Of a stretch of DNA of 64,000 nt, positions 1-64,000 are shown piece after piece. The DNA lies in IMG/VR virus record IMGVR_UViG_3300030107_007281, one strand, 5' to 3'. This stretch comes from an uncultured virus (IMG/VR IMGVR_UViG_3300030107_007281). Lineage: Duplodnaviria > Heunggongvirae > Uroviricota > Caudoviricetes. Position numbers and translations under genes: made by a program. How positions within the stretch are numbered: position 1 is the first letter of the stretch; every line of letters starts with the position of its first letter. The notes beneath the pieces were generated by a model, which ran no database searches, was not told the DNA's origin, and saw only the letters and a program-made list of their open reading frames with translations.

Positions 1-478
1 TGTTAAAAGACGGTATAATTACTCTACCGCCGAAACGACCATCATCGCAATAACCAATCTTCCATTTCAAAATTTGCTCTCTGGCGATGCCTCTTAATTG
101 AAGATAGTTAAGAACTCTTTTGGAAGATCGAGGAAGTCGTTTGTTGCAGAGAGAGATAAATTCTTTAGGCAATTCAATTACTTGCTCTTCTTCTACATCA
201 TTCATTTCTGCGAAGATGTTCTCAAACTCATCAAGATCAAGACGACCTTCAAGTTCAAGCCACTTTTGTCGTTGTTGATATGTTCCAAACTTACGAACAA
301 GACGATAGATGTTCTTGCCTCTTGAATCACAGATCCAACATTTCCAAAAACCTTTCGCAAAGTTAACAGATAGCTTCTTTTTGTGATGATTACAAAAAGG
401 ACAAGAAAACAAATGCTCATCGCGAGAACGACGAGACGAACCAAGTATTTGGTGAATGATTTTTCTTTTTTCTTCCAT
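1..478 (-). CDS. DNA primase (DnaG-like), N-terminal part; runs off window start
   Basis: Not in the ORF track. Manual translation from ATG at 478 (GGAGG upstream) gives MEEKRKII...FSCPFCNHHKKKLSVN...WKCWICDSRG...YLQLRGI...WKIGYC...GRVIIPSFN: a Zn-ribbon plus the YLxxRGI and GRxxIP primase motifs. Confidence 0.9.
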   Translation of the reverse strand, partial: MEEKRKIIHQILGSSRRSRDEHLFSCPFCNHHKKKLSVNFAKGFWKCWICDSRGKNIYRLVRKFGTYQQRQKWLELEGRLDLDEFENIFAEMNDVEEEQVIELPKEFISLCNKRLPRSSKRVLNYLQLRGIAREQILKWKIGYCDDGRFGGRVIIPSFN

Positions 479-495
479 GTTGCCCTCCAAAGAAC

Positions 496-523
496 AACAT
501 AACATATTATATTAATTTGTCAA
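496..523 (-). promoter_or_regulatory. Putative sigma70-type promoter for primase (TTGACA-16-TATGTT with extended TG)
   Basis: Minus strand TTGACA at 523-518, then TG-n-TATGTT at 501-496; the -10 is imperfect. Confidence 0.55.
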
Positions 524-1134
524 GAAGAAACGACTATTCTCATAAAATCATCATACATAGCTGGGAGTGGGAGGGCCTTTTCTACCTCTTCTTTATTTCC
601 ATCAGCAATAGCATTTCTTAAATTTGTGGCTGATATTTCATCGGCATTAACTGTAATTGGGGGAACATCTGTTTCAGCATTATTATAATCTTTTGTTATC
701 TTTGCGAACTTCTCTCCGCGACCAGCATCTTTTGACGAATGACCAAGGGCAAATATCTTACCTTGGAACAAAGCAGGGTCGGCATCCTTTACAAAATCAA
801 TCGCATCGGCAAATGGGTTTTCGTATTCTTTACCTTTACTTGAGATTCTTGAAGAAGATCTGAGTAATTCAACCTTGGGATCATTCAAAACTCCATAAAG
901 TTCAAACACTTTAATAGTTTTATCGACATCAAAAGACATCGTTCCGTCGTTGCTTTGTCTCGGAGCCGAGCCAACAAATACAAACACCTTCTCAACATCG
1001 GGATGTTCAGCATATTTTCTGATCATTTGAAGGTGACCTTTATGTGGGGGCTTATATCCACCGGGCAAAAGAATAATATATTTATCTTTGTCCTCGGTTA
1101 GAAACCTTCTCCAATCTTCAAACAACTTTTTCAC
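520..1134 (-). CDS. HIGH-family nucleotidyltransferase (cytidylyl/adenylyltransferase-like) with N-terminal leader
   Basis: PGGYKPPHKGH (HxGH) and C-terminal ISATNLR motifs. Likely GTG start at 1134 overlapping the upstream TGA (GTGA), with GGAGG about 8 nt upstream. Confidence 0.75.
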   Translation of the reverse strand: MKKLFEDWRRFLTEDKDKYIILLPGGYKPPHKGHLQMIRKYAEHPDVEKVFVFVGSAPRQSNDGTMSFDVDKTIKVFELYGVLNDPKVELLRSSSRISSKGKEYENPFADAIDFVKDADPALFQGKIFALGHSSKDAGRGEKFAKITKDYNNAETDVPPITVNADEISATNLRNAIADGNKEEVEKALPLPAMYDDFMRIVVSS

Positions 1135-1472
1135 AACATTGCCTCCCTCTTTTCGTACTCTGCCATGATAGTATATAGATTTCCAAGCCAATCTGCTCCT
1201 AAATACATAACAGGTATTCCTATCATTTCAAGAGCCAATTCTATTCCATTATTTTCTACTTTTTCTAAGAAAGCATATTTTAATATCTCTGCTCTTTCAA
1301 CAACAAGTTTTTCATAGTTTGGATCACTTTCATCAATACTTGTATCTTGATAAGCTATATCTTCAAACCATTTATAAAGATCCATAGAGGCTTTGTTAAA
1401 AGCATAACGATGCAAATTAACTACCTTTGATTCATCAACATATTTACGCCATGTTTCAAAAAGTGATTTCAT
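1131..1472 (-). CDS. Hypothetical protein with MKxLFExWR leader (putative head-packaged protein)
   Basis: 113-aa ORF in the operon; N-terminus MKSLFETWRKYVDE resembles that of the downstream gene. Confidence 0.7.
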   Translation of the reverse strand: MKSLFETWRKYVDESKVVNLHRYAFNKASMDLYKWFEDIAYQDTSIDESDPNYEKLVVERAEILKYAFLEKVENNGIELALEMIGIPVMYLGADWLGNLYTIMAEYEKREAML

Positions 1473-1478
1473 AACATA

Positions 1479-1994
1479 TTAATAATTTTCCAACTTAATT
1501 ATCAAAGTTCCGGGGTGAGTGTGTCTGTCCGTTTCTCCAAATTTAACTTTGTATTTAGGGTTGATACTATTTAATTCTTTTTGAAATTTTGATTCCAAAG
1601 AGTCATAGTTTTTTAAAACTTTACTCAAAACATCAGATGAAACTGGGTTGCCCTCGGGGCCGATAATTTGAATTACTGGTAGCATTTTAGGGTTCTCATG
1701 GTTTAACACAGTGTTAATTTCAGCATCAATATTGAATTTTTCAAATGTATTATTGACTGCTCTCTCTGTTGCGCCTTTAAATGTTTTAAAATTCTGCTGC
1801 ATTTGTTGCTCAACATTATGTGATGACGATTGGCCTGTTTGATCGGCGTGGGCTGGGGATCCCATTCCTATGGTCATTAGACCAGCAAGGGTCCACTCTT
1901 TCCAACCTTCATCTAATTGTTGTTTTTGTGAAATACCAAATTTTTCACATAGCAAACGATTAAGTTCTTTATTTTTCCACTCTCTTAAAGACAT
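1479..1994 (-). CDS. Hypothetical protein, putative virion/ejected protein with internal signal-like segment
   Basis: GAGG SD, upstream CTAATTA motif, and the segment LDE-GWKEWTLAGLMTIGMGSPAHA. Confidence 0.7.
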   Translation of the reverse strand: MSLREWKNKELNRLLCEKFGISQKQQLDEGWKEWTLAGLMTIGMGSPAHADQTGQSSSHNVEQQMQQNFKTFKGATERAVNNTFEKFNIDAEINTVLNHENPKMLPVIQIIGPEGNPVSSDVLSKVLKNYDSLESKFQKELNSINPKYKVKFGETDRHTHPGTLIIKLENY

Positions 1995-2017
1995 AATAAA
2001 TCCTCTTAATTTATTCT

Positions 2018-2025
2018 TAATTAGT
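2018..2025 (-). promoter_or_regulatory. Putative late promoter core ACTAATTA
   Basis: Recurs in short intergenic gaps upstream of structural genes (also 3764, 5918, 26964, 37353). Confidence 0.5.
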
Positions 2026-2570
2026 TATGAATTTAGAATTATTCCCGCTAGAGCAACAACAACAGCATCGGCTTTATCATCTGTTCCCGGTTTAGGATTT
2101 CCATATCTTGTAAGATCGTAATTAAAATCGTCTGGATATTCATTTTTAACCCACTCTATAACTTTCTTTTTTGTGTCTTCGCCTCTTTTGATTTTGAGCC
2201 CAACAGCACCTCTTGCTTTGTTTGCAGCAATCAACTCAGCATCAAAGCCAAACTGTTTTCTTACCATATAAGATATCATTCCATTGAATCGTTGAAGTTT
2301 ACTCATCGTCATAGCGGTTGTCTTTCCACCGGAGAACATCATAAACGGAGACTCAATGTAAATTTTGGTGATATTATATCTACCTTTCTTATTAATATAA
2401 TTTTCTGAATTAAGAGAAGACAGGATATGCTCTACGGCCAAGCACCTATCTTCTAATGAGGTTTTGTTATCTAATTTTATTGTTTGAGATTTTACGAGGT
2501 TTTTGTTAGTGTCAAGTATAGATAACCCTAATTTACTTGTGCTAACATCCAAGCCTAAAATATAATTCAT
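2025..2570 (-). CDS. RuvC-like Holliday junction resolvase
   Basis: ILGLDVSTSKLG, IYIESP and DDKADAVVVA supply the RuvC acidic catalytic residues; likely start ATG 2570. Confidence 0.85.
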   Translation of the reverse strand: MNYILGLDVSTSKLGLSILDTNKNLVKSQTIKLDNKTSLEDRCLAVEHILSSLNSENYINKKGRYNITKIYIESPFMMFSGGKTTAMTMSKLQRFNGMISYMVRKQFGFDAELIAANKARGAVGLKIKRGEDTKKKVIEWVKNEYPDDFNYDLTRYGNPKPGTDDKADAVVVALAGIILNS

Positions 2571-2577
2571 AAGTGTT

Positions 2578-2606
2578 ATTATAACACAAGAAAAATTAGA
2601 TGTCAA
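2578..2606 (-). promoter_or_regulatory. Consensus sigma70 promoter TTGACA-17-TATAAT (extended -10) for RuvC
   Basis: Minus strand TTGACA tctaatttttcttgtgt TATAAT, ending 7 nt before the ATG. Confidence 0.85.
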
Positions 2607-3747
2607 GTTTTAATTTAAAAGTATACTGGTCATCTTCTGTCTTGCGAACAGGGGTGGCCATTTTTGCTATTCCAATGAGATTTCGGTCTTTATCATAAAT
2701 TCCGACTTTCGATATATAAATTGTTTTTTCAAACTTTGGCACCTGATCTGTGAAAGAAGAGCTTACAATATTTTTAATTTCACTTATATCTTCAATATAT
2801 GTATTAGAAGAGGCAGTCGTTGATATTTTTGTTGGTGACACCACAAATGTTGGATTCGTTGAGTGGTTTAATTCACCATATCTAGCATGTGCAAACATAG
2901 TCATTGTTTGTATATTATTTATTCCTTTATATTCTAAGGAAAAACTAGACGACAGGCTGCTTAATTCCGACAAGCTGTTTCCGTCATTTGCGCCGAAGCC
3001 AAAATATATCCATTTTGAGTTGTCAACAACATCATATTGTATCGAATGATTATCTAAACTCCAACTACCAGTTAATGATATAAGACCTTCGTTATATAAT
3101 ATCGAGCCTGCTACGGAACCCGAACCGGTAGATCCCTCTGGTCCAACTTGGACTAAATCGCCATTGAATCTTGAATCTTGCAATTGCCCGACAAGCGTAC
3201 CAGAAACATAATATTTTAAATCAACAGAACCCTTCTTTATCGAAGAACCATAAAAAATTGATGGTACTGCGATCAAGTTTATTGTTTGAGTTGCTTTGTC
3301 TCCGAACGATGAAGAATATTGGTATTGTGGCGACAAATAAGAATAATGATTGAAAACATTCTCTAAGGCTTTTATTCTATTTCTTGTTGTTGTATTATAA
3401 TAAAGTCTAGTAATACTAGCAGACATATTATATGAAGATGTAATCACTGTGCCGTAAGTTTGATAGTTAAAAGAGCCGCTGGCTGTTTTGTTAAACCTCA
3501 TGCGAGGGCCGCTTTTAATTATAAATGGGCGAATTTGATTAGAAACGCCAGAGATCCTATCAATATTATATTCGTATAATGAAATAAATCCCTTTGGCAC
3601 TCCAATAATATTATCGGTATTTGATCCAGAAAAATGCGGATAATTATTTATATAAATCGATCCGCTCTGAATATAAAATTTGAAATCAGGATGTGTTTCT
3701 ACCGTATTTATAAAAAGATCATCTTCTTTAAATTTAAAATAAGCCAT
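2596..3747 (-). CDS. Virion structural protein (tail/baseplate; tail-collar-like C-terminus)
   Basis: C-terminal ISKVGIYDKDRNLIGIAKMATPVRKT...FKLKLD is paralogous to 3794..4903; beta-rich and Ser-rich. Confidence 0.65.
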   Translation of the reverse strand: MAYFKFKEDDLFINTVETHPDFKFYIQSGSIYINNYPHFSGSNTDNIIGVPKGFISLYEYNIDRISGVSNQIRPFIIKSGPRMRFNKTASGSFNYQTYGTVITSSYNMSASITRLYYNTTTRNRIKALENVFNHYSYLSPQYQYSSSFGDKATQTINLIAVPSIFYGSSIKKGSVDLKYYVSGTLVGQLQDSRFNGDLVQVGPEGSTGSGSVAGSILYNEGLISLTGSWSLDNHSIQYDVVDNSKWIYFGFGANDGNSLSELSSLSSSFSLEYKGINNIQTMTMFAHARYGELNHSTNPTFVVSPTKISTTASSNTYIEDISEIKNIVSSSFTDQVPKFEKTIYISKVGIYDKDRNLIGIAKMATPVRKTEDDQYTFKLKLDI

Positions 3748-3763
3748 CTATCAACCTCTCTCT

Positions 3764-3771
3764 TAAATAGT
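3764..3771 (-). promoter_or_regulatory. Putative late promoter core ACTATTTA
   Basis: Intergenic, upstream of the GAGG SD and the ATG at 3747. Confidence 0.5.
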
Positions 3772-3793
3772 TTTATTGAGGTTTATTGATAAA

Positions 3794-4903
3794 TCAGTAA
3801 TCCAATCTAACGCGAATTGTAAATTCATTATCTGGTGTCTTTTTAAGGGGTTCTGATAATTTAGCGACTGCCATCAATTCATCATTAGGGCTGTAAAGCC
3901 CAACTGTTGTGATGTAAGAGACAGGAACATCTGTTACCTCTGATTTAACACGAATCTTGCTACCAGTTAAATATGTTGGGTTCGATGAATAATTAAACTC
4001 AGTATTGTTTACACGACAGAAATAAACTGCTGAGTTAAGTTCAACTGTATTATTGAATTGAATATTATGAATTCTCGTTCTAAGTGCATCGGCGGCACCA
4101 GAAATTTGTGAACCAGTTACAAATGGAAACCCAACAGGACCCTGTAATGGCCCCATGTTACACGACCCGGAACTGTCATTTAATATTCCACCATCGGCTT
4201 CATCTGTAAAGATAGACCCAGTAAGAACAGCAACGCCAGCCTGATAAAATACCAATCCGACCGGTGTTGACTGGCCATCCGGCGCAAGGTGAGGATTCAT
4301 CACATGGGTCGGACCAGCACTCTGAGTTGCGTATAAAATACCATATTCCCCAACTGGTGAATTAACCAAATAGCTATTGGAACCGCTCGCGTCTGTGATC
4401 TTTATTCTATTATTAAAGACCGACCCATCTTCGGCGTAAGCAGATTTGACGCCAAGTTCCAATTGAAAGGATCCTTTTTTAATCTCATCTTTAACAAGAA
4501 GCCTAGAAAAGTTCATAAAATAAGCTTCTTTTATCTTTGTTCCACCGGCCAACAGATCACCGTCAGCGTCAAATTCTAAAACATTACCATCAGCATCATA
4601 TCCCATAAGAACTTGTGCCATTTGGGTATAGATATTGATCTTCTTAGCGTTTTGTGCATTAGCGGCTCCCGATAAACCAGATAAACTTGAATAACCACAT
4701 GTTATATCAAAAACGTGGTTAGCGGAAGAACTTAGATAAGGATAATCATAAGTTGATTGAAACATCCCGTGAGAAAAATTCTTGACGTTTTCAACGCCAT
4801 ATGTACCAGATACAATTGTTCCGGTTAGTGGAATAGCCTCATGTAATAAGGTTCTAGAATTAACTTTATCGCTAGGACTAAGGGGTTTAAAAAATTGCGC
4901 CAT
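3794..4903 (-). CDS. Virion structural protein (tail/baseplate; tail-collar-like C-terminus)
   Basis: FNYSSNPT...YITTVGLYSPNDELMAVAKLSEPLKKT...IRVRLDY; paralog of 2596..3747. Confidence 0.65.
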   Translation of the reverse strand: MAQFFKPLSPSDKVNSRTLLHEAIPLTGTIVSGTYGVENVKNFSHGMFQSTYDYPYLSSSANHVFDITCGYSSLSGLSGAANAQNAKKINIYTQMAQVLMGYDADGNVLEFDADGDLLAGGTKIKEAYFMNFSRLLVKDEIKKGSFQLELGVKSAYAEDGSVFNNRIKITDASGSNSYLVNSPVGEYGILYATQSAGPTHVMNPHLAPDGQSTPVGLVFYQAGVAVLTGSIFTDEADGGILNDSSGSCNMGPLQGPVGFPFVTGSQISGAADALRTRIHNIQFNNTVELNSAVYFCRVNNTEFNYSSNPTYLTGSKIRVKSEVTDVPVSYITTVGLYSPNDELMAVAKLSEPLKKTPDNEFTIRVRLDY

Positions 4904-4917
4904 ATTTTACTCTCTCG

Positions 4918-5883
4918 TTATTGAATTATTTTAACAAATCTTACCGGTATATCAATTGTATACCCTGTTGACATTCCTGTTATTCTAACCATTGTATCTA
5001 TAAAACGACAGGATTGTGAGGCACCGGAACGATTTGTTAAAGTTGTTGTTCCACCAAGTTGTGTAAATAAATAGGTGCTTTGTTGTAGATTTAAACTAGC
5101 TCCTATTTTAAAATTCAAAAAAGTTCCTCTTGGACCTTTTATAATTTGTGTTGTATTTGTTGTTGTATTATTATTTGTCGCGACGATGCCGCCGCCGGTA
5201 CTAATCATGTAAGATGCTATACTGTCATCATCAATAAATTGAGGACCAACCTGTGTGTTGCCAACTGTAATAAGAGTGCCTAATCTGCTATCCATCTGAA
5301 CTATATATGAACTATCAATTAAATCAGCTATCAAATTAGTTGCTGTTGGTGGGACCTCGGTTGTATCAAGACCTTGATCAACTCTAATGCCGTTTTGAGA
5401 ATCAGTCACACTTTGCCCCAACATGATTCCTTGAACTGGGCTTCCGCTTGAATCAAAGCCAATGCCATTTGGTTCGTTTGTAGTCTTACCTTCGGTTGCC
5501 TCATCAACAGCAACTAAAAATGCCCCAGAAGGATCATGTTTTCCACATCTAAGACCAGCTTGTGTTCCGCCGGGGTTTTCTGGATTTATTTTTAATACCG
5601 GAAGATAAAGCAAATTCATGTTATCCATAATAAATAATTTTGTCTTCATTGAAGATGCATTATTAGTAAATGATTCAAGAACTGGTGTTTGCAAAATCTC
5701 TAAATCATAATATGCTGACCCTGACGGATGATTAAAATTGTAGGATGCATAATTAATTTCCTCGTCTCCAAGGGCAAATTTTGAAATTCGGAAACTACCA
5801 TCGCCCTTTGAAAGTTCCTGTCTTCCGTGATCTGTTAAAACGGCATCAAGTATAATGTCGCCACTGTTATCTAAAAAAGCCAT
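4918..5883 (-). CDS. Virion structural protein (LTxxGR N-terminal family)
   Basis: ILDAVLTDHGRQELSKG...ISKFALGDEEINY resembles tail-collar/baseplate N-termini; paralog of 10959..11843; AGGAG SD. Confidence 0.65.
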   Translation of the reverse strand: MAFLDNSGDIILDAVLTDHGRQELSKGDGSFRISKFALGDEEINYASYNFNHPSGSAYYDLEILQTPVLESFTNNASSMKTKLFIMDNMNLLYLPVLKINPENPGGTQAGLRCGKHDPSGAFLVAVDEATEGKTTNEPNGIGFDSSGSPVQGIMLGQSVTDSQNGIRVDQGLDTTEVPPTATNLIADLIDSSYIVQMDSRLGTLITVGNTQVGPQFIDDDSIASYMISTGGGIVATNNNTTTNTTQIIKGPRGTFLNFKIGASLNLQQSTYLFTQLGGTTTLTNRSGASQSCRFIDTMVRITGMSTGYTIDIPVRFVKIIQ

Positions 5884-5917
5884 TAATTAAACTCCTAAAT
5901 GTATTATTTTCTCATAA

Positions 5918-5924
5918 TAAATAG
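5918..5924 (-). promoter_or_regulatory. Putative late promoter core CTATTTA
   Basis: In the 42-nt gap upstream of 5883. Confidence 0.5.
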
Positions 5925-5925
5925 A

Positions 5926-7968
5926 TTATACGTTAAAATCTGCTTCACTTTTCTCTGTAACGAGGTTAACTTTAATGTTAAAGTCAATAATTTTACCACT
6001 ATCATTCGATCTCACTCTAAATTTAAATTTTCTACCCCAAATAGAGTTGTTGTTGCTAGCTGCTGTATATAAACTGTTTTCGGGTGTGGGACCTTCGGCA
6101 GTGTCTTGATCATTGAGTAGGTTTGTTGTTAAATTTACTTGCTCTACTTTTTGTTTAAAAGTTGGTATATCACCGGCCACTTCTACACCAGAATAGTCAA
6201 ACTGAGTTTGTAGATGAGATACTTCAAGTTTCATCAAACTTTTGAAATTTATCATTTTAGTATTTGTTTGATCACTAGGATCAGACTGGGACATGGGGAT
6301 TGCTTTAACTGCCACTTTAACCTCATCAGCGTCTTTTAACATTTCCACTTCATAAACGGTAGTTGGATTGGAAAATGACCCAAACTCATTAAACGTCCTA
6401 AAAGTATAATAATATTTTGTACTTGGTTTGATTTTATCCATTATAATCATATTGGGTTGTTCATTAGTATTTTCAAAGAAGCCTATCTCATTCCCTTCAA
6501 AATCCCCATATGTTGTTGGTTTTTTTAAGGTTCTGAATATTTGGAATGTAGCATTTTGTTTTCTATATTTAAATAAAACATCACCATTATCAAATATACC
6601 GTTCGATGGTAGATTTCTATCATCAGTCGATAATATGTTTATTGGCTTTGTTCTCTGTTGTCCTCGATCCAATTCTAAATATATTTTTAATTCCCCTGTT
6701 GTTGCTTTACTATAAAAAGAAACAGACGGCGGCATTGGAGGAAAATATATATTATACATTGAGTCTTCAAAAATTGTCTCTTGATAAATGTTTATTTTTG
6801 GTCTTATATTTACATTGCATGTGGCATATTCTGAAACTGAATAATAATCTGTAAAAAAATATTCATAACCAACAGTAGCATAATACATCTTAACGCGATA
6901 ATAATAAATACGATCTTGCAAAATTTGAGAATCTATAAATTCATTTGAAGAGTTGGGTTTTGCTGGTATTAAAAATACTTGTTGTGGGCGGCCTTGGGGC
7001 TGAGATGAAAACCATTTTTCAACTTTATAAAATAAAACTTCACCGGGCGTGTCAACTCCACGCAAAATCTGTTCAAATGACAGTCCAGATGTTGACAGTT
7101 GTTTCTTTATTTGCCCAAGGGCGAGGGTCTGAGTACTATCGGGTACAATTGAGTTGCCAATCATTTGTGATAGATCGGGTAAATTTTGATCATTGGATAA
7201 AAGCCCACTGAGCATATCAAGAATATCTGGTGCCAATGGATCAACTACTGATGGGGTCAGGGTGGCTCCGAAAAGATAATATTTGTCCTCATCAACTGGT
7301 ATACTATAATTGTCTACTAACATTTTAAAATCTAGTTCTCTACCGTTACTAAGATTCCTTAATATATCACTATAATCAGAAAGTAAAATATTGACTCTTG
7401 GATATATATTAAAATTTTTATTTAGGTCATATAGTTTTTTAGTCAAAAGACCGGTGGTCTGATTTGTCATTGTTAGATGATTGTATATAAACAATTCTTC
7501 TCTTAATAAACTGGCATATGTTTCTGGTTCATTTTTAAAAACAATAGTTTTTGCTTGATTGGCGGGTGGTCTTGGATCAATAGTATTATGAGTGTCAAAT
7601 CCAGAGTAATAAGATATTAAATTAACCGTTAAATTTTTATCAGCTTGGTTGTTTTCAATTTCGTTTCTAACTGTTTCTATATTATATCTAGGGTAACCCA
7701 TTGGGGGAACAATAGAATTGGAATTTACGGACAATGGCTTGGGTAAGCTACTATTAATATACAAGTTAATATTTTGCATATCGGATTTAAACTGCTCTTC
7801 GAATTCTTTATGAAAATTAGGGCTCTTCTCAAACTGAACTTTGTATCTTCTATGGTAAACATCGCCCATATCTTCATCTGGTAGTGGAGTTATAGTGTCA
7901 ATTCTCACCATTCCTCTTCCGTTATTAAAAACATTTTCAGTTTTTTTATTTATAGTAATTATACTCAT
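5926..7968 (-). CDS. Putative virion protein with fibronectin type III-like repeats
   Basis: FIDSQILQDRIYYYRVK and MDKIKPSTKYYYTFRTFNEFGSFSNP resemble FN3 Tyr-corner strands. Confidence 0.55.
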   Translation of the reverse strand: MSIITINKKTENVFNNGRGMVRIDTITPLPDEDMGDVYHRRYKVQFEKSPNFHKEFEEQFKSDMQNINLYINSSLPKPLSVNSNSIVPPMGYPRYNIETVRNEIENNQADKNLTVNLISYYSGFDTHNTIDPRPPANQAKTIVFKNEPETYASLLREELFIYNHLTMTNQTTGLLTKKLYDLNKNFNIYPRVNILLSDYSDILRNLSNGRELDFKMLVDNYSIPVDEDKYYLFGATLTPSVVDPLAPDILDMLSGLLSNDQNLPDLSQMIGNSIVPDSTQTLALGQIKKQLSTSGLSFEQILRGVDTPGEVLFYKVEKWFSSQPQGRPQQVFLIPAKPNSSNEFIDSQILQDRIYYYRVKMYYATVGYEYFFTDYYSVSEYATCNVNIRPKINIYQETIFEDSMYNIYFPPMPPSVSFYSKATTGELKIYLELDRGQQRTKPINILSTDDRNLPSNGIFDNGDVLFKYRKQNATFQIFRTLKKPTTYGDFEGNEIGFFENTNEQPNMIIMDKIKPSTKYYYTFRTFNEFGSFSNPTTVYEVEMLKDADEVKVAVKAIPMSQSDPSDQTNTKMINFKSLMKLEVSHLQTQFDYSGVEVAGDIPTFKQKVEQVNLTTNLLNDQDTAEGPTPENSLYTAASNNNSIWGRKFKFRVRSNDSGKIIDFNIKVNLVTEKSEADFNV

Positions 7969-10962
7969 CTAATAACCCCCTGTTGAATCATCTGTGCTGC
8001 CAACAATACCGCCGCTGCCGTCGTTTGGTTTCGTATACCCGCCGCTGCCGTCGTTTGGTTTCGTATAATTACCAGACGTACCTAAAATTTCTTCTGTTTG
8101 CTTCCCGTTAATCGGCTCGGCTTTTCCAGATACCGTAAAGGAAGAATCATTGGTTTGTGTCATAACATTTGATGTAGCTGCTGTCATACTATAAGAATTG
8201 GCGATTCTGTGGTTCAACATGATGCTATTTGATTCAGATTGTAATAACTGTGTTGTTGAGCTTCTAGGTGGGACGTTTTGTTGTGAATTGTCAAAACTCA
8301 CAATAAAGTATTGATTATTTATTGGAAACGACAATGAGTCGGAATCTATTTTTAAATCGCTATTAATAAAGGGACTTAATCTACAAAGTAAACTTCTATT
8401 TCCGTCGTTTAATTGATTAATTTTTTGTTCATCCAAAAGGTTATAAATTGGTCTATTAATTAAAAATTGCCCTTCATTATTTTTTTCATAACCTTCTAAA
8501 ACTTCAATTTTCGCAACCTTATTGAAACAAACATTCATTGTTGCTTGTGTCTTAACGCCTTTTAACAAGTTTTTGGTCTTTGTCATTTGTAATTTTTTAA
8601 CAAAAGGAAAGCGATACATAAACAAAGCTCTCAATTGATTCGGAAGAGAAGCATAAAAAGCATTAAATTTTGAAGCAGACATTTTTTTACTAGCCAAAGC
8701 AAGCAAATTATCAACAAAATTGATATCATATTCTACTTGATTTGCTTTGTTGATTACAACAGATTGATCAAAAACTTGCTGCACAGCGGGTGATGGGCGT
8801 GTTCGATCTTTATTAAAAGCTTCGTTTTCATCCAATACGCTATCATACTTTACAAATAAAGAATCTGAGCTTAGATACGTTTCAGATCCAATAAATGAAT
8901 CTATGTCTTCTTGGGTTGCAGGGATTACACCACCGGTTGTAGTAGATTTCTCAACAGTTATGTCACTTCCACCAGCCAATTCATCGTTCAAAGGTATGTT
9001 AGTTTCTTCATCCATGATTTCTTCATCTAAGGGTCTCTGTTGTTGTGAAATTCGATTAGGATAATTCACAAAAATATTTGATCTTGATTTTTTAAAAATT
9101 TGATTCACCTCTGGAATTTTGACATCTGAAATATTAAAAAGTTTAATATTCTCTGTTTTATTTTTAATCATAAGGGGTGTTAAATAACTATATTTATTAT
9201 TTTGAAGATTTGCCAATGCTTTATAGCCTTGTGGTATTGTTTTGATTTCTTGTGGTGTTGGTGAGTGACTAAAAAACTTATTGTGCTCAGTGTTTATTCT
9301 CCCTAATAAATCATCTTTTTTTAACGATAAAATAGGATTCTGAGTGGGGCTATTTAAATAAACATATGACATGACAAAATTTGTTGGGATAATGGGTTTT
9401 TTAAAAAGATGTTTTATAATTAACACATTCAAGAGTGAACTATTTTTTACAAACGACTTTTTGGAAAGCAGTGGAGAGTTGGTTCCTATTTTGAAAAATG
9501 AACTAAAAACATTCATTAGTTCTTTTAACTGTTGATTAAAGCTTAAAACAGAAAAACGTGATGCATTTCGCGGATCAAGCTTTGAAGATATTGAATTAGT
9601 TAAATTATTTTTAACAGTTGGGTTCAAATTATACAAAAAAGACGCCGCATTTGTATAAGCAATGTTACTCTTGACCCAAATGGGCATATCTGTTACCGAA
9701 GGATTGTTGACATATTTTTCAAATTTTGATCTATAAAATTTTTCTTTTGTTGAATCAATATCGGTATCATAATTTTCAACAGAACTCATTTCTTGATAAT
9801 AATCATCTAAATTTTTAGAAGCAGTTTTTAAATCATTAAACATATTACCAACAATCTTAACAGTTGGGTCTGTTAACATTATTTCTATCTCATATTGGTA
9901 TTTACCCACTAGGCTTCTATCAACATCAGCATCCAAAAAAGAGTAAGTTCTGATTAAGTCATTATTGCTTGTAGACACAATAGATAAAAGTTTACCTTCA
10001 AGATCCAAATCTGCCAGATTCACGGAATTTTGATTAACTAAAATTTTTGATTCTGGTGTATCTTTTCTTTTTCTTGTTATTTGAAAACTATCAATTCCCA
10101 AATTTGGTGTGATTTTTTTAATTTCTTCATCACTCAAACTACCAAAAAAATCTCCATATTTTGTTTTTTGCATAATTAAGCTTTTAAAATTTATAGAAAA
10201 TAACAAAGACAAGCCTTTTTGTGAGTTCATAGAATACTTCATATCACTAAAAATGGGGGATTCTGTCTTTATTACTTTCTTTGAAATAGAGAAATTATGT
10301 TTTCTATAATCTTTGATTTTATAGTTTTTTACTGTGTTTTTTTTCAAAATTTCATGGTCTTCGCTTGTATGTTGCGAGCCAACCATATATCCCTTATCTG
10401 GGTGATAATGAACAGGGCCTGCATATTGTTTACCACTTGGCAACGTGAATACTGTTGCACTGTTCTTAGCGCGGCCAAAGCGCAAAATTTGGTCTGAACT
10501 GACTGCTCCGTAGTTGTTTGAAATATTTATAGAATCAAGTGAAAACTCTCTTAATAATTCAGTTGTATCAAGAAAAGCAGCACAAAACACTCTTACGTTC
10601 GACTCTGTTTTAGGAAAAAAACAACTAAAAGAATTCATAAAAACCAATTCATTATTATTTTTAGTGATTATTTTATTTACAATCGGCGTTATAAATATTT
10701 TCACTTTTTCATCAGAGCCATAATTTTCCAATATTGCTTGATGATCATATTTTAATAATCCCGTCGTCAAAGACTCATTTAAGGAGCCGTTTGCACTGAT
10801 AACGGTTAAAATTTTTAAATTTTTAGTAATTGGAGAGGAAGACCAACCACGAAGCGTATCATTGGCAATTGTTGAAATATCTATGCGATTCTGTGTTCTG
10901 GAAGAATCAGAAATTTCTATTTTTTTAATTAAAATATCTGGTATATTGACGCCACCCATCAT
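7969..10962 (-). CDS. Large hypothetical protein in structural module
   Basis: 997-aa ORF; YAGPVHYH...MVGSQH motif; low-complexity C-terminal tail ending GGY. Confidence 0.6.
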   Translation of the reverse strand: MMGGVNIPDILIKKIEISDSSRTQNRIDISTIANDTLRGWSSSPITKNLKILTVISANGSLNESLTTGLLKYDHQAILENYGSDEKVKIFITPIVNKIITKNNNELVFMNSFSCFFPKTESNVRVFCAAFLDTTELLREFSLDSINISNNYGAVSSDQILRFGRAKNSATVFTLPSGKQYAGPVHYHPDKGYMVGSQHTSEDHEILKKNTVKNYKIKDYRKHNFSISKKVIKTESPIFSDMKYSMNSQKGLSLLFSINFKSLIMQKTKYGDFFGSLSDEEIKKITPNLGIDSFQITRKRKDTPESKILVNQNSVNLADLDLEGKLLSIVSTSNNDLIRTYSFLDADVDRSLVGKYQYEIEIMLTDPTVKIVGNMFNDLKTASKNLDDYYQEMSSVENYDTDIDSTKEKFYRSKFEKYVNNPSVTDMPIWVKSNIAYTNAASFLYNLNPTVKNNLTNSISSKLDPRNASRFSVLSFNQQLKELMNVFSSFFKIGTNSPLLSKKSFVKNSSLLNVLIIKHLFKKPIIPTNFVMSYVYLNSPTQNPILSLKKDDLLGRINTEHNKFFSHSPTPQEIKTIPQGYKALANLQNNKYSYLTPLMIKNKTENIKLFNISDVKIPEVNQIFKKSRSNIFVNYPNRISQQQRPLDEEIMDEETNIPLNDELAGGSDITVEKSTTTGGVIPATQEDIDSFIGSETYLSSDSLFVKYDSVLDENEAFNKDRTRPSPAVQQVFDQSVVINKANQVEYDINFVDNLLALASKKMSASKFNAFYASLPNQLRALFMYRFPFVKKLQMTKTKNLLKGVKTQATMNVCFNKVAKIEVLEGYEKNNEGQFLINRPIYNLLDEQKINQLNDGNRSLLCRLSPFINSDLKIDSDSLSFPINNQYFIVSFDNSQQNVPPRSSTTQLLQSESNSIMLNHRIANSYSMTAATSNVMTQTNDSSFTVSGKAEPINGKQTEEILGTSGNYTKPNDGSGGYTKPNDGSGGIVGSTDDSTGGY
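8009..8067. repeat. 30-bp tandem duplication (two copies, encodes YTKPNDGSGG x2)
   Basis: ccgccgctgccgtcgtttggtttcgtata occurs at 8009-8037 and 8039-8067. Confidence 0.95.
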
Positions 10963-11843
10963 TCACAATCCTCAACTTCATCTTCTATTACATTTGTTTG
11001 ATAAATATTTATATCACTATCATCTATATCATCACACTCAATTTTTAAGCCAAGATAAATATTTTTATCTCTTAGCTTGCTTATACCTTTACACAATTCA
11101 TTATTAGGAATTTCGCGGTCTTTTAAAAAATTAAAATAGGTTTCCACAATTTTATTATCGAAAACAAATTCTTGTGAATTTTCACCCACTTCATCTAAAA
11201 AAGATAATTGTTGCATCTTTATTTCATCGTATTCGTATCTATAAGCCTCAACTGATAGTGCATCTTTATAATTGAAGCCATTTTTTTCTAAAATATATAA
11301 TAACAAATCATCTCTTTCCAATTTAATAAAAGTATTATCTGCCGCTGTTATAGAACTTATGTAGTCTGGGCTATAATATTCATTATTAATTAGATCCCCC
11401 ACAGACATAGTATAATTCAATTCACACTCAATTTGTGGAATATGATAATATGCACTGTTGGAAGAAGAAATATAACTCATTGAAGAGCTAATATTTCCCA
11501 TAAGCGTTGTCACATTCCATCCATTTGCTCTATTAGAAGTTAATTTGTTCGTACCTATTGGATTAGGCAATACATTAAAATTCTCTGTTATTATATCATT
11601 AAAATGGCGACTCTCGACACCAGTCAAAGTTGTTGGGGGCTTCAAGCTTGGCGTATCAGAAACAATTCTTTTCTTAGTTTCTGTATTGTTCTCTGATATT
11701 GATGCAAGTTCTGAATTATATAAAATATCATCGTCAAAGAAGGCATAAAATTCTGGTTTCAAAAGACCCTTAGAAAGTAAATTTCTCCCATGAGGGGTCA
11801 ATTCTATTTTCATTACATCTTCTTTTTTATTAAAAAACGTCAT
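10959..11843 (-). CDS. Virion structural protein (LTxxGR N-terminal family)
   Basis: MTFFNKKEDVMKIELTPHGRNLLSKG...YAFFDDDILY aligns with the N-terminus of 4918..5883. Confidence 0.6.
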   Translation of the reverse strand: MTFFNKKEDVMKIELTPHGRNLLSKGLLKPEFYAFFDDDILYNSELASISENNTETKKRIVSDTPSLKPPTTLTGVESRHFNDIITENFNVLPNPIGTNKLTSNRANGWNVTTLMGNISSSMSYISSSNSAYYHIPQIECELNYTMSVGDLINNEYYSPDYISSITAADNTFIKLERDDLLLYILEKNGFNYKDALSVEAYRYEYDEIKMQQLSFLDEVGENSQEFVFDNKIVETYFNFLKDREIPNNELCKGISKLRDKNIYLGLKIECDDIDDSDINIYQTNVIEDEVEDCE

Positions 11844-11870
11844 TATTTGTTTACCTCATATAATTCATTA

Positions 11871-14800
11871 TCAATCTAAACGATAATCGCCGCCGGGGCC
11901 ATATGCAATATCTGCTAGGTCGGCGGTGGCGACACCACCCCTAACAGACTCTGCCGCTTCTGGTGTTAAAGTTTCCGATACAGCCTCGGCGGCTTCTTCT
12001 ATTTTACCTTGTGGTATAACGATTTCTCTTACAGAACTTTCACTTGTTTTGCCAATCGACACCGTTGCGTCTAATTTTACTAATTCAACCAAAGAAAAAT
12101 AATCATAAGGCCAGTTATATGTGTTTCTTGGAATGTTCGCTGAACCAAGTGTTGCATCTATTGGTTGTGAACCTCCGCCGGGGGCTGGTGCTGATGCTCC
12201 TCCTCCAGTCTCAACGGTTGGATCTCTGGTCCAATCGAAAGCCTCACGATAGTCAGTTGCTGCTCTTTGTTTCACTTTGAAAACCATCCATCTTACTTTT
12301 GGTGGCAAGTTTATGCCGGGTGCGCCATCATCTATCACTACTCTGTTGTCGGTAATACTCACTCTGGAACCTCCGCCAAGCAGTTCTTTTGCTAATAAAT
12401 CATGACTGATGGTAGACTCCGCTTCTTCCATTATTTCTGTTGCTTTCGGATACAATCCTTGCCATATGTCAGCAAGGTCCTGTTGGTCCAAGGTGTGTTT
12501 AAACTCAAAAATATACATCGCGAAAGGATCCATAGTTTCATCGTGCAAAAAGTCCATACTTGGAGGAAAAACGAATTTTTTCATCTTTTGAACCATTGAG
12601 TAGACTGACTGCCCAACGCGATCTTCAAGATTCTGAGAGGCGTGTCGAATATCAAGCCTATCAAGAGCAAAAAACTTCCTAATTCCTTGTGTTTCTATGA
12701 ATGGAACTGCGACGACAGCTTCAAAAATCTCGGTTAAGTCTGCAACTTTGCCCATGCGAGTTGGGGTTTTATCAAATCCAATATGATCAGCCAATGAAAG
12801 AAGTCCTTTCTTTCCAAGAATATTTTCAGCCCAATTGCCATCAATATCAGTTATCTGTAAAAATACTCCTTCATTTTGTGCTTGTGGTAATTTCCCATAT
12901 TGGTGCCACATGCCCCTTGGAACCGATTGAGATCCGTTAGTGGGAAGCGTAATGGACGTTGAAGACGATAGATGATTAAAGTTTAATATTGGACACTCCC
13001 ACTTTGATTGAATTATCCAGCGAGAAGTTTCTTCCGTCTGGGGGCCCGAAAGATCCCTTTGAGATAGTGTCAAAGAAATTGATGCGCTCAATTGTAATGC
13101 ATTTTGATTGTAAACATAGTTATTAAAATATCCCATACCCTTCTCTTTGCCAGAAGTTTCTGCAACATCAAAAATACTATCCACACCACCAGCGATATTT
13201 GTGCCTGTTTGGGAATCAACATGTCTATAATAGGTTATTTTTGATTGTCTTATAATTTCCGGTATTGTAACAGGGCCGTTACTGGTCGGGGTAAAGTGTA
13301 TATCTGCCCAAGCTTCGCCATGATAATATGGAGGTGTAAAAGGATAGTTTTCTCCCAAATCAGATCGATTACCAACATGAGTTGGGGCACCGCCGGGAGT
13401 ATTCATGGAGCCACTAGAATATTGAACTCTATTAGCCATCATAATAGATGGTGGGCCAAAAGCTGTTGGTCGAGAATACATTGTAAAATTTTCTTGTGAA
13501 GATGTAGAGTACTGTGGAACTGGAAAAAGACCTGTCGTGTTAGAGCCCGAATTAGAAAGAATCTGTGGAGTATTAGTGGTCTTGTACATCTTGACTCTCA
13601 TTGCATATTCTTCACCAAGATCAAAACCTAAGATTTCATTTGAAGGTTTTGAAACAAGTCTAGTGTGAGTTTTTTCTTTTAAAAAGAATTTTGTACTCTC
13701 AGCAAAAAAGTTATTTGCCATCAAATAATATAATCTATCACCGTCATTTGGATTAAAAGTCGCTGATGCAGATATATTAGCGAATTCATGAGGCTCCATA
13801 CAATGGAATGTTATCCCTTCAAGCATTTGTGGATTAATCAACGCTTCAAAAGGAATTCTTTTGGGAAAAATAAGGCCGGGTGCAGAATCGCCCTGATATG
13901 TAAAAGAATATTCATCAAACGTATCGCCGTGAAAAGCCCCACTAACAGACAAATAATAATTCTGATTAGTGGCAGATTCATATTCATGCCAAACTCTTAC
14001 TTTTGAGGCAGGAAATTCCCCGACAGCATCGGGATTATATGAGGCAGACGATGATATCTGTAAAATTTGATCTGTGATCGGATAATCAACAGCCATCCCT
14101 GATTTAATCGAATTAAATAAAATACCGGGAGCAAACATGGGAGCCATAATGTTTTGAAAACCAAATTGGGAAGGATTTGTTGCAGACCAAGCATCAGAAG
14201 CACCAGACATAGCCAAGCTGCCGCTATATGATTTATAAAATTGAGATGCCAATTGGACTGTTCTTTGTTGGGGGTAAAAGCCGTCATACGGTAGCAACTT
14301 CTTAATACCTTTACATTTCATTTTTAAATGTATGGGTGCACCCATTTCTTCATTATCCTCGGCAACAAGCTTGAAGTGTTTTAAAAAATCAGTTGTTGAA
14401 TAAACTTCATAAAAATTATCTTCATTTGAGCCTGTTGTGTTCGCAAGGCCACCAGTAATTTCAAATAAATTTTTGTTTTCAGCTATAGTTGAATTGCTCT
14501 CATAAAATTCAACATGATCAGATATTCTAAATTCCGGTATGATTGACATATCTTTACCGAGTTGCCTTGGGCCTTGAATAAAATTACCATATGAATCGTA
14601 AAAAGGACCTTTTCCTGACTGGGAAGCGGCTTCAAACATGGCGTGCCCAGAGGGAATGGAATAATAATCAAGTTCTTCCATCCAACCGGCACCTTCATAA
14701 TTTACACCTTCAATCAACATTCCATTAATATTGGCGGAAGACGATTTGTGACACAAAACGTGAGGTCTATTATAAAGAGGACCCACTCTCATGAGCCTAT

Positions 14801-15953
14801 CTATTGCTGCAAAAGAAGCCGTGTTGGTTATATAATAAGAATAACTTGAGTAAGAATTTTGCAAAACTCCTTGATCACCCCACAATTGTGCTGGGAAGGA
14901 ATTGGCAATATAGCCCCAGTAAAGAAAACCATAGCCAAGGCCGCTTCGAAGTGATGCCGTTGGAAAATCCGTGGCAGCATCCATTGGCCACATACTTTGT
15001 GATATCATAGAGCCAAAATTATTATCGGTCCCATAAAGGTCTTCTGGGAAAGAGTTCGTGCGATCTTCTCTTCTATCTCTCCACGAAAACGAAAACGTAG
15101 TTCTTTGTCTAGTTTGGTTTCTATAAGTTTGTTTTAATCGAGGATATACAGTTTCTTTATATTCTAATGTTTCAAAAACATCAAGAGGGCTGTTGTCGCT
15201 TTGCAATGCGCCATTTAAATACATATTTTTTAAATTGCCATACGCCTCGGGAAACTGATTAACAATGCCCAGTTCTTGAAGCAAGCCCGTGTTATTAAAA
15301 GTAACGATTGAATTGCCAAGTGGAGCCCTTACTTTGACTCTTTCATAAACCGGACTTAGTTCCCCAAGATCATCAACTGTTTCCACAGTGCCATTTACGG
15401 GTGCTTCGCCCACTATATCAGCAGGGTTTGATATTACTCCACCATTTACAGTAATGGAGTGATATTTGGAAACAACAGGGGTTTCCACAAAAACCAATGT
15501 ATCTCCATATCTTGATAGTATTGTGTTTGCTGGATTTGCAGGCGACGTAAATGCTGGGCCCGGACGTTCTGTAACTGTTAAAATATTTAATTTCTTTTGT
15601 TTTCGAGTAAGTGGATTCTGGCTGGTTCTTGTTTGTTTCCACATTGGATAACCGTAAGGGCCGTTTCTATGAAGCATAAGAGCGGGAAAAAATGATGCTG
15701 TCGTCGAGAGATCAAAAGGGAATCTATAATTTTTAAAAAGCTGTAAAACCCTTGGTTTGCCTTCAAGTTCTCCGCTGATATAAACAGATCCTATTTGATT
15801 TTGTGCCAAAGACAGAGGGACATGTAAACTACCAAAATCATAGCTCTCATAGTATGGTGTTTGCCCGATAGATTCTTGATTCTCAGCATCATATCCATTA
15901 GGTTCATATATAAATGTATTTAATCCAACAAAATCTTGATAATATTTAGCCAT
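11871..15953 (-). CDS. Large virion structural protein (1360 aa)
   Basis: Long ORF in the baseplate module, rich in SGS/TGS/SAS/SSS, coupled to the LamG protein gene. Confidence 0.6.
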   Translation of the reverse strand: MAKYYQDFVGLNTFIYEPNGYDAENQESIGQTPYYESYDFGSLHVPLSLAQNQIGSVYISGELEGKPRVLQLFKNYRFPFDLSTTASFFPALMLHRNGPYGYPMWKQTRTSQNPLTRKQKKLNILTVTERPGPAFTSPANPANTILSRYGDTLVFVETPVVSKYHSITVNGGVISNPADIVGEAPVNGTVETVDDLGELSPVYERVKVRAPLGNSIVTFNNTGLLQELGIVNQFPEAYGNLKNMYLNGALQSDNSPLDVFETLEYKETVYPRLKQTYRNQTRQRTTFSFSWRDRREDRTNSFPEDLYGTDNNFGSMISQSMWPMDAATDFPTASLRSGLGYGFLYWGYIANSFPAQLWGDQGVLQNSYSSYSYYITNTASFAAIDRLMRVGPLYNRPHVLCHKSSSANINGMLIEGVNYEGAGWMEELDYYSIPSGHAMFEAASQSGKGPFYDSYGNFIQGPRQLGKDMSIIPEFRISDHVEFYESNSTIAENKNLFEITGGLANTTGSNEDNFYEVYSTTDFLKHFKLVAEDNEEMGAPIHLKMKCKGIKKLLPYDGFYPQQRTVQLASQFYKSYSGSLAMSGASDAWSATNPSQFGFQNIMAPMFAPGILFNSIKSGMAVDYPITDQILQISSSASYNPDAVGEFPASKVRVWHEYESATNQNYYLSVSGAFHGDTFDEYSFTYQGDSAPGLIFPKRIPFEALINPQMLEGITFHCMEPHEFANISASATFNPNDGDRLYYLMANNFFAESTKFFLKEKTHTRLVSKPSNEILGFDLGEEYAMRVKMYKTTNTPQILSNSGSNTTGLFPVPQYSTSSQENFTMYSRPTAFGPPSIMMANRVQYSSGSMNTPGGAPTHVGNRSDLGENYPFTPPYYHGEAWADIHFTPTSNGPVTIPEIIRQSKITYYRHVDSQTGTNIAGGVDSIFDVAETSGKEKGMGYFNNYVYNQNALQLSASISLTLSQRDLSGPQTEETSRWIIQSKWECPILNFNHLSSSTSITLPTNGSQSVPRGMWHQYGKLPQAQNEGVFLQITDIDGNWAENILGKKGLLSLADHIGFDKTPTRMGKVADLTEIFEAVVAVPFIETQGIRKFFALDRLDIRHASQNLEDRVGQSVYSMVQKMKKFVFPPSMDFLHDETMDPFAMYIFEFKHTLDQQDLADIWQGLYPKATEIMEEAESTISHDLLAKELLGGGSRVSITDNRVVIDDGAPGINLPPKVRWMVFKVKQRAATDYREAFDWTRDPTVETGGGASAPAPGGGSQPIDATLGSANIPRNTYNWPYDYFSLVELVKLDATVSIGKTSESSVREIVIPQGKIEEAAEAVSETLTPEAAESVRGGVATADLADIAYGPGGDYRLD

Positions 15954-15954
15954 T

Positions 15955-18900
15955 CTATTCTCCGAAAATTTCTGATGCTGTTGGGAAAGTTATGGCCGGA
16001 ACAAAACCAGATTCCCCATCTATAACTACTGATGAACTCAAAATTCCACTTCTTGGTGCATAGCCATAAATCCTCTGTCTTCCACTCTTAACAGCATAAG
16101 TTCCCTGTGCTGGTGGAACATACCACTCGCGAGTGTCAATCTTAAAAAAACTCTCTTCACTAATTGTAAATTCATTTGAGCCGATGGCGTCTGGGATAGT
16201 GATAGTTCCTTTCAAAATATCACCTGATCCAGAGGGTGGGCTATATCCAGCCCATTGAGCCTCATAGCCAAGTTTAAACCAAGAAACTATATCACTCTGT
16301 GCGCTATGTGTTGAAGGGTCCAATGGCACTCCATAATTATATAGTTCGTCTATTTCAGCTTGGCTTAATAATTTATCCCAAAAGACAAGATCCTGTATCC
16401 CGCCGTGATTATATAAAAGAACTTCTATTTGTGTAATCGTCGGGGTTGTTCCCCCTATTGCACTAAAATCTGTTGATGGATACTCGATTGCATCAATCCA
16501 AAGTCTTGGGACACCACTAGAAAGGTCATTAACATCGAAATGATATACAAGATGTTTCCATTGATTCAAGGTTTCAAATTGGCTTTCTGCGGTGCCGAAA
16601 TTTGCAGTATCATCATACTCGGCATCATTTTTATAATCAACAGTGGGTTTTTTATTTGCAAAGTCAAGTCTATGCATTATAGTGTTGTCAGCTCTTCTAG
16701 TTCTGATTTGTAAAGAATTACCTGTCATTGAAGATGATACATAATACCAAAGAGAAATAGTAAAATCAGAAGTTCCCAAGCCAGAAAAACTTGTATCTTC
16801 AAATTCTGCATACCAACCTGCATCTTTGATCATAGCAAGATAATTGTTACTTTGGTAAAGAGCAGTAGAGGTATCATATCCACCCAATGAAGATGTTATC
16901 CAACTATATTGAAAATCAGATTGTGGTATTGGTGAATTAAGATAAGCATTATCAAAATTATCTTCAAGAATAGGTGACAAGGTTCTGGATCCTGTCATTG
17001 GAATTTTTCTTCCATTTCTCTGTTGTTTGTGAAAATTTGGAACAACAACATAACTCTCAGCAACGGGGCTTGCATGAATTGGGTCGGCACCAAATTGAGC
17101 AGAGTGTCTTCTTAAAAGAGTTTGGAGACCTTCTCTATAGCCCAATTGGCTATCTAATCTCATAGTGTTCGCTTCGCCACTTCCTGACATTCTAACTGTT
17201 AAATTTCTATAATTGATATTATTATAAACAGAATATTCTTTTGAATATGCATCAAGATAACCCAATGTATTAATCTCGACGCCACCGGGAGCAGAAAAGC
17301 GGTTTGTAATAATTGTTCTGTTTTTGTTTCCATTGAGTGAGGAGTCTATATTTTGTATAACAATATCATTTTCCACCACTTCCGTCACACCGCCGACTAA
17401 ATCATTAAAATCAAAAAATGTTTCATATGTTGGTGTTGATCCCGTTATTGTGCCGTTAAATTCGGCTCCATTTTGGGATGCTGTTAACATAACAATATAT
17501 TTACTTTTTGTTAGAAATGGCCCTTGTAGGAATCTAATATTACCTTGAACATTAATAGATGCCGTTACACCTTGCAAGGCTGCACCAGACTGGTCTTCAA
17601 ATGTATCACCATCTGCAAATTGATAACTAACATCAGCATCGGGATCAGACAAACTACTAGTCAGTGGCAAATAACCACGAAGACCAGCGGCGGCGGCGGT
17701 GGGGGTGGCGGTGTAGTTTACAAAAGTATGTCCGTCATAAATTTCGTTAATGTGCGTTTGTGTCAACACAGATGCCCATGTACCAACATTACATATACCC
17801 CCTTTAAACTCAGCGGTGGTTGTTTTTTCATTACTTCGATTGTACAAATAATAAGGCCCAGTCATGGGATTTGCTGAAAATCCGGGGTTCATTGAAACAT
17901 TTCCAGCCCTAGTAGTAGAAACTTCTGTTCCATTTAGATACATTTTGACATCATTGCTTGCTGTACCGGCATAAGATGCTCCCGAATTATGGGTTATTGC
18001 CAAATGAAACCACTTATCCCAATAGTCGGTCATAACTGGCCCTACCCATTCAATATATTTATTATCACTACCGGACAAATAGTTTTTATAAAATTTTAAA
18101 ACTCTTGTTCCTGAGTTATATTTTATTTGTCTTGCGTACTTAAGAGAAGGTGTGGAATCTTGCGAGTAAATAACACCAGTTGATTGATTGGATTGGGAGA
18201 TATACAGCCACCCTGCCCAGCTAAATTCTCGCAGATTAAACCAGTTACTACTATACGACCCCGACATAAAAACACGATGGTTAACGCCACTATTTGGAAA
18301 AGCATGTAAAAAAGGTGCTGGGCCGACTGTTGAAGAAATTTGGGTTGTTGAGGTTACCATAGAAGAGCTTGCTTGTATGTGTGCTTGCAAGTTGTCTATA
18401 AAATCACTATCGTTAGAGCCAGTCAAAACATTTGAAAAACCAGCAGTATTGGACTCAACAATATATCCTATGCTTGCTCCTCCCGCACCAGATGTAATTT
18501 CAAGCTTTGCACCAGTGGAAATATGATCAATACCATATACTGTAAAGGACCCACTCGCTTTTGCAGGGGTAACTCCGGCCTTATTTGGTTGCCTATTGTT
18601 TTCATGAACCCCAAAAACATTTCCTGATACAAACGCAGCCTGCCCTATCAGAGTCATAGGGTGAGTTGTTTCTGGCATTTCCGATCTTATAGAAGATGGC
18701 AAATATAGAGACTGATTTGGGTTTTCTATAAAATATAGATTGTTTTCTTGTTTGCCAAAGCTTTGTACGACTTCATAATTTTCGCTAAAATTCCCACAAG
18801 AAAATAAAGCACCAGAGCCAGTAACTGTTTGAATATTTCTTATATTTACAGGACGCTTGGCTCTTTCTTCTCGATATAAAGTTGCTGCTTTTCTATCTGG

Positions 18901-21900
18901 GTCTGGGTATGGCCCACCATAATCGCAGCCAACAAAACCAAAAGCACCGTCTGAGACTCCATCTGGAATGTATTCTCCAAACATCATCATCCAAGCTTCT
19001 GGTCTAGTTAATTCTCCATCAAGGCCGTTTATTGTAGAATTATCTTGTGAATAAGAATTCAATTCAACATGTCGATGTTGGTGGCCGCCTACCCAATTTT
19101 GAGTAAAAGGGCCCTGCATAGAAATATCATTTGTAAAATAATTGGTATCTGAATGTATATTTGTTATAATGGAGCCACTGTTAAAGCGTTGTTGTACGAT
19201 ACTATTATAACCAGTATTTAAAGAACCAGAATAAATGTTTATTGGAAGCTTTTCCTGTCCAAAGACAAAATTATAAACGTTCGTTTCGTTGTCGGGTCCC
19301 TTGGGTACAACTTGATTGTCTGAAAATCTACCGACAAGCCCCTTTACATTGGATGTTTTCTTTAAATTGGGATCCAATACATCGTCGCATTCTTGTTTTT
19401 TTACAACTCCTTGACCGGCACCTTGGCCTACTAAAAATGTATTTTGCGGAAGACCACCAGAGACCGGACCTGCTCTGTGAACAAAGTTGTGTATAATGTC
19501 CCTATCTTTGTTGGGTGCATAGTTGATACCACCATGAATTGCTTTTTTGAATAACTGTTTTAACTTATAAGGTTTAGATAATGTCCTAAACACATAGGTA
19601 GAGCCCTGATACATTGTACCATTAGTCTTAAATAAATCAGGAATTTTAACAGCATCGTGTTTGGTTATAATTTCTCTTATTGTTTCTCTGTCTGTTATAT
19701 CTGTTCGTTTTTTTCTTTCCTTCTGCCATAAACAATTCTCGTTCTCATTGTTAGCCAACGGAGAGTGTCCATGTTCCCAATCATAGTTCATTTCAGCATG
19801 GCCTCTTATGGCAGCTTCGGGAATATCTTGTTCGATTGTTAAAGGAAACTTATTTTGATATTTGTTTCTTTCAAGTATATGACTATCGACAACATTTAAA
19901 ATACCAGAACTATAACGCGCACTTACAGGAAACAAATCTTCAACAATTCTAGAAACAGAAACATCTATCCATTTAAAATATTCTGAGAATCTATCAAAAT
20001 CCATATCACCAGTTACTCTATCAAAAAATAACCTTCTCAAAATATTTAAATCTTTATATTCAACTCTGTATTTGTCTACTGGCTTTCCTATTAGGTTGCT
20101 AAATTCCGCAACTGATGAAAACATATTTAACATCTCTTCGGAGATAGATTGATACATGCTTTTTTCAACAGAATAAAAATTGTCAGAAACATCTTCATCT
20201 CTAATAAAGTATAATTCCCTCTCTCCTTTGACATAAACATTGTCTGATATCACCGATACTTCTGGTAATTCTTTCTTCTGAGAAAAAATGTTTTTATTCA
20301 ATGCGAAAGATGTATTGTTGCTGCCGAAGTTTGCACCGCGCCCTTTATGCTCTCTTCTGATAATATTATCAATCCAGCCATATACCGTATCGGTTGAGCC
20401 GCTTGAAAAATCTTCAACAATAAAATCACCAGACGCATTAGATGCCGTAACTGTATTAAAGTTCCAGTTCAGCGCGAGCATATCACTACTTGGAATTTCT
20501 GTGTTTAAACCAAAAGGGAAAGTTGTTGACAGCCGGTTGCTTTCATTTGATCCATAATTTGTTGGATCAAGATTGTGTTTTTTAATTATTGTTTTGTCTA
20601 AATAATCCTCATAAAATCTAAATGCTCCAATTTGCATATCAGACCTTTGATCAACGGATCCAGTGAAGTTCGTTACATGAGAGCCAACATAAAATCTTTT
20701 TGGGTTCGCAAGATAGCTTGATCCACTATCATATCCCAAACTAGCTGTTAATAAAAACTCATTATCTACGTCATCATATGCATGGGTGACACCATAAAAC
20801 TCAACAGTATAGTTTGGAGCAGAGGACGTTGCAATATTGCCAACTAATTCATATTTATCTGGTCGAACACTAACTGCTATGTTCCATCTTTGATTGTCAT
20901 ATATGTTCGGTATTATACTAGATGTTAAGTTAATCGTCCCATCTTGATTTTTTAAAACAAATTTAGCATTTTTGGATTCTATTCTATCGCGAACCAAATA
21001 AATTTGTAAATTAGCTATTTCGTTGGCGGCCCATGTATAATTTTCTATTTCACTTGAAACAGCTTCGTGAAATCCAAAAATTGAAGAAGACACAAAAGGA
21101 GTTTGAAAATATCCTTTCTGGAATCCTTCAAGTTTATGCGGCACTATAAAATCAACTTCCGCTGTAAATGCAGAATATCTTTCTAGCTTTTCTGTGGAAG
21201 AACCTGATATGAAAGTGTTGGAGTTGTTGGTGGACGATGTTTGATAAATTGTTGAGGCGAAATAATCTGAATTGTTGAAATTTATATACCTTGTGTTGAG
21301 GTTAGATCTTTTTGTCTTATCATTAAAATAATGAGTACCTCCATCGGTATAAATATTCATTTTTACTAATTCATCATCTACACCAAAACACCGAAGCAGG
21401 TTCCGTATCGATCTCTCTGTTCCTTTTGATTTATATATGTGTTCTAGATTATTATATATGTTTGTATAGATTAGATTTTTTATCTCAGATATTTCTTTAT
21501 CATACATTACATTGTTTATGTCTCTGTCACCAAATTTTTCTAAAATTTTTGAATCAACGAAGAGATTGTTTACAGTGATGCCTTTTTCTATTAATAGTTT
21601 ATTAGCAAAAGGCAGCGGCTTCTGAAAAGACTCTGTATATTTTTTATCTTTTATATTTGGCAACTCTTTTATTTGTGCATGTAAAGTGTCAAAATAATTT
21701 GACATAATTTGAAATAAATATTTTACATTACTGTTGCTGTCATCATCTTCCTCTCTAATCCATTGCGGCAAAGTGTTTAATAGCATGTTGCCATTTTCAT
21801 CATCCCAATTGGAACCAGAAGATTGCATCTCAGACAAAATACTAATAACATCTGGATGTGCGCTATAAATAATTGGATCAGCAGTTTCTTTTGAAACTAA

Positions 21901-23169
21901 CCCAGAATCCGTAAACGCAGATCCCGTTGAGCGAGCACCAGATGAATAACCAATCCAAGAACCATTAGCAATTCTTCCAGAATAATCCAATACAATAGAG
22001 TCCGTAGCGGAGCTACCTACTATTCCTTCATTAAATTTATAATACACACCAAGCTTTACATTCGCATCATCTGTGTTCGTGCCGCCGCCCACTGGGACAT
22101 ACCAATGATTTTTAATTTGTTCAGAAGTTCTTCGGGTTTTCCAGAATCGAAATTCATCAATAGACGCATTTAGCTTGCCAGCAGCGGTTAACGTTGTTCC
22201 GTGAAATACATTACCAGAAGGAGCAGTTTGTAATGCCCCTATATAGCCATTTACTAAGCCCGGAAAATCTCCGTAACCCTGTGTTCCGAGTGTTTGTTCA
22301 TTATCCAAGTCACCATTTTTATACAAACGAGTTGTGATGCCAGAAGACGCAGAAACAAGGCTAAGAGCGTAATGTGACCAGTTTTGAAGAGAAGTGGTAG
22401 TGATATTTGCAGAACCAATAGACTGCTCAAAAATACCCGTAGAACCCGATTGTAGAGTAATTTTAAATGGATTATCACCAAGGACCGAAGAACCAGAGAT
22501 GGCCAATGTGAGGCGGCCATAATCAGCAGAGGAAGATGCATTGCCATTCCAAAGGTCAACAATAATTTCTTTACTGGTTTTTGTATGATCAAAAGATTGT
22601 TTTTTGAGCCAGAATTCAATTGTGACGCCCTCGGAGCCATTGATATCATAAGTGATTGTTCTATTTTTTGTCGTATCATAAATAACAGATTTGTCAAATG
22701 TATCTTTTAAAAGTTTACCTTCCATGCCAGCAGAAGCAGTATGCATCCCGCCGCGAGAATAAATGTATTCATAATCAGAAGAAGCGTTAGGGAGACCATA
22801 ACCTTCTGTTATCGAGGCTGCTGTACCCCAACCACCATAAGAAAAATCAATATACCCTGTTGTTTTTGGATATTTGTTTTTAAACACCCAATTGTCCAAA
22901 TATGATGAAGAGAGTTCAAAAAGTATTTTTTCTTTTTGAGAACCATCGTAAGGATATTCTTCATAAATTCTTTCTATTGTTTGTGTATAATATTCATAAG
23001 CAGAACCATATTTTGCAAAATTTGAAGCTGTTGCAAAATTAACACTTGGTTGAAATGTTTCATTTCTAGCGATCTTTGTCTTTATATAATCAAACGATTC
23101 TACAACAGAGCTTCCAGATTCTGCACTTTGAAAAGTTGATGGCTTGGTAAATAAATCTTTAATACTCAT
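15955..23169 (-). CDS. Giant baseplate/receptor-binding protein with about four LamG (concanavalin A-like) domains
   Basis: Repeated LamG signatures (TIEFWLK..WSHYAL..LYKNG..IDEFRFW; FSWAGWLY..WFHLAIT..MYLNG; FTISLWY..WKHLVY..IQDLVFWDKLLSQAEIDELY) plus a KSKGTERSIRNLLRCFG baseplate-wedge-like motif. Confidence 0.8.
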   Translation of the reverse strand: MSIKDLFTKPSTFQSAESGSSVVESFDYIKTKIARNETFQPSVNFATASNFAKYGSAYEYYTQTIERIYEEYPYDGSQKEKILFELSSSYLDNWVFKNKYPKTTGYIDFSYGGWGTAASITEGYGLPNASSDYEYIYSRGGMHTASAGMEGKLLKDTFDKSVIYDTTKNRTITYDINGSEGVTIEFWLKKQSFDHTKTSKEIIVDLWNGNASSSADYGRLTLAISGSSVLGDNPFKITLQSGSTGIFEQSIGSANITTTSLQNWSHYALSLVSASSGITTRLYKNGDLDNEQTLGTQGYGDFPGLVNGYIGALQTAPSGNVFHGTTLTAAGKLNASIDEFRFWKTRRTSEQIKNHWYVPVGGGTNTDDANVKLGVYYKFNEGIVGSSATDSIVLDYSGRIANGSWIGYSSGARSTGSAFTDSGLVSKETADPIIYSAHPDVISILSEMQSSGSNWDDENGNMLLNTLPQWIREEDDDSNSNVKYLFQIMSNYFDTLHAQIKELPNIKDKKYTESFQKPLPFANKLLIEKGITVNNLFVDSKILEKFGDRDINNVMYDKEISEIKNLIYTNIYNNLEHIYKSKGTERSIRNLLRCFGVDDELVKMNIYTDGGTHYFNDKTKRSNLNTRYINFNNSDYFASTIYQTSSTNNSNTFISGSSTEKLERYSAFTAEVDFIVPHKLEGFQKGYFQTPFVSSSIFGFHEAVSSEIENYTWAANEIANLQIYLVRDRIESKNAKFVLKNQDGTINLTSSIIPNIYDNQRWNIAVSVRPDKYELVGNIATSSAPNYTVEFYGVTHAYDDVDNEFLLTASLGYDSGSSYLANPKRFYVGSHVTNFTGSVDQRSDMQIGAFRFYEDYLDKTIIKKHNLDPTNYGSNESNRLSTTFPFGLNTEIPSSDMLALNWNFNTVTASNASGDFIVEDFSSGSTDTVYGWIDNIIRREHKGRGANFGSNNTSFALNKNIFSQKKELPEVSVISDNVYVKGERELYFIRDEDVSDNFYSVEKSMYQSISEEMLNMFSSVAEFSNLIGKPVDKYRVEYKDLNILRRLFFDRVTGDMDFDRFSEYFKWIDVSVSRIVEDLFPVSARYSSGILNVVDSHILERNKYQNKFPLTIEQDIPEAAIRGHAEMNYDWEHGHSPLANNENENCLWQKERKKRTDITDRETIREIITKHDAVKIPDLFKTNGTMYQGSTYVFRTLSKPYKLKQLFKKAIHGGINYAPNKDRDIIHNFVHRAGPVSGGLPQNTFLVGQGAGQGVVKKQECDDVLDPNLKKTSNVKGLVGRFSDNQVVPKGPDNETNVYNFVFGQEKLPINIYSGSLNTGYNSIVQQRFNSGSIITNIHSDTNYFTNDISMQGPFTQNWVGGHQHRHVELNSYSQDNSTINGLDGELTRPEAWMMMFGEYIPDGVSDGAFGFVGCDYGGPYPDPDRKAATLYREERAKRPVNIRNIQTVTGSGALFSCGNFSENYEVVQSFGKQENNLYFIENPNQSLYLPSSIRSEMPETTHPMTLIGQAAFVSGNVFGVHENNRQPNKAGVTPAKASGSFTVYGIDHISTGAKLEITSGAGGASIGYIVESNTAGFSNVLTGSNDSDFIDNLQAHIQASSSMVTSTTQISSTVGPAPFLHAFPNSGVNHRVFMSGSYSSNWFNLREFSWAGWLYISQSNQSTGVIYSQDSTPSLKYARQIKYNSGTRVLKFYKNYLSGSDNKYIEWVGPVMTDYWDKWFHLAITHNSGASYAGTASNDVKMYLNGTEVSTTRAGNVSMNPGFSANPMTGPYYLYNRSNEKTTTAEFKGGICNVGTWASVLTQTHINEIYDGHTFVNYTATPTAAAAGLRGYLPLTSSLSDPDADVSYQFADGDTFEDQSGAALQGVTASINVQGNIRFLQGPFLTKSKYIVMLTASQNGAEFNGTITGSTPTYETFFDFNDLVGGVTEVVENDIVIQNIDSSLNGNKNRTIITNRFSAPGGVEINTLGYLDAYSKEYSVYNNINYRNLTVRMSGSGEANTMRLDSQLGYREGLQTLLRRHSAQFGADPIHASPVAESYVVVPNFHKQQRNGRKIPMTGSRTLSPILEDNFDNAYLNSPIPQSDFQYSWITSSLGGYDTSTALYQSNNYLAMIKDAGWYAEFEDTSFSGLGTSDFTISLWYYVSSSMTGNSLQIRTRRADNTIMHRLDFANKKPTVDYKNDAEYDDTANFGTAESQFETLNQWKHLVYHFDVNDLSSGVPRLWIDAIEYPSTDFSAIGGTTPTITQIEVLLYNHGGIQDLVFWDKLLSQAEIDELYNYGVPLDPSTHSAQSDIVSWFKLGYEAQWAGYSPPSGSGDILKGTITIPDAIGSNEFTISEESFFKIDTREWYVPPAQGTYAVKSGRQRIYGYAPRSGILSSSVVIDGESGFVPAITFPTASEIFGE

Positions 23170-25141
23170 CTTTGTTTACTCTGAACTTGAATATATGGGG
23201 GTGTTGTCTATAAGAAGACACTGAGTCTTCATAAAAACTATATTGAAATGCATATGTATACCCCGGTTCAAACATAGATAAGTCAAGATCAAAGTAATTA
23301 CCAGATATATCGTAAGATAACATTGAATAATTATCATCATTAGACCCAGTACCATAAGGAACAACTACCTTTTGATCAACCACTCTGGTTATTTGGTAAG
23401 AAGCACTTTCAATAATTAAAGTTTGTGGTGTAGCTTGCGCTTTTGTAAAAATATTGGGGCTCCAATTTTTTTCTCTAACATATATTCTAAATCGTTCAGT
23501 CTCGTTGTTGGAATAAAATTCTTTAAGATCGGGCATTGAAACAACATACTTGCCATTTGGATTTATGTTTGATGCAGCAAGAGTTTGCACCTCTATCGAA
23601 CCCGTATGAAATTGTATTGCGGCGTTTTCGCCCGTTGTAGCGGTGGCGGCGTCAATGATTGTATTCCCACCTTTGAACCAAACATCATATACCGTTTCTA
23701 AATCTGTTGAGCCCGTAAAGGCGATAGAGGCAGAATAAATACCAGTTGAAACCCAACTTCCAGTAGTAACACGAAGGTAGTCTTGCTTAATATGCGGATC
23801 GGCCAAAGACATTAGTAACGCCGAGCCGGATGGGGCCGTATTATCTGACGAGCCAGAAAAAAGACTAACATGTATTTCACCCGTTCCAACACTAGGTATA
23901 TTAGTCAGCTTACCTCTAACATAATTGTATAAGTAAATTGAATTTAAATTATCACCGGATGGAGCAAGCGAAGAGCTAAGAAAAAAGTTACCTCTATGGT
24001 CTTTCAATGTTGAATCCCAACGAGCCTCTATTGATGGTCTTTTAAAGAAAAATTCACTGTCTTTTCCAAAAAATTTCTTTGTATAATAAGATATAACAGC
24101 GTCACCTGCTGCCTGCACAGAACTTGAACCCTCATAAGAAGAAGATAATTTGACTAAAACACCATTATTATTTTTTGATCCAAGTACATTGTTCGCACTA
24201 TCAAGCCACTGTTCAACAAGAGTGGTAATATCAACAGACAAATCTTCCGTTCCAATCGGAAAAGTTTGTTCAAAAGAAGAACTCAGATCCGTATAATAGT
24301 CGCCTCCATTTGATACCCATTTACCATCACCACTAGAAAATATCGCAGTTACATTATCACCTTCGCCACTGTCGGCAAGATTTTGTGCTCCACCACCAGA
24401 TGCCGTTTGTAAGGCTCTAAGTGATGAGTTGTCTGTAATTGTGACTGTCTTACCAACTACTGATCCATTATTTATAAGTTCAGTAAACTCAGCAGTCGTT
24501 AAATTAACTGCACTAGAACCATTGTTGTCGCCGTTGTTTGGAGTTATTGTGGCAACAATCTCAGATGGGGTTCCGGTGAATGCGGCTAGAATTGTGTTTG
24601 TTGGGTTGGCGGCTGCTGCGGCAACTTTTAGTTCAAACGTATTATCGTTTCTATATCTTCCATTTGCACTAGCTGTTAGTGTTATATCATTTGTTAAATC
24701 GATTGTTGCGGTTGCTTTTGCTAGCGGACCAACAGCATTAATCCAATTTGAGCCAATTTTATCATATGTCAAATCAGTATAATTATCTAAATCGAGGCCG
24801 TTTCCTTCTTGCCAAGATCCACTAATAGCATTAACAGTTATCTTAAAATCTTTTGGCAATGTTGAAGAATGACGCGCATTATATAGATTTAAAAAGAATT
24901 TCATACTACCAGATGCAGGGATAGTTCCCGCTGTGCGATCTGTTTCGATATCTGAAATTGGAAATTGTACTAAAATTCTTGATAATTCTACTGATGAAGA
25001 AGTTTGTTGGCCATAGATTGAAAAGGTTTCCAATATATCAGCAGCACCAGCATTAGAGCCAGTTCCTCTTGTGGATAATGCTTCATCAAAAGCATTGGTT
25101 ATAGAATTATCTGCATTTGCAAAATATTTTTTAATAGCCAT
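23159..25141 (-). CDS. Virion structural protein (baseplate-associated, beta-rich)
   Basis: 660 aa, directly after the gp6-like gene; SRILVQF and RPSIEARWD motifs; internal Ala/Thr-rich insert. Confidence 0.65.
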   Translation of the reverse strand: MAIKKYFANADNSITNAFDEALSTRGTGSNAGAADILETFSIYGQQTSSSVELSRILVQFPISDIETDRTAGTIPASGSMKFFLNLYNARHSSTLPKDFKITVNAISGSWQEGNGLDLDNYTDLTYDKIGSNWINAVGPLAKATATIDLTNDITLTASANGRYRNDNTFELKVAAAAANPTNTILAAFTGTPSEIVATITPNNGDNNGSSAVNLTTAEFTELINNGSVVGKTVTITDNSSLRALQTASGGGAQNLADSGEGDNVTAIFSSGDGKWVSNGGDYYTDLSSSFEQTFPIGTEDLSVDITTLVEQWLDSANNVLGSKNNNGVLVKLSSSYEGSSSVQAAGDAVISYYTKKFFGKDSEFFFKRPSIEARWDSTLKDHRGNFFLSSSLAPSGDNLNSIYLYNYVRGKLTNIPSVGTGEIHVSLFSGSSDNTAPSGSALLMSLADPHIKQDYLRVTTGSWVSTGIYSASIAFTGSTDLETVYDVWFKGGNTIIDAATATTGENAAIQFHTGSIEVQTLAASNINPNGKYVVSMPDLKEFYSNNETERFRIYVREKNWSPNIFTKAQATPQTLIIESASYQITRVVDQKVVVPYGTGSNDDNYSMLSYDISGNYFDLDLSMFEPGYTYAFQYSFYEDSVSSYRQHPHIFKFRVNKDEY

Positions 25142-26937
25142 TATTTAACAGTCCCTTTCACATCTTGATCTGGATATTTTAATTCCGCGATTCCATCTTT
25201 GGGAATTTTTATATAAGTGCCGTCTTTTGAGAGCGCATCTTCAAAATTATAATATATTGAAGAATAATCCCCCCCAGATTTATTTTCTAAAACAACATCT
25301 TTTGTATCAATCACACCAGTAGTTTCATTTAATATTTGATAAATTCTGGATATATAAACTGGCTCACCAACGTAGGATACTTCTGAAAAGTAATTCTGTA
25401 CAGCGTTGATACAACTAACAAGAACCACATCAGAATCATATCTTTTGTCAACATGCACTAAGAAATCAACAGAAAAATTTATTATACGAGCATCCATTAT
25501 ATCAACAATATCATTTAGCATTTTGTAATTTGTAAGCCAATTTTTTAAATTATTTTTTACAATACTATTTGTAGCAGCGAGATTGCCTGTTGAGTTTTCG
25601 GAAATAACATATAATGCCAGTCTTCTATTAGTAGAAGAAGGGTCATTTACGATATTCGCTCTCTTTATTGCTCCAAATTTTGAAGGCATATTATAAACCA
25701 AAGATTCATAATCTTGTTTTGATACTGCTCTGGATTGGGATGCGTAATTTGCTATCGTTCTTTGTTTTAGTTCTTCCAAAGTTATATTTTCATTAACCGA
25801 AGTTATGGGCTTATCGTTTGTAATTTCAAGAGAGTTTTCAACAATACTTGTCGTAGATGTATTTAAATTTTCACCCGAATCAAAAACAAGGTTAGCAAAA
25901 GAAATATTATTAATAGCATTAGCTGGTATGCTACTTCCTATCTCGCTATTTGATCTATAATTTATTGTTAATGTTGTATTATATGGAGAAATTCCTAATT
26001 TATTTGTTGATAACAGTTTTGTTGGGTCAAAAGAGTTGTCAGATATTGTTCTTTTTCCATGTAAATTTAAAGCAATTTTTGAAGGATCAACAAGACCTGT
26101 TGTGTCCTCTGATTCGGATCCAAATCCAAATTGTATGTATGTTCCCGTATCATCTCTCTGTACAATGAATCGGCGGGTTGCCACAAATGGTTTAATGATG
26201 GATCTAACACCATCTGTTAAAGCATTCTTATTGGTTGTTTCTATAAAGATTACCTCTTGGGATAAATTATTAACTTCATAATATTGATTACCTTCCGAAT
26301 CAAATACGCTGGTAATGTCTGTAATCTCAGTGCCTCCAATTCTTATTCTTTTAAATTTTTCAAATTCCGAGCCCAAAGAAATTTCCGATGTATAATCAAT
26401 TCCCGATTCTACAATGCCAGTCGCCCTAACAGCAAAATATGTTGTTGCTCCGGTTGCTTCATCAAACCTTGCAGCTATAAAATCGTTTTTAGAATCATTA
26501 AAAAGAACATCACTTGTTAACGTAAAATTAACACCATCATCGGAAGTGAACACAGAACCTTGTTTTAAAGTCGGTAAATATGTCAAGTCAGGTGCCGTTC
26601 CTTCGGCATTAGACGGACATAATATATAAATTGTTAAGGTTCCATAAGAAGAAGGGATGCCGGTATATTCATAACCTAATGAACGAGCATGTTTCCTTAC
26701 ATTATCAAACTCTATTGCTGTATCTAAGAAACTTTCATTAATATTATAATCTAAATAATAAGATAAAACATCACCAACATAAGACACAGTATCCAATACC
26801 AAAGACCCAAAAGACGCATCTGTAAAATCTTTGTATGAATCTGGATAATACCTCTTGGCATAATCAACGAGATCTTCTTTAATAGAATCAAAATCTCTAC
26901 TGGTGTACTTTATTGTAATATTTTTGTTTTTTGGCAT
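25141..26937 (-). CDS. Baseplate wedge subunit (T4 gp6-like / baseplate J-like)
   Basis: YTSRDFDSIKEDL, NESFLDTA, FGFG and RAVSKQDYE motifs; adjacent to gp25; likely start ATG 26937. Confidence 0.85.
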   Translation of the reverse strand: MPKNKNITIKYTSRDFDSIKEDLVDYAKRYYPDSYKDFTDASFGSLVLDTVSYVGDVLSYYLDYNINESFLDTAIEFDNVRKHARSLGYEYTGIPSSYGTLTIYILCPSNAEGTAPDLTYLPTLKQGSVFTSDDGVNFTLTSDVLFNDSKNDFIAARFDEATGATTYFAVRATGIVESGIDYTSEISLGSEFEKFKRIRIGGTEITDITSVFDSEGNQYYEVNNLSQEVIFIETTNKNALTDGVRSIIKPFVATRRFIVQRDDTGTYIQFGFGSESEDTTGLVDPSKIALNLHGKRTISDNSFDPTKLLSTNKLGISPYNTTLTINYRSNSEIGSSIPANAINNISFANLVFDSGENLNTSTTSIVENSLEITNDKPITSVNENITLEELKQRTIANYASQSRAVSKQDYESLVYNMPSKFGAIKRANIVNDPSSTNRRLALYVISENSTGNLAATNSIVKNNLKNWLTNYKMLNDIVDIMDARIINFSVDFLVHVDKRYDSDVVLVSCINAVQNYFSEVSYVGEPVYISRIYQILNETTGVIDTKDVVLENKSGGDYSSIYYNFEDALSKDGTYIKIPKDGIAELKYPDQDVKGTVK

Positions 26938-26963
26938 AAAAGGAAAACTCCGACAAATCACAA

Positions 26964-26970
26964 TAAATAG
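26964..26970 (-). promoter_or_regulatory. Putative late promoter core CTATTTA
   Basis: Intergenic between the gp25-like and gp6-like genes. Confidence 0.5.
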
Positions 26971-26978
26971 AAATTCAA

Positions 26979-27356
26979 TTAAATATTTGTTACTTCTATT
27001 TCAATGAAATCCACTATTTCGACAAAATCTATTTCATATTTTAATTTAAGGTGGATACTTTGTTCACCACTTGGCCTTACAAGTAGCTCCAAAATATCTA
27101 TATAAGGTGCATAGATCTTTATCTGTTCAATCACGCGGTTTCGTACTAATTCCAACAACTCAATTGTAATGTTTTCAAACAATGCTTGTTTTATTCCAAC
27201 ACCAAAATTCGGTATCATTATACGCTCGCCCGGATTGGTTAAAATAATATTTTTTATATTAAATTTTACACTATCTTTTATATCTGACAATTCGTAGCCA
27301 GAATTCTTACTTGTAAAGTCAAGTGGAAATGTTAATCCCGGTGTTTCTTTTGGCAT
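26979..27356 (-). CDS. Baseplate wedge/sheath initiator (T4 gp25/GPW family)
   Basis: NIKNIILTNPGERIMIPNFGVG is the hallmark TxxGERxxxPxFG motif; AAGGAG SD. Confidence 0.9.
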   Translation of the reverse strand: MPKETPGLTFPLDFTSKNSGYELSDIKDSVKFNIKNIILTNPGERIMIPNFGVGIKQALFENITIELLELVRNRVIEQIKIYAPYIDILELLVRPSGEQSIHLKLKYEIDFVEIVDFIEIEVTNI

Positions 27357-27404
27357 TTAATGCACTCCTTTATTATATAATTAATAAAAAACAAAAAATA
27401 TTTT

Positions 27405-30400
27405 TTAATATCTTCCAGACCAACCGGATCCTTCACCACCAGAGGGACCTTCACCCTCTGGTGGTTCATCTGCATCTATATTGGGCTTATCTGGTTCAAG
27501 GCCGCCGGGGCCCGATGGTGGCTTATCTTCTGGGACAGTGCCGCCGCCGGTATCATCATCCTCACCCTCATCATCATCGACTTCAGGCTCTGGGATAACC
27601 CCTGTGCCGGATGGCAATTCGGGTATATTTGTCGAACTTTCGGGCCCTGCTTCATCAGATATTTTATTATTATAATCAAAAATTCCCGATGGATCATCAA
27701 TTTTCATAAGAGCACCAAACTGATTTTCACAATCTTCGGGAGGGGCAGATATAATTCTTTGCTTAACTGACCACGGTATATTATAATCAATTGTCATGCC
27801 TGCAAAAGATTTTGCCAACAAGCTTTGTATTAAAAGAGACATCTCATCAACATTGTCTTCCTCGTCAGGTGGGTCAAAATCGTTTCTATTCCAATTTGAA
27901 ACAAATATTCTTCTTGCATTGTGTTTACTATCATTGAAAGAATTACCTCTGTCATCAGAATCGGGCAACTCTGGTGGGTCTGAAAACAACCCAAAAATAC
28001 CTTCAAGCTGTTCTTCTCGGCGTTCACCTTCGCCAAGCCCTATTGACGAAATAAAATTCTTATCAGAATAAATTGACATAATCGAGCCAACTTTTTTAAT
28101 ATTAAAAATTTTATTAAAAACAAGATCAAACTCTTTTGTATTTACTAAACCATCGATAAAACACTTTATATCTTGATTGAAGTCTTCTGATGCTTCTTTA
28201 AAAGAGGCCAGCTTATTATCAAGTATATCCTTTTCATAAGAAACAAGCGGTATAGATAATTTTATATATTTTGAAAAAGTCTTATCTTTCGATGATGTTA
28301 GTGTATCAGTGTCAGTATGTAAAAATGTTCTTTCTTTTAACGATAATTCTCTGAAAGTTTCCAGTGGAGCATCATACAACGAGATTTCAAAATCTTGAAC
28401 CGGCATATAGCAAATTCTAACTCCAAATTTTATCCCTATATCGCCATTGTAGCCTTTCTCTGAATTTGTTATTTCAGCATTACCGAACCAGTCTGAAATA
28501 TTTACATCTGGGGGGATGTCCTGTGTATTGAGAAATTCTATAAATTCATTGATATTTTGAACATCAGATGGCATTTCATTAGGTTTAGATTTTTCAGCAG
28601 AAGTTTTGTGTTTTTCTGATTCTTGTTCGAGTGGTGATTTTAACCCACGCTCAGTCATTTCATCTTGCATTCTAGTTCTTGGGGCACCCTTTGGTGTAAT
28701 TCTTAAATACTTTTCTAAATAAAAGCCACCGTGGCCAGCTATATGTGTTTTTTCATTTTGGCTAATCTTGTCCAACAATGTATGAACACCGTCCGATTTA
28801 GCACAGTGATTTATTGTGCCATAAAAATTATTTGATACCTCTGCGATATCTGGTAAACCGGAAACCTCACCGATTGGAACCTCCACATCATATAGACCTG
28901 CTCTAATATTATCTCCATAAAATGTTTTAGACGCACCTAAAAAGAATTTATTTATATCATAAATTAAAGGTCTCGGATTCATTTCGAGTGCTAATTTATC
29001 AGAATAATGTTCAACTTCTCTACGGATTAATCTTTTCAAAAATACTTTACACGCTTCTTCATTTTCTGCAATTGTGGCAACTTTGGCAGCAAAAGTCATT
29101 TGACTTTGCGTCCAAAAATAAAACCCGAAACCATGCATTATTGTTTTAGACGCGAAGGATCCGTCCTTTAATTTTCTTCCTTTTTTAAAAGTTGACTTTA
29201 TATCTTTTGTGTTGTTATCAATCAAATGACCACCAACGGCGGCGTATGCATATTCGGGGAGAAATGCCTGCCTTGCTTCTCTTAAAAATTCAGATACTGT
29301 TTCGGGTCTATCTTCATAATCAATCTCTAAAACCTTGCTTATTATCCGATAAAGTTGTTTGTCACCTCTGTCTGGTCTCTTATAATTGTTTTGTGCTTCA
29401 TTGATTTTTTCCATAGCAGCGTCAGCTTCAAGATCAGAAGGTATTTCGCCTGCGTTGAGGGCTCTTTTATATGATTGAGCACATTGTTCTAAAAATAATA
29501 ACCAATAAGTATACCCCTCATAAGTACCAAAGCGATTAAAGGCCCAAAAAGATGTTTGATTAGATAAGCCATCTTCCATTTTTTCAACAATATATTCATA
29601 TAATAATTCATCATAATTTTTGTTATTCAATGCCAAATTTGAATGAATACTAAAAGAATTTACCATGAATTCTGTTAAATAAATGCGAATAGTTGCCTTG
29701 ATTATAACTTCTAATGTCGCCAAGGTCGCAGGGGATGCAATTTTTTCAAACGGGATCTCAATAAGACAATCTGGTGATTCTTCTAATTTTTCATTTGGTG
29801 TTATTTTTTGTTCTATTTCGCCCACTTCTTTTTCCAAATTCTCCAACTCTAAAAAATCAGATGTCTTTTCATCGCACCCTGTGATATTCGGAATTACCAA
29901 TTTAGAAAAACCAACCCAACCAGCATCGTTTGATTCATTTATTTTGATCATTGGCAGTGTATATGAGCCTCCATATTTTACCGGATCGAGAAATTGTACT
30001 CTTGGATTATCAGTTAAACTTTTTCCAATCACTCCTTCCTCCTCTGGGAACGTATAAGAAGTGGCACCCGGAGTTGGATCTACATAGGTAAAATCATCGA
30101 TAGTAAGTATACTTTCTTTGCCACCATGTAAAAACCCATTTGATATATTGCCTGTTTCGTCTGACAACAGTGAGTTGGAAAAATTGTTAAATAATGTTTG
30201 ATTCACACTTTTTAAAATTTTATAACAATTTTTTTCATCAATAGACACTTCTTGTGTTTTAGTTATATTGTTTAAAATTTTCATAATATAATTTTTTAAA
30301 ACATGATTTCTATAACTATTGTAAGGTTTTTTTGGTTTTCTAATATCTGTATGATCAAATGTATCAATTCTGGATAAAAATGATATTTCACCATCAAGCG

Positions 30401-33400
30401 GCTCAAACTCGCTATAAAATGCTTTGTCTTCTTCTAACATTGGAATGTCAACAATAAATTTCTTGCTCTTTGGATCTCCATATTCATTAACATGATCACA
30501 ATAATAATAATTAAAATTATTATTATGAATTTCTACATTTGAAGTTGTAATCGGATATGTTTCAATAATACCTATTTCAGAAGTTAAACGCTCAGTATCT
30601 TCTTCCATATTATTATTGTATGAAAGAAATATTGAACTATCATTATATTTTCTTAAATGAGCAGCTTGTGTCCCAGCTAAAAACCGTTTCACAATTAATT
30701 GATCCCTCATATACAGGGCCACTGTGTCTGGGAACGGTGCCTTCCAGTCATATATTCCAATTCGCGCCAACAAATTAAAAAACGGCTCATTTCTTACTCT
30801 CATGTGTTGGGCATAATTGTATCCAACTATATCAGCACAAATCATTAATAAAATACCAACAGAGTCTGTACCAAAGAAATTTTCGAACATATTTTCTTCA
30901 ACAGTATCATCCAAAAAAGCTTTTTGTAACGGAGCAAACATTCCTTTTAACATTTTTTGTTTCAATTCTTCAACTTCTTTGGGGTCTTTTAACAAAGATT
31001 TATTAACTGCACAATCTGGATCGGGGGGAGATAATAAATCATCTATTGCATCTTGAAGAATCCCTTCGGGCCCTTTTGCAATAACCTCGGCTACTTGTGC
31101 CAAGTCTGATTTAATTTTATCCTTTTGTTTCGCAACAAATTCTTCGGCAATCCGTTTATCACCAATCTGATTTTCATAAACACCTGACAATTCTTCATAA
31201 TATTCTTCTGCTTCTTCGTTGGTCAAACAAATACTAGGATCAAGAGGAAATTGAGTTATAGGAGCAGCAGTGGTCTCTAATGCATATGCGCGTTGTTCTG
31301 GTGTAAAGAAATTTCCACAAGTAAGAAATAATTTATTCAAACCATCTGGTGTAAAAAGGTCGCCATATTCTGGGTGAACTATTCTTAATGTTTGTGAAAT
31401 GTTGACAATAAATTCTAAATCTGGATTTCCAGCCATACATTTTAAATAATCCGATTCGGATCCCAGTGTTGACATGGTTTGTATTACTTTTTGTATGTTT
31501 TCGGAACTATCAATAGCAGCACCGGAAAAGGCAAAAAGTTCTTTAAGATTGTCTTCTTTCGCTTCTTGATTATCTAATTGGTCAGTGCACAAAACCATAT
31601 CTATTAGTTCTATAAAGTCCTGCGCGTCTATTGGTTTCGGTGCCAACCCAAGACCTATTTTAGCACCTTCGCCGACAGATGCCAAGGATTTACAGATACC
31701 TGCGTTAACGAGTTGCAAAACTTTATAAATTAAAGCAGATATTATCTGAGAACCTGCTTTTTTAAGACCGAACATGAAAGAATCTGCAAAGGCATCCCAA
31801 AGACTCCAATCCAAAGGTAATTTTTTCAACTCAGGGAAACTAAAAGGTCGCGTTTTTCCTTTTCCGCAAGCACCCAACGTAAACGTTCCCATAAATTCAT
31901 CCATTGGGGGGCTAAAAAATGTATGAGATGGGCAATCAAAACCCTTCCAAATTTCTCCAAACACCTTGGAGCCGGGTAGATTATCCAAGCCTTTTGCAAT
32001 ATCTTGTATATCAGCACTTTCTAATATAGCTTCAACATATGCAGCATACACTTCTTTTTGTACATTGCCAACGAGGCGGCCATATGTCCCTTGTCGGACC
32101 TTATCTCCTTCTTTGACACTGGCAAACCACACCTTTTCTTTTTCTTGCTTGAGTATCTCTGCTTGTTCTTCTGGTGTTTTGTTCTTAAACCCAGCCGTAT
32201 TCGGATTTCTTTTAAGAGATTCTTTACCTGCTTTTTTAGCTTCCGTTAATATATTTTCCAGTTTTTCTATTTCTTCTTTTAAATCTTTTAGTCTCGCTGC
32301 TGTTTGTTGTTCAAATTGTTCTTTATTTGGTTGACGAGCAATATATCCTTTTAATTGTTCTTCGATCCTTTTGCGGTCGTCCTTCAACAACGTCTGATCG
32401 AAATCAAGTTCATCCCTTTCACTTTTTAACTCATCATATTCTATTTTTAAACGATCTTTTTTTTCTTTTAAACTTGAAAGGGCTTGATCGGCTTGTAAAT
32501 ATTCTAATGTTATACCAGTCAAATTAATATTAAATCTTTTAAGCTCATCGCGGGCGGCGGATATATCTCTTTCAACATCGGCACGTTCAGTCATTAATAT
32601 TTGCATGGACCTTTTTAGGTCATCTATTAATGTTTGTATGCTAGCGATCTCATCGGTAAGTTGTTCTATTCTAGCATTTGAATTCGTCTCAATGACACCA
32701 GTAGCTCTTTGTAGGTCCAGCCAATCTGTATCAAGAGCCATCTGTAGTTCATCTCTTTCAGCTATTAAGATTTTTAATTTCTCTTCTACTTCTTTTGCAG
32801 TATCAAAATTTACCTGATCTTGATTAATGTTTTCAAGTGCTTTTCTATCATATGCAGCTTCTTTATCACCGGGGTCATAGCCAACTTCCCAAGGTGCTGG
32901 AATGCTTCCGAATTCTTCATAAACTTTACTTCTTATTTCTTCCTGTTTGTCGGCGGGCAACCCTGATAAAATTACCTCTAAACCCTCAGAGGTCATATCG
33001 CCCAACATAGATTTAAAAACCGCTCTCATTCCTTCTTCGGCAGTTAGACCACCTAACAAACATTGGACTGCATCTAAAGTCACTTTTCTCCAATTGCATG
33101 GATTGACCATTGACATAAAATTGTCCCATGCGCTCCCATCAATTTCTGTATTGTAAAAATGTTCATACCACATTTTAGGTTTTTCATCGGGGTCTTCTAA
33201 CGACTTTATCAATTTACTTAATTCTTTTTGTTCTTCGGGAGTGGAACCAATAGTCACTGGTAGGTTTTTAGAAGTATCTTTTAATAATCGGCAATTATTT
33301 TTATTATATTGATATTGCCAACCCTCCCAAAAACTCATTGTAGCATCTAATAAAAAATCATCCAACCCTTCCAGTTCTTTATCAAGACACCCAAAGGCTG

Positions 33401-34790
33401 GTCTTAGATCTTGTCCATATGAAACGGTTAAAGCCGGTAATGTAAATTCAGTTAAAAAGTCAAGCCAAGGGGGGTTTTGTTTGGCATCGATTTGAGTTTT
33501 GATTGCTGCGTAATTAGCAATGTAAGTCATCAATGTTTGGTCATTCCAAGCAAGAGAGCGAAGGTTTTCATCAAGAGTAGGGACTCCTTCTTCTGGGCTG
33601 GGTGGTAGTTTTAATTCTGTTTCTTTACAGTGTGCAGGTTTTATTGTTATTGTGTCAGCGAGCGCATATGGTCTTTTTTCGTTTGATTTATCAAATTTCA
33701 ATTCTATTTCCAATACTTGATTATACGCTGGGTTACTAAAAGCACCATAAAGGCCCGAATAATAAGAATATCCCTTTTCGTTTATAAAAGAAGATAATTT
33801 ATTATTAAAATTTTCAAATTTACCTTCCATTAGGGAACAATAAAACGGCTCCGGTGTACTTTCAGTATCATCAGCATCGTAATGGTAAAGTTTTCCACCC
33901 TGTGTGTGGTTAAAATATGCTTGAAACTTTGAAAAAAGTTTAAAAATTGCTTCCATTTTGTCAACCCATGTGACAAACTCAGCAACATTAAATCTAACAG
34001 TTTCAATCTCTGTTCCGGGTGCTTGAATTTCCGGTGCTTGTGGGATTTGATCAAAAATATAGGCCGGAATAGAAACTAATACAGCCATAGCATTATCTGT
34101 TGTTCCAAAAAAATGATATTCAGTTGCTGATGCAAACAGTTCTAATGAATTATAATTATCTATTTTCAACGAATCTTCAATCAACTCGCTTGGGCCCGTT
34201 GTAGAGAACTCTTTGAATGTAACATCAGAATTAATTGAAGCATAATGAACGCGCTGCTGTACATATCTTGCAGCTTCCGCAGTAGAGAATATTGCACAAT
34301 CATTTCTAGCACAAATATATTCTTCTTTCATTTCTTTATCATAGTGCATCAATAAAGAACGAATACCGGGTTTTACAAAACTTCTTTTAATTAAGTCAAA
34401 CATCTCAGCGTTTGTTGTGCTCTCTTCTTCTTGGGTTTGTTGGGCCCCCTTGGCTGTCGGCTCTGTTGGTTGGGGCAATGCTGGATTCTGTGGCTGTCGC
34501 TTAGGAATACCAGACTCTGAAATCACCACTGTTGTATCTTGTGGAGGGTCAAAGATTCCTCTTAAATCAGAGAGACGATAACCTTCTCCGTTTTGGTTAA
34601 CAAAAACAGCAATTTGGTATTCACAAGTTTTTTCATTTAACCATGGCGTTTTTTGGGTCCACCAATCAGGTGCTATATAAGAGTCGTTGGGTATACAAGT
34701 AGGGCAAACCCTATCCAATGGACGCTCTTCTAATTCGACGCAGACGGAAGGGTCCATTTGTATATTAATAAATTTTGAATCGTTTGACAT
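27405..34790 (-). CDS. Giant hypothetical protein (2461 aa), helical with a long coiled coil; probable virion component
   Basis: Uninterrupted ORF between gp5-like and gp25-like genes; heptad-rich region at about 32200-32800; acidic Gly/Pro C-terminal tail. Confidence 0.6.
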   Translation of the reverse strand: MSNDSKFINIQMDPSVCVELEERPLDRVCPTCIPNDSYIAPDWWTQKTPWLNEKTCEYQIAVFVNQNGEGYRLSDLRGIFDPPQDTTVVISESGIPKRQPQNPALPQPTEPTAKGAQQTQEEESTTNAEMFDLIKRSFVKPGIRSLLMHYDKEMKEEYICARNDCAIFSTAEAARYVQQRVHYASINSDVTFKEFSTTGPSELIEDSLKIDNYNSLELFASATEYHFFGTTDNAMAVLVSIPAYIFDQIPQAPEIQAPGTEIETVRFNVAEFVTWVDKMEAIFKLFSKFQAYFNHTQGGKLYHYDADDTESTPEPFYCSLMEGKFENFNNKLSSFINEKGYSYYSGLYGAFSNPAYNQVLEIELKFDKSNEKRPYALADTITIKPAHCKETELKLPPSPEEGVPTLDENLRSLAWNDQTLMTYIANYAAIKTQIDAKQNPPWLDFLTEFTLPALTVSYGQDLRPAFGCLDKELEGLDDFLLDATMSFWEGWQYQYNKNNCRLLKDTSKNLPVTIGSTPEEQKELSKLIKSLEDPDEKPKMWYEHFYNTEIDGSAWDNFMSMVNPCNWRKVTLDAVQCLLGGLTAEEGMRAVFKSMLGDMTSEGLEVILSGLPADKQEEIRSKVYEEFGSIPAPWEVGYDPGDKEAAYDRKALENINQDQVNFDTAKEVEEKLKILIAERDELQMALDTDWLDLQRATGVIETNSNARIEQLTDEIASIQTLIDDLKRSMQILMTERADVERDISAARDELKRFNINLTGITLEYLQADQALSSLKEKKDRLKIEYDELKSERDELDFDQTLLKDDRKRIEEQLKGYIARQPNKEQFEQQTAARLKDLKEEIEKLENILTEAKKAGKESLKRNPNTAGFKNKTPEEQAEILKQEKEKVWFASVKEGDKVRQGTYGRLVGNVQKEVYAAYVEAILESADIQDIAKGLDNLPGSKVFGEIWKGFDCPSHTFFSPPMDEFMGTFTLGACGKGKTRPFSFPELKKLPLDWSLWDAFADSFMFGLKKAGSQIISALIYKVLQLVNAGICKSLASVGEGAKIGLGLAPKPIDAQDFIELIDMVLCTDQLDNQEAKEDNLKELFAFSGAAIDSSENIQKVIQTMSTLGSESDYLKCMAGNPDLEFIVNISQTLRIVHPEYGDLFTPDGLNKLFLTCGNFFTPEQRAYALETTAAPITQFPLDPSICLTNEEAEEYYEELSGVYENQIGDKRIAEEFVAKQKDKIKSDLAQVAEVIAKGPEGILQDAIDDLLSPPDPDCAVNKSLLKDPKEVEELKQKMLKGMFAPLQKAFLDDTVEENMFENFFGTDSVGILLMICADIVGYNYAQHMRVRNEPFFNLLARIGIYDWKAPFPDTVALYMRDQLIVKRFLAGTQAAHLRKYNDSSIFLSYNNNMEEDTERLTSEIGIIETYPITTSNVEIHNNNFNYYYCDHVNEYGDPKSKKFIVDIPMLEEDKAFYSEFEPLDGEISFLSRIDTFDHTDIRKPKKPYNSYRNHVLKNYIMKILNNITKTQEVSIDEKNCYKILKSVNQTLFNNFSNSLLSDETGNISNGFLHGGKESILTIDDFTYVDPTPGATSYTFPEEEGVIGKSLTDNPRVQFLDPVKYGGSYTLPMIKINESNDAGWVGFSKLVIPNITGCDEKTSDFLELENLEKEVGEIEQKITPNEKLEESPDCLIEIPFEKIASPATLATLEVIIKATIRIYLTEFMVNSFSIHSNLALNNKNYDELLYEYIVEKMEDGLSNQTSFWAFNRFGTYEGYTYWLLFLEQCAQSYKRALNAGEIPSDLEADAAMEKINEAQNNYKRPDRGDKQLYRIISKVLEIDYEDRPETVSEFLREARQAFLPEYAYAAVGGHLIDNNTKDIKSTFKKGRKLKDGSFASKTIMHGFGFYFWTQSQMTFAAKVATIAENEEACKVFLKRLIRREVEHYSDKLALEMNPRPLIYDINKFFLGASKTFYGDNIRAGLYDVEVPIGEVSGLPDIAEVSNNFYGTINHCAKSDGVHTLLDKISQNEKTHIAGHGGFYLEKYLRITPKGAPRTRMQDEMTERGLKSPLEQESEKHKTSAEKSKPNEMPSDVQNINEFIEFLNTQDIPPDVNISDWFGNAEITNSEKGYNGDIGIKFGVRICYMPVQDFEISLYDAPLETFRELSLKERTFLHTDTDTLTSSKDKTFSKYIKLSIPLVSYEKDILDNKLASFKEASEDFNQDIKCFIDGLVNTKEFDLVFNKIFNIKKVGSIMSIYSDKNFISSIGLGEGERREEQLEGIFGLFSDPPELPDSDDRGNSFNDSKHNARRIFVSNWNRNDFDPPDEEDNVDEMSLLIQSLLAKSFAGMTIDYNIPWSVKQRIISAPPEDCENQFGALMKIDDPSGIFDYNNKISDEAGPESSTNIPELPSGTGVIPEPEVDDDEGEDDDTGGGTVPEDKPPSGPGGLEPDKPNIDADEPPEGEGPSGGEGSGWSGRY

Positions 34791-34797
34791 TTTTAAC

Positions 34798-35739
34798 CTA
34801 TGTTGTAAACACTGTTTGACTTAAAATGGAATTTTTGCCTTTTAGACCAGCCTTATCTAATGAATTTATTTCATCCATTGTATCATTAATTTGTTTTGTG
34901 ACCATACGACTCATTGAATTAACATTTTGAATCGCAAATTTAACAGCCATAGGACCATAAGAACCCATTGTTAAACCGGCCAACACACTAGAATTTGAAG
35001 TTATTTGTGTTAATATTTTTTGAAGAATTACAAGTATTTGTTTATCGTTTACAGAACGATTTTCTAAATAAGAAACTAAACTTTTTCCCATAACAACGGG
35101 TTGTAAATTCTTTTCTCCTCGGCCATCTAGTGAAGCAATTAGTTCAATTTTTGGATTCACAATGGAAGAGTTGTCAGAACGGGGCTCGCCGCCAGAATCA
35201 AAGTTATCAGCCCTTGCTCCACCAGCATAAATTCTAACATTCTCTCGTCCAACTATTCTTGTACAATCGGATTTCATAATAACAGAAGACAAATTCAATG
35301 TATCAGCATTTCCTTTATATCCAACAGTGTATTCCATACCAAGATAATCATCAACTCTAAGAGTCTTTTGTGATATATAAACACGAGCAGCGTCGGCAAA
35401 AAAGTTTCTATCCATCTCATGTCTATCTAAATTTTTTTTTGGATCTTTTTCCAGTTCTTTATGGATCGTAGAAGACATACGCCCTGCTACTAAGTCTATC
35501 ATACCTGATTGGGTTTGTTTATTAGCACCACTAAAAATACCACTGGGACAGTCTCTTCCAAGCGTTATCAAAGAATTGTTCAAACCTTCTATGTTTTTTT
35601 CACACTCAGCCTTAGTTTTTGTAGGAATGGTTTCTGGTAGTCTTGTGCAGCCGACGCCTATAAGATTTTTTGATCCCATTTTTTGATGTCTTTTTATATA
35701 TTGTAAAACATCTGGATGTAAAAGTGTTGCTACTGTCAT
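34798..35739 (-). CDS. Putative baseplate hub/spike-related protein (gp5/VgrG C-terminal-like)
   Basis: Position after the lysin-bearing gene; DAARVYISQKT, VIMKSDCTRIVGRENVRI and QPVVMG beta-strand motifs. Confidence 0.45.
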   Translation of the reverse strand: MTVATLLHPDVLQYIKRHQKMGSKNLIGVGCTRLPETIPTKTKAECEKNIEGLNNSLITLGRDCPSGIFSGANKQTQSGMIDLVAGRMSSTIHKELEKDPKKNLDRHEMDRNFFADAARVYISQKTLRVDDYLGMEYTVGYKGNADTLNLSSVIMKSDCTRIVGRENVRIYAGGARADNFDSGGEPRSDNSSIVNPKIELIASLDGRGEKNLQPVVMGKSLVSYLENRSVNDKQILVILQKILTQITSNSSVLAGLTMGSYGPMAVKFAIQNVNSMSRMVTKQINDTMDEINSLDKAGLKGKNSILSQTVFTT

Positions 35740-35747
35740 AAATTACC

Positions 35748-37052
35748 TCAATTCACTGTGACGACTGGATTTTTAACTTCCCAGTGCCATGCTTCTGGGG
35801 TGCCGCCTTTCCCACGGTTTTTTGCAAATGGTGGATGATAAAAGCCATATTTTGGAGCATTAGCTTTGAGCCACTGGTATTCTATTGATTTAAATGCACG
35901 ATCTTCGTCTTTTGGAGCGGTATCGCCGGTTCTTTTAGAGTGAAACAAAATGCTAATATCAATTGCTTTCCCCCAACCATGGGGAGATTGTCCTGTTCTG
36001 GCTGAACGGCAAGGGCCTCCATAGGCCGACGTATGTGAATCACATCTTCCATCTTTAATGGCGGCGGCTCGTATATCCCTTTGACCACGAAAAGATCTAA
36101 AACCGCCGCATTGTAATTTCTGTCCAAACTTATTGACCCATGCCTTAGCTAGGCCATTAAAGTTTGCACCTTTCATACCCGGCTTCCATAAAGGATTTAA
36201 ATAATCTTTAATTAAATAACCCAAACTATCAGATGCTTGCCAGTAGTCTGTGTCTGGGAGGGCCAAAATGGTTGCCCCATGTGTGGGAAACCCATTCATA
36301 ACTTTGGTTCCCTTGGTAAGACCTGAGATTTTTTCATCTCCATTATAAACACCTGTTGCGGGGGTGACGCCTTTGGGCACTTTATCTACTTTTAGATATC
36401 TTGCGGCAGCTTGTTGATCTGTTTCGCCTGATTTTTTTGGTATTTTGCCGCTGCCTTTTTTCAATTTAAAGCTATCGGAAAGAGTAACACCAACGAAATC
36501 TAAACCAATCAAATCTGGTCTGTAATCTATTGGAACAGATTCAAAAGTCATATTGTCCAAAACATTGGGACCGTTGCCGGGTATTGCTCTTACAACATCG
36601 CCAGCCTTTAATTTTACACCACCACTTTCATTAAAAACAAAATCCCTATTAACGGCCACCGGGTGGCCTCTGGCTATTCTTACTTGTTCCTCTTTACTAA
36701 ACCCCTTGGGATTCGGCAATGTATTATTCCAAAGGGGTCTAATATACACTTGATAATAATTTGCTACAAGATCATCGGGAGGAGTACCATCATCAGTTTC
36801 TTTATATACATATTCAGCACTGTATCTAATACCTTGGGTTAACCCAGACCCGTCATCGTTTATTTTGGCAGCTTCTTTAATTCTCAATACAACAGCTAAA
36901 AATCCACCATCGACATGTTTAATTGCATTGAAAAACTCATTTTCAATAACCTTTGAAATGTTTTCTCTTGAAAGGCTGTCATGAACATAATCAAAAGAAG
37001 ATGCTTGTTGATTTTGAGTTATATTTGGCGTTCCAATACTTTTTCTAGCCAT
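35748..37052 (-). CDS. Tail-associated peptidoglycan hydrolase with C-terminal M15 (VanY-like) metallopeptidase
   Basis: GGFRS, SPHGWGKAID (SxHxxGxAxD) and EAWHW (ExxH) motifs; the N-terminal region may be a gp5-type OB-fold. Confidence 0.8.
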   Translation of the reverse strand: MARKSIGTPNITQNQQASSFDYVHDSLSRENISKVIENEFFNAIKHVDGGFLAVVLRIKEAAKINDDGSGLTQGIRYSAEYVYKETDDGTPPDDLVANYYQVYIRPLWNNTLPNPKGFSKEEQVRIARGHPVAVNRDFVFNESGGVKLKAGDVVRAIPGNGPNVLDNMTFESVPIDYRPDLIGLDFVGVTLSDSFKLKKGSGKIPKKSGETDQQAAARYLKVDKVPKGVTPATGVYNGDEKISGLTKGTKVMNGFPTHGATILALPDTDYWQASDSLGYLIKDYLNPLWKPGMKGANFNGLAKAWVNKFGQKLQCGGFRSFRGQRDIRAAAIKDGRCDSHTSAYGGPCRSARTGQSPHGWGKAIDISILFHSKRTGDTAPKDEDRAFKSIEYQWLKANAPKYGFYHPPFAKNRGKGGTPEAWHWEVKNPVVTVN

Positions 37053-37344
37053 TTTGTTTTTCCTCTTCTTTGGAGATCATTTCATAGATACCATCCATAT
37101 CGGCAGCAGTAAGTCTATCAGTGCCTTCTTTTTTCGCCATTAAATTAACAACCTTCACCAACTGTTCATTTGACCTTTGTAGGGTCTCAACATATTTTGA
37201 TAAAGTTATACCAATCTCTCTGTGTCTAGATTCATCTTTCGCAAGCCACTTTATAGCATCGTCAAGAAGTTCTTTTGTAACTTCGCGATCTTTCCTAATG
37301 TTATTTATTGCTTCATCTAAATATGTGTCTACTTTTTTCGCCAT
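37045..37344 (-). CDS. Hypothetical helical protein
   Basis: 99-aa ORF directly after the ACTAATTA motif, coupled to the next gene. Confidence 0.65.
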   Translation of the reverse strand: MAKKVDTYLDEAINNIRKDREVTKELLDDAIKWLAKDESRHREIGITLSKYVETLQRSNEQLVKVVNLMAKKEGTDRLTAADMDGIYEMISKEEEKQNG

Positions 37345-37352
37345 AGTAAAAC

Positions 37353-37360
37353 TAATTAGT
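37353..37360 (-). promoter_or_regulatory. Putative late promoter core ACTAATTA (within palindrome ACTAATTAGT)
   Basis: In the 21-nt gap between the sigma-factor gene and the structural module. Confidence 0.5.
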
Positions 37361-37365
37361 TTCCT

Positions 37366-38052
37366 CTAAATTTTACCATCGTCCCAGTCTTTCTTGAAAA
37401 GAAAATATCGTTTTCGCAACTTATTCAATTGTGAAACAATCTGTTTTGTATTGAGACCAGTAAGCTCTCTTAAATATAGATACACAGCTTTTTTATTAAA
37501 AATTTCTATATCATCAACGGAATTAAGAATAGTTCTAACAGCGTTATAAACCTTCCTTTCACTCTCTTTCATATCGTTGGAATCCCAACATTCTATTTCT
37601 TCCCACAAAGATCTCCAAAAATCTCTAAACTCTTGCTCGGCTGGGAATGGATTGTGAGTGATAATCTTTTCTTCATCAACCTGCTTTAAAGCATCTTCAT
37701 AATCAACCTCTCGTTTTGCTCGCTTGGTTGTTTGTTTTACCTTATGGATGAACCAATTCTTTGTAATAACAGAAAAATAGGAGAAAGCTTTTGATCCACG
37801 ATTTGGATCATATTTTGAAAGGATGGTGGTTAACCATATCTTGCATTCATCTCTTAATTCATCTATATTGGGAAGAGTTGTAAATTTATATGTATAGACA
37901 ATCTTATCGACCATCTCATCAAAAGCTGGTTGTATCCAATCTACATATAATTTAGTCCTTATTGCATTATCGGTTGTATTACAATATTTAATTATTGCTT
38001 CTTCGTGTACCTGCGTAAAATACATTCTCTTCGTTTTTTTGCGTCTCGCCAT
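37366..38052 (-). CDS. Phage late-transcription sigma factor (T4 gp55-like)
   Basis: MYFTQVHEEAII...DELRDECKIWL...KYDPNRGSKAFSYFSVITKNWF is a sigma region 2 signature of the gp55 type. Confidence 0.75.
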   Translation of the reverse strand: MARRKKTKRMYFTQVHEEAIIKYCNTTDNAIRTKLYVDWIQPAFDEMVDKIVYTYKFTTLPNIDELRDECKIWLTTILSKYDPNRGSKAFSYFSVITKNWFIHKVKQTTKRAKREVDYEDALKQVDEEKIITHNPFPAEQEFRDFWRSLWEEIECWDSNDMKESERKVYNAVRTILNSVDDIEIFNKKAVYLYLRELTGLNTKQIVSQLNKLRKRYFLFKKDWDDGKI

Positions 38053-38386
38053 CAGGCTGTTCTCCTTTTAAATCTTGATCTTCTTCATATATCTCCTCAA
38101 ATGGTGTTGTTATTGAGTATACATCTTCATAATCTTCTAATATTTCTAATAAATTTGTTGTATGGGATATTAAATGTTTCATGGTTTCGTCTCCATAATA
38201 CATTTCCATTCCATATATATTTCTTAAATGTTCTCGATAATTTGCCACCAATGTGGTCAAATCTTGCAAATTTTGGGAGGTATAAATGAGCCCCGGTAAT
38301 ACCCGCCTCATGTACCAAAAAGCCAAATAATTGGCTGTTATGGACACTAAAAGCACTATTATGAGTGCAATTTCTAATATTGTCAT
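37988..38386 (-). CDS. Membrane-anchored hypothetical protein
   Basis: N-terminal hydrophobic helix ILEIALIIVLLVSITANYLAFW. Confidence 0.65.
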   Translation of the reverse strand: MTILEIALIIVLLVSITANYLAFWYMRRVLPGLIYTSQNLQDLTTLVANYREHLRNIYGMEMYYGDETMKHLISHTTNLLEILEDYEDVYSITTPFEEIYEEDQDLKGEQPDGETQKNEENVFYAGTRRSNN

Positions 38387-38652
38387 TTTGGTTCATACTC
38401 CCAAGAAGTTGCTTCCTTCTTTTGTTGTTTTAAAATTTCAGCATTTTCAGTTATAGCTTCTTTTACTTTGTTACCAACTTGCCCGTCTTTTTCATTAGTA
38501 CTATAATCTGATGTTTTTATGTTTGTTATTTGTGGAATACGACGGAGATTAGAGGCTGGACATAAAATACAAACCTCTTGTCTCTCTGTCATACCATGAA
38601 CGATTTCAAAATCACCATTACATTCATTACAATGATAAACATACTTTGGCAT
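38383..38652 (-). CDS. FmdB-family zinc-ribbon protein
   Basis: MPKYVYHCNECNGDFE...CILC matches MPxYxYxCxxC...CxxC. Confidence 0.8.
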   Translation of the reverse strand: MPKYVYHCNECNGDFEIVHGMTERQEVCILCPASNLRRIPQITNIKTSDYSTNEKDGQVGNKVKEAITENAEILKQQKKEATSWEYEPK

Positions 38653-38846
38653 TATTTGTCTGTTTCCGATATTGTGGTGCCGGGACCTTTTGCCTTTACT
38701 GTTGGTGGATTTACAACAACGACTTGATTCGTATCATCCACTTCTAATTTAAACCCTTGAAGAACAGGTACAATGTCTGTTTGTTCCATCAAAGATTTTT
38801 GTAGGGCCATCATTACTGCTCCTACTGCTTGGTCACTTAATTTCAT
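38652..38846 (-). CDS. Small hypothetical protein
   Basis: Likely start ATG 38846 with AAGGAG SD: MKLSDQAVGAVMMALQKSL... Confidence 0.65.
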   Translation of the reverse strand: MKLSDQAVGAVMMALQKSLMEQTDIVPVLQGFKLEVDDTNQVVVVNPPTVKAKGPGTTISETDK

Positions 38847-38847
38847 T

Positions 38848-39213
38848 TTAATCTCCTTTTTTAATTCTGTAACTATCACTATCAAAGTGTTGTGTTGAAA
38901 ATTCAAATAATTCTGTATCTTCAAGAGCCTCCATTTGATGACGGAGGCCAGTATAAACATGAAAATTATCACCCTTTTCTAAAACAACACTATTTGCTTT
39001 TTCTATCTCATCTTCATCAGAATATCTAACTAATATTTTTCCAGATTGAACATAAAACACTTCATCCTTTATTTTGTGATAATGCCAAGAACATTTTTTT
39101 CCTTTTACAAAATAAAGTAATTTACCACAATATTTTTCTGAATTATGGAACCATTTTTCAAAGCCCCAACCTTTTGGGACAAAATTAATCTCTTGTGTTG
39201 AAGAAGTTTTCAT
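38848..39213 (-). CDS. Cupin-fold sugar isomerase-like protein
   Basis: VPKGWGFE, SWHYHKIKDEVFYV and H metal-binding motifs; likely start ATG 39213. Confidence 0.8.
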   Translation of the reverse strand: MKTSSTQEINFVPKGWGFEKWFHNSEKYCGKLLYFVKGKKCSWHYHKIKDEVFYVQSGKILVRYSDEDEIEKANSVVLEKGDNFHVYTGLRHQMEALEDTELFEFSTQHFDSDSYRIKKGD

Positions 39214-39511
39214 CCTTTTCTCCTTTATCGTCAATGTATATATCACCAGAGGGCTTTCCCATAAATAATTTATGATATTTAACACCCCACTCTTCTAATT
39301 GAAACATCGTCAAGTGTTTAAAAAGTTTTTCAGCGATTAAAGAAGAATTTTTTGACCTCCCCATCCCTCTTGCTGTCAAAAACAAAATAGTGTTACCTTC
39401 ATCATATAGTTTATTTATTTTTTCTATTCTTTCTTTAATTGGTTCAGCTTTTTCATAATCACCATCTGTGAGGGTGCAGATGGTTCCGTCTATATCAAAT
39501 ACATAAGTCAT
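39185..39511 (-). CDS. Small HAD-family phosphatase
   Basis: FDIDGT, LTARG and GKPSGDIYIDDK (HAD motifs I-IV). Confidence 0.85.
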   Translation of the reverse strand: MTYVFDIDGTICTLTDGDYEKAEPIKERIEKINKLYDEGNTILFLTARGMGRSKNSSLIAEKLFKHLTMFQLEEWGVKYHKLFMGKPSGDIYIDDKGEKDENFFNTRD

Positions 39512-39897
39512 TTTTTCTCCAAAATATTTGTTGTTGAATAGTTCCCTATTCTATCAAAAAATATCACTTCTTTCGCATACTGTGATCCTATCACTTTTTT
39601 ATTTTTATAATCTGATCCTACAATTAGATAATCTATATTGTGCAAACTAATACATGTTTGTAATTCATAATCACTATCAAATACGACTACCTTGTCAATA
39701 TATTTAATACATTCTAGAAAAAACTTTCTATCTTCTTGATTATTAACTGGTCGGTCATCTCCTTTGTTGATTTTAACTCTTCTATCTGAATCTATGCCGA
39801 CGACCAAAAATGAACCTTGGCTTTTAGCAAATTTAAAAAGTTCCAAGTGGCCTCTATGTAAAATATCAAAACACCCATTAACCCAAATATTTTTCAC
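39508..39897 (-). CDS. RfaE/HldC-like sugar-1-phosphate nucleotidyltransferase
   Basis: NGCFDILHRGH, KGDDRP, VGSDY and C-terminal YSTT. Confidence 0.85.
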   Translation of the reverse strand: MKNIWVNGCFDILHRGHLELFKFAKSQGSFLVVGIDSDRRVKINKGDDRPVNNQEDRKFFLECIKYIDKVVVFDSDYELQTCISLHNIDYLIVGSDYKNKKVIGSQYAKEVIFFDRIGNYSTTNILEKK

Positions 39898-40397
39898 ATT
39901 CTCACCATATCATAAACTAAATCGGCATGTATTTTATGCCCTTCAAATGTTTTTGTCTTTAAAACACCATCATATTTTAAATTTTCTATTACTAAATCAC
40001 ACGCACTTTCAAGTGTCATTATATTCATAATACCATACGGTTGTTTTGTGTTATTTTTAAAATCCATAAATATACCTTTTCCAATCAATGTGGGAAATTT
40101 CAAAATAAGACATTTCTCACAATTTTGAATCAAAAATGATTCAGATAATTGTTTGAACCTTACATATTCGCTTTCTTTTTCAGAATTTGTAGAAATGAAA
40201 ATAATCTTTTTGTTCTTATTTTCCAAAACAAAGTTTTTAAATTTAATATATTGCTGTTGTTGTTTATCAAAAGATTTATCATCTATATTCCAAGTGTGAT
40301 AAATGATAATTTCTTGATTAAAATCTAAATCATTTATTTTTTTATTCAATAGAGAACCAATCTGTCCTTTGCCATTTTTCAATTTAACTTTCATCAA
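39894..40397 (-). CDS. Short Rossmann-like protein (degenerate NAD-dependent epimerase)
   Basis: GKGQIG, IIFIST and YVRFK (YxxxK) motifs; much shorter than typical SDRs. Confidence 0.5.
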   Translation of the reverse strand: MMKVKLKNGKGQIGSLLNKKINDLDFNQEIIIYHTWNIDDKSFDKQQQQYIKFKNFVLENKNKKIIFISTNSEKESEYVRFKQLSESFLIQNCEKCLILKFPTLIGKGIFMDFKNNTKQPYGIMNIMTLESACDLVIENLKYDGVLKTKTFEGHKIHADLVYDMVRM

Positions 40398-41443
40398 ACT
40401 ATCTTAAATTTAATTTTATCATAATTGAATTCTTCCTTTGTTAAGAAAAAATATTTCATTAAAATGTTCATTAATAAATCAGGATACTTTGCCGTTCCAT
40501 CTTCATTGTAAGCATCTAAATCATATTGCATTCTAGATTCCAATGGGGCGTTTGGGTGGTTATGATACCCAAGACCGGCTTTTTTAGCTTCGGGGTCATT
40601 CATCCACTCTAACGCACTACGTCCACAAAACAAATTGTCCCAATAATTTCCAGTGCTATTCGAAACTGTATTAAAGCCGCTACATGGGGCCTCAATTGCC
40701 TTTACATGTCTAACTTGCAAATCTGCTACTATTACCCAGTCTTTCTTCAAAGCCTTACAACTATAAATGTATGTTGATTCAGCACAGAAAGCCACAAACA
40801 CATCTGGTGATATCCTTCTGTCGAAGGTCTTCCAATACTCATTGGAAAATAAACTAGCATGTAAATTACATGTTCCACCACTCGGTACAATAAAATCTTG
40901 TCCCGTTATTTGAATATCTCCAAATTTAGTTTCATATACATAACCACCTCTGTTCTTCGACCATTCACTGAAAGACTCAGGAGAATCTTGAACAACGACA
41001 TCACCAATATAACCACCCATTAAATCATTAAATGCTGTGTCTGTATCTGTTTGTATAGTAACAATTGGATATTTTTGTGTTGCAAGTCTTTTATAAGCCT
41101 CTGATAATACATTGACCTGATTATCAAAGTTAACTCCCGAATCTATATAAAAATATCCCTCAAATTCGCCGTATTTGTTTACGACTTCTCTGACTGTTTT
41201 GTTAAAAGTAACCTGTATAACATTTTTTTCTGGATACCAACAATATGAAATCTTGCTTCCAAACTTTTCATATAACTTTTTAAAACAATTTTTACTATTC
41301 ATACAAGAAGATACGACAACGTGAAAACCATCGAAATCTTGCTTTAAAATATTTTCTATACATTCAATATACCACTCTGGTACTTCTCTCTTGATACCAC
41401 AAATATTATATACAACTAATATCTTTCTATCTTTTTCTTCCAT
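40394..41443 (-). CDS. Putative GT-A-fold glycosyltransferase
   Basis: ECIENILKQDF...VVVS and YFYIDSG (DxD-like) motifs; cluster context. Confidence 0.55.
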   Translation of the reverse strand: MEEKDRKILVVYNICGIKREVPEWYIECIENILKQDFDGFHVVVSSCMNSKNCFKKLYEKFGSKISYCWYPEKNVIQVTFNKTVREVVNKYGEFEGYFYIDSGVNFDNQVNVLSEAYKRLATQKYPIVTIQTDTDTAFNDLMGGYIGDVVVQDSPESFSEWSKNRGGYVYETKFGDIQITGQDFIVPSGGTCNLHASLFSNEYWKTFDRRISPDVFVAFCAESTYIYSCKALKKDWVIVADLQVRHVKAIEAPCSGFNTVSNSTGNYWDNLFCGRSALEWMNDPEAKKAGLGYHNHPNAPLESRMQYDLDAYNEDGTAKYPDLLMNILMKYFFLTKEEFNYDKIKFKIV

Positions 41444-41450
41444 AATAACC

Positions 41451-42632
41451 TCAAATAAAATCAGGGTGTTTTAAGCCCTTTCTAATCTGTTTTTGTTCTT
41501 CAAGTAAACGGGCTTGCTTTTTTTTGCTCAAATTTTCTCTAATTTTCCATATGGCTTTATTGCTTTCATGTGGCTTACAAAGTTTTGTGCAATTTTTGAA
41601 ACATTCAACATTTTCTATTAGATTCATGATCTCTTGTCTTTTTGTCATGTCTTGCCATATTTCTTTAAATGTTTTTCCATCATAAAGGCATCCATAACTA
41701 TATTGTTTCCAGCCTCTATGATTTGTACAAACATATACATGACCATCGGCACCTATACAGGGTGAAACTTGCGAGCCCAGACATTTTTTATAATTTCTGC
41801 CGAACTTCTCTCTATCCATAGCTAAGTCTTCAAACTTATATCCATTAACTTGAAACTTGTCACCCAAGATCTCTTTGGCTTCTTCTAAGAGGGGGTTTAC
41901 TTTTTCAGTCCAAAACTCTAAATCTCTCTGCTGACCACCATCCTCTCTAATAATGATTTCTGGTTTGTATTGACAATAGGTTAGATTATAGTCTTTAAAA
42001 AAGTTAGCAAAATCAACAATTTCATGATAGGTATCAGGTGATATTACATAGCCAACACCAATATCAATTTTATTTCCATGTTTCTCGTTGGTTTCTATTA
42101 ATTTTTGTAAATTAGAAACCATTTTATCCCAGTCTTGACGACCTCTTGCTTTTCTGATTCCATTGTATGTTTCTTTTGTTCCGGCATCAACGGATATTCT
42201 CACCCAAGTCATATTATGAACAAGAGATTCAAACATGTCCCACCTATCGAAAAGTGTTCCATTTGTAAACATACCCATTTTGATATCATTGCTGCCGCAG
42301 TATTCTATGGCTTCTTTTAGGTGCCTATTTAATGTCGGCTCTCCTCCGCCGGTCCAATTAACAGCACGGACCCCCATATCAACAAAATCCTTACAAAGTC
42401 CCATCAACATGTCTCTTGGCATCATTGCTCTAGAAAAAGTTTCAGTTCCTTTATATTTTTCAAAATGAATATAAGATGATAAACAAAAACTACAAGCATG
42501 ATTACAAGCGTTTGATGGATCCACTTCTATTAAAACTGGGCTTGTATATCCTGTGTTTAAGTGTTCTAAAACTCTATCAACATTGGCTAATATTTTTGCC
42601 TGTGGATTGAAAATTTTACTTTTTTGTTTCAT
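41451..42632 (-). CDS. Radical SAM protein with SPASM/twitch domain
   Basis: CNHACSFC (CxxxCxxC), TGGGEP, and C-terminal C..IGADGHVYVC...CFKNCTKLC. Confidence 0.9.
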   Translation of the reverse strand: MKQKSKIFNPQAKILANVDRVLEHLNTGYTSPVLIEVDPSNACNHACSFCLSSYIHFEKYKGTETFSRAMMPRDMLMGLCKDFVDMGVRAVNWTGGGEPTLNRHLKEAIEYCGSNDIKMGMFTNGTLFDRWDMFESLVHNMTWVRISVDAGTKETYNGIRKARGRQDWDKMVSNLQKLIETNEKHGNKIDIGVGYVISPDTYHEIVDFANFFKDYNLTYCQYKPEIIIREDGGQQRDLEFWTEKVNPLLEEAKEILGDKFQVNGYKFEDLAMDREKFGRNYKKCLGSQVSPCIGADGHVYVCTNHRGWKQYSYGCLYDGKTFKEIWQDMTKRQEIMNLIENVECFKNCTKLCKPHESNKAIWKIRENLSKKKQARLLEEQKQIRKGLKHPDFI

Positions 42633-43570
42633 TTTTTTAACTCCAACCATTTTAGAAAGTAAAGAGTCGGATCCTCAAAATATTCTCTAACGATTGTTTC
42701 AAAATATTGTTTTGCGGCGTTGGCCTTTTCTTTCATATCTTCTATCGGAGTGTTATAGATTTTCTGTAATTCGTCTAAAATATATTTTGGATTTGTATCA
42801 ATTTTATGTATTCTATAACAAAAACTCATATCATAAGTGTCTTCACCGAAAAGATAATAATCATGATCAGTGATTATAACTGGTAATCTATTATAATAAC
42901 AGGTTTCAAAAAATCTAACACTATCAATACCAGATCCGCGAGGACATAAAGAAATGGAATTATTTAACATTGTTTCGATAAAATCTTTTTGTGTCGAGGA
43001 ACCTATCTTAGATAGCCCCTCCCATTTCCTATTAACATGAATCTCTTTCTCAAAGTCTGATTTATGTAGTGCCATTACGGTTGCTGCTCTAACTTTATGG
43101 TTCATGAACAATCTTATTCCAAAGCTTTTTTTATCTGGGAACTTAAAATCTTCTTTTTGGTTTCTAATAATATCCATAAACAAATGAGAAAAGGTCGGCC
43201 TCGTAAACAGGTATTGTATATTTGAATATTTTTTTAACGGCCCCATTGTAGTAATAATGGAATTATGTAACCAATCAGGAATATGAGAGCGATTTGAAGC
43301 TTCAAAGCCACCTTCCCCTTCTATATCACATATATGACGGCTTTCGTTTCCTTTAAAATAAGGAAAATGTTCTGGTTTAAATTTAGATAAATCTCCCCTA
43401 TCATTATTGAATTGCCCCATATAAAAATAATCCGCTTCTTGCGGAGAAACTAAAACGCAATGTTTTTCAATACCCACCTTACTAAATGGCACTGTATTTT
43501 TACAATGTTCCGAACTATCATGGTCATGCGGATTAGCATTTGGATAAATATATAATTTAATTTTTTTCAT
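42629..43570 (-). CDS. Exostosin (GT47)-like glycosyltransferase
   Basis: MLNNSISLCPRGSGIDSVRFFETCYYNRLPVII is the exostosin C-terminal motif. Confidence 0.75.
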   Translation of the reverse strand: MKKIKLYIYPNANPHDHDSSEHCKNTVPFSKVGIEKHCVLVSPQEADYFYMGQFNNDRGDLSKFKPEHFPYFKGNESRHICDIEGEGGFEASNRSHIPDWLHNSIITTMGPLKKYSNIQYLFTRPTFSHLFMDIIRNQKEDFKFPDKKSFGIRLFMNHKVRAATVMALHKSDFEKEIHVNRKWEGLSKIGSSTQKDFIETMLNNSISLCPRGSGIDSVRFFETCYYNRLPVIITDHDYYLFGEDTYDMSFCYRIHKIDTNPKYILDELQKIYNTPIEDMKEKANAAKQYFETIVREYFEDPTLYFLKWLELKK

Positions 43571-44295
43571 AATGTTGAAACCCCTCTTTTTTGCACAACT
43601 CTCGTTGCACATTCATTTGCAAACTGTATCGATTTTTCTATATTATTAGATCTTAAATATTCACAACAAAGACCAGATATAAAAGTATCACCAGCACCGG
43701 ATACATCTTTCACTTCTACCAAAGGAACATTATATTTTTTATTTCTATAAATACATCCTTTTTGACCTTGTGTTATAATCATTTTATTCAATAAGCGATC
43801 GTCAATTGTATGTTTTGTTTTATTATATTCAACGCCGTTAATTTTTATAAAAGTAAAATTCTTACACCAATCACCTAGTATTTTCTTTGTATCTAAAAAT
43901 GTCAATGAATGAGAATTTGAAATATTTTCCAAATCTACTGTTGATAAAAACCCCTTGTTATAATCGGACACTATAATTGCATCAAATTGAGATAGATATT
44001 CTTTATCAAATAAATACTTTCCATACATATTATCATTTTCGTCCAACCTCATAAACATATGATTTGATTTTAATTCTACAAATCTTGTTTTTTTGATATC
44101 TTTCCAATTTTCATTAGTAAGAATATGAACTTCGTTATGAATAGCTTTTACGTTTGTGTAAACATTCATTGCCATACCACCGTTTTGTTTAGTCTCAATT
44201 GATTTAAAAACAGGGACTGGTGCATCAGGGCAAAGCCTATCACACTCTCCATAATGGAATACATCTAAACAACTTTCGCCAATCACTAAAATCAT
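43567..44295 (-). CDS. RfaE/HldA-like PfkB sugar kinase (heptose-7-phosphate kinase-like)
   Basis: ILVIGESCLD, RLCPDAPVPV, GGMAMNV, IVSDYNKG and DVSGAGDTF. Confidence 0.85.
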   Translation of the reverse strand: MILVIGESCLDVFHYGECDRLCPDAPVPVFKSIETKQNGGMAMNVYTNVKAIHNEVHILTNENWKDIKKTRFVELKSNHMFMRLDENDNMYGKYLFDKEYLSQFDAIIVSDYNKGFLSTVDLENISNSHSLTFLDTKKILGDWCKNFTFIKINGVEYNKTKHTIDDRLLNKMIITQGQKGCIYRNKKYNVPLVEVKDVSGAGDTFISGLCCEYLRSNNIEKSIQFANECATRVVQKRGVSTL

Positions 44296-44297
44296 TT

Positions 44298-45305
44298 TTA
44301 CCTCATTAAAAAACTCTTGTTTTTGGAAATTAAATCTCTCCAATAATTTAACAAATCATTCATTGTTTCTTCAAAAGTAATTTCTGGTTTCCAATTGGTG
44401 TGTTTTTTAAATTTTGTTGTATCAGGGACTTGCAAATCGGCATCAATAGGTCTCAATCTATCAGGATCTACTTCAATTTTTATTTCTTCACATGTTGATA
44501 AAGAAATTAAATAGTCTAACATATCTCTAACCGAACATGAATAAGAACCCCCAATATTATAATATTCACCTGCAATCGGATCCTTTGTCACTAACAAATA
44601 ATATGCTCGCACTGCATCTCTAACATCCGACCATGTTCTTAAAGAATCTAGATTTCCGACTTTTATTACTGGTGGGATTAAACCGGCTTCAATCATTGCT
44701 ATTTGCTTTGCAAAAGTTGATTCTGCAAAAACATCGCCTCGGCGAGGGCCCGTGTGTGTAAACATCCTTGTCGTCATAACTGTCATTCCATAAGCCTCTG
44801 CATAGAACCTTCCAACCAAGTCTGTTCCGACTTTTGAAATAGCATAAGGAGATGCTGGGTGAAATGTCACATCTTCATGAATTGGTAAAAATTCTTTTGG
44901 CACTCTTCCAAACACTTCTGATGAAGCGCAGACATGTACTATTGGGTCTAGTTTTAAATGCTTTATAGCATCAAGCACCTTCGCAGTACCTAATATGTTT
45001 GTCTCTAACGTCTCCAAGGGAGAGTCAAAGCTCGTTTTTGGATAACTTTGTGCGGCCAAATGAAAAACATAATCTGGTTTTGTTTTATCAAAAACCACCA
45101 ACAAAGAACTCAAATCGTTGATATCTCCATAAACTAACTCAATACGATCTTTACGATTAATATTTTCCATAAGATGTTCAATATTGTCCATCTTATCGTT
45201 CCAGCGAACTAAACCATAAATATGCCAATCAGTGTTTTCCAACAAATAATCGGCCAAATGTGAGCCGACCATTCCGGTTATTCCTGTTATAAACGCTTTT
45301 TTCAT
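44298..45305 (-). CDS. gmd: GDP-mannose 4,6-dehydratase
   Basis: ITGITGMVGSHL, HLAAQS, ASSEVFG, SPYAISK and GNLDSLR. Confidence 0.8.
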   Translation of the reverse strand: MKKAFITGITGMVGSHLADYLLENTDWHIYGLVRWNDKMDNIEHLMENINRKDRIELVYGDINDLSSLLVVFDKTKPDYVFHLAAQSYPKTSFDSPLETLETNILGTAKVLDAIKHLKLDPIVHVCASSEVFGRVPKEFLPIHEDVTFHPASPYAISKVGTDLVGRFYAEAYGMTVMTTRMFTHTGPRRGDVFAESTFAKQIAMIEAGLIPPVIKVGNLDSLRTWSDVRDAVRAYYLLVTKDPIAGEYYNIGGSYSCSVRDMLDYLISLSTCEEIKIEVDPDRLRPIDADLQVPDTTKFKKHTNWKPEITFEETMNDLLNYWRDLISKNKSFLMR

Positions 45306-45313
45306 TTTTTACC

Positions 45314-46102
45314 TTAATTTAAATCAATAATTTTTCTTTGAGCATTTTTCCCGGCGATGAAGTCCTCACCCTTTGTTATATAAGAGCAAGAAAATAGAGG
45401 CCGAGAAAAATTACTATAATTTGGATAAGAGCCGTGTATACAGTTTCCATGTAAAACAAGCATATCTCCTTTATCAAATTCCAAATCTATTTTCTCAAAA
45501 TTATTCAAATATACATCAGAGATTATATTTCCGGGGTTTGTTCCTATCTTTTCTCTATAACTTGGTACTTCTATGTTCTCAAATAAACCACTTTTATGTG
45601 ATCCTTTATAAGCATATAGGGAGCCGTTTTTTTTAAATGCATCTTTCAAAAAAAGATTAATAGTAAGATATTGGCCATTTTTATTTTTAGGATACGCATT
45701 GTCTTGATGGGGTTGCCACGCTTGGGAACAATATTTTGATTTAGCTTCTTTAAAAAGCATCTGAGACATTAGCCCCTTAACCTCATTACCTTGAATAGTA
45801 GATAAAATCTTAGATATTTTTTTATTTTTTAACAAATCTCTACACATTTTTGATGTTTTTAGTATCTTCTCAACACAAGAAACCTTGTCATTAAGTGATA
45901 ACAAATTATCAGTATTTTCAAAACTCTGTGCTATTAAAAATTCAAATCTATCTGGATTCATTATAGCTGAAAAATGAATATCTGCGTGTTGTCTGATTGT
46001 CTTATAAAACATATCACAATATTCAGCATCCAACAGGTTTTTAATAACAACAAACCCATTTTCATGATAATATTTTAATTGTTCATCAGCTATTAGATTC
46101 AT
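45314..46102 (-). CDS. PhyH-family Fe(II)/2-oxoglutarate dioxygenase
   Basis: YHENGFVVIKN, PHQD, GSH and GDMLVLHGNCIHGS..N...R. Confidence 0.85.
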   Translation of the reverse strand: MNLIADEQLKYYHENGFVVIKNLLDAEYCDMFYKTIRQHADIHFSAIMNPDRFEFLIAQSFENTDNLLSLNDKVSCVEKILKTSKMCRDLLKNKKISKILSTIQGNEVKGLMSQMLFKEAKSKYCSQAWQPHQDNAYPKNKNGQYLTINLFLKDAFKKNGSLYAYKGSHKSGLFENIEVPSYREKIGTNPGNIISDVYLNNFEKIDLEFDKGDMLVLHGNCIHGSYPNYSNFSRPLFSCSYITKGEDFIAGKNAQRKIIDLN

Positions 46103-47055
46103 TTATTATTTTTATACCATTCAATAGTCTTTTTTAGTCCAAGTTCAAGATCATGTTTTGATTCCCACCCAAGTTCATTTTTTATTTTATTGACATTTAA
46201 GAGTCTTTTATGTATCATTGTTGGTTTTGTAGTGTCATAATTAAAAACCGGATCATAGCCATAAATTTTTGTAATTGTTTTAACAAGCTCTGTTATGGTG
46301 GTTCCTTTTCCAGTAGCTACATTGTACGGATCTGCATTTGGATTTTTTTCCATAACGCACAGCAGACCATCAACAACATCATCAACATATACAAAGTCTC
46401 TAACTTGTGTTCCGTCTCCCCATACCTCAAAAGGATTACAACCAGCGTCTGCTTTTAAAATCAATTGTGGAATCGCATGACCATTTTCATTAAAAGCATC
46501 ATGGGGTCCATAGATCGCACTAGTTCTCACTATTGCAAATTTTGTATCTGAAATTCCATTGAAGTATTCTATAACCTTTTCGCAATATCTTTTCATTTCA
46601 CCCACTCCAACATATAAAGGATGGGGGCTGCCCGTAAAGGCTTCTTCTTCTGTTACCGCTTTTGAAACATTTGGATACATAGTGGAGCTACCAATAAACC
46701 CAAACCTATCAATCTTTGATCGTACAGCAGCATCAAACATATTAATAGAAGGGAATAAATTTCTTCTCACTAAATTTAAATAATTATTCGGATCCATCTG
46801 TCCCTTAGCACCACGAATATATGCTACAAAATTTAAACAAATATCCATGTCTTTAAGGACTCGCATACATTCTTCATGATTCATCAAATCACACTTAACT
46901 ACTTCTAAATTTTTATGTTCAATGTTCAATTTTCGATTTGTAAATTGAGTAGCTCTGACGTAGGCTCCCTCTTTTAACATTCTTTTAATTGCGGCATGTC
47001 CGGTTATGCCTGCACCACCAGTAATTAAGACGTTTTTATTTTTATAAAAAGACAT
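46099..47055 (-). CDS. Extended SDR, GDP-fucose synthase/ColC-like (atypical catalytic motif)
   Basis: ITGGAGITG, IGSSTMYP, IYGPHD and VWGDGTQVRDFVYVDD; YxxxK appears as VGEMK. Confidence 0.8.
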   Translation of the reverse strand: MSFYKNKNVLITGGAGITGHAAIKRMLKEGAYVRATQFTNRKLNIEHKNLEVVKCDLMNHEECMRVLKDMDICLNFVAYIRGAKGQMDPNNYLNLVRRNLFPSINMFDAAVRSKIDRFGFIGSSTMYPNVSKAVTEEEAFTGSPHPLYVGVGEMKRYCEKVIEYFNGISDTKFAIVRTSAIYGPHDAFNENGHAIPQLILKADAGCNPFEVWGDGTQVRDFVYVDDVVDGLLCVMEKNPNADPYNVATGKGTTITELVKTITKIYGYDPVFNYDTTKPTMIHKRLLNVNKIKNELGWESKHDLELGLKKTIEWYKNNK

Positions 47056-47057
47056 TA

Positions 47058-48005
47058 TCAACTTGCTCCTATGTTATTTTTTTTTATATACCATTCTAAC
47101 GTTTTCTTTATACCCTCTTCCATAGAAGTTCCGGGCTCCCAACCAAATAAAATCTTAGCTTTGTTGTTGTTTACACAAAGCTTCGTTTTAATAGTTGGTT
47201 TTGTTTCATCATAAACTATTTCTAATTTTTTTCCAGAAATTTCCATAATTTTCTTTACCAACGAGGATATTGACACGGCTTTTCCGCTACCAATATTTAC
47301 TAAACGATAAAAAGCAGTTTGTTTATCGAGAATGCTCTCAATAGATTTAATCAAATCGCTTACATATAAAAAATCCCTCTCTTCTTCACCTGTTCCCCAA
47401 ACCACTATTTTATCATCAGAATTCATAATTTTAATAACAGAAGCCGCGAAAACATGGCCCTTTTCAAGATCAAATTTATCATTTGGACCATATATGTTTG
47501 TTTGTCTGAGGACAGAATATTTTGTCTTTTCAAAAGTTGAAAAAAAGTAGCACATTTTCTCTAAATATACTTTTGTTTGCCCTGCTCCGTAATACTGCTT
47601 GGGTATGGCCGATTCAATATATTCCTCTTCCAAAACAGGTTGGGGGCCAGATCTATACATTATTGTACAACTAGGCATCACAAAATGCTCTATTCCTTGT
47701 TCGTGTGCCTCTCTTATGAGTAAAGATGTCATAACAACATTGTCTGTAACATGAATATAAGGTTTTGAAACTATATCAGCAGCCCCTGTTGTTGTGGCGG
47801 CATAATGCAATATAATATCAACGCCACTTACGGCTTTTTTAACATCCTCTTGTTTTCGCAAATCTAATTGGACCCATTCCACGCCCTTTTTCTTATTTTC
47901 TGGTATTGTTAAATCAACTGCTTTTATTTTATATTTACCAAAAAAATATTCAACAAGGTTTTTACCTATGAAACCATTTGCTCCACAAATTAACATTGTT
48001 TTCAT
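47058..48005 (-). CDS. Extended SDR, GDP-fucose synthase/ColC-like (atypical catalytic motif)
   Basis: CGANGFIG, NIYGPNDKF..GHV and VWGTGEEERDFLYVSD; YxxxK appears as AGQTK. Confidence 0.8.
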   Translation of the reverse strand: MKTMLICGANGFIGKNLVEYFFGKYKIKAVDLTIPENKKKGVEWVQLDLRKQEDVKKAVSGVDIILHYAATTTGAADIVSKPYIHVTDNVVMTSLLIREAHEQGIEHFVMPSCTIMYRSGPQPVLEEEYIESAIPKQYYGAGQTKVYLEKMCYFFSTFEKTKYSVLRQTNIYGPNDKFDLEKGHVFAASVIKIMNSDDKIVVWGTGEEERDFLYVSDLIKSIESILDKQTAFYRLVNIGSGKAVSISSLVKKIMEISGKKLEIVYDETKPTIKTKLCVNNNKAKILFGWEPGTSMEEGIKKTLEWYIKKNNIGAS

Positions 48006-48586
48006 TTGTTTCTCCCATCTAAGATTAAACTTGTCTCTCCTTTAATATAGGCTTTGTAAATTTCATCAACAACCCAATTGGCATCCATAGCGTTTTTCCT
48101 TTCGGGTGTGGTTTTTATATTGGTTGGATATATATCCAATGTTTGAATATTTTCTTGCTCTAATTCATAACTATTTGAAAAGCCCCTAAGACCCCACTTT
48201 GTAGCAGAGTATAGAGTTCTATTTTTCTTTATTTCTAATCCAACCATAGAATTGATATTAATAATGTTATTAAGATATTTTGACAATAAAAAAACTAAAA
48301 TTATTGGTGCTCTTAAATTAACATTAATCATGGAATTGATTTCTTCTATATCGTAATCCTCTAATTTCTTACTAGGGCATCCGATTGCTGCATTGTTGAT
48401 CAAAAGCTTTACATCGTTATCAACAGAAAGCTCAACTAGGCTCTTAATATCTTCTATATTATTCAAATCAAAATGCTTTCTACCGTTGTGTTTTATAACT
48501 TTATGACCCATAGACTCAAATTTTTCAGCTAGAAAAACTCCAAGTCCCGATGAGCATCCTGTTATTAACACATTGTCCTTAATCAT
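48002..48586 (-). CDS. Classical short-chain dehydrogenase/reductase
   Basis: ITGCSSGLG, LINNAA and YSATK. Confidence 0.85.
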   Translation of the reverse strand: MIKDNVLITGCSSGLGVFLAEKFESMGHKVIKHNGRKHFDLNNIEDIKSLVELSVDNDVKLLINNAAIGCPSKKLEDYDIEEINSMINVNLRAPIILVFLLSKYLNNIININSMVGLEIKKNRTLYSATKWGLRGFSNSYELEQENIQTLDIYPTNIKTTPERKNAMDANWVVDEIYKAYIKGETSLILDGRNK

Positions 48587-49559
48587 TTTTCTCCAATAAT
48601 TTAAAAACATCTTTTCCAGCATCAGCTAGTTCTTTGTTTGCCAAATACCACTTAATAGTTTCTGCTACACCTTCTTCTATGGAGATTTGAGGCTCAAAAC
48701 CATATTTTTTTGCCCTAGACATATCAAAAACTCTTCTAGGATCACCTGTTGGTTTTGATGTATCCCATTCAATCTGTACATTCGCCTCTTTTGCTACTGC
48801 CTCGGCGATTCTTTTAATGCTGATTTCATCGCCAGAGCCTAAATTCATAGGTTCTGTTATTTTATTTTCAACAGCAAAGATCATTCCTTTTGCTACATCT
48901 CTGGCATGTATAAAGTCTCTTATTGCGGAGCCGTCGCCCCAGACTTGAAGCTTGTCGTTTGAAAACGCTTTTCTAATTAATGATGGAATAACCATAGCAC
49001 TATCTAAGTCAAAATTATCATAAGAGCCATATACATTCGCAGGTCTAACAATAGAACATTTACCTTGTCCATATTGTTTTTGGTATGCCAAACATTGAAG
49101 CTCACCCATTCTCTTTGCCCAGCCGCCGAACCAATCATTTTTAGACGGTTGTGTTGACCAAACGTCGTCTTCCTTTAATACTTCTGCTGGTTGGTAAACC
49201 CCAACTGTGCTGGTGTATAAATACCACTTAACATGTTGTTGCATTGCAGCTTCTAACATATTGGTATTAAATTGCATCATTGGGCCCATAATTTTGGCAG
49301 GCTCCTCAATACAAACCCTAGGAGAACATTTTATACCCACCAAATTAAAAACATAATCCATGTTTTCACATATTTTCAAACAAGATGAATATTCTCTTAA
49401 ATCTACTTTAACAAAAGTAACTTTATCTTTTAAATCTTCTGGTTGTTTTAGATCTGCGACAAAAACGTTTGCACCACGATCTACCAATATTTTAACCAAT
49501 TCTCTACCAATCATACCAGCACCGCCGGTGACCAATATTTTCTGATTTTTAAACATCAT
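48579..49559 (-). CDS. Extended SDR, GDP-sugar epimerase/reductase-like (atypical catalytic motif)
   Basis: VTGGAGMIG, RPANVYG and VWGDGSAIRDFIH; YxxxK appears as GGWAK. Confidence 0.8.
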   Translation of the reverse strand: MMFKNQKILVTGGAGMIGRELVKILVDRGANVFVADLKQPEDLKDKVTFVKVDLREYSSCLKICENMDYVFNLVGIKCSPRVCIEEPAKIMGPMMQFNTNMLEAAMQQHVKWYLYTSTVGVYQPAEVLKEDDVWSTQPSKNDWFGGWAKRMGELQCLAYQKQYGQGKCSIVRPANVYGSYDNFDLDSAMVIPSLIRKAFSNDKLQVWGDGSAIRDFIHARDVAKGMIFAVENKITEPMNLGSGDEISIKRIAEAVAKEANVQIEWDTSKPTGDPRRVFDMSRAKKYGFEPQISIEEGVAETIKWYLANKELADAGKDVFKLLEKND

Positions 49560-50703
49560 TTAGCCTCGCACATAGATGTAAAATTTGTTCTTCGGAGAGT
49601 TCTGGGTGGTTGCCCAGATAAAGACCGAAATCGTGAATATAATCTGAGGTGTTTAAGTTGCCAACGACTTTATAGCCGTATCTCTCTAAATATGGTTGCC
49701 TTGCTTGGTTGCCACCACCGGCTGTACCTAAACGATACTCAACTCCTTCTTCTTCTAAAATTTTACAAACCTCTTTGATCTTATTATTATTTTTTCTGAG
49801 TATTAAAGGTAAAGCATAATTACTGCTACCTTCAACAATATACTCATTATAGTATAACACATTATTCAGATTTTTCAACCAAATTTTTAAATTTTTTTGT
49901 CTTTTTTCAATATTTTGATCTAATCTTTTAATTTGTTCAAGCCCAAGAACTGCATTAATTTCTGTGGACCGCATATTATAACCCGGAACAGCAAAAGTAA
50001 ATAATGGATTTACATCTGCTTTTGCATATTTTTCATGAGTTTGCTTATCTGCTTCTCTTGTCATACCATGAGACCTAAACATTCTTGCTAATTGATAAAT
50101 TTCATAATCATTTGTACAAACCATGCCACCTTCAATAGTGGTCATGTGGTGTCCAAAATAAAAAGAAAAACAAGACATATCCCCAATTGAACCAACTTTT
50201 TTACCATTATATGTTGCTCCGTGAGACTCACAGCAGTCTTCAATCAAAAGTAAATTATGCTCGTCTGCCAATTCAATTATCTTTTTATTAATTCCATTAA
50301 AACCCAGCGCATGAACTAAAACTATTGCTTTTGTATTTTCATTTATTGCAGATTTAATATTTTCATATGAGATAGCCATTGTATTTAAATCAACATCAAC
50401 AAAAACTGGAAGAAAACCTGTATTAATAACTGATGAAATATCTGATACCCATCCAATTGGAGGAACAATTATCTCTCCTTTTTGGCCCTTCAATTCTCTA
50501 ACTATTGAAGTGGTTATATAATTAGCTGCGGCACCTGATCCAACCATAACACTATATTTGACACCAAGCCAATCTGACCATGTTTTCTCAAACTCTTTTA
50601 CTTTTGGTCCGTTAGTGAATCTATTTGTGTTAAGTATAAAATCAGACATGATTTTTTTGTCATTTTCTGTTATATTATCGTTTATTAGGGGCCATTTAAA
50701 CAT
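49549..50703 (-). CDS. ColD-like PLP-dependent GDP-4-keto-6-deoxy-sugar 3-dehydratase (DegT/DnrJ family)
   Basis: IEDCCESHG; SFYFGHHMTTIEGGM has His at the Schiff-base Lys position; PGYNMR; about 384 aa with no evident Fe-S insertion. Confidence 0.8.
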   Translation of the reverse strand: MFKWPLINDNITENDKKIMSDFILNTNRFTNGPKVKEFEKTWSDWLGVKYSVMVGSGAAANYITTSIVRELKGQKGEIIVPPIGWVSDISSVINTGFLPVFVDVDLNTMAISYENIKSAINENTKAIVLVHALGFNGINKKIIELADEHNLLLIEDCCESHGATYNGKKVGSIGDMSCFSFYFGHHMTTIEGGMVCTNDYEIYQLARMFRSHGMTREADKQTHEKYAKADVNPLFTFAVPGYNMRSTEINAVLGLEQIKRLDQNIEKRQKNLKIWLKNLNNVLYYNEYIVEGSSNYALPLILRKNNNKIKEVCKILEEEGVEYRLGTAGGGNQARQPYLERYGYKVVGNLNTSDYIHDFGLYLGNHPELSEEQILHLCARLNDV

Positions 50704-51601
50704 TACAAATCTCCTTTACCTTTTTTATTATCTCATCGCAATTTGGTGGCAAATTATCAACGTCAGGATGAAAGCCAGCAGTTCTATGTTTTAGGCACAA
50801 AGTGTGGACTTTTTTATTTGCAGATATCATCATTCGATGAGCTATACTACTTGCTGTTCCTTCTTCGTAATCATCATCCAAAACAATGCCACCAAATTTA
50901 GAATTATTTAATGCACTTTTCCACTCGTCTTTAAAATGAAAAGGCTTTATCCAAAGTTGGTGTACAATGTTGACCTTAAAACCCATGCTTTCTAATTTAT
51001 TTTTAGCCTCAATAGCTGCAAATCGTGTTATAGAGATCGGAAACAAAGTTATATCTGCTTCTGGTAAGATACTATTATCTAATTCCTCTGTGTTGTCGTA
51101 GCTTTTACGATGTTCAGAAATGTAATAAACATCGTCATCTTTCATGAATTGCTCGTATGCATATTCATATTCTTTTGGTGTCATCGGAGATAAGATTTTA
51201 ACACCCGGCATTCTTTGGTAAATTGAATGATGCGAGGAACCAGCGACAGGACCAATACCTCCCTCCATCGCAACACTTCTAATCAACAATGGACTTGGAC
51301 GGTTCCATATTTCCTTTGATTTCATAGCATAATTTGTTATTATAGGAGAATTAAACCATTGAAATCCTTGATATCTAACAACATATATTGGTCTTTGACC
51401 AGCCAAAGCAGCACCAACAACAATTCCAGCACCAGCAACATCAGCCATAGAAAGTTCAACCATACCATCTTCTTCATACAACTCAGGAAGTGTTCCACCA
51501 ACCCATCCAACAGCAGTCAGGCATTGGCCATAGCATTTTGATCCTTTGGAAAGATGATCTCTGGTTAGTTCCTTTATTGTTTGTCTAACTGTTTTTTCCA
51601 T
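50696..51601 (-). CDS. TPP-dependent enzyme, E1-beta/transketolase C-terminal-like subunit
   Basis: GAALAGQRPI, GSSHHS, PGVKILSP and YISEHR motifs; paired with the alpha subunit. Confidence 0.75.
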   Translation of the reverse strand: MEKTVRQTIKELTRDHLSKGSKCYGQCLTAVGWVGGTLPELYEEDGMVELSMADVAGAGIVVGAALAGQRPIYVVRYQGFQWFNSPIITNYAMKSKEIWNRPSPLLIRSVAMEGGIGPVAGSSHHSIYQRMPGVKILSPMTPKEYEYAYEQFMKDDDVYYISEHRKSYDNTEELDNSILPEADITLFPISITRFAAIEAKNKLESMGFKVNIVHQLWIKPFHFKDEWKSALNNSKFGGIVLDDDYEEGTASSIAHRMMISANKKVHTLCLKHRTAGFHPDVDNLPPNCDEIIKKVKEICNV

Positions 51602-52407
51602 TCCATCTCCACTTTGTTTTTTGTTTCCTCATGAATTTTTTCAGCTTCTTGACCTAAAATTTTCTTTTCTTCTTCATAGCGATCAAAAATATTTTCATCA
51701 TCAATGCCAGCACCAGAGTGCCAAAATTTTCTATGTGTGTTAACATTTAATAAAAGCGGCCCATCAAATGCGCCTTTCAAGTGATCTCTTATTTGCATAG
51801 GGTGATCTTTTATGTCATATGCTTTCATATTAAATGCTTTGGCAACATCGGCCATTTCCCAATTTCTTCTAACTTTTTTTTCTGTAAGAATCGAAAGATT
51901 GTTATCTTCAACAATAAACAATATAGGTAAATTTTTTGTACTTGCCCACCCCAGTGCGCCCAAAACATAATCTTCTTCTGCTGATGCGTCTCCCATATAA
52001 ACAATTGTTGGGTGTTTAGTTTTATAACAATGTCCAACAGAAATAGGCACTTGCGATCCCATCAAACCATCATGTCCAAAAATATTTTTTACTTTTGAAT
52101 GAATAGAGGCAGAACCTCCCATACCACCTGTGCAACCATTTTTTCGTCCCAGCAATTCATTTATTAATTCATCCACGGGAGCGTCGAAAGAAAGGTAAGT
52201 TGAGTGACCTCGGTGTTGTATGAAAATATTAGGCTCGATGTTCATTTCTTTCATATTTTCTGCTATTGAGGCTGATATATATTCTTGACCTGCCGATAGA
52301 TAAATCGGAAATTTAAACAACTTGTTTTTTATTCCATTAAATACATATTCTTCAAAGTTCCTACACAAAGAAGCCCTTTTAAAGACTTCTATACGATAAT
52401 CAAGCAT
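51574..52407 (-). CDS. TPP-dependent enzyme, E1-alpha-like subunit
   Basis: YLSAGQE, HRGH, GGMGGSASIH, and the TPP motif MGDASAEE...IVEDN. Confidence 0.85.
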   Translation of the reverse strand: MLDYRIEVFKRASLCRNFEEYVFNGIKNKLFKFPIYLSAGQEYISASIAENMKEMNIEPNIFIQHRGHSTYLSFDAPVDELINELLGRKNGCTGGMGGSASIHSKVKNIFGHDGLMGSQVPISVGHCYKTKHPTIVYMGDASAEEDYVLGALGWASTKNLPILFIVEDNNLSILTEKKVRRNWEMADVAKAFNMKAYDIKDHPMQIRDHLKGAFDGPLLLNVNTHRKFWHSGAGIDDENIFDRYEEEKKILGQEAEKIHEETKNKVEMEWKKQLDKQ

Positions 52408-52792
52408 TAAAATTCTCCAAATATTCCATAGTGTCGTTCCAATTCTTAAACAAATAGCCTTTATCATCAATATACAAAAAAGCCCTTGGCTTTTCTGCTG
52501 TTATCTCTGATACATACTGCATAACATCGTGTTTGATTAACCATTCTTTTACTAACTGAGTTCCTGTCTTATCGTTAACGAGAGGTCTACTTGGTTTGGC
52601 TTTTGCAGTAAAAATAATAATTTTATACTTCTTAGAAAGCTCCTTTATTGCTTTTAATGATCCACTTATTGGCTTTCCATAACATGTACCATCATGATAA
52701 CCTTTATCAAAATTATGTATGACGCCATCAAAATCAATCGCTATGTTTTTTGCATCGCTTTCAAATCCCGGTGGAAAATTATTTTCTATCAT
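52400..52792 (-). CDS. Small HAD-family phosphatase
   Basis: IDFDGV, FTA and KPRAFLYIDDK. Confidence 0.8.
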   Translation of the reverse strand: MIENNFPPGFESDAKNIAIDFDGVIHNFDKGYHDGTCYGKPISGSLKAIKELSKKYKIIIFTAKAKPSRPLVNDKTGTQLVKEWLIKHDVMQYVSEITAEKPRAFLYIDDKGYLFKNWNDTMEYLENFNA

Positions 52793-53457
52793 TGTTTTTC
52801 CATTTTCATAATTATAGTGTTTTCTTTAACACCTTTGAAAACCTGTATTAATTGTTTTAAAACATTAGAAGATACAATATCTCCTGCACCGGCTACATTT
52901 ATTCCATACTCTGCTACAAGGCCGCCTTTTAAAAACATAATATTTATATTATCGTCAGTTTTTTCAAAATCTTCGATATTTAAAATATTTTTAACAGTCA
53001 AGGTACATCCAGAGAATTTATAAATGTTTTCTTCACCTTTTGGTGGATCTTCTATCCATAAACACTCTTCTTGTTTGGGATAATCATGAGAAGAGTCTTC
53101 ATACGGCTTCCCTTCTCTTCCATATGAATCTTTTAATCTTACTAAGTCATATTTGTCAACTGGTGTTTCTATTTCAAATACATTTGCACCTTCATCAGAC
53201 ACAGCACAGGTTGAATGAAATAAACCTTTTCTAATCATTATTTTATTGACCGGCCTTAAAGGATTATCATTGTTAAGAAATGAAACAACTGCCTCTCCTT
53301 TCAATAAGGCCAAGCCAGTTGTCTTTTTCGGATGACAGTGCATTGAAGTTCTTTGATCTTTATTGATATGTAAAAACCATAATGCACACTCTTCGTTTTC
53401 ATAAGCAAGATATTCATAGCCCCAAGGCTTTTTTACTATATTATTTTCGTACCTCAT
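52789..53457 (-). CDS. Cupin-fold (mannose-6-phosphate isomerase type II-like) protein
   Basis: VKKPWGYE, TSMHCHPKK, FHS, EIETP and DLVRLKDSYGR. Confidence 0.8.
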   Translation of the reverse strand: MRYENNIVKKPWGYEYLAYENEECALWFLHINKDQRTSMHCHPKKTTGLALLKGEAVVSFLNNDNPLRPVNKIMIRKGLFHSTCAVSDEGANVFEIETPVDKYDLVRLKDSYGREGKPYEDSSHDYPKQEECLWIEDPPKGEENIYKFSGCTLTVKNILNIEDFEKTDDNINIMFLKGGLVAEYGINVAGAGDIVSSNVLKQLIQVFKGVKENTIIMKMEKQ

Positions 53458-53996
53458 TTGCCTCTCTTCTTAAAAACTTCATATCCGGTCCTCATCCATT
53501 CGCCCATAAAATCATAATGAGGAGAGGAAACTATGTTTTTGTCTACAACAACAGGGCCTCTATGGTATGTTGCACCAGCATTATTGATATCAGCTTCAAT
53601 AGCATAATAGCCAGATACTGTTTTACCTCTAATAACATCTGCTGTGATTAGCAATTGGGCTCCGTTACATAAGGACAAAATAGTTCTATCTAATGCGTCC
53701 CATTCACGAACGAATTCAACTACCCCTTTTTCTAATCTTAATTTCTCCAACGCTTTAACACCGCCGGGTATAACCAACAAATCATACTCTTGCAAGTATT
53801 TTTCTCGATTTTTTGGATTGTTAAAATCCTCTGTCAGTATATCGCCCACCATATGACAACCTAAAATACCATAAAATCTTCCCAACTGATTGGCTACAAT
53901 TGTAACTTCAAAATTGTTTTCTTTTAAACTATGATAAGGGTATATAACTTCGTGGTCTTGAAAACCAGCGTATGTAAGAATAATTGCTTTTTTCAT
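53454..53996 (-). CDS. DJ-1/PfpI family protein
   Basis: GFQDHEVIYP, YDLLVIPGG, nucleophile elbow SLCNGAQLL and VVVDKNIVSS. Confidence 0.85.
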   Translation of the reverse strand: MKKAIILTYAGFQDHEVIYPYHSLKENNFEVTIVANQLGRFYGILGCHMVGDILTEDFNNPKNREKYLQEYDLLVIPGGVKALEKLRLEKGVVEFVREWDALDRTILSLCNGAQLLITADVIRGKTVSGYYAIEADINNAGATYHRGPVVVDKNIVSSPHYDFMGEWMRTGYEVFKKRGK

Positions 53997-54004
53997 AAAT
54001 TCTC

Positions 54005-54481
54005 CTATTTGTCTCTAAATTGTAATATTGGATTATTAATCGGCCAATTTATATTTAACCTTTCATCATTCCATTTTATTGTAAACTGATCTTTTACATC
54101 TGGATAGTCTCCATCATAAGACCATTTATAGTGAAAAACTGAACTATCACTCATCACTAAAAATCCATTTCCAACTCCGGGCGGAAGTAAAACCTGTTTT
54201 CTTTTTTTATCATCAAGAATTAGCCAATCCCAAACATGAAATGTTTCAGAATTTTTTCTATTATCTACGACAACAAAATACATTTCTCCATATAAACAAG
54301 TTATTAACTTCCAAGACTTTTGATCTCCGTGGATTCCTCTTAAAACATGTTTTCTACTAGTAGAAACCTTATCGTGATTAAAGTCTAGCCCATGATCTCC
54401 TTGTTTCCATAAGGTCCACAAATCTCCCCTATAATCACAATATACATCTGGTTCTACTATTTTAACATCTTTAATTTTCAT
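54005..54481 (-). CDS. rmlC: RmlC-like NDP-4-keto-6-deoxyhexose 3,5-epimerase
   Basis: DYRG, VLRGIH, KLITCLYG and VVVDNR; likely start ATG 54481. The second catalytic His position reads GNGF. Confidence 0.75.
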   Translation of the reverse strand: MKIKDVKIVEPDVYCDYRGDLWTLWKQGDHGLDFNHDKVSTSRKHVLRGIHGDQKSWKLITCLYGEMYFVVVDNRKNSETFHVWDWLILDDKKRKQVLLPPGVGNGFLVMSDSSVFHYKWSYDGDYPDVKDQFTIKWNDERLNINWPINNPILQFRDK

Positions 54482-54887
54482 TCTGCCAACTAATTTCCCA
54501 GTCTTTAAATTCAGCAGCAAGACAGTCTATCTTGTAATCCTTTCTACCACCAGCTAACTCTTGTATCTTATTTTTTGCTGTATTTCTAATACCATTAAGA
54601 CCGTGTGTCAATTCAAGATCGTTTCCATCTTTAATACCTTTACGATAATTTGACTCATTGTGCCATATATGTAAATTCATTTGCGACAAGACTACAATAG
54701 CCCTTATGGTGTTACTATCCAATATAACATCTTTTTCACCAAGTGTCAAGTCAATATCGTGTAAAATATCAGAAATCTCTTTAGCATATTCATTTTTATG
54801 TTCTGGTATGAAAACCTCTTTCAATTGAACAATAGAAAGTCTATCAATTAGTTCTGATAATGTTGGTAAATATTTTCTATTCGCCAT
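54471..54887 (-). CDS. Helical hypothetical protein of glycan clusters (possibly DUF4254/DUF6165-like)
   Basis: ELIDRLSIVQLK...MNLHIWHNE...LNGIRNTAKNKI. Confidence 0.5.
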   Translation of the reverse strand: MANRKYLPTLSELIDRLSIVQLKEVFIPEHKNEYAKEISDILHDIDLTLGEKDVILDSNTIRAIVVLSQMNLHIWHNESNYRKGIKDGNDLELTHGLNGIRNTAKNKIQELAGGRKDYKIDCLAAEFKDWEISWQNEN

Positions 54888-54888
54888 T

Positions 54889-55698
54889 TTATCTCCTTTG
54901 TTTAAATCCGTAGTATCTTAATATTCTATCAAATATACCTCTTTCGTATTTAGGGTTGGCCAAACAACGAACATGAGAGGGTATCTGTTTCAAATAATAT
55001 TGTATAAGTTTTCTTTTTTTAGATTGTTTATCGAGACTTAAATCATAAAAATTATTATCATCAGTTATTTTATCATATTTTCTCAATAATTCTCGCGATG
55101 GAATCTGGATTTTCCATGGTCTAATAAAATTGGCTACCTTATTCAATTCTTCCAAGCTAGTAATAGAAACATTACCGTAGTCTTGATCGAAAAACCAAGA
55201 CTTATATAGCTCCTTGGTTGCAATTTGATAACTATCGCACTGATCATTGGTTATCCAAGCTTGTGTTGGGGCTGGGTGCTTTTCTCCATCCCAAATACCA
55301 TGATCAATAATCACACAATTTAATAAATTTTTTACCCAATTAGAAATGTTTATTGACGCCAATTTATCAACACCAGCTTCTCTTCTAAAATTTAAAACTT
55401 CTTTTAAATGGTTAACATCACTATCAACAAATAAAGAATCATATTGAGAACAAACCCAAATAAAATCGCTGTCAAATTGATCGGCCATTAGTTGCCATTC
55501 TTTTTGAGTTTTATTGATCTGATTTCTTACATCAACTTTGTGTTCATTAAATGTATTATAAATAATTTTTTCAACTTCTTCAAATGATTCGCTATTAATA
55601 TAAAAAAATGTTTTTTTAAAGGGAAAGGATTTTATACTAATAAGAAATCTTTCAAAAAGCTGCTTATCTTTTACAGTTCCGTTAAATAAGAAATTCAT
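54889..55698 (-). CDS. Hypothetical protein (possible degenerate glycosyltransferase)
   Basis: 269-aa ORF inside the glycan operon; WVCSQYDSLFVD. Confidence 0.5.
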   Translation of the reverse strand: MNFLFNGTVKDKQLFERFLISIKSFPFKKTFFYINSESFEEVEKIIYNTFNEHKVDVRNQINKTQKEWQLMADQFDSDFIWVCSQYDSLFVDSDVNHLKEVLNFRREAGVDKLASINISNWVKNLLNCVIIDHGIWDGEKHPAPTQAWITNDQCDSYQIATKELYKSWFFDQDYGNVSITSLEELNKVANFIRPWKIQIPSRELLRKYDKITDDNNFYDLSLDKQSKKRKLIQYYLKQIPSHVRCLANPKYERGIFDRILRYYGFKQRR

Positions 55699-56300
55699 AT
55701 CTTCTCCACTATAAAGTCTTTCATGTCTATTAGTTCTTTTATTTCTTTTAAATCTCTTTTAATAAAAATAATCCCGCAACCTTGTCCATCAACAGTTGGA
55801 TCTTTTGCATAAAACATGCTATCTGTATGCGGTTTAATCAAGTCTAAAATATAGTCTTTGTCGCAATCTTTACCATCATAGGAATCATAACCATGACGAG
55901 ATGATATCGTACCGTCTTCATTTGGAGTTTTAAAATCATCTATTATGATAATGGGGCTTTCTAATTTACAAATGTTTTCTATCTCTCCGCGAAGTGGCCA
56001 AGCTTTTGGATTCCAGTGTGCATCTAAATAAAAAACGGGATTATTGTTATCTTTAAAAAGATTTATATTATTTTTCAAATAGCTTTTTGAATCACTTTGA
56101 ATTATTGTTGTGTTTGGGTCATTCTTAAATATTTTTCTACCATATTCACAATACAGGGGATTTATTTCTATTTCTATTATCTTCAAATCTTTAAACCAAG
56201 ACCTAACAACGGTTGTCGTTGAGCCTCTAAAAAACCCAGTCTCTACAAAAAGATCAGATTGAAAATTTTTAATTATTTGTTTTGCTACGTCATTTATCAT
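55695..56300 (-). CDS. Class I SAM-dependent methyltransferase-like protein
   Basis: FVETGFFRG, IEIEI, SDS, FYLDAH and IIIDD. Confidence 0.75.
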   Translation of the reverse strand: MINDVAKQIIKNFQSDLFVETGFFRGSTTTVVRSWFKDLKIIEIEINPLYCEYGRKIFKNDPNTTIIQSDSKSYLKNNINLFKDNNNPVFYLDAHWNPKAWPLRGEIENICKLESPIIIIDDFKTPNEDGTISSRHGYDSYDGKDCDKDYILDLIKPHTDSMFYAKDPTVDGQGCGIIFIKRDLKEIKELIDMKDFIVEKI

Positions 56301-57175
56301 ATTAAAAACCTAAAAATATATTTTGTCACTTCATTATCAATATTGAATGTATGGTCTGTTGTCTTTTGTTTGTGTAAATTGACACTAGTTCTGGCTGTGT
56401 AGTTATCATACAGTCCATATCTAACCCACAAACACCTTCTAACTGCTTTTGGTTGTAAGGTCATCCCATAATGAATACCCCAGTTATCTTCTATGAAGCC
56501 GTCTCCCGCATTGCCAACCAATATTTTTGGCCTTTCATCGATAGGTGTTAAAACACTACCTACCTTAGCTCCTTTAATTCCTTTATGTGTTCCAGATTCA
56601 TAAACATGCGGACCATTTGTTAAATCAACATCATCCAGATATATAAATAAAGATAAAAATTTAAAGTCATCTAAATCTCTATGTCTTCTTGTAGTTCCAT
56701 GTCCAGATGTACCAACAGATAACATACAATTTATACCATAGCAAGTTGGCAAACAACCCAAATACTGTGAGACAATATTTATTATCAAAGGATTAGAAGC
56801 AATATTGGTAATTGTTTTGCATTTTATTAAATCCTGCATGGACCAACAATAAATACCATTTAATGAATCAATGTCATAATCATACATTGGGACACCATCA
56901 CTGTACAAATCATTCTTTATATGGCCCTTATAAATAGGAAAATTTTCCAACTCTTTTTTAGTTTCAAGTGAATTTAAAATATTTCCCAAATATAAGCAAC
57001 CATCTTCATTTAAAGTTTGATTTGGTGTGGAAAGGTGTTTAGTGTTTTTATTAATATGTTCTCTTATAATATTATAGTAATGTTCTTTTTTTTCTAAATT
57101 TAAATCTGTTTCTTCAGACAATCCACTCAATTCAACAGGTACTAAATTTTTTATCTCTTTGTGATCATTGATCAT
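56297..57175 (-). CDS. PhyH-like Fe(II)/2-oxoglutarate dioxygenase
   Basis: RHRDLDD...FIYLDDV...GPHVYESGTH and GNAGDGFIEDNWGIHYG...R. Confidence 0.8.
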   Translation of the reverse strand: MINDHKEIKNLVPVELSGLSEETDLNLEKKEHYYNIIREHINKNTKHLSTPNQTLNEDGCLYLGNILNSLETKKELENFPIYKGHIKNDLYSDGVPMYDYDIDSLNGIYCWSMQDLIKCKTITNIASNPLIINIVSQYLGCLPTCYGINCMLSVGTSGHGTTRRHRDLDDFKFLSLFIYLDDVDLTNGPHVYESGTHKGIKGAKVGSVLTPIDERPKILVGNAGDGFIEDNWGIHYGMTLQPKAVRRCLWVRYGLYDNYTARTSVNLHKQKTTDHTFNIDNEVTKYIFRFLI

Positions 57176-58803
57176 TTTTTCAAACCTACAAATTGTCTAA
57201 AATAATCATAATAATTTTTATAGTTTTCACCGAACAAATCTTTATATTTAAAAAATAATTTAGCTTCTTCTATCTTTTGTTCTATGTTGTGAGAGTCTTG
57301 TGATCTACCACCTTCAAGATAAAGGCCAACAATTTTGTCTATTTTTTTAAAAACTGAACCCATACTTACTGAGCGTAGCCACAATTCCCAATCATCACTA
57401 AAATTTTGATTCTCATCGTCAAAGAACCCGACATTATTTATCATTCTTCTTGTCCACATTGGCATAGGACCCGGAAGACATTTTATCATATTTTCTTTTG
57501 AAAAATGGAGAACTGAATGTTCTGAATACTTTTCAGATTTTGTTTCATTAAGTTTTTCATTTTCAACGGAAGTGACCAAACAATCACCATATACTAAATC
57601 TATCTCTTTATTGTTGCAAAGTTCGTTATACATGGTTTCTAAAAAATCTTCACTCTTTCTGTCATCTATCATGGCCCAAGTTATATATTTAGAATTACAT
57701 TGCATCATTGCTAAATTATGTCCCTTCGTAGGAGGGAACAGTTCATCATATCTAATATATTTTATATTTTTGTATTGCTTGCAATAAGATTGCACAATCT
57801 CTTGTTCTTTACCCGGCGAAGCAGAATCAACAATTATAAATTCACACTCATGGAAAATGGTTTGTGAGGTGATATCTTCCATAAAACCTTCTATGAATTT
57901 TTCTGCTTTATAGAATGTGCTTATTATTGAGACTTTTGGTTTTTCAATTTTATCATAATCTTTATTGATTAAGTTTTTTACCAAGAGTAAAATTTCAGTT
58001 CTTTTGTTTCTAATATATTCAACAAGCTCCGGGCCTTTTAGTTTAAACCAATCTTCATGTGTGGCCCCGACCATTTGATTTGTTAATACTTTACACCCAA
58101 GCATCCTAGCTTCAACAACCACTCTCGATAATGTTTCTGGGCTTCTTGGTAGGAATATAAATTTTTCATTTTTTGATAAAAGTTCTAAAAAATGAAAATA
58201 ATTTGAACTCTTGACCAATTGAAAATCTATTTTTTTACTTAGGCAATATTGAACTGTACCTGCTGTGTTTTTATTGGCAATGTTTGATTCAAGAATGCTA
58301 CATTTGTTACTTTTTTGAGTTATAGAAAGCTCGCTAATCTTGTTCAATGTTCTTGTTGACCATAGATTCCCACCTACACTTATAGTATTATCAAGATTTA
58401 AATTTTTATCAATTATGCTCTTATGAAATTTGGATTGACAAATTATCTTTTTAGCATTTTTATAAAGAAAAAAATTAATTATTTGATGCGGCTCTGCTTT
58501 AAAGTTTTCATAAGATATAGGATTTCTATTTTTTAAGTATTTGTGATCGTGTTCATATATTATATAATCTAAGTCAATCATAAATTCTTTACAATTTGAA
58601 CTTAAACCACAAAAATTTGATATTATAAAAAAACAATCTTTCCTCTCTTGGAGGAAAGACTCTTTAACTTTGGTGCTTCTGATTTTTTCGACTATAAACC
58701 CATCTTCGGATAAGAGTTTGATCAACTCATCATCATTTAATTCAGCCCCACCTATAACATCAGATACAAAAAAGTCACTGATGTATATAACCTTTCTATT
58801 CAT
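57172..58803 (-). CDS. Bifunctional glycosyltransferase (GT-B-like N-terminus fused to GT2 C-terminus)
   Basis: ETLSRVVVEARMLGC (GT-B) followed by KVSIISTFY..IIVDSAS..MIDD..DDWELWLR (GT2). Confidence 0.85.
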   Translation of the reverse strand: MNRKVIYISDFFVSDVIGGAELNDDELIKLLSEDGFIVEKIRSTKVKESFLQERKDCFFIISNFCGLSSNCKEFMIDLDYIIYEHDHKYLKNRNPISYENFKAEPHQIINFFLYKNAKKIICQSKFHKSIIDKNLNLDNTISVGGNLWSTRTLNKISELSITQKSNKCSILESNIANKNTAGTVQYCLSKKIDFQLVKSSNYFHFLELLSKNEKFIFLPRSPETLSRVVVEARMLGCKVLTNQMVGATHEDWFKLKGPELVEYIRNKRTEILLLVKNLINKDYDKIEKPKVSIISTFYKAEKFIEGFMEDITSQTIFHECEFIIVDSASPGKEQEIVQSYCKQYKNIKYIRYDELFPPTKGHNLAMMQCNSKYITWAMIDDRKSEDFLETMYNELCNNKEIDLVYGDCLVTSVENEKLNETKSEKYSEHSVLHFSKENMIKCLPGPMPMWTRRMINNVGFFDDENQNFSDDWELWLRSVSMGSVFKKIDKIVGLYLEGGRSQDSHNIEQKIEEAKLFFKYKDLFGENYKNYYDYFRQFVGLKK

Positions 58804-60040
58804 ATTCTTTTATAATGTCCTCAAAATCATTCAACCAAGCATCGGGGTTCTCGAACTCATCTATACATTTTATAAAATTTGAATATAAAAACTCATCAGA
58901 AAATTTCTCATCAATTATATTTTTTAATTTAGATGAGGTTTCCTTTGCATCATCCCAATTTTTATAAAGTTTACGAAGATTCATTTTATAAGAACCTTGA
59001 TCGGCATAAGCCCACTTTGAATTTTCATTTAAAACACCGGGCCAAACGGCTTCTCTCTGTATTGGTTCCACGCTAAATTCAACTGAATGAAAATATTCTT
59101 TTTTATCATGGATAAGAAAATCTTGTTGACCTCCCCAAGCGATTGTAATTATCGGCAACCCTTCTCTTGCGGCCTCAAATAAAGGAAGTCCGAAACCTTC
59201 GCCATGAGCAATATTTATCATTGCTTTAATTTTAGGATTATTATATAACCCAGTCATTTGACCCTCAGAGAGATCTCCGTGTAAAAGATATACTTTACAC
59301 TTTCTATCTTTGTATTTGGAAAGTATATTTTCAATATTTTGACGGGTTGCGTTTAAGTCCATACGAGAATTATTTTTAATATTAGTTTTTACTATCAAGC
59401 CCACTTCTTGGTCTATAAACTCTTCAACCCACCAAGTAATAGCGTTGTAAAAGTTCTTTCGGGGACCCATTTGTGAAACAATTAAAAAGTTAAAATCAGT
59501 TGATAAATTGAGCCCCGGAGTCTCTTGGGGGGATGCTCTTACAGTTTTTTCCCAAACCACTTCCACTGGTGTGTTTAATTTGTATGGGACTTTTTCACCG
59601 GTTTGTCTATTGGTGGCTTCGACAATTGTATTTTCGTAGGATTGTTTGGCATGATTTGATACAACAAGAATTTTATCTACTTCTTCATTACCTTTTTGTA
59701 ACCAAACAGGATCAACTTTGGTAGTTTCTATACCAGCAGTATATCCAATATTAACTGGTGCTATTTTTTGAAACTCATTTGGTATTGTTATTTGCAAAGA
59801 AATATCAACTTGAAGTTGTTTTTTGTGAGCAAGAATTTGTGTTAATGTTATTTTTTCATCCATCCATTGACGGAATTCTTCGTCTTTCCAAATCCAGCCA
59901 GTTTGACCCCAAGGAATTGGTTGAATAAAAATATCAAATAAATCTTCTCTTGATCGCAATGCACGAAGTGCAAATCGTGATTGTTCACCATATCCAGATT
60001 GCGATAACACTGGTCCTTTTACAAAGATTTTCTTTTTCAT
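58796..60040 (-). CDS. GT4-like glycosyltransferase
   Basis: SGYG, PRKN and HGEGFGLPLFEAA. Confidence 0.9.
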   Translation of the reverse strand: MKKKIFVKGPVLSQSGYGEQSRFALRALRSREDLFDIFIQPIPWGQTGWIWKDEEFRQWMDEKITLTQILAHKKQLQVDISLQITIPNEFQKIAPVNIGYTAGIETTKVDPVWLQKGNEEVDKILVVSNHAKQSYENTIVEATNRQTGEKVPYKLNTPVEVVWEKTVRASPQETPGLNLSTDFNFLIVSQMGPRKNFYNAITWWVEEFIDQEVGLIVKTNIKNNSRMDLNATRQNIENILSKYKDRKCKVYLLHGDLSEGQMTGLYNNPKIKAMINIAHGEGFGLPLFEAAREGLPIITIAWGGQQDFLIHDKKEYFHSVEFSVEPIQREAVWPGVLNENSKWAYADQGSYKMNLRKLYKNWDDAKETSSKLKNIIDEKFSDEFLYSNFIKCIDEFENPDAWLNDFEDIIKEYE

Positions 60041-61302
60041 GCTACCTCACTAAAATAAATTCCGTTATAGTTTTGTCTAGACTGCCAAGATCCATTCTCA
60101 TTAATAATTTTTTCCATCAATTCAGTCCATTGTTTTTTGAAATTATCAAAATTATAATTTTGTAAGACATGTTGTCTGCCCTTTAAGCCCATTTTTCTAC
60201 GATCTTCGTGCGTCATATTATATATTTTACTTAGAGCACTAAAAAATTGTTCTTTACTGGTTCGATCTTCATAAATATACGGAACATCTTGTGAACCAAT
60301 AATCGCTTTTGATGTTGGAGTAAGGCCGACACCAAACCATTCAACACCATTTGTAACCTGTTCCTGTAATCCACCTGTCATATTGACAATAATTGGTGTA
60401 CCGCAAGATAAAGATTCTAATGTTGCAAGTCCAAAACCTTCTGCATCTGATATATTGATTGTACAATCAACCATATTATATAATGCAGACAATGCTTCTG
60501 GGTTTACTTTATTTTTAGAGAACAAAACTTGTCGTTTATCAAGATTCAAATGTGTAACTATGTGTTCTAAATCTTGTCCATGAGGGTCTTTGGGTTCTGT
60601 GTGCATTACAAGTTGTGCTTTATCGTGAAGATCATATTTATCTAACCACTCTTTGAACCAAAAAATTAATGTACCAGATTGCTTTCTTCTTGCATTTCTG
60701 TTGTTCCAAAAGAAAACAACTTTCTCTATATCCTCAGAATTTAAATTTTCATTTCTAATTTTTTGTATTTGTTCGGTTGAAAGTGGTCTGAAAATATCTT
60801 GATTTACTGCATGTGGAATATATGTGCTCTGTACTTCGGGGGCAACAGTTTTGACAATATCATCCGTAACTTTTGATATGGTTGCAATATGATCATTTGA
60901 CATGTAGTATTGTTTGTTAAACATAGGATAGGGATAATTATCCCAAACATGATAATAAACAATTGGACACAATGGACGAACTTCATTTTCCATAGCCCAT
61001 AGCCATCCCCAAAATCTTGGATCAGTCATAATCCAAACAGCATCAATCTTTTCAGTTCTAATAATTGATCTTATTTGTTCCTGAGTGCCATATCCATTAA
61101 CTGGAATAATCTGCCAGTCATCTCCGTAAGGCTCTACTTTAATTGGTTGGTAATTTTGATGTTTGATAGCACCACCGAGTGATATAATAGAATATTTTTC
61201 AGTTTCAAGAAGTGCTTCACAAACATACTTTGTTTGAGTCCCAACACCAGATGGTGAGAGAGGGTGATCCGATAAAGTAAGGATCTTCTTTTTATTAGAC
61301 AA
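60037..61302 (-). CDS. GT4-like glycosyltransferase
   Basis: SGVGTQ, IPHAV, RNARRKQ and AEGFGLATLESLSCGTPII; TTG start with GAGG SD. Confidence 0.9.
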   Translation of the reverse strand: MSNKKKILTLSDHPLSPSGVGTQTKYVCEALLETEKYSIISLGGAIKHQNYQPIKVEPYGDDWQIIPVNGYGTQEQIRSIIRTEKIDAVWIMTDPRFWGWLWAMENEVRPLCPIVYYHVWDNYPYPMFNKQYYMSNDHIATISKVTDDIVKTVAPEVQSTYIPHAVNQDIFRPLSTEQIQKIRNENLNSEDIEKVVFFWNNRNARRKQSGTLIFWFKEWLDKYDLHDKAQLVMHTEPKDPHGQDLEHIVTHLNLDKRQVLFSKNKVNPEALSALYNMVDCTINISDAEGFGLATLESLSCGTPIIVNMTGGLQEQVTNGVEWFGVGLTPTSKAIIGSQDVPYIYEDRTSKEQFFSALSKIYNMTHEDRRKMGLKGRQHVLQNYNFDNFKKQWTELMEKIINENGSWQSRQNYNGIYFSEVA

Positions 61303-61322
61303 TTTAACCTCGTTTTTATTAT

Positions 61323-61351
61323 ATTATAACAGTTTAATTTTTATTTGTCAA
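61323..61351 (-). promoter_or_regulatory. Consensus sigma70 promoter TTGACA-17-TATAAT (extended -10) heading the glycan operon
   Basis: Minus strand TTGACA aataaaaattaaactgt TATAAT. Confidence 0.85.
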
Positions 61352-61637
61352 GGGGTTTTTTCACTTTTTTTATAGAAAGAGAACCACAGTCTTTAATTTC
61401 TTCTCCGACTTGAATTTTGTAAACTCTACATCCGAGATGATAAAGAATATGATTTTTGTTTTCTGAAATTCCTATTATAATGCCGAGTTCTTTTTTATAT
61501 GTCTCCACCAGATCTCCAATTTTAAAATCTATATCTAATACATCAATGTGATCGGGGTGTATATCAATCGAAACAGAACCATTAGCAACATATAAGCTAT
61601 CACCAGTTGTATATGTATAATAATCCTTCTTACTCAT
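61341..61637 (-). CDS. Hypothetical protein (SH3/KOW-like FKIGDLV motif)
   Basis: 98 aa, overlapping the upstream stop, AAGGA-free coupled start; FKIGDLV...GIIIG. Confidence 0.6.
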   Translation of the reverse strand: MSKKDYYTYTTGDSLYVANGSVSIDIHPDHIDVLDIDFKIGDLVETYKKELGIIIGISENKNHILYHLGCRVYKIQVGEEIKDCGSLSIKKVKKPLDK

Positions 61638-62401
61638 TTACAATGCTCGGACTTTCTAAAATCACATCTGTCGCAAGACAGCCGGTTCTTAAATTTTATC
61701 TGACGATTTATATTTGATAAAGCTTTCAACAACAATTCACTAGCATTTTCAGTTTTACGAGGGCCAGATGTTACTCGAAAAAATTCAACATTATCTGATT
61801 TTGCTGTTCTTTTTAAGAGTGCAAAATGTGTCTCTACTAAGCTTGGATCAATATCATACTTCTGACAGAAGAATTTCTTATACAGGGTCAACTGATATGT
61901 TGTAATTCTATCAGTTTTTCTCTCGGCATTCCAGCCCCATGAACACGACTTCCAATCAACAATATGATACTTACCATCTTCTGTTTTTGCGACGAAATCA
62001 ATGAACCCTTTAAAATTATATTCAGCATCTTCAAAATTTTCGATTTTTTCGAACAATTGTTCCTCAACGGACACAACTTCAAAATTTCCGAAGTAGGATT
62101 CGACCGCAGGTATGACTTCGGGTGAAATTCTGTTAGCTTGTGACAACATCTCCATTACCAATTCAGGCTTTGAAATAGGAACTTTTTTAAGTTCGGATCT
62201 GAATACATGTTGAAAATATTCTTCGTAGTTTTCTTCGGGTAATTTACCAAGCAAAGCATTTTCACAAAGACTGTGAATTGCGCCTCCAAACGCCGTGTAT
62301 TCATTCCCGATAAATCCTTTGATTTTGTCAATATACATAAGTTTGTGCTTAAACGGACATTCAGCCCAAATTTTGAGTTCTGAAAAAGATATGTGAGGCA
62401 T
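61634..62401 (-). CDS. PD-(D/E)XK exonuclease, Cas4/AddB-like with four Cys
   Basis: ISFSEL..CPFK, FGGAIH, FKGFIDF..IVDWKS, QLTLY and CDRCDFRKSEHC; ATG 62401 with GGAGG SD. Confidence 0.85.
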   Translation of the reverse strand: MPHISFSELKIWAECPFKHKLMYIDKIKGFIGNEYTAFGGAIHSLCENALLGKLPEENYEEYFQHVFRSELKKVPISKPELVMEMLSQANRISPEVIPAVESYFGNFEVVSVEEQLFEKIENFEDAEYNFKGFIDFVAKTEDGKYHIVDWKSCSWGWNAERKTDRITTYQLTLYKKFFCQKYDIDPSLVETHFALLKRTAKSDNVEFFRVTSGPRKTENASELLLKALSNINRQIKFKNRLSCDRCDFRKSEHCK

Positions 62402-62402
62402 A

Positions 62403-63074
62403 TTACCCCTCCAAGTCAAAGAGTTCTTCTAGTCGTGTGAATAGCGTTGGACACATTTGTTTTACTGTTTTGCGTTCTCCTTGGACATAATATTCAAAAC
62501 CAACGGCGAAATATTCTCTTAGATCAGTCACAGAATATGGGGATATAAAAAGCCCGATTATTAAATTCCATAGTAAATTATATCCTACTTCCTTATAAAG
62601 ATAATCGTCTATATCTTGATCAAATTCTACTGTTGTTTGAAGTTCAACAGGTGGACTTTGTTTTTGGGCTTTGAGAAGAAAATATAATTTTTTTCTCTTT
62701 CCAAGAAACTCGTTCATCATCTTACCGTCAGAATAAATAAAGTCACTATATCTCTCCTCCAAAGAGTGAGAAATTTCGTGAATGATATCCTCTATGATAT
62801 CTTGCTCATCTTCTTGTACGTTGGTTATATAAATTGCACCCTTGTCATAAAGAGCACTAATTTCTCTTTGATTGAGAAAGTCAAATTGACCAACATAAAT
62901 GATATCAATACCAGACATTAAATAAGAAGGAATCTTGCTTGCAACTTGTTTTAAACAAAAATCAAAATCAAGATCATTAGTAAATTTGTCTTTTATGAAA
63001 ACATCTATATCGTGCAATTTATAATGATCCTTTAAAATCTTGGATTTCTTGATCGACTCTTTAATCCAGTTCAT
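62403..63074 (-). CDS. Zincin-like metallopeptidase (HExxH)
   Basis: IIHEISHSLE plus a downstream SPYS...REYFAVGFEYY third-ligand motif. Confidence 0.7.
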   Translation of the reverse strand: MNWIKESIKKSKILKDHYKLHDIDVFIKDKFTNDLDFDFCLKQVASKIPSYLMSGIDIIYVGQFDFLNQREISALYDKGAIYITNVQEDEQDIIEDIIHEISHSLEERYSDFIYSDGKMMNEFLGKRKKLYFLLKAQKQSPPVELQTTVEFDQDIDDYLYKEVGYNLLWNLIIGLFISPYSVTDLREYFAVGFEYYVQGERKTVKQMCPTLFTRLEELFDLEG

Positions 63075-63095
63075 AAATACAACTCCATTATCTTT

Positions 63096-63124
63096 ATTAT
63101 ACTACGATAGTGTAACTTTGTCAA
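63096..63124 (-). promoter_or_regulatory. Consensus sigma70 promoter TTGACA-17-TATAAT
   Basis: Minus strand TTGACA aagttacactatcgtag TATAAT, then GGAG SD and ATG 63074. Confidence 0.85.
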
Positions 63125-63137
63125 GACAAAAGCACCT

Positions 63138-63773
63138 TTACTTACAAATATCTAAGTAACAAGCTGATTTATCAACAATATAGGCACCAATTGCTGCTTG
63201 TCTAATATCGAATGGGCGAATTAAAGGTGGGATCTCTTGCATCTCTGGTGGCCACATTTCAAATATTTCTCTTGTTGCTGATGATCCAAAAGCTCCTTGT
63301 TCTTTTACTTTGGTAAGTTTCCATCTAGGTTGCCACCTGATAGTTCCCCATCGAGTTCTGGATCCATGACCCAACTGTCGTCCATCTTGATCATATAACT
63401 TCATAGTAATTGTAGAATACTTGTTTCCAACCAACACAATTGTTCTTAAGGTCCAATGATTGTTTACAGCACCACATGAAACAGCATCAGAATAATCGCA
63501 TGTTTGGAAATTTGGAATATGTTTAACATTAGTCCAATCGTATGTGTTGATTGTTCCATTCCACTTGTTAGGATTAGAATGATGTTGTAAAGAATGTTTT
63601 AACATGCCTGTACTTTGGGCTACATCAGCTACCAAAATATTTAAGGGCACAGAGGTTCCAGATTTGCCACTTGGGTCATGTACCTCCGTCAAATCAACAT
63701 AAATTTGAACGTTTTGCTCGGTGACACCTGTCTGTGCAAACACCAGAGACATAAAAAACATAATAATAAACAT
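63138..63773 (-). CDS. Hypothetical protein with N-terminal signal peptide
   Basis: MFIIMFFMSLVFA-Q signal-like N-terminus; AGGAG SD. Confidence 0.65.
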   Translation of the reverse strand: MFIIMFFMSLVFAQTGVTEQNVQIYVDLTEVHDPSGKSGTSVPLNILVADVAQSTGMLKHSLQHHSNPNKWNGTINTYDWTNVKHIPNFQTCDYSDAVSCGAVNNHWTLRTIVLVGNKYSTITMKLYDQDGRQLGHGSRTRWGTIRWQPRWKLTKVKEQGAFGSSATREIFEMWPPEMQEIPPLIRPFDIRQAAIGAYIVDKSACYLDICK

Positions 63774-63782
63774 AAAGAACTC

Positions 63783-64000
63783 CTATAAAATCTTTGCTGC
63801 TTCTGTCGCGATTCTTGATCGCTCTCCTTTCTTAAAGGTTATATGACCAGCCAAATCCGACTCTTTAAATTTCTCAATAGCATAAGCCAATCCATTTGAG
63901 GTCTCGTTGGTATAAACATTATCGATCTGTTCTATATCCCCTGTGAGGACGATCTTCGTGTTTTCTCCGACCCTTGTTATGATTGTCTTGACTTCATGAG
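63783..64000 (-). CDS. phoH: PhoH-family ATPase, C-terminal part (gene starts beyond window)
   Basis: Not in the ORF track. Manual translation: HEVKTIITRVGENTKIVLTGDIEQIDNVY...SNGLAYAIEKFK...GERSRIATEAAKIL*. Confidence 0.9.
   Translation of the reverse strand, partial: HEVKTIITRVGENTKIVLTGDIEQIDNVYTNETSNGLAYAIEKFKESDLAGHITFKKGERSRIATEAAKIL

Follow-up and report, generated by a model that had tools for sequence, protein, structure and literature searches.

Very few systems are known in which the proteins of phage particles are glycosylated. In bacteria, soluble transferases working in the cytoplasm O-glycosylate serine or threonine residues of proteins that will later face outward, as in serine-rich-repeat adhesins (GtfA/GtfB), in the heptosylation of autotransporters (TibC/AAH) and in flagellin. 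GtfA/GtfB associates one catalytic GT4 with a non-catalytic GT-B partner, and its substrate carries long serine-rich dipeptide repeats; TibC/AAH systems use a GT9-like heptosyltransferase domain. The general O-glycosylation sequon of Bacteroidota, D-[ST]-[AILVMT], is read beyond the cytoplasmic membrane, using lipid-linked glycans. Chloroviruses encode their own cytoplasmic glycosylation enzymes, and their capsid displays N-linked glycans at atypical sites. Among phages, mycobacteriophages O-glycosylate their virions with phage-encoded glycosyltransferases (Freeman et al. 2023, as cited in PMC12619734), and the passages that PMC12619734 devotes to them place the glycans at the C-termini of capsid and tail-tube subunits, with no sequon showing proteome-wide enrichment and avoidance in that part of the account.

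The window analysed here, a stretch of 64,000 nucleotides from an uncultured tailed virus (IMG/VR IMGVR_UViG_3300030107_007281), resembles the mycobacteriophage system in that the phage has soluble glycosyltransferases of its own (a GT2 and two of GT4 type, at 57172-61302) and may wear a sugar coat on its virion. It differs in that the mycobacteriophage sites are C-terminal, whereas the candidate tripeptides, of the form [ST][GAS]S, are dispersed here in distal tail, sheath and neck proteins, the sugar itself being proposed from sequence. With slightly more confidence than doubt, we read this tripeptide as an acceptor site at which an enzyme O-glycosylates the exposed parts of the virion. Five proteins of the window carry it in excess:

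2596..3747, minus strand: 383-aa distal tail protein; 11 sites against 2.36 expected, z 6.2
3794..4903, minus strand: 369-aa distal tail protein; 6 sites against 1.51, z 3.9
11871..15953, minus strand: 1360-aa tail protein; 13 sites against 4.10, z 4.8
15955..23169, minus strand: 2404-aa LamG-containing protein of the fibres or baseplate periphery; 40 sites against 9.96, z 10.0
23159..25141, minus strand: 660-aa protein directly after the gp6-like protein; 18 sites against 4.20, z 7.7

Sites were counted without overlap, and expectations come from 2000 whole-protein shuffles per protein. Together the five proteins hold 88 sites where 22 are expected, an excess of about fourfold, and the hand counts given for them in the original prediction agree exactly with the recount; beyond these five, none of the 53 scored ORFs reaches four sites or more. 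The excess stands against these whole-protein shuffles, which leave Ser/Thr/Gly content unchanged (z 3.9-10.0 across the five proteins). When residues are shuffled only within blocks of 60, 30, 15 or 10, z stays at 3.9-9.4, which excludes local composition as the cause. All six serine codons are used at the 88 sites in roughly background proportions and the sites lie in 75 distinct 9-mers; the excess is therefore not a DNA-level signal. No internal repeats were found in the five proteins, and the only similar pair among them is formed by the 383-aa and 369-aa proteins (27-29% identity over 104-112 aa), the common region being some 100 C-terminal residues of the latter. The excess spans at least four unrelated protein families. 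Composition, codon bias or another DNA-level signal, internal repeats and shared domains are thus ruled out as its cause by these controls.

The motif has a grammar. In an unbiased scan of all tripeptides, SGS (27 against 4.4), TAS (15 against 2.5) and TGS (17 against 3.4) come out on top of those that occur more than once. Threonine in third place is not enriched ([ST][GAS]T, 20 against 16.6): the motif is directional, and position 3 must be serine. The hydrophobic residue that had been noticed ahead of it is present at 47 of the 88 sites (53% against a background of 32%, p 3.5e-5), and the extended form hydrophobic-[ST][GAS]S occurs 47 times against 7.8 expected. As had also been described, sites are spread along the proteins, outside any repeat context, which sets them apart from the long serine-rich repeats of GtfA/GtfB substrates. 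Known sequons are not enriched in the five proteins (D[ST][AILVMT], 12 against 17.9; N-x-[ST], 62 against 63.2). The code proposed here is like that of Bacteroidota in being a three-residue O-glycosylation code, and one known host of the clade (Flavobacterium) belongs to that phylum; it is unlike it in that the Bacteroidota sequon is unenriched and the sugar genes of the window, described below, are fully soluble. Full-text literature searches returned no acceptor code for any phage and no paper on the [ST][GAS]S motif.

Homologs keep the signal. Those of the 383-aa protein (n=116), a protein without Pfam or PHROG match, have on average 9.1 sites (range 6-12) against 2.0 expected; orthologs of the 369-aa protein in loci L026 and L027 have 8 against 2.0-2.4. 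For the 1360-aa protein, some orthologs are enriched (L006, 15 against 3.1) and others weakly so (L012, 8 against 5.2), and orthologs of the 2404-aa protein (Laminin_G_3, E 3.7e-19) reach z 5.9-10.8. In the 660-aa protein nine alignment columns show the motif in half or more of 20 homologs, with substitutions staying inside the motif class, and 8-9 columns do so per family. Most of the excess lies in columns like these, conserved in position or at clade level. Sites private to one lineage appear at a rate close to that of the controls, and fast gain of the motif, which would appear as an excess of them, was not seen; we count this against the sugar reading. A structural role would predict likewise, and the pattern suits an alternative in which the tripeptide is an inherited structural or physicochemical device of outer tail proteins (polar strand caps or turns, serving folding, solubility or flexibility in sea water) with no enzyme to read it. 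The hydrophobic residue at -1 and the frequent placement at strand ends in models would also fit a beta-strand edge motif. The model of the 383-aa protein (pLDDT 68.8) shows an Ig-like beta-sandwich core; Foldseek against the PDB returned nothing at E<=1e-3, VIA-align over 48,161 chains gave a best Z of 4.9, to generic Ig-like sandwiches, and no fold or family is assignable. That of the 660-aa protein (pLDDT 53) is too poor to use structurally. Sites had been expected in surface beta-turns; the two models (pLDDT 53 and 69) show them in strands and loops alike, the coil fraction at motif sites against all confident residues being 0.65 against 0.43 in one and 0.42 against 0.47 in the other. This lack of a clear loop preference in two models again counts against the sugar reading. 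Against the structural device stand the spread over at least four unrelated families and the fact that five unrelated phages lack the motif in corresponding kinds of protein.

Those five phages allow the signal to be placed. Enriched ORFs number 0 of 128 in T4, 0 of 189 in phiKZ, one (weak) of 88 in SPO1, one of 110 in Syn9 and one of 169 in P-SSM2, and the genome totals of T4, phiKZ and SPO1 are at expectation; a generic property of tail fibres is ruled out by this comparison. Enrichment is clade-wide, being found in 62 of 66 scored related loci, where proteins downstream of gp6 sum to 2333 sites against 659.6, and in two isolates, Flavobacterium phage immuto and Microcystis phage Mel-JY01. 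The motif thus appears lineage-specific, as these genome comparisons support. The clade is very abundant and comprises marine and freshwater myoviruses; homologs of the 383-aa protein number at least 3,691 in public metagenomes, and many of these come from Tara samples. The label of jumbo phage that it had received does not hold: related contigs of 145-158 kb, rated 80-87% complete, imply genomes of about 180 kb. In one related genome (G017), the sheath, a neck/adaptor-like protein and the distal tail are marked, and portal, terminase and gp6 are not. In the sheath, no site falls within the conserved C-terminal core (12/12 outside it in G017, 10/10 in immuto); the major capsid protein is not clearly enriched (3 against 1.8 in immuto, 4 against 1.7 in G017). 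The motif-marked proteins are the exposed parts of the virion. Such outward-facing proteins, in contact with the host, would also suit an unmodified surface feature, for example serine-rich patches binding host or environmental polysaccharide, lost upon a change of host with the sugar genes dropped at the same time. However, loose binding would hardly produce a strictly ordered tripeptide with serine and not threonine in third place, and it leaves unexplained the enrichment of sheath and neck, neither of which contacts a receptor. We deem this very improbable.

By contrast with the exposed proteins, those of the inner baseplate avoid the motif. In the window these are:

25141..26961, minus strand: gp6/Baseplate-J-like wedge protein (PHROG baseplate wedge, E 4.9e-21); 0 sites against 2.25
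26979..27356, minus strand: gp25-like baseplate wedge protein, inner (GPW_gp25, E 1.6e-12)
27405..34790, minus strand: 2461-aa inner tail/baseplate protein, with no Pfam or PHROG match; 1 site against 3.36

The gp6-like, 2461-aa and 543-aa GT2 proteins (the last with 1 site against 0.65) had been singled out as motif-poor, and the counts bear this out. Over motif-bearing lineages, inner baseplate proteins hold 190 sites against 303.9 (ratio 0.63, 210 unique proteins), with ratios of 0.87-1.28 for eight control patterns in the same proteins, and observed falls below expected in 54 of 62 loci. The inner orthologs of motif-less lineages are not depleted (64 against 66.4, ratio 0.96, n=44). No genome-wide depletion was found outside the enriched set in immuto (1.07), Mel-JY01 (0.98) or G017 (0.99), a point that we count against the sugar reading; avoidance is confined to inner structural proteins. 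Enrichment in exposed proteins, paired with avoidance in inner ones, supports a motif that would act like an enzyme-recognised code, not a compositional or structural accident. A structural device offers no reason for a motif-specific inner depletion that is gone from motif-less lineages, and binding patches leave the inner avoidance unexplained.

The genes that might write such a code lie further along the window:

38848..57175, minus strand: soluble nucleotide-sugar biosynthesis island (Pfam and NCBIfam, the NCBIfam matches all below equivalog cut-offs), with a split HldE-like heptose kinase and adenylyltransferase, a GMD-like dehydratase, three GDP-fucose-synthase-like reductases, an RmlC-like epimerase, an RfbH/PseC-like PLP enzyme, TPP E1 alpha/beta, radical SAM, PhyH and DJ-1 proteins
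57172..58803, minus strand: GT2-family glycosyltransferase, 543 aa (Glycos_transf_2, E 2.1e-13)
58796..60040, minus strand: GT4-b, a core glycosyltransferase that the clade conserves (weak PF00534, 23.3 bits, short of the 26.4 cut-off)
60037..61302, minus strand: GT4-a, conserved core glycosyltransferase of the clade (PF00534, 48.3 bits, cut-off 26.4)
61634..62419, minus strand: PD-(D/E)XK nuclease (profile match), synteny anchor immediately upstream of the GT4 pair

The original prediction placed the glycosyltransferases at 38848..61302; this is right for 57172-61302, and 38848-57175 encodes nucleotide-sugar enzymes. The rfaE domain I-like and II-like proteins score 115.9 and 105.6 bits, for equivalog cut-offs of 345 and 181.5. 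Each island protein has at most one weakly hydrophobic segment, hence no membrane enzymes, which suits a cytoplasmic target. The GT2 has no homolog in immuto, Mel-JY01 or LR756508. Several close homologs of GT4-b carry PF00534, and of 50,697 phage records only those of immuto (4 records) and Mel-JY01 contain GT4-b; public metagenomes contain at least 7432 homologs of it and at least 7877 of GT4-a. The order of the nuclease and GT4 pair is common to immuto, Mel-JY01 and the L215 contig. An E-x7-E in the C-terminal domain is the signature of GT4, a family of retaining GT-B glycosyltransferases. Both glutamates are invariant in 34 sequences (E281/E289 in GT4-b, E288/E296 in GT4-a) and kept also in immuto, Mel-JY01 and motif-less lineages. 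Two adjacent GT4-type genes recall GtfA/GtfB, with the difference that both window proteins keep these glutamates, unlike that active/inactive pair. As for TibC/AAH, the window has HldE-like heptose-activating enzymes (with sub-cut-off scores), and a Pfam scan of 32 window proteins gave no GT9/BAHT-type domain among its matches, ten proteins having no match at all. No NCBIfam match in the window names the GtfA/GtfB, TibC/AAH or flagellin glycosylation systems. The best solved relative of both GT4s is the chlorovirus protein B736L (3OY2), a weak similarity (E 1e-7 for GT4-a, 6e-3 for the other) limited to about 130 residues of the C-terminal domain, in a virus of eukaryotes.

Enrichment and avoidance show recognition and leave the chemistry unnamed. 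The serine might thus receive another group (phosphorylation, acylation, sulfation or a phospho-linked group) from a phage or host enzyme, the island serving DNA or the host envelope. PMC12014285 reports phosphorylation and acetylation of structural proteins in other marine phages, a precedent for this alternative; a sulfotransferase-like gene in the reduced island of a motif-less contig (G028) and the persistence of glycosyltransferase genes where the motif is lost also speak for it. However, neither kinase nor acyltransferase was found in the window with Pfam, PHROGs or NCBIfam, the island lacks every membrane component needed for host-envelope glycans, and within the marine clade the motif vanishes along with the sugar-biosynthesis genes. 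We regard it as unlikely.

The lineages that lost the motif are informative. The tail proteins of L215, L188 and L180 are true orthologs, strongly diverged (32-45% identity), with flanks kept and near-invariant motif columns now occupied by bulky or charged residues: IIE[SAS]YQI becomes IVE[KAY]YKI, and FYA[SSS]L becomes FYA[KRK]T. To judge from these alignments, the tail protein folds can do without the motif. Lys, Tyr, Ile or Glu in its place, between kept flanks, is hard to reconcile with a structural device, as is the disappearance of the motif from several unrelated proteins along with the sugar island; the GT4 pair outlasting the motif is in its favour, and on balance we think it improbable. 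Divergence of this degree, as after a host shift, is what the polysaccharide-binding patches would predict. At least two nested lineages lack both motif enrichment and the sugar-biosynthesis island, their loci being nested inside enriched clades in a gp6 tree without support values; independent joint losses number only two, perhaps three, a small number that we count against the sugar reading. Tail modules are exchangeable between phages, a caveat on the nesting in the gp6 tree. By hand computation from coordinates, GT4-b and gp6 lie 16.7-33.8 kb apart in 15 enriched genomes and 10.0-13.2 kb apart in five motif-less ones, and epimerase genes occur in 0/5 motif-less contigs against 6/6 long enriched contigs. 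Contigs G007, G012, G014, G015 and G016 lack the region upstream of gp6 and are silent on glycosyltransferase presence; G025-G027, G029, G031, G032, G034 and G038 also lack that region.

Motif-less lineages retain GT4-a and GT4-b with E-x7-E and with 118-128 of 149 and 71-95 of 111 invariant residues, and G028 keeps a GT2 domain as well, so that none of the three glycosyltransferase types suffices for the motif. The GT4 pair alone had first seemed to covary perfectly with it; motif-less contigs with intact-looking pairs ruled this explanation out. Mel-JY01 is enriched, yet its island has no sugar-biosynthesis gene, by annotation and by similarity to the island of the window. A strict need for these genes is thereby weakened, and across the deep clade the motif is not strictly tied to them. 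Of the predicted covariation with a glycosyltransferase cluster, joint loss with the sugar island is seen in at least two nested lineages; it fails for the GT4 pair, which persists. Nor can the GT4s simply be assigned as readers of the motif, as the original prediction proposed, since motif-less lineages keep both.

In the O-glycosylation reading that we favour, [ST]-[GAS]-S, usually after a hydrophobic residue, would be read by a soluble phage-encoded transferase in the cytoplasm of the infected cell. The invariant third serine would most likely be the modified residue, and the modification an O-linked sugar made by the island at 38.8-61.3 kb. The motif would mark outward virion parts, in the window the proteins distal to gp6, and in relatives also a neck protein and the sheath's outer domains; from inner parts it would have been purged, modification there being harmful to assembly. 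For the first step, the conserved GT4 pair is the strongest candidate, the variable island presumably supplying and tailoring the sugar, here probably derived from heptose. A bolder form of this proposal, to which we lean slightly less than halfway, is that of the first sequon of a bacterial virus: a hydrophobic-[ST]-[GAS]-S O-glycosylation code set on every outward tail part and purged inward, read cytoplasmically by the phage's own soluble enzymes, and carrying fast-evolving, lineage-specific sugars (heptose-derived here), which would clothe the sheath, neck and fibres of each lineage in a glycan coat of its own.

The idea can be put directly to the test, since two relatives that share the signature are in culture, Flavobacterium phage immuto and Microcystis phage Mel-JY01. 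Enrichment paired with avoidance may be a general route to modification codes from sequence alone. If the proposal is true, a sugar coat on the tail bears on host recognition, on resistance to proteases and host defences and on the stickiness of particles in sea water, and it would also bear on the role of those 'polysaccharide' genes that are counted as auxiliary metabolic genes in marine viromes.

The genes of the window all lie on the minus strand, with a GC content of 30-40%, and their order is that of a myovirus tail module placed next to a sugar island, a block of nucleotide-sugar genes.

Genes of the window, in order of transcription
61634-62419, minus strand: PD-(D/E)XK nuclease
60037-61302 and 58796-60040, minus strand: two GT4-type glycosyltransferases (GT4-a and GT4-b)
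57172-58803, minus strand: GT2
38848-57175, minus strand: nucleotide-sugar enzymes, about 18 kb (the island)
after the island, minus strand: VanY-domain tail lysin, then a 2461-aa protein (27405-34790)
26979-27356, minus strand: gp25-like baseplate wedge protein
25141-26961, minus strand: gp6/J-like baseplate wedge protein
down to 2596, minus strand: nine further tail genes, then replication genes

The 2461-aa protein, encoded upstream of gp25, has no match in Pfam or PHROG; orthologs of 1800-2570 aa are found throughout the clade. Upstream of the nuclease, a small protein (62403-63074) has weak matches to M90/anthrax-lethal-factor-like metallopeptidases. As its counterpart occupies the same place in the contig of a motif-less lineage, one not enriched in the tripeptide discussed below (L215; L257 4387-5082), it is part of the conserved neighbourhood of the GT4 pair.

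The original prediction rested on hand counts of the tripeptide [ST][GAS]S (the motif), and a non-overlapping recount found them exact: there are 11, 6, 13, 40 and 18 sites in the proteins of 383 aa (2596-3747), 369 aa (3794-4903), 1360 aa (11871-15953), 2404 aa (15955-23169) and 660 aa (23159-25141), against 2.4, 1.5, 4.1, 10.0 and 4.2 expected from 2000 shuffles per protein. The motif-poor contrasts that accompanied these counts were borne out (gp6-like protein 0, 2461-aa protein 1, GT2 1), and the remaining 48 scored ORFs each have fewer than four sites. Composition does not account for the excess, which survives shuffling inside blocks down to 10 residues (z 3.9-9.4). Because the sites use all six serine codons in roughly background proportions, and the 88 of them make up 75 distinct 9-mers, the signal resides in the protein, not in the DNA. 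The pattern is ordered. In an unbiased scan of all tripeptides, SGS (27 vs 4.4 expected), TAS (15 vs 2.5) and TGS (17 vs 3.4) came first among those seen more than once; [ST][GA]S occurs 64 times vs 13.1, but [ST][GAS]T only 20 vs 16.6, and patterns of the [ST][ND]S type stay at or below expectation. A hydrophobic residue precedes the motif at 47 of the 88 sites (background 32%) and the sites are scattered along the proteins, both in line with the original prediction; no extended shared context was found around them. Sequence sharing is limited to a segment of about 100 residues common to the 383- and 369-aa proteins, so that at least four unrelated protein families carry the motif.

This enrichment extends far beyond the window. 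Homologs of the 660-aa protein (37-71% identity) occur on 25 viral contigs, where enrichment is the general rule for orthologs of the five proteins and is clearest for the 660- and 2404-aa ones; the gp6-like protein and a protein of roughly 2300 aa do not share it. The 116 homologs of the 383-aa protein have 6-12 sites (mean 9.1 vs 2.0 expected). Alignment of the gp6-like protein added 80 loci at 31-61% identity, 14 of which were left out for a truncated match or less than 1.2 kb downstream; of the 66 scored, 62 show the excess downstream of gp6 (z of 3.0 or more), summing to 2333 sites vs 659.6. Even the cultured distant relatives immuto (a Flavobacterium phage) and Mel-JY01 (a Microcystis phage), with a gp6 about 31% identical to that of the window, have 8/116 and 13/157 enriched ORFs, their remaining ORFs being at ratios of 1.07 and 0.98. 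Unrelated phages have hardly any enriched ORF (T4 0/128, phiKZ 0/189, SPO1 a weak 1/88, Syn9 1/110, P-SSM2 1/169), and genome totals are at expectation in T4 (71 vs 73), phiKZ (93 vs 94) and SPO1 (55 vs 53). Totals are slightly above it in the cyanophages P-SSM2 (224 vs 189.5) and Syn9 (147 vs 124.5), where the lone enriched ORFs lie at record positions 18953-20743 (17 vs 6.8) and 150885-152471 (7 vs 1.9), respectively. The observation is thus real and strong, and it holds across a large clade without being a general feature of tail fibres. A full-text literature search found no description of the motif.

The identity of the marked proteins was read from G017, a marine-clade contig of 157.7 kb rated 87% complete. 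Eight of its 114 ORFs are enriched. Four of these are orthologs of motif-rich proteins of the window (those of 660, 2404, 369 and 383 aa, out of five); the tail sheath (12 vs 4.2) and a neck/adaptor-like protein (6 vs 1.3) are two more, and the last two are small proteins of unknown identity. For the major capsid protein the excess is marginal (4 vs 1.7), and the portal, terminase, gp6-like protein, giant inner protein and enzymes are without enrichment. The C-terminal part of myovirus sheath proteins, as known from T4 gp18, forms the inner layer. None of the 12 sites of the G017 sheath (all at residues 144-629 of 988) or of the 10 in the immuto sheath (all at residues 62-393 of 709) falls in the conserved C-terminal core. 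The marked set therefore matches the outward-facing parts of the particle. Structure models are poor for the 660-aa protein (pLDDT 53) and moderate for the 383-aa protein (pLDDT 68.8, core above 85, with only weak, generic Ig-like matches); in these models sites are placed at strand ends, inside strands and in loops.

Inner proteins, taken here as those encoded upstream of gp6 and gp6 itself, avoid the motif. The 210 unique proteins from motif-bearing lineages (141,740 aa in total) contain 190 sites vs 303.9, a ratio of 0.63, when eight control tripeptide classes range from 0.87 to 1.28; observed counts are below expectation in 54 of 62 loci, although these sequences are related and p-values overstate their independence. 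In motif-less lineages, by contrast, 44 orthologous inner proteins are at 64 vs 66.4 (ratio 0.96), and since the comparison is between orthologs, fold is controlled for. The depletion is not genome-wide in immuto, Mel-JY01 or G017. As an aside, [ST][GAS]T, the variant that ends in Thr, shows a mild excess in inner proteins whether the lineage bears the motif (1.28) or is motif-less (1.26), across 76 related loci.

Natural losses also occur. L188 (4 vs 4.2), L215 (15 vs 12.7) and L180 (10 vs 5.6) are not enriched, nor, less clearly so, is L221 (7 vs 3.6), which makes four of the 66 loci. The first three have true orthologs of the 660-aa (32-36% identity) and 2404-aa proteins (34-45%), in which near-invariant motif columns retain their flanks while the motif is swapped for unlike residues: IIE[SAS]YQI becomes IVE[KAY]YKI or VVE[AAY]YEV, PYG[TGS] becomes KYG[IGT] or EYG[IGG], and FYA[SSS]L becomes FYA[KRK]T. 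Serine content goes from 11.8% in the enriched family to 5.9-8.5%. Such replacement within conserved flanks shows that the motif is not needed for the folds and that its positions tolerate bulky and charged side chains. In a gp6 tree (FastTree, drawn without support values) the motif-less loci branch from within enriched clades, L180 as sister to the window's subclade, L188 and L215 beside the enriched L210, and L221 beside L237. Further relatives of the motif-less loci are likewise not enriched (L259-L262 and L265-L271, ratios 0.8-1.7); L264, related to the L188 protein at 41% identity, does show enrichment.

Motif density had been expected to co-vary with the glycosyltransferase cluster; in the marine clade the enrichment and the sugar island are lost together. 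The distance from GT4-b to gp6, worked out by hand from coordinates on every contig covering both landmarks, ranges from 16.7 to 33.8 kb among 15 enriched genomes, counting the window, vs 10.0-13.2 kb in five motif-less genomes, which come from no more than two independent lineages. In the L215 contig, nuclease, GT4-a and GT4-b are directly followed by a tail amidase and the baseplate genes, with no island; in G028, of the L180 lineage, what is left of the island is GT4-a, a GT4-b::GT2 fusion, a gene resembling sulfotransferases (L272 13331-13978, Sulfotransfer_2, E 1.9e-6) and small ORFs. NAD-dependent sugar epimerase/dehydratase genes are found in none of the five motif-less contigs, one of which is 145 kb long and rated 80% complete, vs all six long enriched ones, and GT2 domains in 1/5 vs 4/6. 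Mel-JY01, however, limits this link, being enriched without recognisable sugar-biosynthesis genes.

The island that may be at stake is soluble throughout. Under enzyme names that all score below NCBIfam equivalog cut-offs, it encodes an HldE-like heptose-7-phosphate kinase and heptose-1-phosphate adenylyltransferase as separate proteins, a phosphatase-like protein, a GMD-like dehydratase, three GDP-fucose-synthase-like reductases, an RmlC-like epimerase, an RfbH/PseC-like PLP enzyme, TPP-dependent E1 alpha and beta subunits, a radical SAM enzyme, a PhyH dioxygenase and, mid-island at 53454-53996, a DJ-1/PfpI protein (deglycase/protease family, E 1.3e-32). A sedoheptulose-7-phosphate isomerase was not among the enzymes recognised. 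This unusually rich tailoring set points tentatively to a heptose-type sugar in branched or deoxy form, a tailored product that is a reasonable guess, no more. As it encodes no membrane protein resembling a flippase, polymerase or ligase, host-envelope glycans would be an unlikely product of the island.

As for the proposal that the glycosyltransferase cluster reads the motif, the window, immuto and Mel-JY01 have nothing of the island in common except the GT4 pair, and the order nuclease, GT4-a, GT4-b is conserved in both cultured phages. Among 50,697 phage records GT4-b was found only in immuto (four records) and Mel-JY01; GT4-a is also present in LR756508, barely enriched (2/327 ORFs), and in Rhodothermus phage RM378, partly enriched (101 vs 56 overall), where the next gene has weak GT4-b similarity. 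E-x7-E is invariant in both GT4s. Yet the motif-less lineages keep both enzymes, with E-x7-E and most invariant residues. GT4-b and GT2, separate genes with an 8-base overlap in the window, are fused in several relatives (G010, G018, G019, G028, G030; P0181, P0214, P0231) as open frames of 643-686 aa with GT2 C-terminal. The GT4-a homolog of Mel-JY01 consists of two adjacent ORFs (record 83441-84932; L176 5442-6933) that match the window's GT4-a at residues 3-150 and 151-316, which could mean a split gene or a frameshift, yet the phage is enriched. From its distribution as a whole the pair appears necessary but not sufficient, a candidate reader only.

PMC12619734 describes four core glycosyltransferase groups in large aquatic phages of another lineage, and cites work on mycobacteriophages whose virions are glycosylated at the C-termini of capsid and tail-tube proteins; PMC12014285 describes other marine phages with phosphorylation and acetylation and reports no glycosylation. 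The main weaknesses of an acceptor-code reading are that there were only two or three independent losses and that GT4 genes remain intact where the motif is gone. Ordered enrichment in exposed virion proteins, motif-specific avoidance in inner ones, dispensability for the folds and joint loss with the island nevertheless argue, on balance, for that reading as the best explanation: the motif would, slightly more probably than not, be an acceptor code read by an enzyme and tied to the sugar system of the phage.
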